Below are positions 1 through 64,000 of a stretch of 64,000 nt of DNA, piece by piece. The stretch's first letter is position 1; each line of letters starts with the position of its first letter. The stretch covers positions 73,284,001 through 73,348,000 of the forward strand of contig NC_092346.1 of the NCBI RefSeq assembly GCF_963676685.1. The letters run 5' to 3'. The DNA comes from Mytilus edulis. Lineage: Eukaryota. The translations under genes were made by a program, and so were the position numbers. The notes under the pieces were generated by a model that was not told where the DNA came from, did not search any database, and saw only the letters and a program-made list of their open reading frames with translations.

Positions 1-1031
1 CATGGTTCGTATCGGGGCCTTTTATAGCTGATTCACGGCCGACACTCGGCTAACCGAGAGTTTGGTCGGTTAATCTATATTGGGTATGCGGCTATATCGG
101 CGGTTGGTCTGTTAATCGGGTTGGCTAAAGTCTGTTAATCAGGTGTTATCGAGAAAATCATTGCAAGGTCATTATGTTTCATTGTATAACTTTTTAATTA
201 TATTTATATCATAAAAACTATTCATGTCTGACAAAACGATTTGGAGTACTGAATCCAGTGGTGTAATTATTTTTTGTCTAGCTTTAATAAACGATCTATA
301 AAATGAAAAGGCGAGTTACTCATCAGTAAATTTATACACATTTTACACACACAAAATGTACACAAAAATGACACGTTGGTTGAGTTTACTTGCATGCAAT
401 ATTTTGAACATCGAAAAAAGACAGGCATTATGTTTGTTTACCATATTAACATCAATATGTGAAAAATCTACACGAAAAACTGTATTTTTGGTGACATAAA
501 TCAATTTTTGATAAACGTGTGGTCTGTTAATGGGTCGGATGTATAAAACTCGGTCTGTTAATTGGTCTGTTAAGAGTTATGAATGACATTACAAGCATAA
601 TTTAATTGCTATATGGGGTGTTATCTGAATAAAGGGATAGACTCAAGATTAGTGGCTAGAATATATGGAAACAACACATGAACAATGAAACATAAGTTTA
701 GACAATGGAATCTGAAATTGATAGAAATGGTTTCAAAAAGTGTAATATCAAAGTAATATTAATTTCAAAAGACAATACTACCGGAAATAAACTCCTGGTA
801 GATACCAGGATTGAAATTTTATATTTACGCCTTATATTTACGCCAGACACGCGTTTTGTCTACGAAAAACTCATCAGTGACGAAAAAAATGTTTAAAAGG
901 CCAAATAAAAAACCGAAGTTGAAAAGCATTGAGGAAACACAACTAATACCGGCGTCACACATCAGCGTATAGCACTGGCGTGTTCAAAATCATTTACGCT
1001 GCCGATACGCTAGTAATTTTGGATGCATTTA

Positions 1032-1694
1032 GGTAGCACTCCACAGTTAGAAAATAAAATTAAAAATGAGCCACAAAATGTTTTATCATCTCCTATTCCT
1101 GGATTTCTAATACATTAACCTAACTGTTTGTGTTGTACATGTGCATATGTATGTAATCAGTATATTCCATAGATTTGATTTTCAAAAGTTAAAAGAGTGA
1201 AAATTAATTCCTTTTATGTGTATCCATGGCAACATTCTGCATTTATTTACCATAAAATATTGCAAAAAGGGGGGTTGACATGTCACATATCCCCCCAAAA
1301 TTTTGATCAAACTAGAATTTCAATGCCTTTGAGTGATACCTTTTTAGAAACTGTTTTCATAAATCTTCCTAATGATCAAATAAAAAATGGGTGTCTTTCG
1401 CCTCATTTTTTCGTAAAATCCAATCACAAAGTTCGTGCGATAAAAAGTTGGAAAAAAACATTGCAATAATTGCCGGACCAATGTATGGTAGGGACATGCA
1501 AATACGGACTGTCATACAGAAAACAGCCTATATTACATACATTACATAATCTTGATGTTCATTTAAACCCAATACAAAGGCTATTTTAATACTCAGCTAT
1601 CCAAAAATGAATTTTATTGCACACTAGCTCTTATATTTGAAAAATCCACAGGGGCCAAAATGCGAAACTACACACCTAACTGTGGAGTGCTACC
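1032..1694. mobile_element. Non-autonomous TIR element, Kolobok-like (GG..CC termini, TTAA-type target)
   Basis: Perfect 19-bp TIR ggtagcactccacagttag / ctaactgtggagtgctacc; flanks are ttta and ttaa. Confidence 0.65.
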
Positions 1695-1852
1695 TTAACC
1701 TGTCAATCATATTTGTAACGTGTGCAAAACGAGCTTTAAGCGTGTATTTGGCGTACTAGAAACGTATGTTGGCGTATGTTGTATGTTTTTTTATGCTGCA
1801 TACAAATTTCCTGGGATTGTAGCGTTCATCAAACGTATTTACTTTCCTTCAT

Positions 1853-2114
1853 TGGCTAGAGGAATAGGGGAGGGTTGATATCTCATAAACATGTTTATCC
1901 CCGCCGCAATTTTGCGCCTGTCCCAAGTCGGGAGCCTCTGGCCTTTGTTAGTCTTGTGTGATCTAGTATACATATTTTTTTAAGGGGCCAGCTGAAGGAC
2001 GCCTACGGGTGCGGGAGTTTCTCTCTACATTGAAGACCCATTGGTGGCCTTGGCCTGCTCTATGGTCGGGTTGTTGTCGCTTTGACACATTCCCCATTTC
2101 CTTTCTCAATTTTA
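1853..2114 (+). repeat. SINE-like interspersed repeat
   Basis: Shares segments (aacatgttta.ccccgcc, gtcccaagtc.ggagcct, ggtcgggttgttgtc.ctttgacacattccccatttcc) with copies at ~13790, 38735-38825, 38995-39075 and 39478-39577. Confidence 0.6.
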
Positions 2115-2159
2115 CCGTGGGGCTTTGTATTTCGACGTACTACAAACTTATGCCACGCG

Positions 2160-2317
2160 CAGGGGCGGATGCAGGAATTTTCGAAAGGGGGGGGCGCTAA
2201 CCCAGGGCACCCAGGGCAAAGGGGGGTGCAAAACATATGTCCCGATACAAATGCATTGATCGGCAAAAATAAAGGGGGGGTGCGCACCCCCGGAACCCCC
2301 CCCTGGATCCGCCACTG
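2160..2317. mobile_element. 158-bp GC-rich MITE with CAG(G/T)GGCGGAT(G/C)CAGG TIRs (hAT-like termini)
   Basis: caggggcggatgcagg ... cctggatccgccactg; ACGCG is duplicated at 2155-2159 and 2318-2322. Confidence 0.7.
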
Positions 2318-4500
2318 ACGCGCTTTGAACGATTGCTAAGCGTTCCTATGGCATGCAACTAACGTATACCGACTTTGTCAATTTTCTCTTTACGTTTGGT
2401 GCACGCCGGTCTTTACGCCAATGTGTGACGCCGGCATAAGGTAATCTATTCCTGATGTAGAAAAGCCTTAGTATTTCAAAGAAAACGCATGGAATTTAAC
2501 CAGCTGCATTGCAACACATGACAGATTCATAGATGTTACAGACTTTGAACAGACAAAAAAAATAAGGCTGATTGATAACTTGGCGTAAATAATAAATTCA
2601 TGCGAATTCGAGCGGCCAATCAGTCCATATAACGCTATATTGAAGTGACACACCCTTCAAGGAAATGCAAAGAAATAAAATTAAAATAAAAGTTCTCTTT
2701 CTATAAGGATACTGTTGCACCGTATTGTAATTTTTTCGTCACAAGTACATCTCATTTTTTTCAATGTGAAAATATAAACTAAAGGTAGTAAGACTATTGT
2801 CGTGGCTAAATAACTCTTAACTGACACGATTTAAATTGTCCAACCCATTAACAGACTGTATTCCCCTAATATTCATTAAAATGAGGTATTACTCAACTTA
2901 TATAACAATTATGAAATATTTATCAATGACAATTATTTTTTTAGAACCAAAGTACTATTTTGTGTCCTTTAAATCATATATAAAAATGTTTTTTAGCCTT
3001 TTATCCACTTGCGAGACGCCTTTTCGTTTTACTTAAAACTGCGCAGGCTATGCATTTTTTTTACTGTTGGAAAATGTTCTATGATAGATATCATTTTGTC
3101 AGACACTTTTCTTTTTTTGATGTGGTTCTCATAATATGGCAAAAATCTGTATATTTAACAGAGTTTAACATTAAATTGTGAGTTTTACTCTTAACAGACG
3201 TATAACCAACCCGATTAACAGACCAACCGCCGATATAGCCGCATACTCAATATAGATTAACCGACCAAACTCTCGGTTAGCCGAGTGTCGGCCGTGTGAT
3301 TATGCGGTATGGGCTTTGCTCATTGTTGAAGGCCTTACGATTACCTATAGTTGTTAATTTTTGTGTCATTTTGGTCTTTTCTGGATAGCTGTCTCATTGG
3401 CAATAATACCACATCTTTTTTATATATAGTATTTATAAGTTAGATGTAGAAAATGCATAACCTCCGATTTTTTTTTTATCACGGACGGAGAACATATCAA
3501 TCTTTTAGTTCAGAAATTTTCGTGTCTGCCCTTCCATTATGTGAATCAAGAAAAAATTCCCCAAAACAGGTAACGATTGTATCGAAGAGAAAAATCGAGT
3601 GCACCTTTTTATGTTAGGGCATGTTTGGGGTGTATATTTTGTCTTTAAAACGTACAAAGCAAGAGTATTTTACATAGCATCTCGCTTCAGATTCTATCAT
3701 TATTATATATCAAAGCTACAGGTTGATTTTATAACGTAAAAAATGACAGTACGAAAAGATGAAATATATGGGTCAATTGAGATACCTATCTAATGAATCA
3801 CAAAAACAGTGTAGGTGTGTTCGAAAAGCTATTTTTTCTAAAAGTACTTGACGACAGTCTTTTAATTTGGATGATGAAAATGTGAGTGTGATAACTAGGG
3901 TTTATAATCTTCAACCACTGAAAATGTTTAGTCTGCCCTTCCACGAAATATTTAATTAGAATTTTTTTAAATGCTTAAGAATTTTCAAAAATTCCATCTG
4001 ACATCAAAACAGACAATATTTTTAAGTTGAATCAATGCAGACAAGATCATTAACTAATGCTCATTAGCTAGTAGATACATTTGTATTTTAAAATATAACT
4101 GACATACAACGATCGATCGTAATGGTGCTATGTGGATAAATTTATCAGTTTTCAAGAGCAAAATTGGCAGAGCGTCATCCCTACAATGGCTTCCATTTCT
4201 ACGACTGTGAGCATGAACTGGCGTAATGGGGAGATAATTTTGAAGAAGTAGAATCCTGACTGTATGAATAACATTTCTGTATATATACAAATTGACAACG
4301 TTCCGCCTTGTGATACGCTTTTCGTACAATACTATTTTAAGGATCTACTTTGCTAGAGCTCACCTTCACTAGTTTATTCGAATGATATTTTCAAAATATT
4401 TCTGTTATTTTATTTGCACGAAAAAATGAAAGACGATATAATATCAATGGGTGTACATGCAATTTTTTGGCATTTTTAAAAATGTGTATTTATTATAAAT

Positions 4501-4584
4501 TTTTGTTTCTGGGATTCCTTTTAATGACATATGAATGCATATGAATGCATATGAATGTCATTAAAAGGAATCCCAGAAACAAAA
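4501..4584. repeat. Perfect 30-bp inverted repeat enclosing a tandem 10-mer (atgaatgcat)
   Basis: 4501-4530 is the exact reverse complement of 4555-4584. Confidence 0.85.
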
Positions 4585-4820
4585 CAAAAATCTTTTGTCG
4601 AGCAGTTGAAGGCTGTGCACCGCATGTCTTTTGGCAAATTCATTTTAAAAATTGAACCCTCTACTGTAAAAAAGATACATATGGTAATCTTTGCATTTGA
4701 AGCACGTCTTATTTTCTTCTACCTATAGGATAAAACTTTCATATTAATATGTGTATACCAACACGATTAATCATTTGATACAAAAAGATAGTTATATAAA
4801 TACGGATATTTCTTAGAATT

Positions 4821-5180
4821 GAGGGTCATCCTTTAAAAGTTACGGTCATCATTTACAAATTACGGTCATCTTAAAAGCAGTTACGGTCAGCCTTGTTATG
4901 AATCGCAGATTTTGTTACGGTCATCTCGATTGTGATTTACGGTCATCTTGGCGATTTTTTCAAATCGAATTTCCCGTTTCATGCACATTTCTCAGAAGTA
5001 ATTAGTGATTTCCGAGTGATTCTTTTATAAATTTACATCGTTTCGATGTATGATTTGTAAAGAAAATGATATAGAAACACTTTAACAGACAATACAGAAA
5101 CTGACCTAATTTTTCATCCGACATCTTGGGATGACCGTGAATGCAGTTACGGTCATCAGCTTTACCCCAGTGAACGGGGA
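4821..5180. repeat. Cluster of short TTACGGTCATC motifs, probably subterminal repeats of a decayed DNA transposon
   Basis: About 8 copies of (t)tacggtcatc with variable spacers, one of them inverted (gatgaccgt at ~5130). Confidence 0.5.
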
Positions 5181-5509
5181 ATACGGACGTATATTGTTTT
5201 TTTATATCTATAATCCTTGAGTGATTTAGTATTTGCATAATTGCATACATGTTATATTTGCAGGACTATACTGTTCTGTGTGTGATGGATTTTTGTTGTT
5301 GCAAGTTTAATTTCTTAAAAGTTTGATAAAAAGATGGAAACGATGGAAAATATTTTACACATATTGAAGAGTTGACCAATTACAAATATGTACTGAAAGC
5401 GTTATTGCTGCATCCATCAGTCGAATAAATAAAGATATTAAAGAATAAAAAAAAGAGTTAATGAGCTATTGTCTTTTTCCAATGAATCAACATTTTCACT
5501 GTGTTATTT

Positions 5510-5521
5510 TCAGTAGCCACC
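5510..5521 (-). CDS. Terminal coding micro-exon (Gly-Gly-Tyr-stop) of secreted Gly-rich protein gene 1
   Basis: Minus strand reads tattttcag|GGT GGC TAC TGA. Phase 0 matches the donor after ...CCT AAG|gtgagt at 6950. Same layout as the last exon of gene 2. Confidence 0.7.
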   Translation of the reverse strand, partial: GGY

Positions 5522-5722
5522 CTGAAAATAGATTGAATAAATAAATTGTATATAATTCGAGTATGAATAGAAGTTTAGTATATGTGGATTATGAAAAATT
5601 ATTATAGTTCATAGATACATGTACAAGGACCATAGAGAAACAATGGATTTTAATTAAAATGGAAAGATAAAACAACCGTACTTGCATCACCCCGTATTTG
5701 TCTTTAGTTATTGTACTATTTA

Positions 5723-6165
5723 GAATGAAATTCGAAACAGTGTGGCTGTGGCCATTGATTGACGCATTAAATTCATCCATTGACTGGGACAATTTACGTG
5801 AACGTTTGTCTGTAACGACCACTGTTCACGACGTACCTACGATAGACATTTAAACTGTGGGGTCACCAAAGGTTTCTTAACGCCTTTAATTATAAAATAA
5901 TTCGAAAAATTAATCAGGAATAACCTTTATGTTTTGATTTATATAATTGATATAAATCAAAACATCGTGTTATTTCTGATTAATTTTTCGAATTACTTTA
6001 TTAAGGTGTTGAGAACCTTTGGTGACCCCATAGTTTAAGTGTCTTTAAAAAGTACATAGTGAGCAGTGGTCGTTACATACAAACGTTCACTTAAATTGTC
6101 CCAGTCAATGGATGAATTTAATGTGTCAATCAATGGCCACAGCCACACTGTTTCGAATTTCATTC
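5723..6165. mobile_element. ~445-bp foldback MITE, copy 1 (TA target duplication)
   Basis: gaatgaaattcgaaacagtgtggctgtggcc...ggccacagccacactgtttcgaatttcattc is near-palindromic over its whole length, with TA on both sides. It lies in the last intron of gene 1 and is inverted relative to copies 2 and 3. Confidence 0.9.
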
Positions 6166-6949
6166 TATATCTTAAATTTGAAAATAAGTAATCATAAGAC
6201 CATTACAAGAATGCCTATATATATGACAAAAGTTACATGTACTGCTAATATCACGAACAACAAACACATAAACAGCGTAACATTCCCTGTGTAAATGTTA
6301 TTCTTTACATCCACTTCATTTGAACTCTGGTGGATAGTTATCTCATTGGCAATCATACTACATCTTCTTATTTCGATATAAATGTAGGACATTCAATGTA
6401 AAAGTCTCTGGGAAAATGACATTTAATCATTTCAAAGACATGTTAGACCGAAAACAATGGTCATTTTTATTCTTTGAATTTTTAAACGGTGTTAACAATT
6501 TTAGTAGCGTGAAGTCAAACAAGACGTTAATTTCAAAACCAAAACTGAAACTTTAAAGTAAAACAGTTGGATAGATGGATATCTGTTTAACGTCTAGTAA
6601 CAAATTAATAGCATATTCAGTTTTAGAACATGTTAGTGTGATATGAGCTCTGCTTTGTACTAGAAGACAGACTCGCTGAGGCGGTTTTATTTTTGCAGGA
6701 AGACATGACAGTCATACTAACCGGACACATTCTGACTCTGGGCCGAACAAATCTTTGCTCTTACTGCATAATACCATATGCTTCCCGGATAAGCACCAAA
6801 TACCAATTCACAGTTTTTGGTGTAACCTGGCTGGTAATAATTGATAATATTCTGTTCTATTTCTCAGCTTTTTTTTTTGCATTTTTCTCGGATACGGCAC
6901 TTTTTCTCTCACTATTGTATAAATTTATCAAATTCTTAATTTAACTCAC

Positions 6950-7762
6950 CTTAGGTAGCTTTTGTCCGTACTTCGTTCTTTTGCTGTATGGCTTTCTATT
7001 TTTCTCGCGACGTGACCTGCCATTATATCTATCATAAATCACATTTCTTGACCTATTATTTCTGCCTTGGCGACGATTATTAGATCTGCGCATGGGTGCA
7101 ACTCTCCCATTGGTTCCTCTATTAGCCATGTTGCCCATTCTTCCAACTCGGGGTGTATTAGGTGCGACCATATTAGCTGATCCTGATAATCTAATCCCGC
7201 CTCCACCACCAGCCATATTGCCCGATAATCTAACACTACCTCCACCACCAGCCATATTGCCCGATAATCCAACACTACCTCCACCACCAGCCATATTGCC
7301 CGATAATCCAACACTACCTCCACCACCAGCCATATTGCCCATATTACCAACCGGCCGGGAGGCACCAGATCTAATTATACCAGCCGCTCCCCTAGCCATG
7401 TTGTTCATTGGGTTACCCCTCTCTTCTGCTTTTACATAATCCTCTACGGGCTGATCTGGATCTACTGGAGCCATCGGATCAGGACTATTTGCCCTTGGTG
7501 TATAGGCTTGATCTCCAAACATCGGATCTGAAACACTGACTGTGTTAGGAGCTGGTCCTTCAGCAGCCATGCTATTCACAGAAGCATCAAAACCACCAGC
7601 AAAACCACCAGCAGAACGAGCCCTTTCAACAGCTCTATTTACAAAAGGATCAACAGCGCGATACTGATTATCAAAAGAGACACTCTCCCTTCCAACATTG
7701 TTGCCTCCTTGAGATCTAGCTGTTGTGATACAGAAGGAAACGACTACTATAAGAAGCTTCAT
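6950..7762 (-). CDS. Main coding exon of gene 1: secreted Gly/Asn/Met-rich low-complexity protein with Arg/Lys/Tyr-rich tail (~274 aa; putative shell, ligament or byssus matrix protein)
   Basis: 271-codon exon. N-terminal signal peptide MKLLIVVVSFCITTARS, four tandem 13-aa GNMAGGGGSV(G/R)LS-type repeats and a basic tail ...RKPYSKRTKYGQKLPK. Acceptor tacag lies directly before the ATG; donor gtgagt at 6949-6944. Confidence 0.85.
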
Positions 7763-10423
7763 CTGTAATACATAAATACATAATTGATTTCTAGTAAAAT
7801 TACGACCAAAAAGATCATATGCATTACCAGGAGGTCATAATTCTTCAATTATGCATGGTCCAACGAGATTTTGAGATGTTGCAATCTTGAATTCGGTGTT
7901 AAGCGTCTTTTTACAAATCTTAATATATAGTATTTTTAAGAAATATTAAAAAATATTATAACAAATATATATGTAAGTATGGAATAAACAATGATTGTCC
8001 ATTTTTTAGATAACTCAATAAAAAAAAGATATTGACTAGTTGGTTGTAACTATTAAGACTTTGAAAAAAATGCATGACGTATTTGCGATTTCACTTTTTC
8101 ATATGTCGTTTTATATACTTGAAGGTATAGAACCACTAATTCAGGCCTAGTCAGAAAGAACTTACAAGAAAGTAGTACATGTTTTAAAATAGTTCCTACG
8201 TATAGCTGTATCTCTGTCAATAGGGGGGATATTTGAGTAGTTTTTGTATCAAAAGAAATCTTGGAGACTTGGATAGCTGTAGAACCGTATTGAAATTTTT
8301 ATTTGAATAATAAAGAAGTATATGAAATTTGAATAGAAGGACACATTTGGCATGTTGTTCAGATCAGAAATTCCTGTTTTTGTTTTTGATAAGGTACAGT
8401 TTTGACATGAAATAACTGCCACTTTATTTAAACTTAAGACAAAGAAGCCATTATTGCTTGAGATCGAGATTTTAACATAGAAAGCTATGGGCTATGAGTT
8501 AGTGGTTTTATACCTTATTGAAACACATTTTTTATCTTCAAATAATTTCTTAATATTTGGAGCCAAAAATGACGTTTACCGAACTTACTTGGTTAATTAT
8601 TCAAATATAAAAGTGATTGTGCAATAAAATTATCTAATACATAGCCGATTGATAAATAATCAAATATATAGACAATGAATAAAGCCTCCAAAGTAAGTTT
8701 ATATGAACCTCAATATTGTTTGTTGCATTTTTTATATTTTACAATCCGTATTTCAAGTTAAGTTTCCGACAGTATTTAATTTGGAATGTTGCGTGCACGA
8801 ACTTTTCGATGTGATTTTATGGAAAATATAGTTAAATGCTTATTGATTAATCTCTTTATTTATGATTGTCAGTTGCTTCAGAATAGGTATCACTCTTTTG
8901 GACAAAATGTTGGGTACTGTTAACAGTTTCACACCCATAATGGGATTACTGCAATATTTTGTAAATGCAAATTTTTACTACGGTTATTCCAAAAACAGTG
9001 ACAATATTTCCCAATTTGAACTATAATAGGAAACGAAATCTTCGGACGATGATATACATATCTGAGTTTTCTCATTGGAACTCATACAATTTTTGTACCA
9101 CATCTTCTTATCTATATATTTACCCATACTTGACACAAACAGTAAGCTTTATTAAGTAATATTAAGTATATAACATTTATGACTGTTAGTTTAAAGTATT
9201 ATTTCTATCTGTGTATTGCTACCTAAAAATGTTTACAAAATGTTAAAGTAATCGAAATACTGTGGTGTTTGTCTGCCCTAGGCTTAATGCTCTTTAACTT
9301 CATATTTGAATCGGCCTTCAAAATATTTTCATTCGAGTCGCACTAATGAATGATAAGGTGTATACGAAACACAAGTCTGACATATCAAATTATAAGCTAA
9401 GTATCTTTTATGAGTTTTTGTTTTTTATTTAACCTGGTTTCAATAAATTTGATTAATTATCTCCGACTTCCTTATGTTCTTTCCTCTAGTGTGCAAAGTA
9501 TTGGTTATATGTGTTATGTGTTATTTTTCGTGCATAGATACTGTGAAATAACAGGTGATCAAACACACTTGATTCGCACCTGTCATTTCATGTCATTTCA
9601 CATTGATATTTAGTAACATGATTACTGATACCTAAAAAATCTTTTAAATTAAAATACCGCTTTATAAATTTAAATGAGAAATATCTAGCCTCTAAAATGA
9701 ATGTGGCAAAATTAGTGTGAAATTAAGCGTTACCTTTGTAGTTACAAAAAAATTTATATTATTATCGAAAACCATATAAAGACCAACAATTTTTTTTTGT
9801 AGACGATTTGATCGAAATTTAGACAGTGACAATGTTTCACCCGCCACATTAATTATAGTAGGTGTTTGTCCGAAGTCAGTAGGTTTTTCGTTTATCGTTA
9901 TATCTAGTACATAAATCAGGCCGTTGATTTTCTTGTTTTATTTGCACGATTTTTTTCATGACTGGTCTTTTATAGCTTACTAGGCGGTTTTGGTTTTGCT
10001 CATTGTGGAAGACTGTACGATGACCTACAGTGGCTAACATTTGCGTCATTCGTTCTCTGGATAGCTGTCTCATTTGCAATCATACCATATCTTCTTATTT
10101 TACATTCATTATTGTGCTCATATTTTTTTCTCTCTTCACTGCATCTATAAATTCAGTATCAAAACCCATCAAGCATTATTGATTGTAATGAACTCATTTG
10201 AAAAATACAAATTTAATAGAAGAAAGAAAGGACACTGTTGTAAGCAAATAAGAGCGGTACGAATTAAACATCATGTTAATACATAGTTTCTGATAAAAAA
10301 TATTAAAATAAAATATGTGGTGAATCGAAACAATAATTGTGGATTCGAATATTTTGTAAACTTTTGCAAAATTTGTTTATTATTATTTAACGAATTAAAT
10401 CAAAAGCAGAAATAAAAACTTAC

Positions 10424-10504
10424 AGTTTGTGCAGTGCTGTATTTTAAAAATTTGTACCATGAAATCACACTTTTGCAGAAAGGTACGTTGATGAATCATT
10501 TATA
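10424..10504 (-). promoter_or_regulatory. Candidate TATA box and non-coding first exon of gene 1
   Basis: Minus-strand TATAAAT at 10504-10498 and a gtaagt donor at 10423-10418. The acceptor directly before the gene 1 ATG implies an upstream non-coding exon, but other donors are possible. Confidence 0.35.
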
Positions 10505-12940
10505 CAATAATAAGTTTTTAAATCGTGATAAAAATATAAATGATACGAAAACAATGTTATTAATTCTTGTCAATCATATATTTATTACAAAACAAACACA
10601 TAAATTGAAAGTTTATTTGAGGAATATTAAAACTCAAAAATTATAGCGAAGACAAATGTCGCATATCTAAAACTTGTTAATGACTGTACTATGTGCATAA
10701 AACTAAAAGTATTTAGTTATTCCTTTTAATAGTTTCAAGATAATTGTATTGGTAAAAAGGAAAGAATGAAGATAAAAAACTGTTTTCTTGTTACATAATC
10801 ACATGTAAATATAATGAAAGCACAAAGATGAATTAATGGTATACTAAAAGTTTGATGATAACTGACAGGAACCTCAAACAGAATAATTACATTGAACATA
10901 CTAAATGACGTTTGTATACTTGTCTGATAAATAGATTATATCAGATGGCTCTTCACAATATCAAATCCGAATCAACCGAAAACACCGATTGAATCTCAAA
11001 AGCTAACCAAGGCCGTATATGAAACACTTTTTAAGGTCTGATAACGTGTGTAATATTTGCAGACACTGATCAATCATTGTGTCGGAATTAATTCTATTTT
11101 TTTTTTAAATAGTGTAGTACGTAGACATTGTGGTGACATCATCACCGTGGAAACTTTTTATGTTTAAGCTTTGTAAAATTTGACACGTAAAAAACTTATG
11201 TCGGTAATAAATTTTAATTGTTGGAATACTCAGTAGTTGTTCGAAGTCGCAGAGAGTCTATCGGCATATAGTATATCAATGGAAATGTTGGAATGATATA
11301 CATCTATGAAATAGAAATCTAAAGGAAAGGAATTTAAAGATACAGAGATCATTAAATATGCAAACGCTAAATATAGACTGGTGTCTATACAACAAAGCGA
11401 ACGCATTGGAAACTAATCTCAAAGGTTAAGAGATTCCAAAAGGAACAATGCCGCACAAAAAAAACGTCTTTTGTGTCTTAAAAACATATACTTTTGAAAT
11501 TTTTCCATGTGAAGCTTAAATATGCAAAGTTGTAAAAGGACAATTATTACTGTTAATATAAGAATTATTTAAAGTATAATTTCCTTTGGTTATATTTACG
11601 TGGTATAATTAAAGAATTCTTGTTTGTCTTATTAATAAGCAAACATGGCTTCAAGACTACGGTGTGCTATTAAATCATCAATTTAGACTGATATTTTAGT
11701 TATTGAATTTTGCCATACACTTTACTGACTTTGGACATGCACATTCAGAGTGTGGAGAGGTTATACATGTTTGAAGGAGGACAACCCCCTTAACCTAGGA
11801 CTCTCACTTAACAGCACAGTATAAGAACAAAAAAAAAAAAAAAATCAAATGAAGATGGTTTTACTCATTGTTCGAAAAAGCATAAGAATTAACTAACTAA
11901 AAAATAAAGACAAGAAGTACAGACCTGTGAGTTTTCGCAGTTACACGTACTTAAAGCAAATTCAGAGATAATAAAATCGCATATCTAAGTCTTAGATATC
12001 AACCAGTACACACATCCAACTTACATTATGGTATTTCAAATGCAGTTTTTTTTTCTTCTCCTTAAAATGGGCTTACCACTAACCCGCTTATTAATTTCTA
12101 AATAATTTTCCACAATATAGGATGCAGAATAAAACAGAAAATGTGTCAAAGAGACAACAACCCGAACAATAAGTCTAGATTAGTAGTGGGGATGATGGTG
12201 CTCACGTTAAACTGGTTTAATGGTATCAAGTTAATAGTTGATGAAAACAACTGGAAGATGCAAACAGCATGAAAAAAAAATAATCGTGGTATCCTTCTCT
12301 CTCCATATCAGTAGAATGAATACAACCACTTCATTAACAGTTGAACAAGACACTATAGTCGCAATGGGCAATGACAATTTTTCTTTTGTTTTAATTTGGA
12401 AAGAGATAGTTTCAGATGTTTTCATCAATATTTCAAAATATTTGTCCATATTTAATATATTCTAGATCTTTTAACTATAATCTTACAATAACAATAGTAG
12501 TTTTTACGTATTTTCCACCAGGGAGGTAAGATCCTATTTTCAAATATCGCACCACTGCGCATTCCTCTCGCGTAATGAATGTACCCCGTTTCCATCAACT
12601 GATAAAAAACAAACTTTTTCATTTCTTTTTGTATTTTGTGTATGAAATCAAACAGCTATTCAGAAATTTAAATTATAAATTCGTAGTGGCTTCAATTTTC
12701 GTAACATGATTATAAGATGTGATACGATTGTCAATGAGACTAACTTTTAAATAGAGACAAAAATAAGAAGAGGTGATGTTCATTTCTGATGACAGAATTA
12801 AATGTCTGACGTAAGTTCGGCTCAACGTGTCATAAAGTAGACTCATTCTGCATTATATGTAAACCCGAAGTTCGAAAGGTGTTCATGTTTAGACAGGTAC
12901 AAACGTCGATTGATCTTGCATATGACTATTACATTTGTTA

Positions 12941-13384
12941 GAATGAAATTCAAAACAGTGTGGCTGTGGCCATTGATTGACACATTAAATTCATCCATTG
13001 ACTGGGACAATTTAGGTTAACGTTTGTATGTAACGACCATTGCTCACTGTGTACTTTTTAAAGACACTTAAACTATGGGGTCACCAAAGGTCCTCAACAC
13101 CTTAATAAAGTATTTCGAAAAATTAATCAGGAATAACACGATGTTTTGATTTATATCAATTGTATAAATCAAAACATAAAGGTTATTCCTGATTAATTTT
13201 TCGAATTATTTTATATTTAAAGGCGTTAAGAAACCTTTGGTGACTCCACAGTTTTAAATGTCTATCGTAGGTACGTCGTGAACAGTGGTCGTTACAGACA
13301 CACGTTCACGTAAATTATCCCAGTCAATGGATGAATTTAATGTGTCAATCAATGGCCACAGCCACACTGTTTTGAATTTCATTC
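12941..13384. mobile_element. ~445-bp foldback MITE, copy 2
   Basis: Same sequence as 5723-6165 in the opposite orientation; TA at 12939-12940 and 13385-13386. Confidence 0.9.
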
Positions 13385-13654
13385 TATTCCGTCAACCAAA
13401 ATAGACTACATGAAAATATGAGCAAATGATGAGGGAAGATTTGAAATTCTAGATAGTTGAGTTATATTTAATATAAATTGTACCAAGAAATATTGATAAG
13501 CTGTTCATTGAACAATCTGAAAATGAATGAGCTATTTCAATGGCATTAAAGCAACCTATTTATTCACTGAATTTTTACGGATAATGACAATACCATGCAG
13601 TTAATTATGACAAATACTTTAAATGCATTTTTACCTCTAAGCTGGAAAATAAGA

Positions 13655-14095
13655 ATACCCGGCCACGTCCACTTGTATTTTTGTCCATCTGACGAGTTAA
13701 GCCTTTTTCAACTGATTTTTATAGTTCGTTCTTATGTTTTACTGTTATACCACTGTCCCAGGTTAGGGGGATGGTTGGGATCCCGCTAACATGTTTAACC
13801 CCGCCACATTATTTATGTATGTGTCGTCCCAAGTCAGGAGCCTGTAATTCAGTGGTTTTCGTTTGTTTATGTGTTACATATTTGTTTTTCGTTAATTTTT
13901 TTTTACATAAATAAGGCTGTTAGTTTTCTCGTTTGAATTGTTTTACATTGTCTTATCGGGACCTTTTATAGCTGACTATGCGGTATGGGCTTTGCTCATT
14001 GTCGAAGGCTGTACGGTGACCTATATTTGTTAATGTCTGTGTCATTTTGGTCTTTTGTGGATAGTTGTCTCATTGGCAATCATACCACATCTTTT
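13655..14095 (+). repeat. Near full-length SINE-like interspersed repeat
   Basis: Its 3' part (cttttatagctgactatgcggtatgggctttgctcattg...ctcattggcaatcataccacatctt + T run) recurs at 1-33/3297-3420 and 9910-10100, and inverted at ~17983-18150 and 48607-48900. Confidence 0.65.
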
Positions 14096-17000
14096 TTTTT
14101 TTTTTATAATTTCAAGAATAATGCGAAATATTGATTCCACAAAAAGTCTTTTTAGAGTATAATTACATAAAATTGAAGTCAAACAGCTTAATCAAGTACT
14201 CTCTATAAAATGATGGTTATCAAAGGCATCAGGCTTAAAAGTTGATTCTCCAGACGCGCGTTTCGTCTACATAAAATTCATTTGTGAAAGCCACACAAGT
14301 ACAAAGTTGAAAAGCATTGAAAACCCAAAATTCCCAAAAGTTGTGCCAAATACGACTACACCGCATCATTTACTACATCAAGCAATGAGATATTTTCGAA
14401 GTTTTTTTTAAGTAAGGTTTCAAATCAAACGAATAATACTCAAGTCTGAATGCCATTTTGCCTGTGTAGAAAGGCGACAATAGTTAACAGGTGTTCAATA
14501 TTTCTAAATCGATAGAGAGAAACCAAATCCGGGTTACAAACTAAAACCGAGGGAAACGTATCAATTATAAGAGGAAAGCGATAGAACAACAGAAACACTG
14601 AAGCTTATAGAAACAAACAACTGCAATATTTCTGACTTGTTGCAGGACAATTATAGGAACCTGGTTTTATGGCTAGCCAAACCACACGCTTAACGGCAAT
14701 ATTAAAACTATCACCGATTTTTTTTCCGCAACTACCTGTTTATGTAGATTTTAGACAAACAGTTCCGACAAGTAATTTGTAAGATTTTGTATCAATTATA
14801 CTTTTATTTTTACGAATATCATAATAAAAAAAAAACAACAAAAAAAAACAAACAAACAAAAACAAAATAAAACAGAAACAAACTTACTGTATCGATGATG
14901 CTTACAGTTTGAGTCGAGATGTATTTCTAAAAGTCGGCCAAGTGAAGTCATACCTTTGCGACATTGATGAATCGGTAATTAGATATGTATTTCAACAACA
15001 ACAAAATTTAATCGTGGATAAAATTTGAATAATAAATAACGATCAAATAAATATATGCCAATCATTTGTGTTACAAAGCAATATGTATCAATTAAAAATT
15101 TATTTACGGAATATCGAAACTCCAAAGGGTTAAAGAAAAACAAATGTCATACATCAGGCACATGTATTTATAACTGTATAATTTTGTTGACTAGATGTTT
15201 CTATCCTTTATGATATTTTCATTATGATTTAATTGGTCAAACCAGAATAAAAGTGGAGGCGTTTCAACGTGAGCGTGTAACATTATCCCATGCAAATCTA
15301 TTGAAAACAGATACATTAATTTAAAGAAATTCACAATCCTTCCGTATACGTGACCCAACACCCAACTAAAAATGCAAAACATCCTGTTACTTTACCTTTA
15401 TATTTTGAAAATGTGGTAGAATTTAGATATTGTCATCTTGGTAAGGTTGTTTGTACCATAGCTTCATGGAAAGTGCAAAAAAATAATTAAAAATGTCAAT
15501 TTATATTATTCACGAAACAAAGTACTAGTAATAATTAAATATACGTTTTACCAATCATGTTTGTAAATTTTATATTTTAGTCTACGCATAAAACTCAGTT
15601 GTTCTGTGTATGCCTGTTCAAAACCAGGAGCCTGTTACTAACTTATTTCTTTTCTTTTTGCTGTTGCGAAAATATTGTTTTATATATTTGCGTCAAAATC
15701 ATTGCACAAGCAACAAGTGCATCTGTCGCTCCTTTGATACTAAGTCTTGATAAACCATATAGTCTTTGGTGTCCGTCAGTTTGTAGAAGTCGTCTCTCAC
15801 CGTTTGTTTTCAAAACAGATTACAAAACTAGCGGCCCAGTTGGAATCAACTTCTGTCATAATATGTTATTTTCAACAGTTTTTTTGGTTTTAAAAATGCA
15901 TCAAATCCTCTTTTTTTTAACGACCGTGGCCACTGAAATAGTTAATTGAATATATTAAAGTAAACAAAATAAAAAGTTTGTCATGACCATCTTTGTAAAT
16001 AAAAATCTAATTTTAGTCTATAGTAGTTATCAATTATACAATCAATTGCCAAACGAAGCCAATATACTATAGAACTGATTTTTCTTCTTCTTATTCTTCT
16101 GATTCAACCAGACCATAACTTTTATTATTCTAACATTTGCGTATGATATTTGGCATGCAAATGGAATATCATAAACAGTGTGTCACATATCATCTTGATC
16201 TGCATGTGCCCTTGCTTTTGCTTCAAGGAGCGTACATTGTTTATCCTTTTGTGTATGCTTTTGATATATAGCACATCAAAATGATGCGTAACATACCACT
16301 GAAGATCACGTTTGACTTTGCTACGGGATTTGTATATATTCATCCCGAAACCATGTATAATCTTGCTTGCCATTTCAAGAACTTGAAAGTACATTTACAG
16401 GTTTGCATATTATATAAGCAATTGTGAATTTTACCGTACATATTTTAAAAAACGTTGACGTCAATATCTTGATTTTTGCGTACCATAGATAAGTAGCAAT
16501 AATTGTTTGTGTGCTATTCAACCCCCTTATATCATTAATTTTACAACAACGAAAAGACTTAACATTCCCAACCATTACACACGCATATGCGTTTTATTTT
16601 TATTTTCCATGCTCCAGAAGGGTAGGCACACCACTCCATATGTGACACCTGTAACTTAGTTTATGAGTAGTATGTGATATCTTAATTTTGCTATTATTAT
16701 TATTGGTTAGAACCCTTCAACTAAGATAAGTCGGGTAGGACTGATACACGAACTTCTAAAATTTAATTTGAAAAAATGATACTAAGTATAGAAAATATCT
16801 CTATGCTAGCCTCTACGATGTAATGTCATTGGGAGGGGTACTATTCGCATCAGATCGTTTTTTGTAAATTACCAGGAAAGGTCATTATAAAAAAAATACC
16901 TCAACTTGTCAAATACCTGTTTTACCACACAGAATCATTGCTCAATGAGTCGTTGAATAACAAAGACCAAAACGGAAATTATATCCAAAATAATTTACAT

Positions 17001-20000
17001 ATATAAACTTATATAGTTCAAACTAAAATTGATTTGATAAACCCCTGAGTCAGTCATTATGAATTGCACTCTTGTGGTAGGTTATTGTTAGGTGAGCGAT
17101 AAGCCACATTTGATGTCATTATAAAGAGCCTGTAGTTATTCCATTTGTGTGAACATGCATTCTTATTATGGTTAATGTAATTTATTTATGTAAATTCATT
17201 GTAAACATGCAATCATACTGGTTGTTAATTAAGTTTACCGAATTACTAATTTTTTTTGATTTTACATATTATTTTTTTTTCGATATTATGATTCATAAAA
17301 ACTACAATGGTTTGTGTTAGTTTAATGTATCACAGTTAAAACTGATAAGATTATTATATGTCTTCTACAATACGAACAAAACTAGTTTGCAATGGTTACT
17401 CGTTACAAGAATTGAAAGATATGCAGAAATTGTTTACTGTTTGTTACTGTTCCTCTTTCCAAATATCATTGCAAACTGATAACGTGTTTTTCCTTTCTGG
17501 AAATTCCTAATGATAAAAATGAAGGTTTTGCACATCATTTCAATAGATCCCCCGTCTCCTCCTTTGGAAAATTTATGAAAAGAGAAGGTTTTTGTGAATC
17601 GTAAAACAGTTTATTCTATAATCATAATAAAGTCGATAAAGTTAACAGTATACACACCTTTTAGAATGTCTCTCGTCTAACACTAAGACATTACCTCATT
17701 CTTATGCAAGCTTTTATTATAAGCTAATTATGTAGCCCTAAATCATAAACGAATATGGATGTTTGAAATGCAAATACAAAGTACTCCAGCACAAAGGTTA
17801 CGCAAGGAACATCTGCAGCTCATAAACAGGGCAAAATGTTATGTCTTAAGGTGAAAAAAAGCATGAAAAATTCTTACATCAAATAAAAAACCCTTGGGTA
17901 ATTTATTATCTTGTATGTAATTTAATAGTGAAATCTGTATTGGTATGAGACTCTCTTACACATTAAGGTGTCCTAGATATACAGAAGATGTGGTATGAGT
18001 GCGAATGAGACGACTCTACATCAAATTCACAATTTGTAAAAGTAAACCATTATAGGTCAAAGTACTGTCTTCAACACGGAGCCTTGGATCACACCGAACA
18101 GCAAGCTGTTAAGGTCCCCTAACATAACTTGTGTAAAACAATTTAAACGGTCTTATCTCTGTCTATTTCTGCGGACAGTTTATGATAAACAATTCAAATT
18201 TCCTGGTCAAGTTCTTATATTTCCCCCAATGTGATCGAAATGTTATCTTTTTGTACTGAGAGTAGTAGAGGCTTAACAGAAGATGGAGATCTTACATCTG
18301 TTATCTTTTGTGATACCCTGGACTTATTAAATTGGTACCCGTGTCATCTTTTGTACTGCTTACGTTTTCAGCTTTTTACCCCACATACTTATCTATTGCT
18401 TCCCACTCTGTATCTTTCCCCTCTTACGCCGTTGAATAACCACCTTCATCATTGTGCTGTATTTCTCCTAGATCTAACTCATCTTAACTCCATTTAGAGG
18501 TTAATTAAAAGTTGGTGTTCAGATAGTTTAGCCACGATGTTGGTCTGGAATACTGCTCTCGTCTGCCCTTTCATCTACAACGTGTGTAGGCGTGAAATCC
18601 AGCACAGTCAGATCATATCTGTTTTCATTAATATAATTCTGGTGAAATGTCATAGAGTCATGACTGTCATATACAGCTGCTGTTATCAAATGGTTCGTTT
18701 TTATGTATGTTGCATTGGCGTTTGTTTTTGTTGCACTTCATTGTTTCTGTTGTTTCGTTGTTTCCCTCTTATAGTTGATGTGTTTCTATCGTAACCTGGA
18801 TTTGTTATCTCTCAATCGATTTATACCTTTTGAACAGCAGTTTACTACTGTTGCCTTTATTTACTACTGTATCTTGACCTACTACACTAGATTCGTTTAA
18901 AATATGAATCGCAACATTCGTTCCTACAGGGATGTTTCTCAATCAGTACATCTCATTAGTCTATCATATGATTGTATCGGTCTGTTTGAGCTTTATCTCA
19001 AAGAAAGGTATTTGCATTTAAAAAATGAATACGTCTCAACCTATGGCGATCTCATTTTTTTACTGTATCATATTTTGTGAATCTATTCTATCAAATAGTT
19101 TTCCAATACTATATGGATGTTCTACTATTCTGATCACAGTCCCCTTTGTGTCTGTTTCGAGATGTTTGTTATTTCTGCTGTAGAGTTGATGTACTCCTTT
19201 CAGACAGTAAATTGAGAAAGCCATGAAATGAGGTACATTTCTACGCAGTAGTAGAATAGATTCTCATGATATTTATGGTAATTTACAAAACCATAATCTT
19301 CTTAGTGTTTTTACATATTCTGCTTTCTTTGTCTATAACAATTTCTTCCACGTTTACCAATTTTCCCGAAAATTAATAGAGCTAAAAAAAAAATTTTGGT
19401 TTCAATTTTAAATTGTATTTACTGATCTTTTAATTATTTAACAAAAATTAAGACTTATATCTTTGAATGTTTTACAACGAACTATAATATCACCAAAATA
19501 TCCTAATACTGGCTCCCATGTAATGCCTCGTTGAACGAGCTGAATATCACGTTGAAATGTGGCTGGACGTTGCAATGTGGCTGGACGTTGCAAACAGGCC
19601 CATATCCATATTTTAGACAAGTATGCTCAAATATTTCATATTTTGTAATGAGAGCAGTATTGTTGCAGTGCTCTTCTTTACTTGTAGACTGATAATATTC
19701 CAACACAATATCAAGTATCAAAATATGTCACAACCTGCCGATTATAAAGAACAGTTTTATTTTATGAGTATTGGAAATGAATCTTTGATAGTTCTATCGT
19801 TTAACAACCTAAAAGCAATGTACCAACAAAGACCTCCGTTTTTCTTCGTCACCAACGCTTGCGATGCTGCTAATTTAAAATACTAAGTCTAATGTCTCCA
19901 GCATACAACATTTGTTGTTCAACTCTTCTTGCTGCTGATATCCTAAAAGAGTCCTTTTTATTTTCATCTTGTGTGTTATGTGCTATTTAGGTTCTGTTTG

Positions 20001-23000
20001 GCAATCACATTTTTGTATTTTTTTCTACTTATAATTCCTGATTCAGTAGCTTTTTTATTTGTAGAAAATTTGTATCGAAGAAATCCTGATTGGACACACA
20101 TGCGTTGGAATATAGTAATGTTTTGGGGATATGTTTATATTATATATGAGCTGCTGAAATTTGTTAACAATCTATCAGAGCTACAGCATTATTGGTGACT
20201 TGAATAGGAAGTACTAGCATCGTATCAATAAAGTCATTTTCACAAAGTGGGTACATTGGGAAAAAAGGATTAAAAAAGTTTTGACTTGAATATAGGACAT
20301 CAAATTAATCGTATATCGGCATTTAACTGCAAATATTTTTACAAAGTGTAATAAGACGTATTACTTACATGTATAGTTTATAACTAAATTATGATATAAC
20401 ATCTTGTATAATCATATATTTCAATAAAATGTGACAAGAACACTCGTAATTAGATCAATTAGGATTTGAAAACTGTGAAGTGATGAATATATTTTAGAAG
20501 TGAATGTAGTATTACATATATAAAAAACATGAACTCAATTTGTAAAACATGATTTAACGAATCCTGAATGATGTCGCACACCACAAATGTCGTAGCATGC
20601 TATCATTATTGTTACATCGAACAATCCGTAATAATCGATAAAGAACGTAGCGAATTAATCGTGCTAAACGGATTGCAACATATTGGAATGCATTATCTAC
20701 TAGACATGTATTTCACCTTGTGATATAGTTTAGTCTTTGCTCTTTGTAGGTGACCATAATTCCTTTCTATACGAACAAAAATAAAGCTGAGAAAAAGCCA
20801 TCAATTCAAAACGAAGAACTAATAACTTATTTGTCGTTGAGTATCTTTCGCCGATTGTCTCTTAGTGGTATAAACAACAATATTTCAAATAAATTTAAAA
20901 ATTAACAAAGTACATCTGATTTAAGAAGCATTTATTACCCTTCAACGATGAAAAAAAACCAATAATGTGGTTAAACATTAATATGGTTAAATTATCATTT
21001 ATGTCAATGTCACATAATTACAAATAATTTTTTAAGACATTTCCGTCTATAGATTACACTTTTTTATAACACTATATTCTAAATTTAGCTGTTCGTCGAT
21101 TAAAAAACTAAATTAATTGATATCAAAAGATTAGGGACAAATACACCTGGGAAAACAGTCCAATGAAATTTTAGAAATAGACTAATATATTACTAAAAAT
21201 GCGATTCTTTGTCAATACAGTTGCTAGAAGATTTTTAACGATAACTAAAGAGTTTATAGCTACAAAAAAGACCCCCCCCCTTCCCCCAGTGTCGAGTAGG
21301 AACACAAGGTCTATAGTATATCATTGATAGATACAAATCTCTGGTATTACTAGAAAAACAATAATGGTTCTTGGTTGGATATAAAAGGGATATTAGAAAT
21401 TTTATATTACCACCAAAAAGTATTAATATTTGGAGAGACAAAAAGCACGAAACGGATGAGGATTTAGTGAAGAAACAGTGTCTTTGACATCTTTTTTGTT
21501 ATGTTCTTACCGCTAAGCGAAGGAATATTACGTGTTACGCTTGATCGTCCGTCTTTACGTCTTCCAATTTTCGTTTCCACACTTTGACTGAAGTTTGTAT
21601 TAAACTCGCAGACAGATTTTGAATTTGGACAGTGAGTCTCTTATCGTTCTACAGTTATGCCCTTTATTACTTGACAATATTATTTCAAATAAACTCATCA
21701 TAGATACCAGTATTAAAAGGTGAACGTTCGTTTCCGCACTATAACCTAAGGCAACATGACACGTAAATGCACAATATCAGGAATCTTTATGGTTTTCCCC
21801 CCAAGCAATTGGGGCACGTAGATCGGCATATGAATATCGATGGGGTGGATGTAAATAACTAGTAAACTTTTGAATATAAAGAAAATTTTATACTAAGTAT
21901 TCTGTAGGATGCACGTAAATATCAAAAACATGTTGAAACATAGCCTTTAATTGCCTGTTCTCAAAAAAGTTTGATACGAATTTTCTTAATTTTGTTATTA
22001 CTTAAATTTCCGTTTTATTGATATGAAAGTTATAGGGATAACCGAATTTGTTTTTCTGTAGAAGTAATTCAAGTGTTTGTTTCTTAAACGTGAAACATAA
22101 GATTACTAGTCACGATGTCATGATTATTTTCACTAAGACAAGGAAACTTGAGCGGGGGCATTTGTGTACTAAAGCACACTCTCATTTTATTTCATCATGT
22201 TTCAACGTCCAAATCATGAAATACATTGACATAGTGTAATAAGAAAAGATCACACGTAGAACTGAATAGGCTGTTTGGTCGTTGACTAAGCTTCAAAATG
22301 TCTAACCAAGCATGAAGGCTTTCTTTCAAATGGTCTGAGAGAATTTGCGTTCAGAAATTGCTATAATGTTACATAGGTAAAATAGTTTTCAAAGTTACGA
22401 TACTCCCACAGAAATGGTCAAATCAAAATGACGGTACAGTATGATCAATTAAACATAATAATACAATTCTACTAAGTGTAAAATCGTTCTGTCTAATTTT
22501 ACAGTCTATTAAAAGTTTGGCTGAAAATTTCCTTGTGTTACAAATCTTGTATACTGTCCCCTTCCCCTCCAAAAAAAAAAATGATCACGCAACTAAACTA
22601 AGCATGGAAGTTTTCTGCCAAATGATTAATAGCATTTGCCTTCAAATGTTATTTATTTTTTCCATTTGATAAGGGTTTGAAGTTTTCCTTTGATATTTTT
22701 GTTATTTTACTTTTAATCACGTTACAATAATGAAAACAGAGCTGATTAAATCCCTCTGCGAAATCAAAATGACGGTATTGTTATAGTATGTTCGCACCAT
22801 GATGGACAAACCTCTAAAAAATCAACATGCGGTCATAGGTTTTCTGTGATTCATTTTGTATTATTTTATTTTTCATAATATGTAACGGTCTTGCCTATCA
22901 TTTGTCCTCAAAACTGGGTGTTCATTTCATTTGTAGAGCAGAAACTGCATACACTTCTGGAGCAATCGATTTACCGTCGCTCTTCTTTTTGCTAACATTT

Positions 23001-24273
23001 TACTTTTCGGTGGGATATTTTTGGAACGTTATTAATTTTGTCTTCTGACCATAATGTTATTTTTCCTCCCTCGAATTATGGTCTTTGCTTTTCTACTTAG
23101 TATTTCAAGTCCTTCTATAACAGAAATCCTGACTTTTCATGACAAATGCACATGTTGATTGTATAATGTATTATTTTAAGCAGTTAATCATATACATCTT
23201 AATATCTATCAAGTTATTTATCAAAGGTACATAGTGCAATACAAATAACTTCGGAATTTTAGTATTAGAATAAATTTGAGACAGACATCAAATGCCACAA
23301 TCCGTAGATTTTTCAAGAAAACAGCAAACTCGTATAATTATTTTCGTACAGTGCAAAACAATAAATTCCAATAGAACCGCAAAGTCATTGACATTCAGTT
23401 TGCTTATAGATTTACAACTTTATAACACTGGATTATGATAAATGTAATGATAATTGAATTAGACAATTTGTGGTCTATGATTACAACATGTTTTAGTCAT
23501 CATTTACTAATGAGAACATCTTTCCAGGTATAAGATCGATTCTTGTTATTGTATCATGACGAAACAGACTATTTTAGATTAAAAGGTTAAATTTATATAT
23601 GTTTATGCATATGAATATATTCGGACTCAGTTTATGGAGATAGGCAGCGACAACACCGGCTACACGGTGTCTAGTTTCTTAGATCACTCTTCAAACTACA
23701 CTATATTTAATAACAGCTTTCTTTAGTCGGTCGATGAGCTTTTTGATCAGCTTCTTCCAGAGGTGCGTAACAGCACATGATGTATGGTTGCTTTCAGATG
23801 GTACGCCTGTGCGGCTAATCTTCATATCACAATTTTGTAAATGATCACAATGTTATTTGTCATATTATCACATCTCTCTTTTTTTTTAATCTATGATACA
23901 TACATGTTGTTCATGTCCTTCTCCTTTGGTCTTTGCTGGATAGCATGTAGCAAAACATTTAGTAATTAAATATAATAGATTTCCCTAAAATAATACGCAA
24001 ATATACTAATTCCAATTCCATCAACAATTTGTCCGGATCTAGGTGATTTGTACACGTTTTCTTTCTTTTCTGTTCTATGGTCAAATATACTTTGTTTACT
24101 TAGAAACCTTTCACCCTTCTTAGTTTAAAAATGGTAAGCACGACCATAATGAAAACATCATCATATTATCTTTCCTATTTCAAAACTATTCATATTTTAA
24201 GCACTTTTCGTCAGGGTTGGTACCTGGATCACTCAATATATCTATACATATGTCTGTAATGAAATGTAATGAA

Positions 24274-24406
24274 TAAAGGCAACAGTAGTATACCGCTGTT
24301 CAAAACTCATTAATCCAAGGACAAAAAACAAAATCGGGGTAACAAACTAAAAACTGAGGAAAACGCTTAAATATAAGAGAACAACGACACAACATTAAAA
24401 TGTAAC

Positions 24407-24463
<57 letters not shown>

Positions 24464-24710
24464 CGGACTAAGCATTAGACAAAATCCTATGAGAGTAACA
24501 AATATAACATCAGAACCAAATACATGAATTTGGGATAGATAAGTACCGTGACACGTCTTATAGTAATGTGAATTCACACTAAAAAATAAGAGAAAACAAA
24601 CGAAACAACGGAAACACAACGTTAAAATGTAACACACACAGAAACGAACTATAATATAACAATGGCCATATTCCTGACTTGGTACAGGACATTTTTTAAA
24701 GGAAAAAATG
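24274..24710 (+). repeat. Interspersed repeat of the taaaggcaacagtagtataccgctgttc family, containing an expanded (CA)n microsatellite at 24405-24459
   Basis: The family recurs at ~14475, 18715-18862 (inverted), 25458, 39715, 57125-57277 (inverted) and 62400-62625 (inverted). The CA run is directly visible. Confidence 0.7.
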
Positions 24711-27700
24711 TATTATTCATGTTGTATAGCCATATTTGCGAATGAACCTCTTTAAAAGGTTTTCAAAAAGATGAAAATATTAAACACTGTAGGAATTTGG
24801 TGCTTCCGAAGTGTTTTTGATTCGCATCACGGTGCGGAGCTATTAGTTTCAGTAGACATACACGCCATCTTGAAATTATTACTGATCACTGATTGGTTAC
24901 TTTATGATGCGGCTGAGAATCAGCAACAGCCATTGGTTTAAATTAGATAAAGAATTACAGGCTTTTCTCGTTCAGGATAAGCCATTTAAAGCCGGAAAAT
25001 GAACTATGTGTATATCAGTTCCGACCGACTGTCATTAATTCATGTTCGTTTTATTATGCATATATTGCATATTGAAATTCAATATTGAAATACAAATTAT
25101 CAATACACGTTTATTTGCTCAATCTGCAATATGCACGATTTGTTTTGCTAAACAATGTTCCTATACATCGTTTTCAAAAAAAGCATTATCTGTATTTTAT
25201 CTAGGCACACCTCCAGAGAGGCACACCCATAACGCACACTCTTAAAGTAAATCCATTTTATATCAATCAACTATCTAAAAATACCACAACACACATATTA
25301 CATAAAATTATGATAGAGCGAAGCAGTTCACAGCTTTTAAGAAAGCTAAAACTTGTACTGGATTTACATTCACCACGTACGCACAACCCAATAATTCGAA
25401 AGCCACTTATTATATGATGTAGAAATACCTATATACATGACTACCTAGATGACCAATGAAGGCAATCGTAGTATACCGCTGTTCGAAAGTCATAAATCGA
25501 TTGAGACAAAAACAAATCCGGGTTACAAACTAAAACTTAGAGAAACGCATCAAATATAAGAGAAAAAAAATGAAACAACAATAACACGGAAGAGAACAAA
25601 ACAACTAAAACAGACATACAATGAGATAGTAAAATTCATCTGAGGTCAACTTTGCCTGAGGGTATTAGAACCTAAGCTCCTTAATAATATTGACACGGAC
25701 CATAATCATCATCATCATCTTCACAGAATAAGATGATCTCCCAGTCTTTCATTCTTCTTCTTTTCATTTATGTTTTTTATACTATCAAATTCCTTTTCTC
25801 GGTTTATTATCCTCATTATTATTATCATTATTATATTAAGGTTTAAATGGTATCATGGAGATAAATATGATTAAAATAAATAGAATAGATAAATAAACAA
25901 ATATTTATTTGAAGAAGATAATTGCGTTTGTTTTTGGCTTCAGAAGATATAGTAGTTTTTCCTCATATGTAGCTGAACGTAAATTATAATTGTGATTATT
26001 GGTAAAATGAAAGTGTTCTTGTAAATAGTAAGGAATACTTTCAATTGGTGATTTAAAGTTTATGGTTGCTAACTATTTACACAAACAACTTTGATTTAAA
26101 TGTGTCTCATCCATTTTCTTAAATTTATTTTTAATTTGACTTCGACATAATTGAACCAAGTTAACTGATTATATCGATTAATGTTTCATTATTCCGTTCT
26201 TGTTACTGTTTAGGGGGGGGGGGGCAACTAAGATGGTAGAAAAAGAATCTAATGGAACAATATATTGTAAAAGGCTGAAAGACTAATATGTTTTATTTTT
26301 TTTATTGTTGCATCCTGTAATCTTTCTTTTCTAAATGGATTATATGCATCCTACACTCACCACCATTTTCTCCTCAGTACACAATGATTTACGTACTGAA
26401 GACAAACTGTTCCCCACATAATTCATTTAAGAACATCATTCTGAACAAATTTTATCATCGTTGGTGCTCCAAAGTACTATCATAAATAACCTTAAAAGTG
26501 TTGCATGTTAAATAAATTCATTAGGAAAGGTAAATAAACACATTAATTGACAAATAGGTCATGAATATAATGATTTTTATAATTCTATTGATATTTCAAA
26601 GCGTTTATACAGGCATTCACTGCATACTAACAATGTGCACACGATCATCACTTTTACAACTGTATAAAATTACAAAAAGAAGCATTCAAGTCTGATTGTT
26701 GCATGTATTTGTTCCACCTTTTTTCCCCTGTGCATGATTGTAGTGACATTGTTATAAGAAGCAAGTGCAGTCATGATTGATGTTTTTTCATTAAAAAATA
26801 AAGAAATACAATTTGATTTTATTTTCAATTCATTCTTAATAATAGTATGGACCGGATTCTGTCATGTATTGCTATATTATTCAGGGTTAGAACAAACTAA
26901 ACGAAATTTCTAATAGTATGGCTCTGCAAAGTAGAGCAACAATAATGAAGCTCTTATACATTTTGACTACGAATAGTATGTATATACTATTTAACTTAAA
27001 TCATTATTTCAGTTCATTCTAGTGCGTTTTAAGTTTTTTTACACAAATCGTTAATTTTGACTTATTGAATGATTTTAACTGTGATAGATGAACATCCTAC
27101 AGGTGGATTCGGTTTTTTAAATTTAATTGACAATTACACATTGGCTACATGCGTGTTTGCATAAAAGTGGTAGTCTTCAATTATTGAATGCATTAAAACA
27201 CAAAAGGGTTATTCAAAATTAAATTGATCATGCCACAAACCAGAGAAAATAACTATTACACAATTTACAATTAAAATAAAAAATAGACAAAACATAATGA
27301 ATATATAATAATCATATACTCCTGCAAACATTTTATTTCAATTTTCTCGGTAAAAAATATGTATCAAAAGTTGCAAAAACCTGTATATTCAAATAATTTC
27401 ACTTCGAGGAGAGACAATGCTAAGAGTAGCTGATATTCGTTCTTACTAAACTTATTAAACATGTTAAAAGATAATTATGACATATCAGAAATGCAATCTT
27501 AAGAGGTTCATAAAACAGAAAGAATGATTACAAAGATGATATATGGTCCATTACAATTAATTTCCATCTTATATGATATAACTACACATAACAACGAATT
27601 AGATTGAGAAACAAAATATATAATCTGTCTTCTGATTATATAAGTAGTGAGTAATCAAATGTAACCTGCCCTGTTTCATGATAAATCATAATGTCAGGGT

Positions 27701-29489
27701 AATTTGAATTTCATTTTGAACAAGAAAAAATGTTAGTCCTATAATACAATGCTAGTTACTAAAGAATGTTATATGACTGATTCAAACATATACTTTTATT
27801 CAATTTATTTAATAATGCACTTTGGCTTTGTTTGCTTCGTACCGTTCTGACGAGTCAAGCCATTTCCAGCAGATTTGTGCAAATACCACTGTCAAATGTT
27901 AGGGGTGTCGAAGGTGTTTGAACGCTTTCAAACATGTTTAACTCAGTTACATTCTATATGTACCAGTCAAAAGCAAGTCATTGGTCTTGTCTGTCATATG
28001 TGTTATCGTTTATTGTTTAGTCATGATTTTAACCACTCATTTTGAAAACCATTTAAATTATAGTATACACTTTGATTTTATTCGTTTTGAATTGATTCAC
28101 ATTTTGTAATTTTTATCATTGTTGCAGACCATACCGAAGTCTATAATAGTTGCATAAACCACTTCATTTTTGGTAATCCCCTTGGAAGTTTCATTTTAAT
28201 TGTTGTTTGTCTTAAGTTTGTATGACTCTTGGTTTATTATCCCATTGTATTTTTTTTTCGCAAGGGAGGGGTACATATTTAAGAAATGAATACAGACCAT
28301 TTTAGTACACAGTATACTAGTTATAATCATTTCTTTAAAAAACTTAGCACTCTTAAAAATAATCTCATCATAGATAAATAAAACATAAAACGAAAAACAA
28401 AATTAACTCGTATTTTTTTCTTTCTAGAAAATTAAGGTTAAATTCAACATATTACTGTAACTATGCGTTTCGTAATTCGGATTAAGAAATGCGGTAATTA
28501 GACAACCCAGATATATTCTTTGCTCTATATAACGAAACAGTATACAATGCTTCTCCCAATCACCATTGCTATGTAATGCATATCGACATTATCTTTTTAC
28601 GTCGAATGCAAACAAAAACAAAATTTTTGCAAGCCTAAACACATTAAACAAAGACGTAAGAAAGTCATAAAGAAATAACATTTGGTAGATAGTTGTCTGA
28701 TTGGAATTTACACCACATCTCATTGTTTAATGTAGATCATTGTTCAACTAATGGTGTACAAAATAAGATTCTAATGTGACGTGCTTCTTTCGCTTTGTGA
28801 ACAAATCCATGCTCTAAATCCAATAAAATTTGTTTGCACATTCGTATATTGACTACTGCAGAAAAATGAATTTTATTAAATTGGCATGCATATAATATAT
28901 TTCATTAACTTAAAACACTTCTATACTTTTAAATGATGCACATGTTGTTACTAATTCATTTATTATGATTGTAATGTGTTGCATTCCAAAATTGACATAT
29001 TTGACCTAGATACGACACCCGTTCATGTTGGCTGTTCAAACTCCCCCCTCTGAAAAATCACAGTGCCAGTCCAGTCATTTGCTTCTTTACAAACAAACAA
29101 TGGAGATTCATGGAATAGCCTTCACAAACGATCTACACTTATACACATCGGACATAGAAATTACCTTAATTGTCCTAATCAGAATCAAAATAATTGATGC
29201 AAGCTTTACTTTATTGTAGTTTTTTTAACATGGGTAGGCATTATATTCGTGTTCATTTAGCTCTGACTATCGCTCGGGCAAGAATAATCACGAATATAAT
29301 GCCTATCCATGTTAAAACTACAATAAAGTATAGCTTGAATCAATTATTTCTTAAATATTATTCATACACATGCAGATTACATTTACTATAAAATTTAATG
29401 AACAATATATGGACTGTACGATGGAAGACTTTTTTTACTCATTTTAAGATCTGTTTGTCCCGATTGTCCACACGATATGCATTTACTAC

Positions 29490-30391
29490 CCAATGGGAAC
29501 AAACTGTGCCCCTCTACTTGCCGACTTGTTTCTTTATTATTATGAGGCTGACTTCATGCAGGAACTTCTTAGGAAGAAAGATAAGAAGTTAGCAATATCC
29601 TTTAACTCTACTTTCCGCTATATAGATGACGTTCTTTCACTAAACAATTCAAAATTCGGTGACTATGTGGAACGCATCTATCCCATCGAATTTGAGATAA
29701 AGGATACTACAGATACAGTTAAGTCGGCTTAATATCTTGACTTACATCTAGAAATTGACAATGAGGGTCGGTTGAAAACAAAACTTTACGACAAAAGAGA
29801 TGATTTCAGCTTTCCAATTGTGAACTTTCCATTTCTAAGTAGCAACATTCCAGCAGCACCTGCATACGGGGTATATATCTCCCAATTGATACGATATTCC
29901 CGTGCTTGCATTTCCTATCATGATTTTCTTGATAGAGGGTTACTGCTCACAAGGAAGCTATTAAACCAAGAGTTCCAAATGGTGAAGTTGAAATCATACC
30001 TTCGTAAATTTTACGGACGCCATCACGAGTTGGTTGACCGTTATGGAATAACCGTTTCACAAATGATATCGGATATGTTCCTTACGTCGTAACTACAATC
30101 CCCTTCCCTTTCATGAATGTGACCTACCGAATTAAGACTATTTACCGGATTTGTAATCACATAAGCAACACGACGGGTGCCACATGTGGAGCAGGATCTG
30201 CTTACCCTTCCGGAGCACCTGAGATCACCCTTAGTTTTTGGTGGGGTTCGTGTTGTTTATTTTTTAGTTTTCTATGTTGTGTCATGTGTACTATTGTTTT
30301 TCTGTTTGTCTTTTTCATTTTTAGCCATGGCGTTGTCAGTTTGTTTTAGATTTAGGAGTTTGACTGTCCCTTTGGTATCTTTCGTCCCTCT
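29490..30391 (+). mobile_element. 5'-truncated Penelope-like retroelement (RT core and thumb, no C-terminal endonuclease; Naiad-type layout) with 3' UTR
   Basis: One frame at 29490-30092: PMGTNCAPLLADLFL...FRYIDD...YLDL...LYDKRDDF...GVYISQLIRY, with a single premature TAA at 29730-29732. TTTACTAC is duplicated at 29482-29489 and 30392-30399. Confidence 0.8.
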
Positions 30392-30559
30392 TTTACTACA
30401 AGAATCGTTCTAGATTTGTGAATGAACAAAATCACAGCTTCGGCAATCGTCTCGAAAAAAGTTTGTTGGCCACTTCCTTCGAATGTACTAGGAGCGGATT
30501 TGATTGAGAGACTACAGTTGGCTAATGCATTGTTAAATGTTGTAGAAAAATTAATGACG

Positions 30560-32221
30560 TCCTCTCAGAAATGAATAAAGATAAACAAATTGATGACGAT
30601 ACGTACGATTATCTACGCCAAGACGAAACTTGCACAGCCGGTCGATTTTACGTACTTCCAAAACTCCACAAAGAAGGGATTCCAAGGAGGCCTATTGTAT
30701 CAGCTAATGGCCATTCCACTGAAAATTTCTGAATTTATTGATTACCACCTTAGACCACATGCTAAACAACTACATTTCATATTCAAGATACAACTGACTA
30801 TTTGAAGAGAATGAAGTCCTTAAGTCCTTTACCTAATGGCACACTTTTGGTTTGAATGGATGTGTGTTCTTTATACACAAATATTCCAAAAGACGAAGGA
30901 ATAGGCGCGTGTGAAAAAGTATGGAACACTCGAAAGGATAAACATCCCAAAACTGACTGTCTAGTTCAATTGCTCAAGCTAGTGCTTGAAAATAACAACT
31001 TTATTTTCAACGACAAGCACTTTTTACAGATTGACTAGTATGGGAACAAAAATGGCACCTTTTTTTTTACCAATATTTTTATGGGGGATCTCGAAGAACG
31101 CATCCTTTTGAGTGTGCCATACAAACCCTTATCATGGCTCCGTTTTATTGATGATATTGACATGAAATGGAACGATACTGCAGAACATTTACAAGATGTC
31201 TTAGATCATTGCAATCAGTTCCATCACTCAATTAAATTTACATCTGAATTTTCAAGCGAGAAAATTGCTTTCCTCGACACCACCTCATTTGTAAAAAACG
31301 GGGTAATGACAACTGATATCCACACAAAGAAAACACCAGTTCCTTTCTCCAAAAACCCGAAACACTGCTCCAGGAGGATACCTTACAGTCAAGCCATCAG
31401 ACTAAGACGAATTTGCTCCTCGGACTCAAAACTGAACTATCGTTTGGGACAACTAAAAACACAACTGAAATCAAGAGGATACAAGACCAAAAACATCACA
31501 GACGGTTTTGATAAAGCCCAAGAAAAAGATCGAGATAGCCTCATGGAATACAACGATGATACGACCCGTGCAGATAGAATTCCGTTTGCTGTCACCTTCC
31601 ATCCCGATTTGACAAATAGTTCATTTACTATCCGCAAGCTCTGGCGTCTTATCAAAGATGACTCTTCCTTAAAAGAAATTTTTCCATCCCCACCTATTAT
31701 TGCCTAATGCAGACCCAAAAATCTCAAATACATACTTGTGACATCAAAAGTAAAAAACAAGAAACTTCTAAATTTGGGTGTTACAAACAATGCGGTAGAA
31801 GCAATTGTAGGTGCTGTAAAGCCACCAACACTGACCACTCATTCAGCAGCACAGTAACCAAGCAGCGATACAACATATATGGTACATCTAATTGCAAAAC
31901 GGAAAATAGAATTTATGTTCTTACTTGTGGACATGCAAGCGGCAGTATGTTGGTGAAACAGAAACTAAATTCAACATCAGACTTAACAATCACCGATCGT
32001 TTTATACAAAAGGAAGAAACTGTCCAATAACGAGACACCTGTTAAGAACAGGACATACTTTTGATAATATCACCTTTCAAATAATTGAGGTAAACCAAAA
32101 TTGGAACTCCAAAAGGAGAAAACAGAGAGAAAGGTCCTGGATGCATCAGCTACGTACTGTTGAACCTGATGGACTTAATGAGAGGGAGGAAAAACAGTTC
32201 TACCCAAAACCAAAGGAATAA
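30560..32221 (+). pseudogene. Decayed Penelope-like retroelement pol: RT, Cys-rich linker and C-terminal GIY-YIG endonuclease
   Basis: Frameshifted fragments: MDVCSLYTNIP, WLRFIDD, FLDT, IPYSQAIRLRRICS, IPFAVTFHP, CGRSNCRCC, IYVLTC/CKRQYVGET...RLNNHRS...ERSWM...PDGLN. Confidence 0.88.
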
Positions 32222-35200
32222 ATCCTAAATTTCATTCTATTTAACTAAAACAACTATTTGTTTAGATTTAAGAATTTCTATGTACAATAAGCGGCAAAAA
32301 TATGTTTTATATAGACCGTCAATAAATATGTTAAACTTTTACACAAATTTTGTGTAAATGAAGCTACAAAGATATTTTTCGTCATGCATCCGATTTCACC
32401 TAGATAAATGCACACGCCCGTTGAAGCTAATTTGTTTAGCGAAATATTGCGTGAATAATATATAAAATAAAACAACTAATTTTATAACACTCATAAGTAA
32501 GTTACATTCTTAGACACTTATATCTCTCTATATATATATATTTCACAACATGTATAGCAACAGATATTTGGTCCTACAATGTTTTTTACTGTTTAGCTTC
32601 TTTCGTCGTTTTTTCCCCCTGAACGCACGAAGTTCCTTTAACAGGTGCCTTGCTTTATGCACCAAGCATGTAGTTTGATGGAATTTCCATGATGCTGAAT
32701 AACAGCAGCCTAACGAACGTTATTGTAAATTAATTTGTATATTTACATGTAATTATCATACAATAGAATTGCACTTTCAAACTTTTGATATAATAAAAAA
32801 TAAAGATATGTAGTCTTTCTCCCTTCTTACTCTTCAAAATAAAACGACCATTGACGAACTAAATCCAATTGACAAATTTCAAGTTTTTAGTTTAAAATAT
32901 ATATATATACTATATATGTGTGCGTGACAATTTTTCGAGTTTTGACGATTCTATGTGGTCTTCTTTTAATTGCAATTGGAAACAGCCGATATCTTTAATC
33001 ATTTACAAAATGTAAAAATAAATATCTCTCTTCAAAAATTTAATAAACATCGTTCATTTCCACAGTTAATGGAATTACCAATCTTCTTTTTTTTGAACTT
33101 ATACAGAAAACAGATATATGTATTTCAAAAATATACACTCAAGTTGGAAAACATAAATATCTTTTCATTTTTGTTTAAGCTTTCATGAATGCAAATTCTT
33201 TTTTTTTCTACAATGCAAACTCAAATGAGAACTATTCCGGCTATTTGTATAACTATATTGACATTTCTTTTGGACATAGTGTTGTCTACGTGGGTTCCCT
33301 TCGTAAAATATTCAGAATGCCAAACTTACGAACTAACGACCATAGTAGTTTACTTTGATTTTTTTCGACTTTTGAGTTTTTATTATAATCCAAAGTATAT
33401 TCATTTTTTTTTACAACGTCAAGTTTCTATGAAATGATATGACTATTTTAAGAAAACGTTATTCCAGGAATAATGAGCTACTTTTATTTAGAACTTACCA
33501 CTCGTTCCTTTATTACAATTATTACTGCAAATCAAGAGAAGTGGTACGTTTGGTTCAACAGCAGTCGCTAAACTTAAATCTTGGAACGTGGAAGATAGAC
33601 TTCAAAAGTTGTTACCAAGGTTACAAGGGAACGCTAGAGATTTCACGTTTGACCAATTTCCAAAAAACACTATCAGGGACTGCAAAAAGTTAGTTCAAGA
33701 GCTAAAAAATAGATCCTTTGGAAAAAATATTAACCCGTTTAAAGTTTCTCTGGAATGAAAACTAAGGTTAAATCTAATCAAATTACCGTAAACAAATCAT
33801 ATCTATTTCAGCCCTTGGAATTGCCATGTGATGTGGTTTGTAATTCGAAGCTACTTCAAAATATACGTCTCCAGTTGTTAAATCAGTAATTTGCTCTTTA
33901 TCTCCTTTTTTTTTTACAACGAAGCACTGAGCAGTGCATCTTCCATTCATTACTTATTCACGTTGAATGCAAAACAAAATACAGAAACGAAAAAAGTAAG
34001 AGTATCATAAAGAAATAGCATTATGTAGATTTTGGTCTGATTGGCATTTATACCACTACTTATCTTGTTTTTTTTTTGTATACAGTGCATTTTAACGTTT
34101 GGTTTACTACATTAAATTATAGTTCTTATACATGCAGATTGCATTTACTCATATAGACTGTACGATGAAAGCTCGATGGTTCTTTCTGATAACTGTTTGT
34201 CTCTATTTTCCGTGCAATACAATTCAAGTGTAGTATCATAACACATTCTCTGCTAGATAAGACATAATCTTAATTTTTGGAGGATGAAATCACAGATGTG
34301 GCCTTCTTCTCGACATACTCTGCTGTCTACTTTACTCGATTGTACCACGAGAGGTTGTGACTCAGAGACTTTAGTAGGCTGATCCTTTAATAACTATGAT
34401 ACAGTTGATTACACATACAATACATTTTACAACCCCTTAAACAGGTGCATTACCCTATGCGTCAAATTTGTTGTTTGATAGAATCTTCATTGTGTTGAAC
34501 AGCAGCTGCCTTATGTAATTGATAAGTAATCATGTATACATGTAAGTATCATATAGCAGTCAAGAAATAATCAAACTTTTTAAGCATGTATAAGAAATGC
34601 TACTGACAAAAACATAATTCTATGAAGTTGCTGCAGAAACTCTACTTAGTGAATAATAACTCTAATAAATAATAAGATCATTCAAAAAACTTTACCCAAT
34701 TGAACTTATTTCTAGTTTTCTAGTTTAAAAAATATATACTTTATATTTGTGTGTCTATGTGTGTGTGTGTGAGATTATTTTTTTTGAGTTTTGGCCGTTT
34801 TGTGTGGTCTTCTTTTTAACTTCAAAGGTAAAGGTAATCATTATAAAATGCAAAAATAGAAACCTATTTCTATATTTGTTTTTATGAACATCGTTTATTT
34901 CAATAACTATCGGAATTATCAATCTTCTTTGATTTGAACTTCTACGGAATACAGATATACGTTTTTCTAAAATGTACATTTATGGTATTAGACAGGAATG
35001 TTATTATCTTTTTTCTGTTTGTTTTTATAAATGCAAATTAAAAGTAAACATCTTGTTTTCTTTTTTTTTCTTCTTCAAGGCCAACTCGTCTTATGATTGA
35101 TTGAACTATATTTTGTTGAAAACAAAGCTTATATAAAATGTGCCTTGGATCAGGGTTTATATACATTATTTTGAATGCCTAATTTGAGGCAACTGGCAGC

Positions 35201-37147
35201 TACAACATTTCAATAGTCGTTTATCTTTTGAAACTATTTAAGCAAGAACAATTCTCATTCAAACAAAAATGATTTAACTGATCAAGATGGAATGAAATTA
35301 ATTGCCAGTCGATCTTTTAAATCCTACTTGTATACTACATTGGAATGTATATTGAAGATCACGTATAAGGGAAATCTTATAGTTCTCGTCGTTTTTCTGT
35401 AGTACATTATCTATAAAACTTCTAATATGCATACGAAGCATCATATATACGTGATTATGCACTTCATTATAACGAAAATTCGTCAGATTAGGAATGGACA
35501 AGTTTATCAAGTGAAATGATTCAACAGAACATGCGATAAGTGTATTCAGTAAGATGAATTATAAGGGACCTGGAAACAGCTAATAAAATTCCATAGGATG
35601 CCGAATTTTGAAATGAAGATCCAAAGCAAAAGTTGAAAAAAGTTGGAAAACGAATTTCTAAAATATGGACAAAATGCGATGTTTTGACGAAAGTTTGAAA
35701 CATTATATGCAAGACTACGATTATAGTGTTTCGACAGATTCGTCTCATTTAATCAATTGATTTATCTTGATGACATTAAAGCATGAAAAGACGATTCATA
35801 TTTGTGTCATATTCTAAACCTGAAAACCTGGGATTTTTTTTTACCTGAAGTAGGTCTTTTTAATTAATTTTGTGTGCAATTTTACCACAATCCAGACTGA
35901 AAGAACGATTTATTTATCAGCATAATTTAAATTGTTTAGTGTATGGAATTAACTGGGGATAGTTGTTTTGTTTTGCATCATTCAGTTGTGCATTTTTTTC
36001 TTCTTCTACAAGACTTTTAACTTTATTTATTATCTTAACAAATAAAATAAAAGATTTTTATTTGGTGTTCAATATTTTTTTTCGTTACAAAAATCATTTT
36101 TAAATGATTTTTTTTATGTTTGCGAGTCAAAATGTTCTAAGAAATCGAAGTTTTCGAGAAACACTTCTTGGAAATTAAAATGAACATCCCAGTAACATAA
36201 AAATTTTTGGAGTGTGAAATTAAATGTTAAGGTAAGAGGTATTTCATTACGAATGATATCGCGTGTCCTTAAAAAAAGAATGATAGAGGGGTATATCTGG
36301 TTAAAAAAATTTGCAATAACGGTACACCGATATCATCAGCATAATGGTCAGTACTTTGATACTGACTTGATTGAAACAAATCTATCTGAAATTTAAAATT
36401 ATGAATAAACTAAGGTTTCAACTCCCTAAGGCAAAGTTTATCTTCCATTTTTTTAAGACCTTCATATTCTGTAAGCTTTCCAACTGTTTCAGTTCTTATA
36501 CACCATTTGAATACGATGATATAGTTCGGCCACTTTTAACTGCTAATCTGTTTTGTGTAATGTAATTGTGACGTCACAGGCATGCCTGAACAGTTTTTCA
36601 TAAATGGCTTATTGACATTTTTTTTTTGGGTAAACTTAACTATGCACAATAGCCTTAACAACGGATATTTTTTTCGCTTTGTTAATAAATTGTGATTATA
36701 TGTCATAACGGAAAGGCTATATATATGAATTTATTCTGCACATGTGCTATTTTTGCAATATAATTGCATTGGCCTTATATTCATATGTGATATCAAATCA
36801 CTGCCGTCGAACGACTTGTTTTTTTTTACGGTGTTTATGTGTTTATGGGGTGTTTTATATATGGCGTCAACAAACAATACCGGTTATTTAGTATTCCATG
36901 TATTGACGTGATCTAAAACAAATTTTTTTTTTAATTTCCACCTTGATACATTTAGAAAATATTATGAATCTTAGGTCCGATTCCCTCAGTCAAAGATGAT
37001 CTGAGATAACCTTGGCTATTATTTGCGATCGCTTTTGGTCATAAAGCTCTTCTTAGTTGCATTTGGCAAAACTTTTAGGAATTTAGGTACTCAATTCTCT
37101 TCAACTTCGTACTTTATTTGGCCTTTTTAACTCTTTTTTGGATTCGA

Positions 37148-37191
37148 GCGTCGCTGATGAGTCTTTTGTAGACGAAACGCGTGTCTGGCGT
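37148..37191 (+). ncRNA. Type I hammerhead ribozyme motif (isolated retrozyme-family copy)
   Basis: gcgtcg-CTGATGA-gtct(tttgt)agac-GAAA-cgcgt-GTC-tggcgt; catalytic core intact, predicted cleavage after 37185. Confidence 0.75.
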
Positions 37192-39751
37192 AAATACATA
37201 ATTTAGTCTTGGTTTATTCACATCTTCGGTACTTTTACACCTTTGGTTTTGAGTGTTCCTGAGGAAGGTTGATCTTATAAAGCGCTTCGATAGCATGACA
37301 ATAAGATTCATTTTAAAGATCTTGGTCGTAACCGCTTATGGTGGACTATTACATGTGGTTCACAATGGTATCACCAGGTCAGTAATAAGTACTTCGATAT
37401 TGACAAGTTCTGTAACAAACCTTCTTTAAGTTCCCCTTGATAAATTGAGAAACTATTATGAAACTAAGGTAACAACTATCACAGAAAAAGTTGATCTTAG
37501 ATGCAATTGGCTATAATTTTAGATCGCGTTGGTTATGTTGTATGAAAAAACTATCTGCCAGAGTTCAAATGAAGTAAATTTAAGCAATTATAAACAACCA
37601 TACGACCTTAAAAAACCCCACATATATTCGGCTATTCAAGGCCCGGACATGAAATATGTAAACAGTAGACAATTTAAACGAGAAAAACTAACGGCCTAAT
37701 TTATAACAAAACATTTAACTAAAAACACATAACCAACTACAACCACTGAACTACGGACACCTGACTTGGACAAGCTCATAAAAATTGTGGCGTGGTTAAA
37801 CATGTTTGTGAGATTTCAACCATCCCCTAACCTGTAACAGCGGTGACATAACATCATGAAAAACAAACCGTAACAATCAATTGCTAGTGACTGAACTCAT
37901 ATATCACTACGTGAAAAAAGAATAAAAAAGATACCGAAAATTTCAAAAAGGGGTTGATGGTGTGTGTTGGTTGACAAAGTCGAAATTTAGGAATTAACAG
38001 ACTGCTTGTGTGATAAACATCTGTTATATTGCAGAAAAAGTACAGGCATTTCACCAAGAAAATGGTGGATTCATCCTGGTTTTGTAGTTAGCTTAACCCC
38101 CCACTTGTATGACATTTGGTTATAGTTCGGTTATATTGACTAAAAAAGAAACATACATAATAGGTTGATGTGAACATAATTTGGACCAAGCAGCCAAATA
38201 TTTTTAAACGTACATTACAGACTTGCAACACAATTGACTTTAAAAAAAACCAACTAGTTTTACATTCATATCGTTCTACGCTTTATTATCGGTAGCTCAT
38301 AAAAGGTTTGAATTAAAGTCATAAACAGTAGAGAAAAGTCCTTCTGCAAAGCCAAAAACAGACTATGAAAAATTTCAAAGCAGCAAAAACACAGGAAACA
38401 TTTTAAGTCTTGCTTTAAAAATATTTTCCACCAAGAAAGTGGAATAAAACAGAAATAAGACTTTTTCTTTACTTTTTGTATTTCTACGTTGTTGTTTATG
38501 TGAATTTAAGTAAAAGGGTATAAAGTGACTGCACCTGGGATCCACATATTTGTATCATTGCAACATCTCAGCTTCTAGACTCGTCATGAAATCTACAGGT
38601 TCATTCTATATATATGCATTGAGTTCGCTACATAAAAAAAAAACTGTTGACAAGTAGCACATAATAACTTACATCAACACAAAAGACACAAAGTATCGAG
38701 CTTAGAGTACTCGCAACTACTGAAATTTTATTTAAAACGAGACCCATTGGTGGCCTTTGGCCATTTTCTGTTCTTTGTTCGGGTTGTTATCCCTTTCATA
38801 CATTGCCTATTTCCATTCTAAATTTAATTTACATAATTTCCACGAAATGATTCTGTTCTCAGATTTTTAAATTTAATGTTCTTAAACTTGATAAAAATTA
38901 AAATGTTCTTACGTGTAGCATAGATAGTCGAAAAGTCATAGCTTTGGGACATTTTACGAATATAAAGGATCACCAAAAGATAGTATATTTCAAATAAAAC
39001 TGAGAATTGAAATGGGAAATATGTCAAAGAGACAACGACCCGACCAAAGAGCAGAAAACAGCCGAAGGCCACAAATGGGTCTTAAACACGGCGAGAAAAT
39101 CCTGTTTTCGGAGGCGTTCTACAGCTGGCTCCTAAAGAAAAATGTGTACTACTAATAGTTCAATAATAATGAACGTCAAAAGCTCGTTTGCTAGTATTTC
39201 GTGCAAAAATGATTTTTGTCAAAACAAATAAAAGCATTTAAAAATAAAACTAAAAAACAAATATAAGGAGTTATATCTGAGTTTCTGTATGTATAATGAC
39301 AAACAGTATCGAGTTTACAACTTTGGTCAGTATCTATCAGATGTTGAAAAAATTCCTGAACCAGAGGAGATTGATGCGATTGATGATGAAACTGCAGTTA
39401 CTGAATAATTACATTGATAACTAAACACGTGCTTTCACTTTGCTGGAATTACATTTGAACATGATCGTAGATTTGTATGCTGCATTGAAGACCTGTTGGT
39501 GACCTTCTGCTGTTGTCTGTTCTATGGTCGGGTTGTTGTCTCTTTGACACATTCCCCATTTCCATTCTCAATTTTATGGTTGTCAGCTTGCATACCTCAT
39601 TTGAGATACAGTTTCATAAACTATCCAATTGAAATTGAATAGACTTTTTAGATATTGGTAATGAAAATAAAGTTTATTACTTAATGCAGAAGATCTTGTA
39701 TTATTTACATAAATAAAGGCAACAGTAATATACCGCTGTTTAAAATCCATA

Positions 39752-40198
39752 GAATGAAATTCAAAACAGTGTGGCTGTGGCCATTGATTGACACATTAAA
39801 TTCACCCATTGACTGGGACAATTTATGTGAACGTTTGTATGTAACGACCACTGCTCACTATGTACTTTTTGAAGACACTTAAACTATGGGGTCACCAAAG
39901 GTTCACAACACCTTAATAAAGTAATTCGAAAAATTAATCAGAAATAATTAACACGATGTTTTGATTTATATCAATTATATAAATCAAAACATAAAGGTTA
40001 TTCCTGATTAATTTTTTGAACTATTTTATAATTAAAGGCGTTAAGAAACCTTTGGTGACCCCACAGTTTAAATGTCTATCGTAGGTACGTCGTGAACAGT
40101 GGTCGTTACAGACAAACGTTCACGTAAATTGTCCCAGTCAATGGATGAATTTTATGTGTCAATCAATGGCCACAGCCACACTGTTTTGAATTTCATTC
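39752..40198. mobile_element. ~445-bp foldback MITE, copy 3, inserted into an older interspersed repeat
   Basis: Same family as 5723 and 12941. Excision restores aaatcca-TA-aatcgattgag, matching the uninterrupted host at ~25486-25505. Confidence 0.9.
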
Positions 40199-42646
40199 TA
40201 AATCGATTGAGAAATAAACAAATCCGTGTTAAAAACTAAAACTGACGGAAACACATCAAATATAAGGGGAGAACTCTTAAACTCATAAAATGAAAAAAAA
40301 TTTACAAAAAGTGCTAGATATTTTTGATATTTGATGTACTAAAAACATTTACCTGTAAATCTCGAAAAATAAATAAAATACTCATTTCAGAACTTAGTTT
40401 ACACCAGAGTCAAATTTTACTAATGTATCTAATAATGATAATATGGAAACTGTTCCTCGATATTCTTATTTTGGTTTCTTGTAAACAAAGTTTTTTTTTA
40501 TAACAATGCAATGGCAAAGGCAGTACCCAAACCTGCAAGTACGTCACTATGTGTGTTGTTTAGCGTATGAAAGTTTTCAATTTGGTACATTTTCAAACCC
40601 TTTAAATCACTTAAATCTATTTTGTGGTTTGTGGTTTTGTGTTTGCCTTTTTGTCTTTTTTTTTTTGACATTGCTTTATCTGTTAATTCGTCGACTTAAA
40701 TGTCCCTTTGGTATTTTTCGCCTCTGTTTCATGTCAGCTGATCTCTTCGTCGTGCTAAAAAATGCTGATATATTTTCATGATCGTATTTCTTATAAAAGA
40801 TTTGCCAACATTTTTTCTATCTTGATTTGATACACATTTACCACATTTTTATACGGAATGATTAATTAGTCAAAATGTCCTTCCTTACAATAATTGCTTG
40901 AACCAAGTTAGTGGTTACTATAGCTTTCAATTCAAAATCAAGAAATGAATGATTTATAAAATATTATTTCAAAATAATTGCATTGCATGTATGTTTCATT
41001 ATAATACGTTGACTCACAGCAATCTCGCGACATTTTGAAATGAATTCAAAATGAAATGTAACATTCATGATGACAAGTGCTTCTACAATAAAGTTAACAG
41101 CTAAATAAAAGAAAAAAATGATAGGAATCGTGTTTCATGATCGTAGCTAAAAGAATAATTATAAGTATATTTTGACGGTGCACACATTTTGAAAATGAAG
41201 CGCTTCAAAATGTACTTCTTTTTACACCTATATGAATTTACAAAAAAGAAGCATTCAATTCGTAAATAAAAACACCGCATGAACACTTCATTTCAGTGGG
41301 TTTTGTTTTATAAATCTTGATATAATCTCATTTCCTGCTTACCATGACAACCACATCTTAAAGATGCATTCACATATAATAATTACCGTTTTATGATCAA
41401 TAACTCATCCTTTCTATAGTATCAGAATTCTCAATCGTGCGTCAAAGTTACTGCAAAACTACATGTATCCAATATGGGCGTTGCGAATGATATGTGATAT
41501 CTATCAAATCTTTCTAGTTTTACTCATTACAGTAAATATACTGATGATACCGCAAATCGAAAAATGTAAATGACCCATGATTATGGGACCACTTTTCCTA
41601 CAATAAAAGTCACACGAAGTATTTAGAGTATTATCACAAATATTGAGAGGACATTTACAAAAATTAAGAGTATTTTCTCAAATATACAAGGTATACAAAT
41701 ATATTTAGAGTATAATCACAAACATGTAAAGAATACAAAAAGAGACACTACATCAACAATTTAAAGAGTTTAAATCAACAAACTACAGTAAATGCCCCCC
41801 CCCCCCCGTCACCTTCATCGAAGAGGCTCGTTGTCGAGAAATAAAGAAAACGTTGCGATAGCGACACTCAAGGACTGTTAACAAATGACAATTCCAGACC
41901 CAAGAATCAACATAAACTCTTATATTTAAGCTAAAACAAAACAATACAAACACACAATGAAACAAATTTTGTTAAAAAATGCAATAGTAGTATATCGCTG
42001 TTCAATGGTTACATGTAACATCTTATTAAGATAAAATACAAAACTATGATTAAAAATTGATACAGATGATTGTGGTGTAACTATCTTCTGATCATGTACA
42101 CTATTACAATATAAGTCTTACATACTGTTTGATAATCGAAAGAACTGTATCGATCTTCCAGTTATTTCATTAAGTCATGTTATACAGAATGCGAAAAAAA
42201 GTACAGACACATTTGCCTTTTAGTCAGAACCGTAGATTTTAATTTCCCTCAAAAAGTAATAAATGACAAAAATGCAATTAAACATTAAAAATAGTCAAAA
42301 GTAATTTTGAAGTAAAAGAAGACAAAGTTTGATTATAGTTAAATTAAAAAGCTGTGGTAATTTTGTACTTATGAACTGGATGTATCCTACATTTCAATTC
42401 AATAAAAATAAAACTAATTTACACATCATAATGAAATTAACATAACAAAAAAAGTACAATTGCAACATGTTATAAAGACAAATATTCATAAAACATTTGA
42501 AATGTTTACTAATAAGCTCATTGATCAATTAGGAAGTGATAATAATATTTGTTATGAATTTAAATTGTACATAAGAAGAATATGCGTTTTATGATTGATC
42601 ATCAAATTACGAAATTGATGGATGTGAAAATCAAATGTTGGTATGG

Positions 42647-42711
42647 TATAAATAAGTGTTCGAGAGAGAGGAGAGGACAGACCTGAAAGATTCCGGATCT
42701 TAGCAAGCTAG
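42647..42711 (+). promoter_or_regulatory. TATA box and short non-coding exon 1 of gene 2
   Basis: TATAAATA at 42647-42654 and a donor AG|GTATGT at 42711/42712. The acceptor ttgtag ends at 43386, just upstream of ccaccATG. Confidence 0.6.
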
Positions 42712-43401
42712 GTATGTACAGCACTAACAGTCCTAGAATATTATTTTTTACTGTCGTGTTTAAAACAGTAAAAAAAAAATTAACTTTAACTGTGTTTATT
42801 AAATGCGTTTTTTTATACTAAAATTGAAATTTATAAAAATATCTGCTGTATCAGATATTATCCGACTTTGTCTGTTTTTATAATGTTCCTACGTTTGAGG
42901 TTTTTGTGAAATATTCATTTACTTAAAGTCTTTTGTTGAATTTAATAGTATTAACAGCATATGAAAAACGAAGCAGAACGAAATTTTATTTTAAAATGAA
43001 TTATTTTTTTTCTTTTAATATCTGGACAGAATTATAATCTCAGTACATACCTTTATTGATCTCACTTTGACACTGTGGATGTTTGTCTTCATTTGAGACA
43101 TTACACAATCTGATAAAAATAACCATACTGTGTCAAATCTTTGCCGACAGCAATCTGAATACGCTCTTTCGGAATACTCTAGTTTTGTCGAATTAAATCA
43201 AACCTTTACAAATTGGAAGGCTGAAATTTCATTGGCTTGTGTAATAATTATCTAAACATGAAAGTACATGAGATAAAGAATTGTAAAGTTTTGTACCACA
43301 CTAAAATCTTACAAAGACAGTAGAACAAGCAATTTCTGCTCCGTTGGTATTTTATGTCGTTCATCTTGTATTTAATAATATTGTAGGTCCAGCATACCAC
43401 C

Positions 43402-44817
43402 ATGAAGTCAATTATCTGTTTAATATTTGTTTTCATCGCCGTAAATGCTGCTGGTAAAAGGAAATATTATCCTCAACCATACACCGGCGGGAATGGCTAC
43501 ACTGGTGCTGGAAATATGTACAGTGGAGTAAACGGTTACAGAGGTGCACCAAATGGTTATACTGGTGCACCTGCTGGCTACACTGGTGCACCAGCTGGCT
43601 ACACTGGTGGAGCACCTGCTGGATACACTGGTGGAGCACCTGCTGGATACACTGGTGGTGCACCTGCTGGATACACTGGTGCAGCACCTGTAGGCTACAC
43701 TGGTGCACCAACTCCCTATGTTGGTGCACCAACTCCCTATGTTGGTGCCCCTAATGTATACACTGGTGGTAACGCTGGTGCACCTGGAGGCAGTGGTGGT
43801 GCTAGCTACATGCCAGTGGTAAATGGTTATCCTGGTAATGTTGCTCCTTATGACCCAACTGTAGGGACCGGAAGTGGAGCTCCATATGACCCAACTGTAG
43901 GGACCGGTAGTGGACAACAAGGACAAGGAGCTAGTGTAGATGTTGGTAAATTGTTATCAGCTCTCGTTAATGTACTCGTAGAAAGCAAAGAAAAAGCTCC
44001 CGAACCAACATACAACGGAGCAGTAAATGGACCTGCTTATGACCCATTGGGTCAAGGAGGTGCTGGTGGACAAATGGGTGCAGGAGGTGCTGGTGGACAA
44101 ATGGGTGCAGGAGGTGCTGGTGGACCTGCTTATGACCCAATGGGTGCAGGAGGTGCTGGTGGACCAATGGGTCCAGGAGGTGCTGGTGGACCTGCTTATG
44201 ATCCATTGGGTCAAGGAGGTGCTGGTGGACAAATGGGTGCAGGAGGTGCTGGTGGACAAATGGGTGCAGGAGGTGCTGGTGGACCTGCTTATGACCCAAT
44301 GGGTGCAGGAGGTGCTGGTGGACCAATGGGTCCAGGAGGTGCTGGTGGACCTGCTTATGATCCATTAGGTCCAGGAGGTGCTGGTGGTCCAATGGGTCCA
44401 GGAGGTGCTGGTGGACCTGCTTATGACCCATTAGGTCCAGCAGGTGCAGGAGGTGCTGGTGGACCTGCTTATGACCCATTAGGTCCAGGAGGTGCTGGTG
44501 GACCAATGGGTCCAGGAGGTCCTGGAGGTGATAGACCAGCAGCTGGTGGACCAGGTGGCCAACCCGAGCCTTGTGACCCTGCTGATCCATACTGTCAAGA
44601 GCCATGTGATCCTAATGATCCATACTGTCAAGAACCATGCGACCCTAATGTTGAATACTGTGGTGGTCCATGCGATCCAAATGACCCTGCTTGCCAACCC
44701 GATGTTGGTCCAGTCAATGGTGACTTAATGCCATATGATGGTCAAGGTGGTCAAGGTGGTCAAGTTGGTCAAGGTGGTCAAGGTGACCAAGGTGGTCAAG
44801 GTGGTTATAATGGTTAT
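43402..44817 (+). CDS. Gene 2 coding exon 1: secreted Gly/Pro/Ala/Tyr-rich repetitive structural protein (~542 aa in total; silk/elastomer-like, putative shell or byssus matrix protein)
   Basis: Kozak ccaccATG; signal peptide MKSIICLIFVFIAVNA; GYTG(G)APA repeats; GGAGGP(M/AYDP) repeats; four CDPxDPxC-type units; GQG repeats; phase-0 donor TAT|gtgagt at 44817/44818. Confidence 0.92.
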
Positions 44818-45158
44818 GTGAGTAATACTTTAGTTTTCTTCTGTAGTCATTTTCGTTAATACATTTTTATTTTTTTATTTTGTGAGTTCATAAAACACGT
44901 AACGAAAAATTGAAATACTATCACTAGAATTTATGTTGTAATATCAACTTTAGTAAGTACTTTGAGCAAATCGTTAAGGTAACCATAGAGGGACCTAAAT
45001 TGAACTAAAAAAGAGTAAATCATGTTATTCAGTCATAGCATTTGTTGACAGATGTTAAAATGAGACAAACATAATTATTTGTGATAAACCATCTATTTGC
45101 ATACGCCATTGGCCCAACAGTTCAGTTTCTGATTTGTAAAATGATTTTTATTTCGCAG

Positions 45159-45218
45159 GAGTCAAATGGAGATAAATATGGAAACAACAATAAATACGCT
45201 AAAAAATATGGCGGCTAT
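45159..45218 (+). CDS. Gene 2 coding exon 2 (ESNGDKYGNNNKYAKKYGGY)
   Basis: tttcgcag| ... |gtaagt; 60 bp, phase 0-0, open frame, Lys/Tyr/Gly-rich. Confidence 0.85.
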
Positions 45219-45489
45219 GTAAGTTTAAATTCTTGTCATATTTTGATATAATTTTGAAGTTACTTTTATCGAAACACTTTAAATTAATGATGAAATTACA
45301 ATACTAGAAAGCATACGTGTATGTAAATATTATAAAGATAAAATAAAACAAACCAAAAAACAAAAAAGAAACAGAAATAAGATCAATATTTACGATAATT
45401 GTTTTGTACAAAACTATGAGAGAACTGCATTGTTTCTAATGTTTTATTTTTTCTATATGACTCATCATTGATTTTATCTACTGTTGCAG

Positions 45490-45609
45490 GGTAAGAGAAC
45501 CACAACTACACCTAAACCATACGCTAAACCATACGGTAGATCATACAAGAAAAAACCAACAAGAAAACCATATGCAAAGACATATTACACTAAAAGATAC
45601 AACAAGAAG
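45490..45609 (+). CDS. Gene 2 coding exon 3 (GKRTTTTPKPYAKPYGRSYKKKPTRKPYAKTYYTKRYNKK)
   Basis: gttgcag| ... |gtaagg; 120 bp, phase 0-0, open frame. Confidence 0.85.
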
Positions 45610-46008
45610 GTAAGGACTATTTGATAATTATGAACAATGATCGCCATTTAAAGTTTTATATAACGAAGATTCACAATTTATTATATTTTTTCAATTGCAT
45701 TAATGACCTTTTTTTAAATTCTTGGATACATTAAGGATGTTAAGCAGAAATCTTTTTAAAAATACAATGATATACCTTCAATTCTATAACGATGTATAGA
45801 ACATTATCTAAGAAAAATAATTCTAAAATAAAACCGACAAGAGTATTTTACAAAAAAGGCCGGCACGTCAATTTAATTTTGGACAAACACAAGACAATCA
45901 TTACCGGAATTTTAGCTAAAACAAATCTAAAGATGAACATTAATTTTTGAAGTGCAAATTTGTAAATATTTATTAAATTTTTTATTTTATCGATTTTATT
46001 TATTTCAG

Positions 46009-46029
46009 CCTTATGCACCAAAACCAAAG
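46009..46029 (+). CDS. Gene 2 coding micro-exon 4 (PYAPKPK)
   Basis: tatttcag| ... |gtaagc; 21 bp, phase 0-0, continues the KPY motif. Confidence 0.75.
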
Positions 46030-46161
46030 GTAAGCGAATTCGTTGTGAATTATTTTATTCAACAGCCTAATATCGTTAAAACATTTATGTAATTTAATTT
46101 AAACAATGTTATAATATTTTTTTATAACTAATAACCAATATTCTCAAATACAAGGAAATAT

Positions 46162-46550
46162 AGATTCCGCAACTGCAACAAGTGTATTACGATATTTCTC
46201 CACTCGAGACAGTTAAATTTTAATATTTAATATTTAATATTTAAAGCGCGAGGCTTTTTAAATAATTAAAATTTAACTGTTGAGAGTGGAGAAATATCGT
46301 AATACACGAGTTACGGTGGTGGAATCAATCACGTGGAATCAATATCTCTAATGATTTTCTTTTTCTTTTTCAAAGATTTTTTTATGACGTCACAATAAGA
46401 AAATTCAGAAGAAAACAAGAAAATATAACGTCACAATTAAATTTCAACCAATAATTTGCCGAGAACAGATTTTTCACTAGTGAGGAGAAATATTTTTATC
46501 ACACCGGCCAGGAAATGTGAAAATCGCACAAAAATTAGAGAAATAACAAG
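46162..46550. mobile_element. Non-autonomous element with a long internal hairpin, in the last intron of gene 2
   Basis: gtgtattacgatatttctccactc..acagttaaattttaat (46182-46224) is inverted at 46266-46307. Confidence 0.55.
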
Positions 46551-47023
46551 ATTGCTGTAACAAACAAGCAATTAAAAACGAAATGCACAAAACATTTAAC
46601 ATGACGTATAAGGTTGACGACCAAATCGTATTCATTTGTAGTTTTAAATATGCCAATAATGGCAGTCGGGTGAGGGTGGGAATTTGTCTTTATTGTCAAG
46701 AACATTGTGATTAAATAAATATCTAACTTCATTCATGAATGTTCATGAGTTGAAAAAAAACTAAAAGGTAGTGGTGTGTAACTTTTGCTGCTCAGTGGAT
46801 ATACACATGTACCTGAAAACAAGAAAATGTGAGCAAATAATTTCAATTTCATGCACACACTAGGACAAAAATTTACATGCAAATGTGTAATGTGCCGAAA
46901 ACGTGTGTTTTCAATCTCTCCTACTAATGTCTTTATAACTAACCAAAATGATTATTTGGAGAAATAAAAGTATCATGTTGTGTTATTGACTGAAATAAAC
47001 TGACTTTTTCATTATCTTTTCAG

Positions 47024-47035
47024 GGTGGATATTAA
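47024..47035 (+). CDS. Gene 2 terminal coding micro-exon (GGY-stop)
   Basis: tcttttcag|GGT GGA TAT TAA; AATAAA poly(A) signal at 47093-47098. Confidence 0.8.
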   Translation, partial: GGY

Positions 47036-49069
47036 ACAGACTATATGAATGATATTCAGTCACGAAGAACTGTATTATATTGTAAAAGTGTAAATAAACT
47101 AATTGCAGCATACTATACTTAATGTTCCTTGTCATTTGAATATCAACCCTTACTTTTCGTCTGTTGTCTATGATATTTCCAAGTGTAATCTCTTAACTTT
47201 GCATTCAAATTTGAGACAAGATAGATTTCAATATTGTCTTGAGGTTTGACGTGTTGTTCCATATTATCAACAAATAGACTACCATTATAACACACCTTTT
47301 CGCTATTTGTCCGCCATTTATGGATATCACCCATGTTCCCGTAAATTTTTGGCGTCACAGTACAAAATATCTGACGCCACAATTGAAAAGTGATTGTAGT
47401 ATGACGTCAATAGTTCAAGCGGTAAAAATTCTCGGGTCAGCCGGGATTAGCGATAAGGCGTATGGGGAAATAATAGTTGTAAATAATCAATCGAACCACA
47501 CTTGCTCCACTCTCTGAATGAACAGGGACTTGTGCCGGTGAAATGTTTTAAATGTATTGAACTATTTTTTGTCAATATTTTTGTCAATATTTTGTGAGAT
47601 TTTTCTAAAAAACATTTTGTAAAAATCCTTGTACGATGATTCAATTATAAATTTAGTTTTCAAGACACTTTTACAACAGTTCAATAGGTTTTACTTACGA
47701 TTTCATTTGAAAACTTATTACCACAGAGATAAAACGAGCTTGTGATTAGATATATATGAAGTTGTGGTATGAGTGCCAATGAATCAACTCTCTCACCAAA
47801 ATCACAATTTGTAAAAGACGTTATCTAGATTTTTTCCATCTTTATGAAATGTTTAAACCAAAGGACAGTTAATTGATCATTGCAATTGGGTCATTTCAGA
47901 ACAATACAAGAATAAGAGTTAGATTTGAGAGTGTTTTGTTCATAATGATGTCATCCTTCGAATCGACATATATTGCCAAAAAAACAACAACACCCAACAT
48001 AGCCACTTCTATAGAACCTAGTATTTGCTGCATTGTTCGTTTTATCCTTTTATTAGATTTTGCGGTCATACTTTGTGTATTTAAGGGCCAATATTAATCC
48101 CTCATGAACCTGTTCAATTCTCACTCAAAACAGAACCTCCTTCCATAGGCTACTATAAATTGATGCTTTATAACATTGCTTATCACATACGGGTTTGTCA
48201 TCTATTGATAATATATTCCGGAGATGTTATGTCATTGAACAGGAAATTTAAATGTAATATAGTGGAATCTAAAAAAAAATTAAATGGTCTGGCCATTTAG
48301 CACCGTTCATTAATTGATGTTTATGATAATAAGTCATGAATAATTATGTTTTTTTCCCTCGTTTATAACATAAACATCAACGAATGAAATTATGAAACTA
48401 ATCAATTCTAAAGTACCTACATCCAGGGTATTAAACAGAAATCTTCCTATTTAGCACATACATGTAGTTAACTTAATCAAACAATCAAAGCACAAACAAA
48501 CCGGTAACGTGTATGCACCACATATAAACACATCACCGTTTTCGTGCATGAAAAGATATTAAAAAGGTTAAATTATATGGTAAAAGATATTCTTTATATA
48601 GATATCAGAAGATGTGGTATGAGTGCCAATGAGACAACTCTGCATTTAAGTCACAATTTTTAAAAGTAAACTATTATAGGTCAAATTACGGTCTTATACC
48701 CAGAGTGTGGCTCACGCCGAACAGAAAGCTATAAAGGATTTCAATTTTGTTTAGTGTAAAACGTTAAAAATCCACGGTCTAATCTATATAAAAAAAAGCA
48801 AGGAACGAGAATCACTTATGAAGCACATGAACAAACAATAACTACTGAACATCAGATTCCTGACTTAGGACAGGTGCAAACTTTGCAGCGGGTTTAAACG
48901 TTTTAATGATACCAAACATTTACATTATCTGACATAATAGTGTAACATTACAACATAGAAAGACACACTATCAAATATCAACTGAAATAGCTTAACTCAA
49001 TTAAAGACGTAGTTGAAGAGAATTGAGAACCCAAAATTCCGGTGTCGTTAAGTACAGCTATGGTAATTA

Positions 49070-49405
49070 GTTATCAAAGGTACCAGGATTATAATTTATT
49101 ACGCCAGACGCGTGTTTCATTTACATAACTCAGCAGTTACGCTCGGATCAAAATATTTATAATGCCAAACAAGTATAAAGTTGAAGAGCATTGAGGATCC
49201 AAAATTCAAAAAAAAGTGCCAAATACGGCTAAGGTAATCTATGCCTGGGATAAGTAAATTCTTAGTTTTTCGAAAAGTTCAATGTTTTGTAAACAGGAAA
49301 CTTATAAAAAAAGACCATATATTTGATATTCATGTCAAAACCGAAGTGCTGACTACTGGGCTGGTGATAGCCTCGGGGACGAAACGTGGCTCGTTTCGTC
49401 TACAT
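49070..49405 (-). mobile_element. Single degenerate retrozyme-family unit, inverted
   Basis: Reverse complement of the 352-bp unit at 55069-55420; the hammerhead core at ~49101-49143 is mutated. Confidence 0.75.
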
Positions 49406-51423
49406 AATCTATTTTAAAATGAACTTATTTTTTACTGCAAATTGAAAATGGATTTTTTTTTCTTCAAATAGTTTATCCATACTATTATAAAACATTCCTC
49501 TGTTCAATAATTCAGGAATTTAATGTGACAAAGACGAGTGTATGCCTAGTTGCTGTTTGCCACGCTTGATTTTAGTTTTTGTGTTATTATAAATCAGGCT
49601 GTAGGTTGTCTCTTTAAGATTGGTTCTAATTTCTAGATGCCGTTTTTTTTAAATAGCTACCATCATTTCTCCTTATTTTATAAATGTTAATATTAACTGT
49701 GATAGTGCAATCCTTAATCTTATTTATCGATGACATCTTTACGGCGTTTTTGTCTTTTGTCTTGGCATTTGTCCGCTTAAAGCTTGTTTCCGACTTAAAA
49801 GTTTGAATCTCTCTTCAGTAATTTTCACCTCTCTTTTTAAATATATCAACTGATTATATCCATGTTATTCAATCAGGTATAAAAAAAATGCATATGATTA
49901 CAATTATACAGGTTTTTCTTGACAGTTTAATGTTGATCAGTTTGAAGAAGTCGATTTATTATTGTAATATATTAAACAACGGTATATTGAATACATTATC
50001 AAAATTAGTAACAAAACACAAATCTAAATTGCAAGGGGTCAGTTATATAGTTAATTTTAGGAGACAAACGGACTTTAAAATGTTAATAATTAAGAAAAAA
50101 AGTAAATAAATATTTGTACAGTATATATTGTCTGATATGAGCATCCTCGAATCAACATGTTGAGTTTAAATGTTTGTCTCACAGGAGTACATGAAACCTT
50201 AGTGAGTATGTGGGCGACCCTCCGACCTGATGTCTCATTTCGAAATACCTATTACCATTAAAATGTTCAAAACCGTTTGCTTTAAGATGCGTATTTACTT
50301 AGAAGAGACTTAGTAATCTGAATCATTTTTTTTAAATCGATGTTTGGTCTAAATGGGGGTTCCCCATAGGAGTCAAAATGTAAATAGACAACATTACTAG
50401 AATTTTTTCCATCATTCTAGATAATAAATTGAAAAAAAAACATACGGTCGCTTTTGCTAATCGAAGTTATTCTTCACACTTTAACCGCATGAGGTGTACT
50501 GATTCATACTTAAGTCTGGACCTACACGAATTATTTATTAGTTGTTAGCCACTTCTAACTGAGAATTACAGTTGTTCTTAGGTTATGGAAGGGTTGAGAG
50601 ATTACAGATATGTTTAACCCCTTACATTATATATATGCCTTAACCAAACCAGGAGCCTTTTATTCAGTGTTTGTCTTTGTTGCTTATATCTGTTTTTCGT
50701 TTATTGTTTTTTTTTATTCAACAACAGTAATGCTCGCTGTTAACAATTACTCCACTGACACAGCTATCTCAGTGAAGGTCCCTGTTTCATTAGAACCAGA
50801 AGTTCAGGGATTCTTCAGGTAGATAAACTGCATATTGTTAGTCGTTTACAAAATATTATAAATATTACATCAATATAGATAAATAATGCTATTCTAATTA
50901 TATTGAAGTATTTATATTATCTGGCCTTATTTTCGGAAAATTTTCATAGTTCATCCGAGTTTGGGATGACTTCTATCAGTTTCCATGTGTTTCCGGATAA
51001 CGGTTTTTTTCAATCAATATCGAAAAAGATTGTAATTATCTTTGATCTACAACATCGTTTATTGTTTAGTCATAACACAGACGGTTGATGTTGTTTTTTT
51101 TCACTTTTTATTCTGTCGGTATTTTTAGAAGTGCCTATACGGTAAGGGTTTTGCTTATTGTTTAATGTCTACTGTAGCGTACAATTGCTTACATCAATGT
51201 TATTTGGACACTGTTAGATAATTTGCAATCATACTACATCTAATTTTATATCGTTTATTTATTTTCCTCATCACAGGTATTGATACACTTTACATAACGA
51301 CGGTTAAGCAACATATGAATTTAATTAAGATAAAACCAAAATAAAGCTACATTTTATGTTCTTGGAATTGATTATTTCAACGCAGTGCTAGACTTTATAT
51401 TTCTTCAATGAAAGGTTTATATA

Positions 51424-52178
51424 TTATATGCTCTCGTCGCTTGTGCTTTCTAAGTCTGATTCTTCGTCATTCTCGGAACATGTCTCAACCTCAGTGTTAT
51501 CAGAATCAGAGCTATCTTTCGTACAAAAATTTTCATAAGCTTGTATGTCGACATTGTGAAACCCCTTATTATTCCGCCGTTCACTGCCGATTGCAGGTAT
51601 TACTGATTTTCCATTTGGTTTTGAAACAATTCGATCCCGTCGCAAAGACTTTTTTATTTTCCCTTTTGCTTTGATTTTGGGAGAAAGCTTAACAGGTGGA
51701 AGTGGTACTGATCTTAGATTTGATCGACGTGGTGGAGGGAAACGCTCTTTATCAAACTTGTCGGTAACCGGTTCGAGCGATCTTCTTGGAAAAGCTGATC
51801 GATCATATCCAGTGTCCTGTCGGGAGGATGATAATCCTTTCATCAGCTTTGCAAACGTGATAACCTTCTTAAATCTTCTTTTCGCTTCCTGTTGTCTCTC
51901 GAATGGAAGCAAGTCGTCAAGTGTAAAGCCATTCTTCTCCAATAATTCTTCTACGGTCATATCATTGACTGGGTCACGTACGCACAAAGAGGCCTGTCCT
52001 TGTTGAAATAAGATCCTAGCACATGAAATAAATCCATTTCTAGCAGCCATAACTATGGGTGTAAACCCCTCTTTGTTTCCATTATCAACTTTTAAACCTA
52101 GCCTCCGGAAGTGTCGAACCAAGGAATTGGTTCCTATATCATTACCAACCATTGTACAGTACAGCAATGGACTGTTTC
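51424..52178 (-). CDS. ANKRD63: ANKRD63-like ankyrin-repeat protein, exon 3
   Basis: ttcag|GA AAC AGT CCA (G-NSPLLYC, phase 1). Ankyrin repeat NKEGFTPIVMAARNG; LVRHFRRLGLKVD resembles the ANKRD63 LVRSFRRLGLRLD segment as recalled. Basic then acidic disordered tail. Confidence 0.85.
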
Positions 52179-53239
52179 CTGAAGAAAAAGAAAGGGGATT
52201 AATATTTGCATTGTAGTCATGATGTTAATGCTCTCATTTATATCATTATTTACAAAAAAACACGCGTAAATGTTTAAAAAAATATAGTTGAATAAAATAC
52301 CTTTATAGTTTAATATATATTTTTTTCTTTATAATATAACTTTATGTGAGAGAAAAAAAGAACAGAGGCAAACAATCACTAACCAGACATACTTTGAAAA
52401 AAAAATTATAGAAACTATTTGAAAACAAAATGAATGAAAACCTTAATACTTATTTGCGATTCAGTTCTGTCCAGTACTATACACAAAATTTCACATCACA
52501 TTTTATTGCATAAGAAAATAACCAACACAGGAAGTTAACCAATCAAATTTATGCCCCTTTTTCCCTTGTGTACAAGCTTAAGTAACCATGCGACCTCATG
52601 CTTCCAAAATATTCTACAGAAACACCACAAAACAAAATGGTGTTTTGAAACTCACAAGATATATTTTTATGATTCAGAATTGTCTTACGACATTAAAATG
52701 TAGGACAAATTCAAGGGAATAATTTTGTTCTACTCTTTTCTCTTTTTCGTTTGCAACTGTATGTGACACTATGATTTTGTCGTATTGTACCTATAACACC
52801 CTTTATTAAAGGGAGTTTTTTTATATCATTATTTACTACGTATATGTTTTTAAGAATACAGAAAGCCATGACAGTTCATACAGTTGGCCGAAATGAAAAA
52901 GAGCATTTTTTTTTTATTTTGCTGTATTCTTTTAAAGATTGTTTATAGTCCATATTACGTATGAGCAGCTCATGCTTTTGAAATGACAAAAGGATGACAG
53001 GAAGTACTACAAGCGACATTATTTGTGATTTTTGGTGCAACTTTAGTATTATTATTGCAATTTCGAAATGTATAATATGCCAACATAGTTAATTCTTCAA
53101 ACTTTTCTCATCATTTGATTTGTAATTGCATAATTTATCAAATGAGAGAATCATGCAGCCATTCGTTCTTATAGCAGCCGCTGTTCCTTAAAGTAGATTT
53201 TTAAAAGCCACACCATAAACCTTGCAGTATTGTACTTAC

Positions 53240-53417
53240 CTTTATCATCTGTCGTGTCGGGATCTATGTCTCTGTGTTTAACAAAGACTTCTACAAGGTC
53301 GTTGCATCTTTTTTCACAGGCGTAACTCAGTGGTGTTCTACCATTATCATCAGCAAGATTGACGTCTCCGCCATGAAAGAGTAAAAGTCGGGATACCGAA
53401 GTACGTCTCAACTCCTC
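53240..53417 (-). CDS. ANKRD63: ANKRD63-like ankyrin-repeat protein, exon 2
   Basis: ttttag|GAG GAG TTG ... AAA G|gtaagt; encodes the ankyrin repeat LLLFHGGDVNLADDNGRTPLSYACEK. Confidence 0.85.
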
Positions 53418-53756
53418 CTAAAATGTTAGAATTGATACATCAAAATAGCGTTAGTCTTTAACCTTCCTATCTGTTTTTATAACATCAAGTAATTACAAGA
53501 TTAAGGTGATTTAACATATACTTTTGTTTACAATGACCCATTACTCTCTAATAACACTCTATGCTTAATATTTAAGACAGAAGTAGGCAAATTATATTGA
53601 TACTGGCACCGTAATGGCTTGAGTAGTTTTCGATTTTTCTTGTCTTACCAGTTTAAAATCATTTTTAATGAGATACTTCTTTCAGATGAAATCTATTATA
53701 TTCGTAGCGCTTTTCATCCTACATTATTACAACTTAATTATTTTATGTATACCTAC

Positions 53757-54023
53757 CTTAATAGTACATGCTACAATCAAGGGAGTTTTCCCGTTGAAAT
53801 CTCTGGCATTGACAATATTTCCTGGAGATGCTTCAAGAATAAACCTCACTAAGTGTTGTTTTCCTTTTCTAATGGCATCGAACAACATTCTCCCATCTGT
53901 GTCATCATCAAACTTTTCCTCGTTATTTGACATCAGGTTTACTAAGGAACGGATGTAAAAAAAATCAAATAGTTCACCTCGCTGGTTAGAATGTTTCTGG
54001 TACTTCTTTAAAGTAGTGGTCAT
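53757..54023 (-). CDS. ANKRD63: ANKRD63-like ankyrin-repeat protein, exon 1 (start could instead be the Met at 53933)
   Basis: LFDAIRKGKQHLVRFILEA...NARDFNGKTPLIVAC; phase-0 donor AAG|gtaggt. Spliced product is about 399 aa. Confidence 0.8.
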
Positions 54024-55030
54024 TTTTACGCAAACTTTATGTCAAATACTTTGCACGCTTCCAATTTTTCAACCAGACAGAGAGATAACAATCATTTCCC
54101 AAGTAACACGTCAGAGAACAGTAAGGCATGGTACAATCATACTTTACACGCTATAACTAAATGTGATTTTCATTTTACTAATGCAACAAACGAATGTATA
54201 TCTTTTATATCCTTGGTTTTAAGTCAACAATAACAGATATCAAATCACGATTCTTCCTTGTAAACTCTTGACTTTTCATATCTTCAATTAATAAGATTAT
54301 GTTTACAGACATAAAATCAACTAATATGTGTAACAGATTTTTTTATTTACCAATTAATACACTTCTCTTAACCTTTCTCTTCTATTTTCTTATTTCCGTC
54401 GCTTGCAAGGATAACCCTTAATCAATATACATCATTTTATGCTTTGCACTATTAAATGTATCATGTATCTCTTTATAAATAGTTATAAATTCCTTTTTTT
54501 TTCTCTAACAACACCGGAAAAAACTTGACGATAAATTATTTTCAGACGTACCCACAGCGGTAAATTCGATACTGTTTAGATAATTTGTGTGCCTCTTATC
54601 CCAGGAATAGATTACCTTAGCCGTATTTGACACAACTTTTTGGAATTTCGGATCCTCAATGCTCTTCAACTTAGTCTGACGTACTAAATTATAATCCATG
54701 CTCTTCAACTTAGTCTGACGTACTAAATTATAATCCTTGTACTTTTGATAACTGTTTACACCACTGGGTCGATGCTACTGCTGGTGGACGTTTCGTCCCC
54801 GAGAGTATCACCAGCCCAGTAGTCAGCACTACGGTGTTGACATGAATATCAATTGTGTGGTCATTTATATAAATTTCCTGTTACAAAACTTTAAAATTTT
54901 CACAAAAACTATGGATTTTCTAATCCAAGGAATAGATTACCATAGCCGTATTTGGCACAACTGTTTTGTTTCGGATCCTCAATGCTCTTCAACTTTGTAC
55001 TTGTTTGGCTTTAAAACTGTTTTGATATGA

Positions 55031-55074
55031 GCGTCACTGATGAGTCTTTTGTAGACGAAACGCGCGTCTGGCGT
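55031..55074 (+). ncRNA. Type I hammerhead ribozyme
   Basis: Stem I gcgtca/tggcgt; CTGATGA at 55037-55043; stem II gtct/agac; GAAA at 55057-55060; palindromic acgcgcgt stem III; GTC site ending at 55068. Confidence 0.88.
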
Positions 55075-55382
55075 ACTAAATTATAATCTTTGTACTTTTG
55101 ATACTTATTTACACCACTGGGTCGATGCCACTGCTGGTAGACGTTTCGTCCCCGAGGGTATCACCAGCCCAGTAGTCAGCACCTCGGTGTTGACATGAAT
55201 ATCAATTGTGTGTTCAAATTAATAAATTTCCTGTTACAAATCTTTAAAATTTTCGAAAAACTATGGATTTTCTTATCCAAGGAATAGATTACCATAGCTG
55301 TATTTGGCACAACTGTTTGGTTTCGGATCCTCAATGCTCTTCAACTTTATACTTGTTTGACTTTATAACTTTTTTGATATGA

Positions 55383-55426
55383 GCGTCACTGATGAGTCTT
55401 GTGTAGACGAAACGCGCGTCTGGCGT
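55383..55426 (+). ncRNA. Type I hammerhead ribozyme
   Basis: Same fold; CTGATGA at 55389-55395, GTC site ending at 55420. Confidence 0.88.
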
Positions 55427-58094
55427 ACTTAATTATAATCCTGGTACCTTTGATTTAGATTTATTATAAAAATATTAGTAAAATAAATATGTTAGCACAT
55501 AAACTTGCGAAAAAAAACATCCAGGGAAAGGTTCAATAAAATCTGGTTAATATTTGTGTAAGAGATATTGTGGACACAATATTTATACCAAACTCTAACT
55601 TTAAGAATTTTTTTTATAATTGTATATGCATGCCAGAATCAATAGGAGGTACACAAATATTGTATTTTGTAAAAAATATAAATATTTATGATTAGTGAAA
55701 TCAAAATACTGGTTTGGAGAGTTGAATACAACCTGATATAGATATCATAAAGTCCATGTTTTGGTATTTGAAAACAAAAAAACACCCAGATCGACATTTA
55801 AACCAAAGCTGCAAAATCTAAGAGAGATTCTGTGAAAGTTTTATCGAGATCCAGGAAGGAGTTTAGGTTGAGCTGTGAATGCAAGATGTGTTCCCCTTTT
55901 GTAGATATTGAAAACTAAATTACTATGAACAGTCAAATACTTAGGGCTTGGGTATTTCTCTCTTGTTTAAATCACCACCTGAGAAAAAAGTTTAATGTAC
56001 GACGGACAATCAAACAAAATAAAATACTATATAGTACTTTGTGACATTGTAGATTAGTAGAACTTTAAAACATAAATCATGATACAAATAGTTGATTTCA
56101 TGTTTGCTCATCTAAAATATTTAAATCTAGCTTTTTTACACAAGATTATATTTCTTTTTGTAGTCTATAGACATTTCTCAGCCACGAAAGAAACATTTTG
56201 CTTACATCCACGTCATTTTAACTCTGATGCATATTTATCTTCAAAGCAATACATCATATATATTTGTTTGTGTGCTTTAAATACGACTGATATGCAGGAA
56301 AATAACAAACTATGGATAATAATGTCATTAAATCGTTGTGATTATTAATTTACCCTAATTATGTTACATATTTGTCTCGTCAACTGTTTATTATGATTGC
56401 ACACAACGAAATACATGAAAATTGTTTGTCAATATTGCCTCATAGTGATCTGCAGTTAGCTAGAGATGTTGGTAAGAAACGAGTTCATAATCTGTATCAT
56501 CATACGGTCACCATTATCTTGTGAATTTTAAATATTTGAAACTATTTTACAGTTAGACATGTTTTATGTTTAAAGTTTGAATGACAGGTCAATTTTTGTT
56601 GTCTGTAGTATATTTCTATAAGGTTATTTGAAGTCAAGTAACAATACACCTGAATATTATTGAAAAGTTTCTATTTCATATTTAATATTGAATGATTTCT
56701 GTTATGGTGAAAAATTTGAGAATGGAATATTCAGGTCAGTTTTCAACCTTTGGTCCGTCGGTGCTCGAACTAACGACAACTATCACAGCCTAGGCTATCA
56801 GTCTACCAATCAGACAATCTGTTTTGTTTTATGGCCTACGGGGAAAATATGTAGTACTTGTATACTTACATCATAAATAATATTTTTAAATACCGCCTAC
56901 AAAGTTAAATTTTTGAGTTTCAGTATTTTTTTAAGTATATAATGGTACACGATGTTTGTTATCAGCTATTTTTGAATTCTCTAGTGAGGGAAATACGTTT
57001 AAAATCTACACTATGCTTAGATCATCCAGTTGTACAATATGTTAATTTCATTTCATAATATTGATATTAAGGTAGTCCTCAAATTGCAGATATCAAATAG
57101 ACCGTCTCTTTGTATATTGGCGTTGTTTTTTGTTGCATGCTATGCCAGTGTTCCGGTTTTTTTCTTTGTTCTCTTCTTATTGTTGATGTGTTTCCCTTGG
57201 TTTTAGTTTGTAATCCAGATTTGTTTTCTTTCTATCGATTTATGACTTTTGAACAAAGGTATACTACTTTTGCCTTTTTTTAAAGACCTATGTTTTTTTG
57301 GTTTTTTTCCATTTAAACACTTATGTTTATTCCAACAGTACAATTACGAAGCAAACATATGGGGCGCAATAAAACATTATTTCTAATAAGTTTGATATAT
57401 GAAAGTCATATTTTCTAAATTTCATAAGGTTGCAATGAAAATAGGTTCAAGTCATACTGATTTATGTACATGAACGTCATTCGAATGTATTTTTATGCGT
57501 ATTGGTTGAACGTCATGAAAATAAGATGTGGTATGATTGCCAATGAGATATGCAAAAGACCAAATTGACTAATGGACATAAGAAAATAAGTCCAATGCTA
57601 CTTACAATTAAAAGAAACATAATCAATGAATATTTTTCTAGTATTGTTAATATAGTGTTTTGTATACAAAATGTATGTCAATTAATTTAATCAGCTGATT
57701 ATTCCCTGTGCAGTCAGTGGATTGTAACAGGGTACGTCAGGAGAAGCTTGGAATCTTGATGGTTTATTTTACAAGCAATATTTGATGAATAAAATTATTA
57801 TGTAGTTAAAAAAAAGAAAAAATTGATAAAAATGTAAGCAACAGTATGTCATCGTACGGCACAAAGTCTAAGTCTATATTTTGGCATGAAAAATGAAAAA
57901 TACTAATATCGAGGAAAATATTACCTGAGTTATGTAAACTCGTAACAAACGAAAAACAAATATAATAGGTAGCAATAAACGACAATCACTAAATAACAGA
58001 CTCCTGACGTAGACACCTTCAAATAGATATCGGGTTATATATGTTTACAAGAGCTCTACCCTCCCTTTTACATAAGACAATGGCGTAACAGCAC

Positions 58095-60228
58095 TATGAA
58101 AGGCTGTTCATGTCGAAAACCCGATAAAGTAACGCGTTAATATATTTTTAACGCGTTTTTTAATTATTAAAAGCGTTAATCACTAAACTACAAAAAATTA
58201 GCGAATTTTTTTTCTTCTTTCACCTTAACAACGTTTTAAGTCGTCAGATTTACTCGAAACTTACTAAATGAAATGGCCAGATGTGTCATATTTTCGTCAA
58301 TTAACGCGATAAAGTTTACAGATTTTTATCACATATATATATATTATCGTCATTAATTACTTATCGCGTTTGAGTAAGAATTAACGCGTTAAATGAAAGT
58401 TTAACGCGTTAAATGAAACTTTAACGCATTAAATACAACTTAAACGCGTTTTAAATGCTATTGTAACGTAAATACTACTTTATCGCGTTAAAAGCAACTA
58501 GATAGGGTGTCTTCCTCAGTCTTGGATTTTGAAATACCAGAAAACAAGGTCTAGATCTTTGACAAAATGTGCAAATTTTTAGATTAGTAGGTAATTCATG
58601 TGCAAGAATTTTCATTATAATATAGAAAAATGCCATGTTTTATCATATTTATGGTTGTATTTAACAAAAAAAACGAATACTTATGTTTGAATCCACTTTT
58701 TCCAACTTTGCCAAAAAAAGGGGAGGCAACTCAAATGCAAGGGCAGATAATTCAGATAGTGTTACTTTTACAATAGAATGTGTTAGGAATTTACCCATTT
58801 TATTATGTAGCAAGAAAACAAGTTCGGTGACACCCCTTTTTTTCATTTTTGTTTTTTTTTATATATAAAAGCATAATATTGGAGCTATCTCCTCATATTT
58901 TATCTCAAAATTAAATGGTGTAGTTTTCGTTTTATTGCGGAAAATTAGGTTTTCCATGCATAATCAATACAAAATCGATCAATTTTGCACAACCTGTAGT
59001 GTGAAATTAAGTCCCGTGATCCATCCTTTTTATTAATGTTTTTAAACAAGCAGGATATAAACTACAATTTGGCAAATTATTAAAAAATTCTATGGATTAT
59101 AATTTAGACACCCCATCTGCCATGAATGCAACTTTAACGCGTTCAATGCAACTTTAACGCGTTAAATACAACTTTAACGAGTGAAATATAACTTTTACGA
59201 GTTAAATATAACTTTAACGAGTTAAATATAACTTTAACGAGTTAAATGCTATTTTAATGCGTTAAAAGCAACTTAAATGCGTTTTTCTGAAGATGGTGAC
59301 AACATATCTATATCTATCAACCAAACATCAGTTAAATATTACCATGGGAAATTGTTACACGGCTGTCAGTCAGATAGCTGAGGACAAATCATAATTTGGC
59401 CTTTTATCATTTTTTTACATTCTGGCGTCATTGATGAGTCTTTTTTTTTTAAAAACGCGCGTCTGGCGCAAATACAAAATTTCAATTCTGGTATCTATGA
59501 TGAGTTTATTTATCAGCTAGCAATCTTGTATGAATTGTAAACATGTATAAAACAAGAGGTTCTTAATAGCATGCATCGTGCATCAAGTAAACTATGCCCA
59601 ATAAGGTTATGAATCTGTGCCAAATGTTTCACTGGTAATAGGGTTAAGCGAACGACCGTGTGATATTGCGGGGGAGGGGGGAGATGATCTATTCTTTATT
59701 TTTACGTCTTACTAAGTCGGTTTTTTTCCGGCATTTTGTACATCTAAATACTGCGTTGTTCTGTCTACTAGGCATGTACGGAGACCATATCATTTTTTGT
59801 TTCCTGAATTTGGCGCTATTATTAGTGCCCTACCTGCAAAGCTCAAAGAGACTTTCTATCTGTCTGTCCGTTCTCTATTCGTTATCAGTCCTGAATTTTG
59901 TCCAAGGTGATGGTTGTCTTTCTGACTGTAACTTCCTTGTTTTATTTTTTATTTTCATTGTGTCGCGTTAAATGATTTTTTTAGCGCGTCAAAACGATGA
60001 TTGAATTTGTTGCGTTAAATGTGATTCATTATGACACATGAGGCCAGTGCAACGGGTATTTTATCGTGATAAATGTCGTTTTTCCCTCACAGGTTAAATC
60101 TCCAACTTAATAATTTCAAAGTTTAACGCGTTAAATATATTGATTTCTTTACGCGTTAAAACTGTATTTATCGCGTTAAATGTTAACGCGTCACTTTATC
60201 GGGTTTTTGACACGAACGGCCTTTCATA
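58095..60228. mobile_element. Non-autonomous TIR transposon (TAT...ATA termini, 6-bp TSD; IS3EU-like) with an internal 20-bp tandem array and nested inserts
   Basis: ~46-bp TIR tatgaaaggc(t/c)gttc(a/g)tgtc(g/a)aaaacccgataaagt; CAGCAC is duplicated at 58089-58094 and 60229-60234; aaatgcaactttaacgcgtt-type arrays at 58380-58500 and 59125-59283. Confidence 0.75.
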
Positions 60229-61784
60229 CAGCACGACAAAAAAACTTCAAACGTCAGTTGAAATAAGTAACAAAAAGACTTATGATACAAAACACCGATA
60301 TAAGATAACTCGCATCTACTGAAAGCTTGTTTAAAGCCAATTGCAACTGATTAATAAATCAAATTCTCAGTTCTACTAGATATTAATCCAATGGATTTAG
60401 TAATAAGCGCTATAAAAAAGACATGTGGCAAGCCGTTGGGAATTCATATGTATCAACAATACGGTAAGGTCCACATTTCATGTTTGCACATTTTCCTTAA
60501 ATTTTGAAACTGATGTCGGGGTGTTGTCTCTTTGTCACGTTCTCAATTTTCATTCTCAATCTTATTCCCTGTTTTAGATATTAAAAAAAGCATTCATAAA
60601 TATTGATAAACATCATTGTTGATATCAAAAAATTATTGTGTCACTATCATATATTTTGTTTGTATAAATAACTGTAAAAGAAAAAAGGGTAATGCATAAA
60701 TATAAGCATCGACATGTGTTCATTACGTTTTATGATTACACATTTAGTCAGTATTTTTTAATTTAATAGTATCAAAATCAGTGACGTAACAATAAAACAA
60801 ATGTACATAGACAATGTATCTTAATCTTAGTGTTCAAATGATAACATTTAAGAGTAGGCTTATTCCAAGGGTCTGTTTCTCATTTGATCATTCAATTGTA
60901 ATGTTAACTGTTATATCGACATGTTAAGCTTTAAATAATATGACAATTTGTAATTTATATCTGTGGTCGCTTTTAATCATTGCTTGTTCTTGGTGATTAA
61001 GGTTTTTATTTATAAATACTAGTATGGGTTGTTGTAAATTTTCTATCCTGGTGTGTATACGTACAGGTTACTATTTCAATATGTAATAAAAAAAAACCTT
61101 AAAAAGCGTGCATATCATATTGATTTCTATGATATGCATAAATACAAAACAGACGTATTTAACAAATAGATTTATTAACAATCAATTATGAATTGCTGAA
61201 TAACGTCATATTATATTAACAACATCATTTAGTAGTTCATCTTCCATTTCCACCTACACAATCATTCGTGTTGAATATATTTCATTTTCCAGTTAGTATA
61301 CTTTACAGTTACTTTCTATCACTTATTTTCCTAGTTTCTGTTTGTTTCTTAATGTATTTAATATTAAAACTCAGCTAAGATGAAATCTTTCTAATCGTTT
61401 TTTAAACATGGACTTTAGTTAAACAACCGATATTGTTTGACTCTTTTCGCTAATATCTGAAAATATAAGAAATATAGCATTTGAAATATATACGTACATG
61501 GGTGTTGTGATAAATGAAAAAAAAAGCACTCGCCATTACTTATAGCTTTTTTTTTTTAAATAAATATGTAATTTGTTACACAATATAGATACAAGCATCT
61601 ACTGAAAACTAAGAAAACTTTTTTATCAATTTTTAACCGCTTGCAACTAAAAAAAGATCTTTTACGGTAGACAGTCTGTCCATTTAAAGGGCCAAACATA
61701 AGACTAAAGAGTGTTATTGCAGAAAACATTTTTTTTCATACAGCCCACGGGTTAACCTTGAAAATTAGCATTACTAATTACTAA

Positions 61785-61965
61785 TCCAGGAATAGACAAC
61801 CTTAGCTGTATTTGGCACAACTTTTTAATTTTGGGTCATCAATGCTCTTCAACTTTGTACTTGTTTGGCTTTATAACTATTTTGGTCTGAGCGTTACTGA
61901 TGAGTCTTATGTAGACGAAACGCGCGTCTGGTGTATTAAATTATAATCCTGGTGCCTTTGATAAC
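61785..61965 (+). mobile_element. Partial retrozyme-family unit with intact hammerhead core (61891-61934)
   Basis: gcgtta-CTGATGA-gtct(tatgt)agac-GAAA-cgcgc-GTC-tggtgt; stem I is weakened by G-U pairs. Confidence 0.75.
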
Positions 61966-63169
61966 TACTATCAGTATCACAAAAAAAAACATGCCGTTAG
62001 TTTAAACTTTATATAGAATATAACATTGAAATTTAATCGTGGCATTTATTGCATATGTGTTAAAAACAATTTGAACATTTGAAAAATATACTGTTACCGT
62101 TTTAGTTATTCAAACAATCAAGTGGTATGCTATCTGTTATTTACACCACATAGTGGGTTATAATTTTTTTAATTTTAATTAAGGACTTTCTTTCTTTTAT
62201 GAGAGTTTGGGAATAAATGACATTAGTTATACATTTAAATAGTTCTCTGTATTTTGAAATTTTAAATAGAAACGTATTAACTTATAAACATTTGACCGTA
62301 ACTAAGATATTACAATACGGTTTTATCATTTTTGGGATATTTTTAACATTGCCAAAAAAAGGGAGGTTTGGCTAGGCGTACAACAAGGTGCAACCCATCA
62401 TTAATTCTAAACAGGTCCCGAAAAAAGTTAGAAATATGGCAGTTGTTGTCAAATAGTCTGTTTATATGTGTTTTTGAGTTTGTTTTTGCAGCAGTTCAGT
62501 CTTTCTGTTATTTCGTTGTTTTCCTTTTATAGTTGATGTGTTTCCCTCGGATTTGGTTTGTGAATTTTATTTTCGCTCAATCGATTTATGACTATTGTAC
62601 AGTAGTAAACTTATGTTTCCTTATTTCTGCTATCGAGTCAATTTTATTCTAATTCTCTGGAATAAAATTAACATGATAAAAAAACTGAAGTCGTACTCAG
62701 AACTTTCTCTGGAATAAAACTCACCTGACACACTAATGGAGGCGTACTCGTAATAAACTTACCTGATAAACTGGTGGAGGCGTAGTCTGGATCATCTCTA
62801 GATAAACTTGTCACAGATGGCACATATACTGCAATTGAAGATTTATATATGTAGATACGTTTGCAAAAGTTTTTCCGGTTTAACATTCATTTTTGAAAAT
62901 CATTTTATGAGCAAAACAACTTTCAATGTTTTGCCTTGGATAAGTTTTCTTTCAATCTGTTTATTATAATAAACGAAACTCTAACAATGCGCATTAATAA
63001 AAAAATTATTATTTGTTCCTCAATTTTTTGCTGACCTGGGACTTTGTTTTCAATACAATATGCTGATAAAACAAACAATAAAAATGATTATTAGTTGCGG
63101 ATAGAACAAGCTTCCCGGAACAGCTGGGAGTACTCTTAGCTCGATACTATGTCTTTATTTGGAAGCAAG

Positions 63170-63255
63170 TCATTTCGTACCCTGACCATTTCGTACCTCT
63201 GCCATTTCGTACCCAAATCTGCCATTCCGTACCCAACATTTACCATTTCGTACCC
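63170..63255. repeat. Short tandem array of ccatttcgtaccc (5 copies), probable transposon subterminal remnant
   Basis: Directly visible motif with short variable spacers. Confidence 0.6.
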
Positions 63256-64000
63256 ACGTTTTGTGTCGATTAGACGAGTCAAGCCATTTGCTACTGAAAT
63301 TTAGTTTGACAGTTTGTTCTTATGTTATAATATAACACCACTGTCACGTTTGGGAGATATGAGGGCTCGCAAACATGTTGAACCCATCCATAATGTATAT
63401 TTGACTGTCCCAAATCTGGTCGTATGATTTCGTTTAAAATACAATTAATTTCACCAATACTAAAAACAGTTCTATATTAACATTCTTTTAATTGTTAGAA
63501 AAAACATCAAATAACACCACTACAAACTTAATTCCAATGTTATAATCCATTTTTAGAAATTAACCTGTGACAGTTTTTTTTGTGTGGCTTAGATACATTC
63601 GTGTGACACAGAGATCATAAGCCCCTTATTCTGTATTTGTGTATTGTCGTAAATTAACTTTAGGTGTTCGTTGTTATTTTATGGTTTACATGTCGAAATG
63701 TACCATGTGTACTATTATATTACTTATTTATGTATTTTTTTCTGTTATGAGTGTTCTTGCATTGATGTGTACTGTTTTCCTATCACGTAATTGTCATTTT
63801 AGCGGTATTGTTTTGACATTTTCATATAAGCGGGATGTTCTGCTAGTCATAAAACCAAGTTCACCCCACCATTAGTTCTTAAAATGGCATGTACCAAGTC
63901 AGGAATATGGCAGTTTTCATAAAATAGTTCTTTTCTATGTATGTAGCATTGGCATATGTTTTGGTACACTTTAATGTTTCTGTTGTAATTTTTTTCTTTT

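What the first reader, a model, noticed from the sequence alone, without database searches (positions are those of the whole stretch)
5510..47035. Two divergently oriented secreted Gly-rich genes share a hidden 'PK | GGY-stop' terminal micro-exon: a candidate undescribed structural-protein family
Seen: the two proteins are unalignable by eye over most of their length, yet share one plan. Both have a splice acceptor just before the ATG, one large exon with signal peptide plus Gly-rich Met-containing repeats and DP motifs, and a basic Tyr-containing tail with RKPY(S/A)K. Both then have a phase-0 intron after Pro-Lys and a last exon coding only GGY-stop (ttttcag|GGTGGCTACTGA at 5521-5510; ttttcag|GGTGGATATTAA at 47024-47035). 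The ORF track misses both micro-exons. Known: molluscan shell and byssus low-complexity proteins (shematrins, KRMPs, mussel foot proteins) often have basic Tyr-bearing C-termini, and their Tyr can be converted to DOPA. Inference: these are ancient paralogs whose repeat cores turned over while a C-terminal PKGGY tag (cross-linking, sorting or anchoring signal) was retained.
Basis: partly seen in the sequence, partly recalled or inferred. Interest (0 to 1): 0.85.

Follow-up and report, generated by a model that had tools for sequence, protein, structure and literature searches.

The report
Mussel structural genes sharing GGY end
Two neighbouring mussel genes for secreted, repeat-rich structural proteins both end in the same tiny last exon (Gly-Gly-Tyr, stop), and that exon marks a ten-gene family on one chromosome whose members are otherwise too repetitive to align.

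Summary
An acceptor followed by GGY and a stop occurs only twice in the 64-kb window (about 0.01 expected), each time downstream of one of the two Gly-rich genes. For gene 2, single RNA contigs from two studies cross all four GT..AG junctions, including 46029>47024, and one ends in a poly(A) tail. For gene 1, annotated orthologues in four Mytilus species end in KGGY. Correction: gene 2's basic tail lies in three extra phase-0 mini-exons, not in the large exon.

A whole-genome search extends the finding. Nine of 16 strict pattern hits lie on the window's chromosome. With one TAG-stop copy, ten genes share one plan:
- an acceptor just before the ATG;
- a large exon coding a signal peptide and Gly/Tyr-rich repeats;
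- a phase-0 intron after a mostly basic tail residue (K, R or P);
- a terminal exon coding only GGY and a stop.

None of 20 pattern hits checked elsewhere has such a gene upstream. Only third codon positions and the stop codon vary, so the conserved unit is a basic tail plus GGY, not PKGGY.

Function is inferred: tyrosinase-tanned extracellular material (periostracum, byssus or shell matrix). One family member matches the composition of the unsequenced periostracin. The closest analogues are shematrins and KRMPs. Tissue and protein chemistry remain untested.

The parts
6950..7762 (-). Gene 1, main coding exon (271 aa). It codes a signal peptide, Gly/Met/Asn repeats, DP motifs and an Arg/Lys-rich tail ending ..LPK. 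The donor gtgagt follows at 6949.
   Evidence: orthologues at 62-90% identity
7763..7764 (-). AG of a candidate acceptor (tattacag) directly before the gene 1 ATG.
   Evidence: Sequence only. M. californianus and M. coruscus models carry an upstream coding exon joined just before MKLL.
5522..6949 (-). Gene 1 last intron, 1428 nt, phase 0, gt..ag.
   Evidence: inferred from orthologue models ending KGGY
5510..5521 (-). Gene 1 terminal coding micro-exon, GGY-TGA. The 3'UTR continues downstream; a candidate ATTAAA lies at 5311-5306.
43385..43386 (+). AG of a candidate acceptor (attgtag), 15 nt before the gene 2 ATG.
   Evidence: Sequence only. No joint was reported here.
43402..44817 (+). Gene 2 exon 1 (472 aa). 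It codes a signal peptide, GYTG(G)AP repeats, G/A/P/M repeats with AYDP(L/M)G, a four-fold CDPxDPxC block and GQG repeats.
   Evidence: RNA contigs cover it, with in-frame repeat-length variants
45159..45218 (+). Gene 2 exon 2 (20 aa), ends ..KKYGGY. Phase 0 on both sides.
45490..45609 (+). Gene 2 exon 3 (40 aa). It starts GKR and is Lys/Tyr/Pro-rich, with RKPYAK.
46009..46029 (+). Gene 2 exon 4 (7 aa), PYAPKPK.
47024..47117 (+). Gene 2 terminal exon: GGY-TAA (47024-47035) plus 3'UTR. AATAAA lies at 47093-47098 and poly(A) is added after 47117.

Best explanation
The two window genes are expressed members of a family of at least ten genes, all on one Mytilus chromosome, coding secreted low-complexity structural proteins.

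All ten share one inherited gene plan: a 5' intron ending a few bases before the ATG, one large coding exon (signal peptide, Gly/Tyr-rich repeats, acidic DP motifs, basic Tyr-bearing tail), a phase-0 intron after the last tail residue (K in eight genes, R in one, P in one), and a last exon coding only Gly-Gly-Tyr, the stop and the 3'UTR.

Shown: the plan itself, its restriction to these genes, splicing of gene 2, and KGGY ends in gene 1 orthologues.

Inferred, step 1: the intron shields the C-terminal tripeptide from the slippage and unequal exchange that keep rewriting the repeat exon. The end therefore stays recognisable while the bodies become unalignable.

Inferred, step 2: the peptide itself is under selection. 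The six non-degenerate bases are invariant in all ten genes, while third positions and the stop codon vary and the flanks are close to random identity.

Inferred, step 3: a C-terminal Tyr on a flexible Gly-Gly spacer beside basic residues serves as an exposed tyrosinase substrate (DOPA/quinone). It would link chain ends when the secreted material is tanned, in periostracum, byssus or shell matrix.

My odds: family by descent about 0.85; selection on the peptide about 0.6; cross-linking role about 0.35.
For: - Pattern counts. Window: 2 observed against 0.01 expected. Genome: 16 strict hits (reversed-pattern control 12), of which 9 lie on chromosome C3, which is 7.8% of the genome. Six of these form a tandem array. 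A tenth gene has a TAG stop.
- Every C3 hit has, 0.6-2.8 kb upstream on the same strand, a signal-peptide ORF ending in K, R or P directly before GTAAGT-like letters in phase 0. Most are Gly/Tyr-rich (12-49% Gly). Each also has an acceptor shortly (0-24 nt) before the ATG.
- Control: 0 of 20 hits elsewhere have such an ORF.
- A search with exon 1 of L010 retrieves all six array genes, and all six have the GGY exon. Every other match I fetched (9 places) was satellite or collagen-like.
- Gene 2 splicing and poly(A) are shown in two studies.
- Gene 1 orthologues in four species end in KGGY while the preceding residues change.
- Coding positions 1 and 2 are invariant. Third positions read T/A, C/A/T and C/T. 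Stops are TGA, TAA and TAG. Flank identity between subgroups is 0.33-0.36 against 0.28 random.
- End similarities beat composition-preserving shuffles.
- The proteins are mostly basic and Gly/Tyr-rich.
- Shematrins and KRMPs also end in basic residues plus Tyr (PMC3896809). Periostracum is tanned through Tyr/DOPA by tyrosinase (PMC3821031, PMC5105077).
Against: - Ascertainment. Seven of the eight extra genes were first found with a pattern that demands GGY plus a stop. Relatives with another end would have been missed.
- BLASTP finds no significant similarity between the subgroup bodies. Common descent therefore rests on architecture, linkage and short end similarities.
- AAG|G at the junction is also the favoured splice-site context, which explains part of the K|G conservation without any protein function.
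- No RNA was laid on gene 1 or on the eight other genes. Intermediate mini-exons like those of gene 2 cannot be excluded there.
- Tissue of expression is unknown because run labels are coded. One run holds gene 1 but not gene 2.
- There are no protein, DOPA or cross-link data.
- Gene 1 has little Tyr and only 18% Gly.
Confidence: 0.55

Rival explanations
1. The last intron and 3' exon are kept for RNA-level reasons: expression enhancement, 3'UTR control, or keeping the stop codon in the last exon so the mRNA escapes nonsense-mediated decay. On this view the three codons are a passive remnant with no role in the protein.
For: The coding part of the last exon is only 9 nt. The junction AAG|GG is an ideal splice context. 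Within the array the 3'UTRs are alignable. The scan notes another family in this genome with tiny conserved terminal exons (note s1-832280, unchecked).
Against: RNA-level constraint does not predict that exactly the non-degenerate codon positions stay fixed while third positions and the stop codon vary. Between subgroups the 3'UTRs are near random identity. Exon 2 of gene 2 also ends in GGY, directly before a GKR site. That hints that the peptide end matters.
Confidence: 0.2
2. Basic residues plus GGY form a sorting or processing signal rather than a cross-link site. The signal would direct packaging into secretory granules, or mark cleavage after the basic residues so that GGY is removed.
For: Seven of the ten tails end in two or more consecutive basic residues before GGY (KK, RK, KRK). 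Gene 2 has an internal ..GGY-GKR.. that looks like a convertase/amidation site (scan note s1-834998).
Against: Three members have PK, KP or SR instead of a dibasic site. No known sorting motif of this form was found in what I searched. Nothing was tested.
Confidence: 0.15
3. The shared end is chance, convergence, or a shuffled exon cassette captured by unrelated genes. On this view the genes are not paralogues.
For: The bodies cannot be aligned. Low-complexity tails resemble each other easily.
Against: The window count is 2 observed against 0.01 expected. Nine of 16 genome hits lie on one chromosome, each with the same three-part plan, against 0 of 20 controls. End similarities exceed shuffles.
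Confidence: 0.05

Closest known systems
Shematrins (Pinctada prismatic-layer framework proteins)
   Same: Secreted Gly/Tyr-rich repeat bodies that evolve fast, with a short conserved basic C-terminus ending in Tyr (PMC3896809, PMC4897951).
   Different: Their signature is RKKKY, RRKKY or RRRKY, not a basic tail plus GGY. I made no sequence comparison and could not read their gene structure because the key paper is not held. Here the end sits on its own micro-exon.
KRMPs (lysine-rich mantle proteins, Pinctada)
   Same: Small, basic and secreted, with a Gly/Tyr (GGY-type) domain thought to cross-link and a C-terminus ending in basic residues plus Tyr (PMC3896809). The 9.5-kDa array member L008 has this general look.
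   Different: The defining Lys/Trp N-terminal domain is absent. The KRMP C-termini are RKYKY, RPKKY or RRKY. The window genes are 27 and 50 kDa.
Periostracin of Mytilus edulis (purified in 1979; sequence reported as undetermined in PMC3821031)
   Same: Periostracin is a 20-kDa basic protein with 55% Gly, 10% Tyr and 2.2% DOPA. Array member L009 is predicted at 20.7 kDa, pI 9.1, 49% Gly and 16% Tyr.
   Different: The match is by composition only. It concerns a relative 16 Mb away, not the window genes (gene 1: 18% Gly; gene 2: 50 kDa, acidic overall). Tissue is unknown.
Byssal thread matrix proteins and Lys/Tyr/Pro-rich foot proteins of Mytilus (from my own knowledge, not tested)
   Same: The Gly/Tyr/Asn-rich composition with many Asn-Gly pairs (L006 and L007: 26 NG each) recalls thread matrix proteins. 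The K/Y/P tails of gene 2, L005 and L012 recall mfp-1-type repeats.
   Different: No reference sequence was available for comparison. Peptide-string and accession searches of the paper library found nothing.

Membership tests
Shematrin | Signal peptide plus Gly-rich repeats with Tyr or hydrophobic residues | tested here: met
   All ten genes have hydrophobic N-termini and Gly-rich repeats. The signal peptide was judged by eye; no predictor was available.
Shematrin | C-terminal signature RKKKY / RRKKY / RRRKY / PRKKY (PMC3896809) | tested here: not met
   All ten end in GGY preceded by PK, RK, KK, SR or KP.
Shematrin | Detectable sequence homology to Pinctada shematrins | not tested
   No shematrin sequence was in hand. 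Database searches with gene 2 and L010 returned only spurious low-complexity hits.
KRMP | About 10 kDa with a Lys/Trp-rich domain directly after the signal peptide | tested here: not met
   Gene 1 is 26.7 kDa and gene 2 is 49.8 kDa. There is no Lys/Trp domain.
KRMP | C-terminal RKYKY / RPKKY / RRKY | tested here: not met
   The ends are a basic tail plus GGY.
Periostracin | 20 kDa, basic, about 55% Gly and about 12% Tyr+DOPA (PMC3821031) | tested here: not met
   This is for the window genes: gene 1 has 18% Gly and gene 2 has 29% Gly with pI 5.3. The relative L009 comes close (20.7 kDa, pI 9.1, 49% Gly, 16% Tyr).
Periostracin | Present in periostracum and secreted by the periostracal groove | not testable with these tools
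   Run and sample labels are coded. No proteome was searchable.
GGY-terminated family defined here | Terminal exon coding only GGY plus a stop, behind a phase-0 intron that follows the last tail residue (K, R or P) | tested here: met
   Both window genes meet it, as do eight further genes.
GGY-terminated family defined here | Acceptor a few bases before the ATG and a signal peptide at the start of the large exon | tested here: inconclusive
   Present in the sequence of all ten genes. No RNA joint into 43387 was seen for gene 2.

The most novel reading that the evidence does not exclude
The GGY-terminated family supplies the precursors of tyrosinase-tanned mussel materials. It would include the gene for periostracin, purified in 1979 and, in what I could search, never sequenced. 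The exposed C-terminal Gly-Gly-Tyr would be the site where tanning starts, linking chains end to end. Gene 2 would be a two-product precursor cut at GGY-GKR, so that both the acidic body and the released Lys/Tyr-rich peptide end in GGY.
Probability: 0.2. Interest if true: 0.75.

Novelty: new variant of a known kind. Interest (0 to 1): 0.55.

Why it matters
Repeat-rich secreted proteins of shells, periostracum and byssus evolve so fast that families are hard to define, and they are often missed by annotation. Here a 12-base last exon works as a family tag where alignment fails. It tied ten genes together, including an expressed 542-residue protein (gene 2) for which an exhaustive search of public protein representatives found no counterpart.

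The tag gives three concrete handles:
- a search pattern usable in other mytilid genomes;
- a defined C-terminal peptide to look for, with or without DOPA, in tanned materials;
- a shortlist of candidates for periostracin.

If the tripeptide proves functional, it would be a minimal end-group design for cross-linked protein materials.

Tried and rejected
- Gene 2 exon 1 in protein databases. The word-indexed search found nothing. The exhaustive phmmer search gave 25 hits, all spurious repeat matches, none ending in GGY.
- L010 exon 1 returned only collagen-like hits.
- Own-genome searches with gene 1, gene 2 exon 1 and gene 2 exon 3 found only themselves, plus one weak repeat match on C11.
- BLASTP between subgroup bodies gave nothing significant.
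- Weaker own-genome matches to L010 and L005 on C1, C3 and C4 were satellites in open frames or collagen-like genes. I rejected them as family members.
- Pfam found no family for seven members.
- The paper library returned nothing relevant for accession numbers, LOC names or peptide strings. The paper on shematrin/KRMP evolution is not held.
- A putative gene 2 5'UTR exon behind a TATA-like box (about 42650-42712) had zero depth in all runs. I dropped it.
As a result 37 of the 57 pattern hits outside the family, including the seven strict hits not on C3, were never inspected.
Exons were searched and translated one by one, and composition was summed exon by exon.
Full report
What is in the window

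Gene 1 lies on the minus strand. One ORF (7762..6950, 271 codons up to the donor) codes a hydrophobic N-terminus, Gly/Met/Asn repeats, several DP motifs and an Arg/Lys-rich tail ending ..RKPYSKRTKYGQKLPK. It is followed directly by gtgagt. An acceptor ttttcag lies 1428 nt downstream, followed by GGT GGC TAC TGA at 5521..5510.

Gene 2 lies on the plus strand. Its ORF starts at 43402 and runs 472 codons to a donor at 44818. It codes a signal peptide, GYTG(G)AP repeats, G/A/P/M repeats with AYDP(L/M)G, a four-fold CDPxDPxC block and GQG repeats. It lies in three phase-0 mini-exons:
- 45159-45218, 20 aa, ending KKYGGY;
- 45490-45609, 40 aa, starting GKR and containing RKPYAK;
- 46009-46029, PYAPKPK.

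The terminal exon is 47024-47035, GGY-TAA. The two genes face away from each other, 35.6 kb apart. Between them I saw only retroelement-like ORF fragments. The window has no N.

Is it more than chance?

A pyrimidine-AG acceptor followed by Gly-Gly-Tyr and a stop occurs exactly twice on both strands of the window. Both copies lie downstream on the sense strand of the two Gly-rich genes. Two hundred shuffles give 0.01 such sites per window.

Are the micro-exons used?

I had one call for laying reads and used it on gene 2, because gene 1 already had outside support. In two contig sets from different studies (X1 and X4), a single contig crosses all four joints: 44817>45159, 45218>45490, 45609>46009 and 46029>47024. 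Each joint is GT..AG. In X4 the contig runs into a poly(A) stretch after 47117, 19 nt past an AATAAA at 47093-47098. These runs are labelled RNA only by guess, but a fully spliced, polyadenylated form at high word depth is a transcript.

The same contigs show in-frame repeat-length variants: 136 nt replaced by 22 at 43505-43642, and a 9-nt insertion after 44771. This shows the repeat exon is unstable while the 3' exons match without a single difference.

For gene 1, the protein search returned orthologues at 62-90% identity in M. galloprovincialis (two models), M. trossulus, M. coruscus and M. californianus. All end in KGGY: LPKGGY, QPKGGY or QRKGGY. Two contig-derived ORFs end in ..PKVS, which is what an intron-blind ORF caller gives on unspliced DNA. 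About 40% of the sampled words of 5450-7800 are held by 14 probable RNA runs. That is the share expected for exons alone, but it does not settle which last exon is used. So the gene 1 junction is supported by annotation in four species, not by reads that I saw.

A family, not a pair

I searched the whole assembly for four pyrimidines, AG, GGN GGN TAY and TRA. There are 16 hits (reversed-pattern control 12). Nine lie on the window's chromosome C3, which holds 7.8% of the genome. They are the two window genes, one at 49.61 Mb, and six in a same-strand array at 57.29-57.36 Mb. A TAG-stop version added one more at 49.60 Mb.

Each of these eight sites has, 0.6-2.8 kb upstream on the same strand, a single large ORF. 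It begins with a hydrophobic signal-like segment, continues as low-complexity, mostly Gly/Tyr-rich sequence (12-49% Gly; Gly/Tyr/Asn or Gly/Tyr/Ala/Thr repeats in the array genes), and ends in ..SYGKK..SYGRK..SYGSR..SYGKP..SYKKRK or ..INKK. The donor follows directly, in phase 0. Each also has an acceptor 8 to 24 nt before the ATG.

Twenty pattern hits from the looser pattern lists on other chromosomes and elsewhere on C3 served as controls. None has such an ORF within 6 kb.

A search with exon 1 of array member L010, which does not depend on the last exon, retrieves all six array genes. Of the other matches, the nine places I fetched proved to be satellites read in open frame or collagen-like genes. 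The rest, mostly weak repeat matches on C11 and C12, were not inspected. L012 also appears as a weak exon-1 match to L005.

How related are they?

The ends do better against composition-preserving shuffles:
- The first 45 residues of gene 2 match each array gene. No shuffle in 2000 reached the score for five of the six. The alignment runs through V(N/Q)AAGKRxY into the first GY repeats.
- Gene 2 exon 3 matches the K/Y/P tail of L005 (p=0.007).
- The gene 1 tail matches gene 2 exon 3 (p=0.014; BLASTP E=0.006) and the L005 tail (p=0.012).

Signal peptides share a generic layout, so the N-terminal test is not clean. Even so, gene 2 against L005, L012 and gene 1 gave p=0.2-0.6, so the layout alone does not produce significance.

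Together with linkage on one chromosome and the identical three-part plan, common descent is the best reading. Gene 2 looks composite: an array-type N-terminus joined to an L005-type tail.

The conserved unit

The residues before the junction are PK, PK, RK, SR, RK, KP, KK, KK, KK and KK. The constant part is therefore a basic tail plus GGY, not PKGGY. In the nine coding bases, positions 1 and 2 of every codon are identical in all ten genes. Third positions read T/A, C/A/T and C/T, and the stops are TGA, TAA and TAG. Between subgroups the adjacent intron and 3'UTR are at 0.33-0.36 ungapped identity, against 0.28 for random sequence. This is the pattern of selection on the peptide.

Two caveats apply. 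Most members were found with a pattern that requires GGY. And AAG|G is also the preferred splice context, which accounts for part of the K|G conservation.

An independent hint comes from gene 2. Exon 2 also ends in GGY, directly before GKR, a convertase/amidation-type site. If the protein is cut there, both products would end in GGY. This matches a first-stage note on the same exons (s1-834998). I confirmed the exons by RNA but not the processing.

What they probably do

Predicted mature proteins range from 9.5 to 58 kDa. Most are basic (pI 8.9-11.2), the array genes have 34-49% Gly with 14-17% Tyr, and none has a Pfam domain. Gene 1 is Gly/Arg/Asn/Met-rich with little Tyr. Gene 2 has an acidic Gly/Pro/Ala body and a strongly basic Lys/Tyr/Pro tail.

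This is the make-up of secreted, tanned structural materials of bivalves. Shematrins and KRMPs of pearl oysters are Gly/Tyr-rich, evolve fast in their repeats, and keep short basic C-termini ending in Tyr (PMC3896809, PMC4897951). Mytilus periostracum is hardened through Tyr/DOPA by tyrosinase (PMC3821031, PMC5105077).

Array member L009 (20.7 kDa, pI 9.1, 49% Gly, 16% Tyr) comes close to periostracin, described as 20 kDa, basic, 55% Gly, 10% Tyr and 2.2% DOPA. PMC3821031 reports its sequence as undetermined, and none of the five papers in the library that mention periostracin gives one. L006 and L007, with 19-25% Asn and 26 Asn-Gly pairs each, recall byssal thread matrix proteins from my own memory. 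I could not test that.

Tissue is unknown because run labels are coded. One run holds gene 1 but hardly any gene 2, so the two are not strictly co-expressed.

I commit to this reading: a family of precursors of tanned extracellular material, with the GGY end as an exposed Tyr for enzymatic oxidation and chain-end linking. The family part is well supported. The chemistry is inference.

Known or new?

The kind is known: fast-evolving repeat proteins with conserved termini. The membership tests for shematrin and KRMP fail on their defining C-terminal signatures, and for KRMP also on the N-terminal domain. Gene 1 orthologues are already annotated with the GGY end but are named uncharacterized or given an automatic misnomer. 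Gene 2 and the array gene I searched with (L010) found no counterpart in the protein libraries. No paper in the library holds their peptides or accessions.

I found no description of a three-codon terminal exon used as a family hallmark across otherwise unalignable genes. The scan has an unchecked note of another mussel family with tiny conserved terminal exons (s1-832280), so the theme may be wider in this genome. I rate the finding a new variant of a known kind, of moderate interest.

Limits

Noticed in passing
window 46032-46655 (inside the last intron of gene 2): This stretch has very high contig and read depth in all four runs, including the run that lacks gene 2, with many variants and loose ends. 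It contains a long inverted repeat around 46160-46330. It is most likely a dispersed, transcribed repeat element and not part of the gene.
   Followed up: partly
window 43505-43642 and 44771: RNA contigs carry in-frame repeat-length variants of gene 2. In two studies, 136 nt are replaced by 22 nt (net -114 nt). In one study there is a 9-nt insertion after 44771. This is evidence of ongoing repeat turnover.
   Followed up: partly
window 45210-45218 / 45490-45498: Exon 2 of gene 2 ends in GGY and exon 3 starts with GKR, a convertase/amidation-type site. Cleavage there would leave two products that both end in GGY.
   Followed up: no
window 43068-43379: There is moderate contig depth just upstream of gene 2 exon 1 in X1, X4 and also X9, which does not express gene 2. 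It is probably a repeat or another transcript. The real 5' exon of gene 2 was not found.
   Followed up: no
window 51424-54023, minus strand: Exons of an ankyrin-repeat gene. Pfam Ank/Ank_2 matches reach E=1.9e-07.
   Followed up: partly
window 29493-32221, plus strand: A run of ORF fragments with reverse-transcriptase-like YxDD motifs, judged by eye. They gave no Pfam hit at E<=0.01. It is probably a decayed retroelement between the two genes.
   Followed up: partly
window 54595-55453: A first-stage note (s1-834827) proposes a tandem hammerhead retrozyme here. An Rfam scan of the whole window at gathering thresholds returned no match at all. This is not proof of absence.
   Followed up: partly
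L009 (G000:C3:57331246-57331989, minus): The predicted mature protein (20.7 kDa, pI 9.1, 49% Gly, 16% Tyr) closely matches the published composition of periostracin from M. edulis. PMC3821031 reports its sequence as undetermined.
   Followed up: partly
G000:C2:102348399-102356729: A satellite with a period of about 128 bp holds 31 copies of the loose GGY-stop pattern. It is a false-positive source for such scans.
   Followed up: no
G000:C12:46.89-46.96 Mb and C11:53.45-53.50 Mb: These regions hold clusters of long Gly-rich open frames (up to about 970 aa) that weakly match the array protein L010. They may be other structural-protein families. I did not inspect them.
   Followed up: no

What the first reader, a model, noticed from the sequence alone, without database searches (positions are those of the whole stretch)
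54595..55453. Tandem hammerhead retrozyme able to release a 352-nt monomer (candidate circRNA)
Seen: two intact type I hammerheads with GTC sites ending at 55068 and 55420, exactly 352 nt apart, with a palindromic ACGCGCGT stem III. The upstream junction has lost its ribozyme by deletion, leaving a 39-bp duplicated scar at ~54659-54736. Known: metazoan non-LTR retrozymes, reported in Mytilus among others, are tandem hammerhead repeats processed into small circular RNAs and thought to be mobilised by Penelope-like RTs; short palindromic stem III is typical of hammerheads that cleave as dimers. Inference: 55069-55420 can be excised from any plus-strand transcript. The array starts about 0.6 kb upstream of the ANKRD63-like start, where divergent transcription could supply such a transcript.
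Basis: partly seen in the sequence, partly recalled or inferred. Interest (0 to 1): 0.7.

Follow-up and report, generated by a model that had tools for sequence, protein, structure and literature searches.

The report
Mussel retrozyme carrying Naiad start hairpin
This is an ageing copy of a known mussel repeat with two intact self-cutting RNA motifs predicted to release a 352-base RNA, and the repeat shares a folded RNA segment with the front end of Naiad jumping genes, right beside the point where copies of both end, which likely identifies the enzyme that spreads it.

Summary
Observation confirmed: two type I hammerheads (55031-55074, 55383-55426), cut sites 352 nt apart, a deleted upstream ribozyme and a 39-bp duplication unique to this locus. 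The element is one of over 6,600 copies of the published mussel non-LTR retrozyme. This copy is old (about 91% to its best relatives), its dimer likely arose by local duplication, and nothing ties it to the neighbouring ankyrin gene. The new point is family-wide. Insertions end 38-46 nt past the cut site (19 of 21 terminating copies in a positional sample), just before a ~60-nt hairpin. The same hairpin, with compensatory changes (9 of 23 pairs), opens four Naiad retrotransposon families and published Naiad consensus sequences. Naiad copies end at the same distance from it. A second retrozyme family ends at a different distance from its ribozyme but the same distance from the hairpin. Naiad reverse transcriptase likely binds the hairpin and starts just 5' of it on a circular or multimeric RNA (inferred, untested). 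I found no paper reporting this link. This scan noted it before on other mussel DNA; I reached it here before reading those notes.

The parts
54594..54675 (+). 5'-truncated piece of a retrozyme unit (family positions about 204-285); random 5' end, no target-site duplication
   Evidence: 94% over 82 nt to a family unit; no TSD seen in 21 arrays examined
54659..54736 (+). 39-bp tandem duplication spanning a ~70-nt deletion that removed the upstream hammerhead; private to this locus
54716..55068 (+). Unit 1 (353 nt); has a ribozyme only at its 3' side, so it cannot be excised as a monomer
54763..54820 (+). Naiad-type hairpin of unit 1; carries a double change (54776, 54804) that keeps one pair
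55031..55074 (+). Type I hammerhead 1, predicted cut after 55068
55069..55420 (+). Unit 2 (352 nt, 38% GC): predicted excisable monomer and circle
55116..55173 (+). Naiad-type hairpin of unit 2; one G-C pair broken at 55139; likely RT-binding and start-positioning signal
55383..55426 (+). Type I hammerhead 2, predicted cut after 55420
55421..55454 (+). 3' tail, 34 nt past the cut site; 4-12 nt shorter than the family's usual end at +38 to +46
53757..54023 (-). First recognisable coding exon of a neighbouring ankyrin-repeat gene (context only; no link shown)

Best explanation
This is an old genomic copy of the mussel non-LTR retrozyme, a protein-free repeat whose units carry a hammerhead ribozyme and a hairpin shared with the 5' end of Naiad retrotransposons, and Naiad reverse transcriptase likely copies the family by binding that hairpin and starting just 5' of it. 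Steps: (1) tandem copies are transcribed, self-cleave and are ligated into ~350-nt circles (shown for the M. galloprovincialis family in PMC7229834; not shown for this copy). (2) The hairpin folds in the circle (predicted). (3) The Naiad protein binds it, nicks DNA and primes reverse transcription about 5 nt upstream of the hairpin base, about 40 nt past the ribozyme cut site (inferred from insertion ends and from the internal start shown for an anole PLE). (4) A linear monomer offers only about 40 nt of template 5' of that start, so copies that include the ribozyme need a circle or an uncleaved multimer (follows from the geometry). This gives arrays with a fixed 3' end and a random 5' end (seen). 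At this locus the copy then decayed: deletion of the upstream ribozyme, a 39-bp duplication, and likely a local duplication of one unit.
For: Fixed end: of the first 30 exact hammerhead-end matches along contig C1, 9 continue into a next unit and 19 of the other 21 stop at +38 to +46 (two share a flank); 19 of 21 best-hit arrays agree. Shared hairpin: window unit versus a Naiad-C element, 59 of 71 columns, score 82 against a maximum of 30 in 100 shuffles; a family unit gives 87% over 63 nt, E 3e-17. The motif sits just before the ORF in all three own-genome Naiad families and in a fourth from a metagenome contig, and begins nine named published Naiad consensus sequences. Structure: 96.5% of cells paired, 9 of 23 pairs with changes on both sides, 0 of 500 shuffles, slid controls 36-50%; single-sequence z -1.7 to -4.0. 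Same register, counted from the CTGCTGGTGG core: retrozyme -22 to -17; Naiad-B -23 to -16 (21 of 23); Naiad-C -21 to -16 (17 of 24); Naiad-A -46 to -39 (11 of 13), which is -22 to -15 after its 24-nt insert. Retrozyme family 2 ends at +44 to +54 from its cut, but -26 to -16 from the core (22 of 25). All 11 Naiad-B ORFs examined carry a decayed retrozyme 3' part ending at +41 in their 3' UTR. Naiad has intact ORFs in many copies. Family-level small RNAs lie mostly on the ribozyme strand in 3 of 3 raw-read runs of one study.
Against: No biochemical test. A shared hairpin also fits shared ancestry without current use, or a DNA-level promoter. Naiad-A does not beat shuffles in a plain alignment (33 versus a maximum of 33), and one control PLE reached 33 versus 30 through an AT-rich match outside the hairpin. 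The structure was predicted from largely the same sequences it was counted on, five related representatives only. Only 150 of 858 GIY-YIG and 150 of 4479 Naiad candidates were scored, so another partner is not excluded. The family-2 sample was selected with a query that includes the tail. This copy ends at +34, and its unit-2 hairpin has a broken pair. Shared private variants within young arrays (1-4 per array in 10 of 10) fit a circular template but also local duplication.
Confidence: 0.72

Rival explanations
1. The retrozyme descends from a Naiad 5' end and keeps the hairpin for another reason (internal promoter, RNA stability or export), while a different PLE with hammerheads does the copying.
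For: Hammerhead-bearing PLEs with intact ORFs are in the genome. Papers name hammerhead-bearing PLEs as the likely helpers. PLE promoters lie near the pLTR/ORF boundary.
Against: None of the five C-terminal-EN families tested matches the hairpin, and their hammerheads, where found, are of other types. The end position follows the hairpin, not the ribozyme, across two retrozyme and three Naiad families. Paired changes point to an RNA fold.
Confidence: 0.15
2. Naiad RT does the copying, but from uncleaved multimeric read-through transcripts rather than from circles.
For: In the anole PLE, unprocessed RNA is the main substrate and hammerhead cleavage is not needed. Small RNAs spanning the cut site exist (ends at 55074-55075).
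Against: Circles are most of the retrozyme RNA in mussel tissues. Units within arrays average 98.6% identity (46 pairs) versus 95.6% between arrays (775 pairs).
Confidence: 0.1
3. This locus is a functional, co-opted source of circular RNA driven by the ankyrin gene's divergent promoter.
For: Both ribozyme cores are intact and the array lies 0.57-0.66 kb from the ATGs, head to head.
Against: There are over 6,600 exact hammerhead-end copies in 1.37 Gb and five hammerheads in this window alone, so nearness to a gene is expected. The copy is about 9% diverged and rearranged. No read could be assigned to it.
Confidence: 0.08

Closest known systems
Mytilus galloprovincialis non-LTR retrozyme (Cervera and de la Pena 2020, PMC7229834; parts 1-4 of 6 read; supplement too large to read)
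   Same: Tandem ~350-390-bp, low-GC, non-coding repeats with type I hammerheads, thousands of copies, mussel host.
   Different: The parts read report no fixed 3' end, no Naiad hairpin and no named helper; the review PMC7761336 (passages) says the repeats show no conserved motif that points to the helper. I could not compare sequences with their clones.
Naiad Penelope-like elements (Craig et al. 2021, PMC8557442; section 6, passages and supplement passages seen)
   Same: Same 5' hairpin, same 3'-end register, 5' truncation, tandem insertions. The N-terminus of Naiad-A here is near-identical to that of the published Naiad_Mgal.
   Different: Naiads are autonomous, 3.4-4.4 kb and lack canonical hammerheads. 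The main text has 0 hits for 'hairpin' or 'stem-loop'.
Poseidon PAc of Anolis (Frangieh et al. 2024, PMC11167929; parts 1-2 of 4 read)
   Same: Reverse transcription starts inside the RNA, with required sequence lying 3' of the start; genomic ends mark the start sites.
   Different: C-terminal-endonuclease clade, own hammerhead, start site inside the ORF; no non-autonomous partner tested.
Xenopus retrozymes as non-autonomous PLE derivatives (Li et al., bioRxiv 10.64898/2026.07.22.740005; parts 1-3 of 5 read; supplements closed)
   Same: Retrozymes share terminal sequence with PLEs and are proposed to borrow their enzymes.
   Different: Vertebrate-centred; similarity is to pLTRs of annotated Xenopus PLEs; no mussel, hairpin or end-position analysis.

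Membership tests
Type I hammerhead ribozyme | Conserved core, stems I-III, NUH cut site | tested here: met
   scores 1.4-1.5 bits under the Rfam gathering cut-off
Type I hammerhead ribozyme | Self-cleavage at the predicted site | not testable with these tools
   Hint only: 15 small-RNA ends at 55419-55420 in one of three runs; the isolated 44-mer is predicted to prefer another fold
Metazoan non-LTR retrozyme | Tandem 150-450-bp units, one type I hammerhead each, GC under 50% | tested here: met
   352-355-nt units, 38% GC, 2-7 hammerheads per array
Metazoan non-LTR retrozyme | No long ORF and no LTR architecture | tested here: met
   No ORF of 80 aa or more over the array; simple head-to-tail units; PBS and PPT not searched separately
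Metazoan non-LTR retrozyme | Dispersed high copy number | tested here: met
   6,661 exact 24-mer and 8,576 exact 23-mer matches, reversed controls 0
Metazoan non-LTR retrozyme | Expression as circular RNA | tested here: inconclusive
   Family small RNAs present; circles and this locus could not be resolved
Non-autonomous Naiad-dependent element | Shares a cis-element with the autonomous partner | tested here: met
Non-autonomous Naiad-dependent element | Same 3'-end position and 5' truncation as the partner | tested here: met
Non-autonomous Naiad-dependent element | Mobilised in trans by the Naiad protein | not testable with these tools
   Needs an in vitro or cell assay
Naiad (autonomous) | ORF with N-terminal GIY-YIG, CxC, DKA and RT | tested here: not met
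   Absent from the array; present in the partner L068/P0001

The most novel reading that the evidence does not exclude
The mussel retrozyme is a two-module RNA parasite: a hammerhead that makes a circle plus a ~60-nt Naiad hairpin, conserved from bivalves to hemichordates, that is sufficient to recruit Naiad reverse transcriptase and fix its start site. A hammerhead-less PLE clade is then the helper, and the hairpin is the first defined, portable loading signal for Naiad target-primed reverse transcription.
Probability: 0.5. Interest if true: 0.8.

Novelty: new variant of a known kind. Interest (0 to 1): 0.62.

Why it matters
Which enzyme spreads animal retrozymes has been open since 2020, and hammerhead-bearing PLEs were the expected helpers. 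A shared, covarying hairpin next to a shared insertion end names a different helper and gives an exact start site and a mutable structure to test. It also explains why a circular template is useful, and defines a cis-element for Naiads, which dominate bivalve genomes and whose mechanism is untested. The locus itself is ordinary.

Tried and rejected
1) A second, minus-strand hammerhead suggested by inverted repeat I2: no Rfam hammerhead match on that strand; the region is the Naiad hairpin. 2) A switch in which the hairpin loop pairs with the ribozyme core: predicted probability 0 in all circles that hold the 9-mer. 3) Target-site duplications: none in 21 arrays, longest flank matches 5-7 nt off-register. 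4) A hammerhead-bearing PLE as partner: five families tested, no hairpin match. 5) An empty-site allele in four DNA runs: none among the joints listed (1,121 not shown). Flank contigs run only 8-30 nt into the element, under the tool's 31-nt bar, so sharing of the insertion across the three organism labels is a weak hint only. 6) Transcription of the flanks: no cover in four RNA sets; three are small-RNA libraries and one is contigs, so this says nothing either way. 7) Comparing genome-wide counts before and after the 3' end (8,576 versus 6,141): not a clean test, because family 2 shares the second word; replaced by the positional sample. 8) Two copies first scored as ending at +116 turned out to continue; the notebook entry on this is superseded. 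9) Viral contigs: 0 hammerhead matches and 1 hairpin-pattern match, in GC-rich DNA and taken as chance. 10) Metagenome scan: 30 loci; 3 were close Naiads with a readable 5' hairpin (two are families B and C, one new); my pattern found it in only 1 of the 30, the other two were read by eye. 11) Literature: 'Naiad'+'retrozyme' (3 papers, 2 listed), 'Naiad'+'hammerhead' (4, 3 listed), 'Naiad'+'Mytilus'+'Penelope' (1), 'Naiad'+'stem-loop' with two more terms (0). None that I read reports the link. Repbase, Dfam and subscription journals were not searched, and unseen supplements of PMC7229834 and the 2026 preprint could bear on it.

Full report
Observation. The array spans 54594-55454. It has a 5' piece, a junction where about 70 nt including a ribozyme are missing, a 39-bp duplication over that junction, unit 1 (54716-55068), unit 2 (55069-55420) and a 34-nt tail. 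Both hammerheads match Rfam Hammerhead_1 at E about 7e-6, slightly below the gathering score, with all core bases and stems intact. The deleted junction occurs only here.

Identity. The genome is 1.37 Gb with 14 large contigs. An own-genome Naiad protein is near-identical at its N-terminus to the published Naiad_Mgal, so the host is a Mytilus-type mussel. The repeat has at least 6,661 exact copies of its hammerhead end. Cervera and de la Pena 2020 (PMC7229834, parts 1-4 of 6) describe about 5,000 such hammerheads in 350-390-bp repeats, cleavage at about 0.1 per min and abundant circles. So the element is a known kind. I could not align it to their clones.

State of this copy. Its best relatives are 91% identical, while units of other arrays average 95.6% to each other. 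The two full units are 92.6% alike and share 11 private states. The 5' piece lacks 5 of the 6 it overlaps and the tail lacks both of its 2. The simplest reading is that one unit was duplicated locally after the insertion had aged (inference). Small RNAs from three raw-read runs of one study map to the family, mostly on the ribozyme strand (for example 76 versus 11 mean depth in one bin), and 15 ends fall at the cut site in one run. Most reads differ from this copy, and none could be assigned to it. An ankyrin-repeat gene starts 0.57-0.66 kb away on the other strand, but with five hammerheads in this window nearness means little.

Fixed 3' end. Of 30 loci I kept 21 non-redundant arrays; 19 end 40-45 nt past the last cut site, this copy at +34 and one at +59. 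Their 5' ends are scattered and I saw no target-site duplication. In a positional sample, the first 30 exact hammerhead-end matches on C1, 9 continue into another unit and 19 of 21 stop at +38 to +46.

The helper. A GIY-YIG search (150 of 858 candidates scored) and 20 fetched regions gave C-terminal-endonuclease PLEs with other hammerheads, and one Naiad. Three Naiad families (1053, 1007, 1000 aa) all carry, just before the start codon, the GC-rich segment that follows the retrozyme's 3' end. Against Naiad-C the window unit aligns at 59 of 71 columns, score 82 versus a shuffle maximum of 30. Five control PLEs score 20-33, one just above its shuffles through an AT-rich match elsewhere. Naiad-A is not significant in this test because of a 24-nt hairpin insert. 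A fourth family came from a metagenome contig. In the supplement of Craig et al. 2021 (passages; first 10 hits of each word shown) nine named consensus sequences begin with the segment: CGi, Sglo, Olur, Tgra, Mcor, Mgal, Bpla, Naiad-1_Skow and Naiad-1_Pfla. My reading of these codes as oysters, an ark clam, mussels and hemichordates is recalled, except Mcor and Mgal. Exact-word hits cover only part of the Naiads in that file, which I did not count.

Structure. Five family representatives fold into one bulged hairpin: 96.5% of cells pair, 9 of 23 pairs change on both sides, no shuffle of 500 reaches this, and slid controls pair 36-50%. The sequences are related and the structure was predicted from them, so this is strong but not independent evidence. 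In circular folding the outer stem has probability 0.94 or more in 18 of 20 family-1 units, while the ribozyme's stem I is 0.22 or less in all 23 units.

Register. Counted from the hairpin's conserved core, insertion ends fall at -23 to -16 for Naiad-B (21 of 23), -21 to -16 for Naiad-C (17 of 24) and -46 to -39 for Naiad-A (11 of 13; -22 to -15 after its insert). Rows that ran through the motif, ended more than 75 nt upstream, repeated a flank or were cross-hits to other hairpins were dropped. A second retrozyme family (365-368 nt) ends at +44 to +54 from its cut but -26 to -16 from the core in 22 of 25 loci. That query included the tail, three loci share a flank and one is probably a decayed internal unit. 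The end therefore tracks the hairpin, not the ribozyme. All 11 Naiad-B ORFs examined also carry a decayed retrozyme 3' part ending at +41 in their 3' UTR, and a 25-nt retrozyme end sits in one Naiad-A UTR.

Mechanism. For an anole PLE, reverse transcription starts inside the RNA, needs sequence 3' of the start, and genomic ends mark the start (PMC11167929, parts 1-2). By analogy Naiad RT likely binds the hairpin and starts about 5 nt before it (inferred). A cleaved linear monomer has only about 40 nt 5' of that point, so copies containing a ribozyme need a circle or an uncleaved multimer. Units within arrays are more alike than between arrays (98.6% versus 95.6%), which fits one template read repeatedly but also later duplication.

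Novelty. The review PMC7761336 states that metazoan retrozymes show no motif pointing to their helper. The 2026 preprint links Xenopus retrozymes to PLE pLTRs without mussels or a hairpin. Craig et al. stress that Naiads lack hammerheads and do not mention a hairpin. My searches found no report of the link; repeat databases were not searchable. Earlier notes of this scan reached the same reading on other mussel DNA. I read them after and do not count them as support.

Verdict. The feature is real and the copy is ordinary and ageing. The family-level link to Naiad is well supported by sequence, untested biochemically, and makes an open question directly testable.

Noticed in passing
window 54776 and 54804: Unit 1's hairpin has two changes that together keep a base pair (C-G to T-A); the exact 35-mer occurs only twice in the genome. 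Chance, or a rare template variant.
   Followed up: partly
L112-L120, L128 (Naiad-B 3' UTR); L158: Every Naiad-B copy examined carries a decayed retrozyme 3' part (about 74% identity, dead ribozyme core), partly duplicated in some copies, and a piece of the Naiad-A 3' end.
   Followed up: partly
L111 (G000:C5:1347500-1351600): A 25-nt retrozyme 3' end inserted into a duplicated stretch of a Naiad-A UTR; the uninterrupted duplicate shows the empty site with no clear duplication.
   Followed up: partly
window 832-935, 14213-14353, 37052-37213, 49063-49387, 59392-59513, 61754-61967: Six more retrozyme fragments of two families in this window.
   Followed up: no
window 29490-30399; 57150-57282 and several other sites: A 910-nt 3' fragment of Naiad-C (98%) and many solo Naiad-B 3' ends.
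   Followed up: no
L072:1885, L063, L065, L039, L078: Further abundant type I hammerhead families with a CTGAAGA core and other palindromic stem III sequences, not matching the two retrozyme families.
   Followed up: no
L067 (G000:C5:20457500-20464000): A 755-aa PLE with an unusually long 3' region that looks like a second, zinc-finger-like reading frame before its minimal hammerhead.
   Followed up: no
window 43530-44805: Gly/Pro/Ala-rich coding-like tandem repeats (periods 21-159), possibly a structural or shell protein exon.
   Followed up: no
window 51424-54023 (minus strand): Three-exon ankyrin-repeat gene with a basic, then acidic, low-complexity C-terminus.
   Followed up: partly
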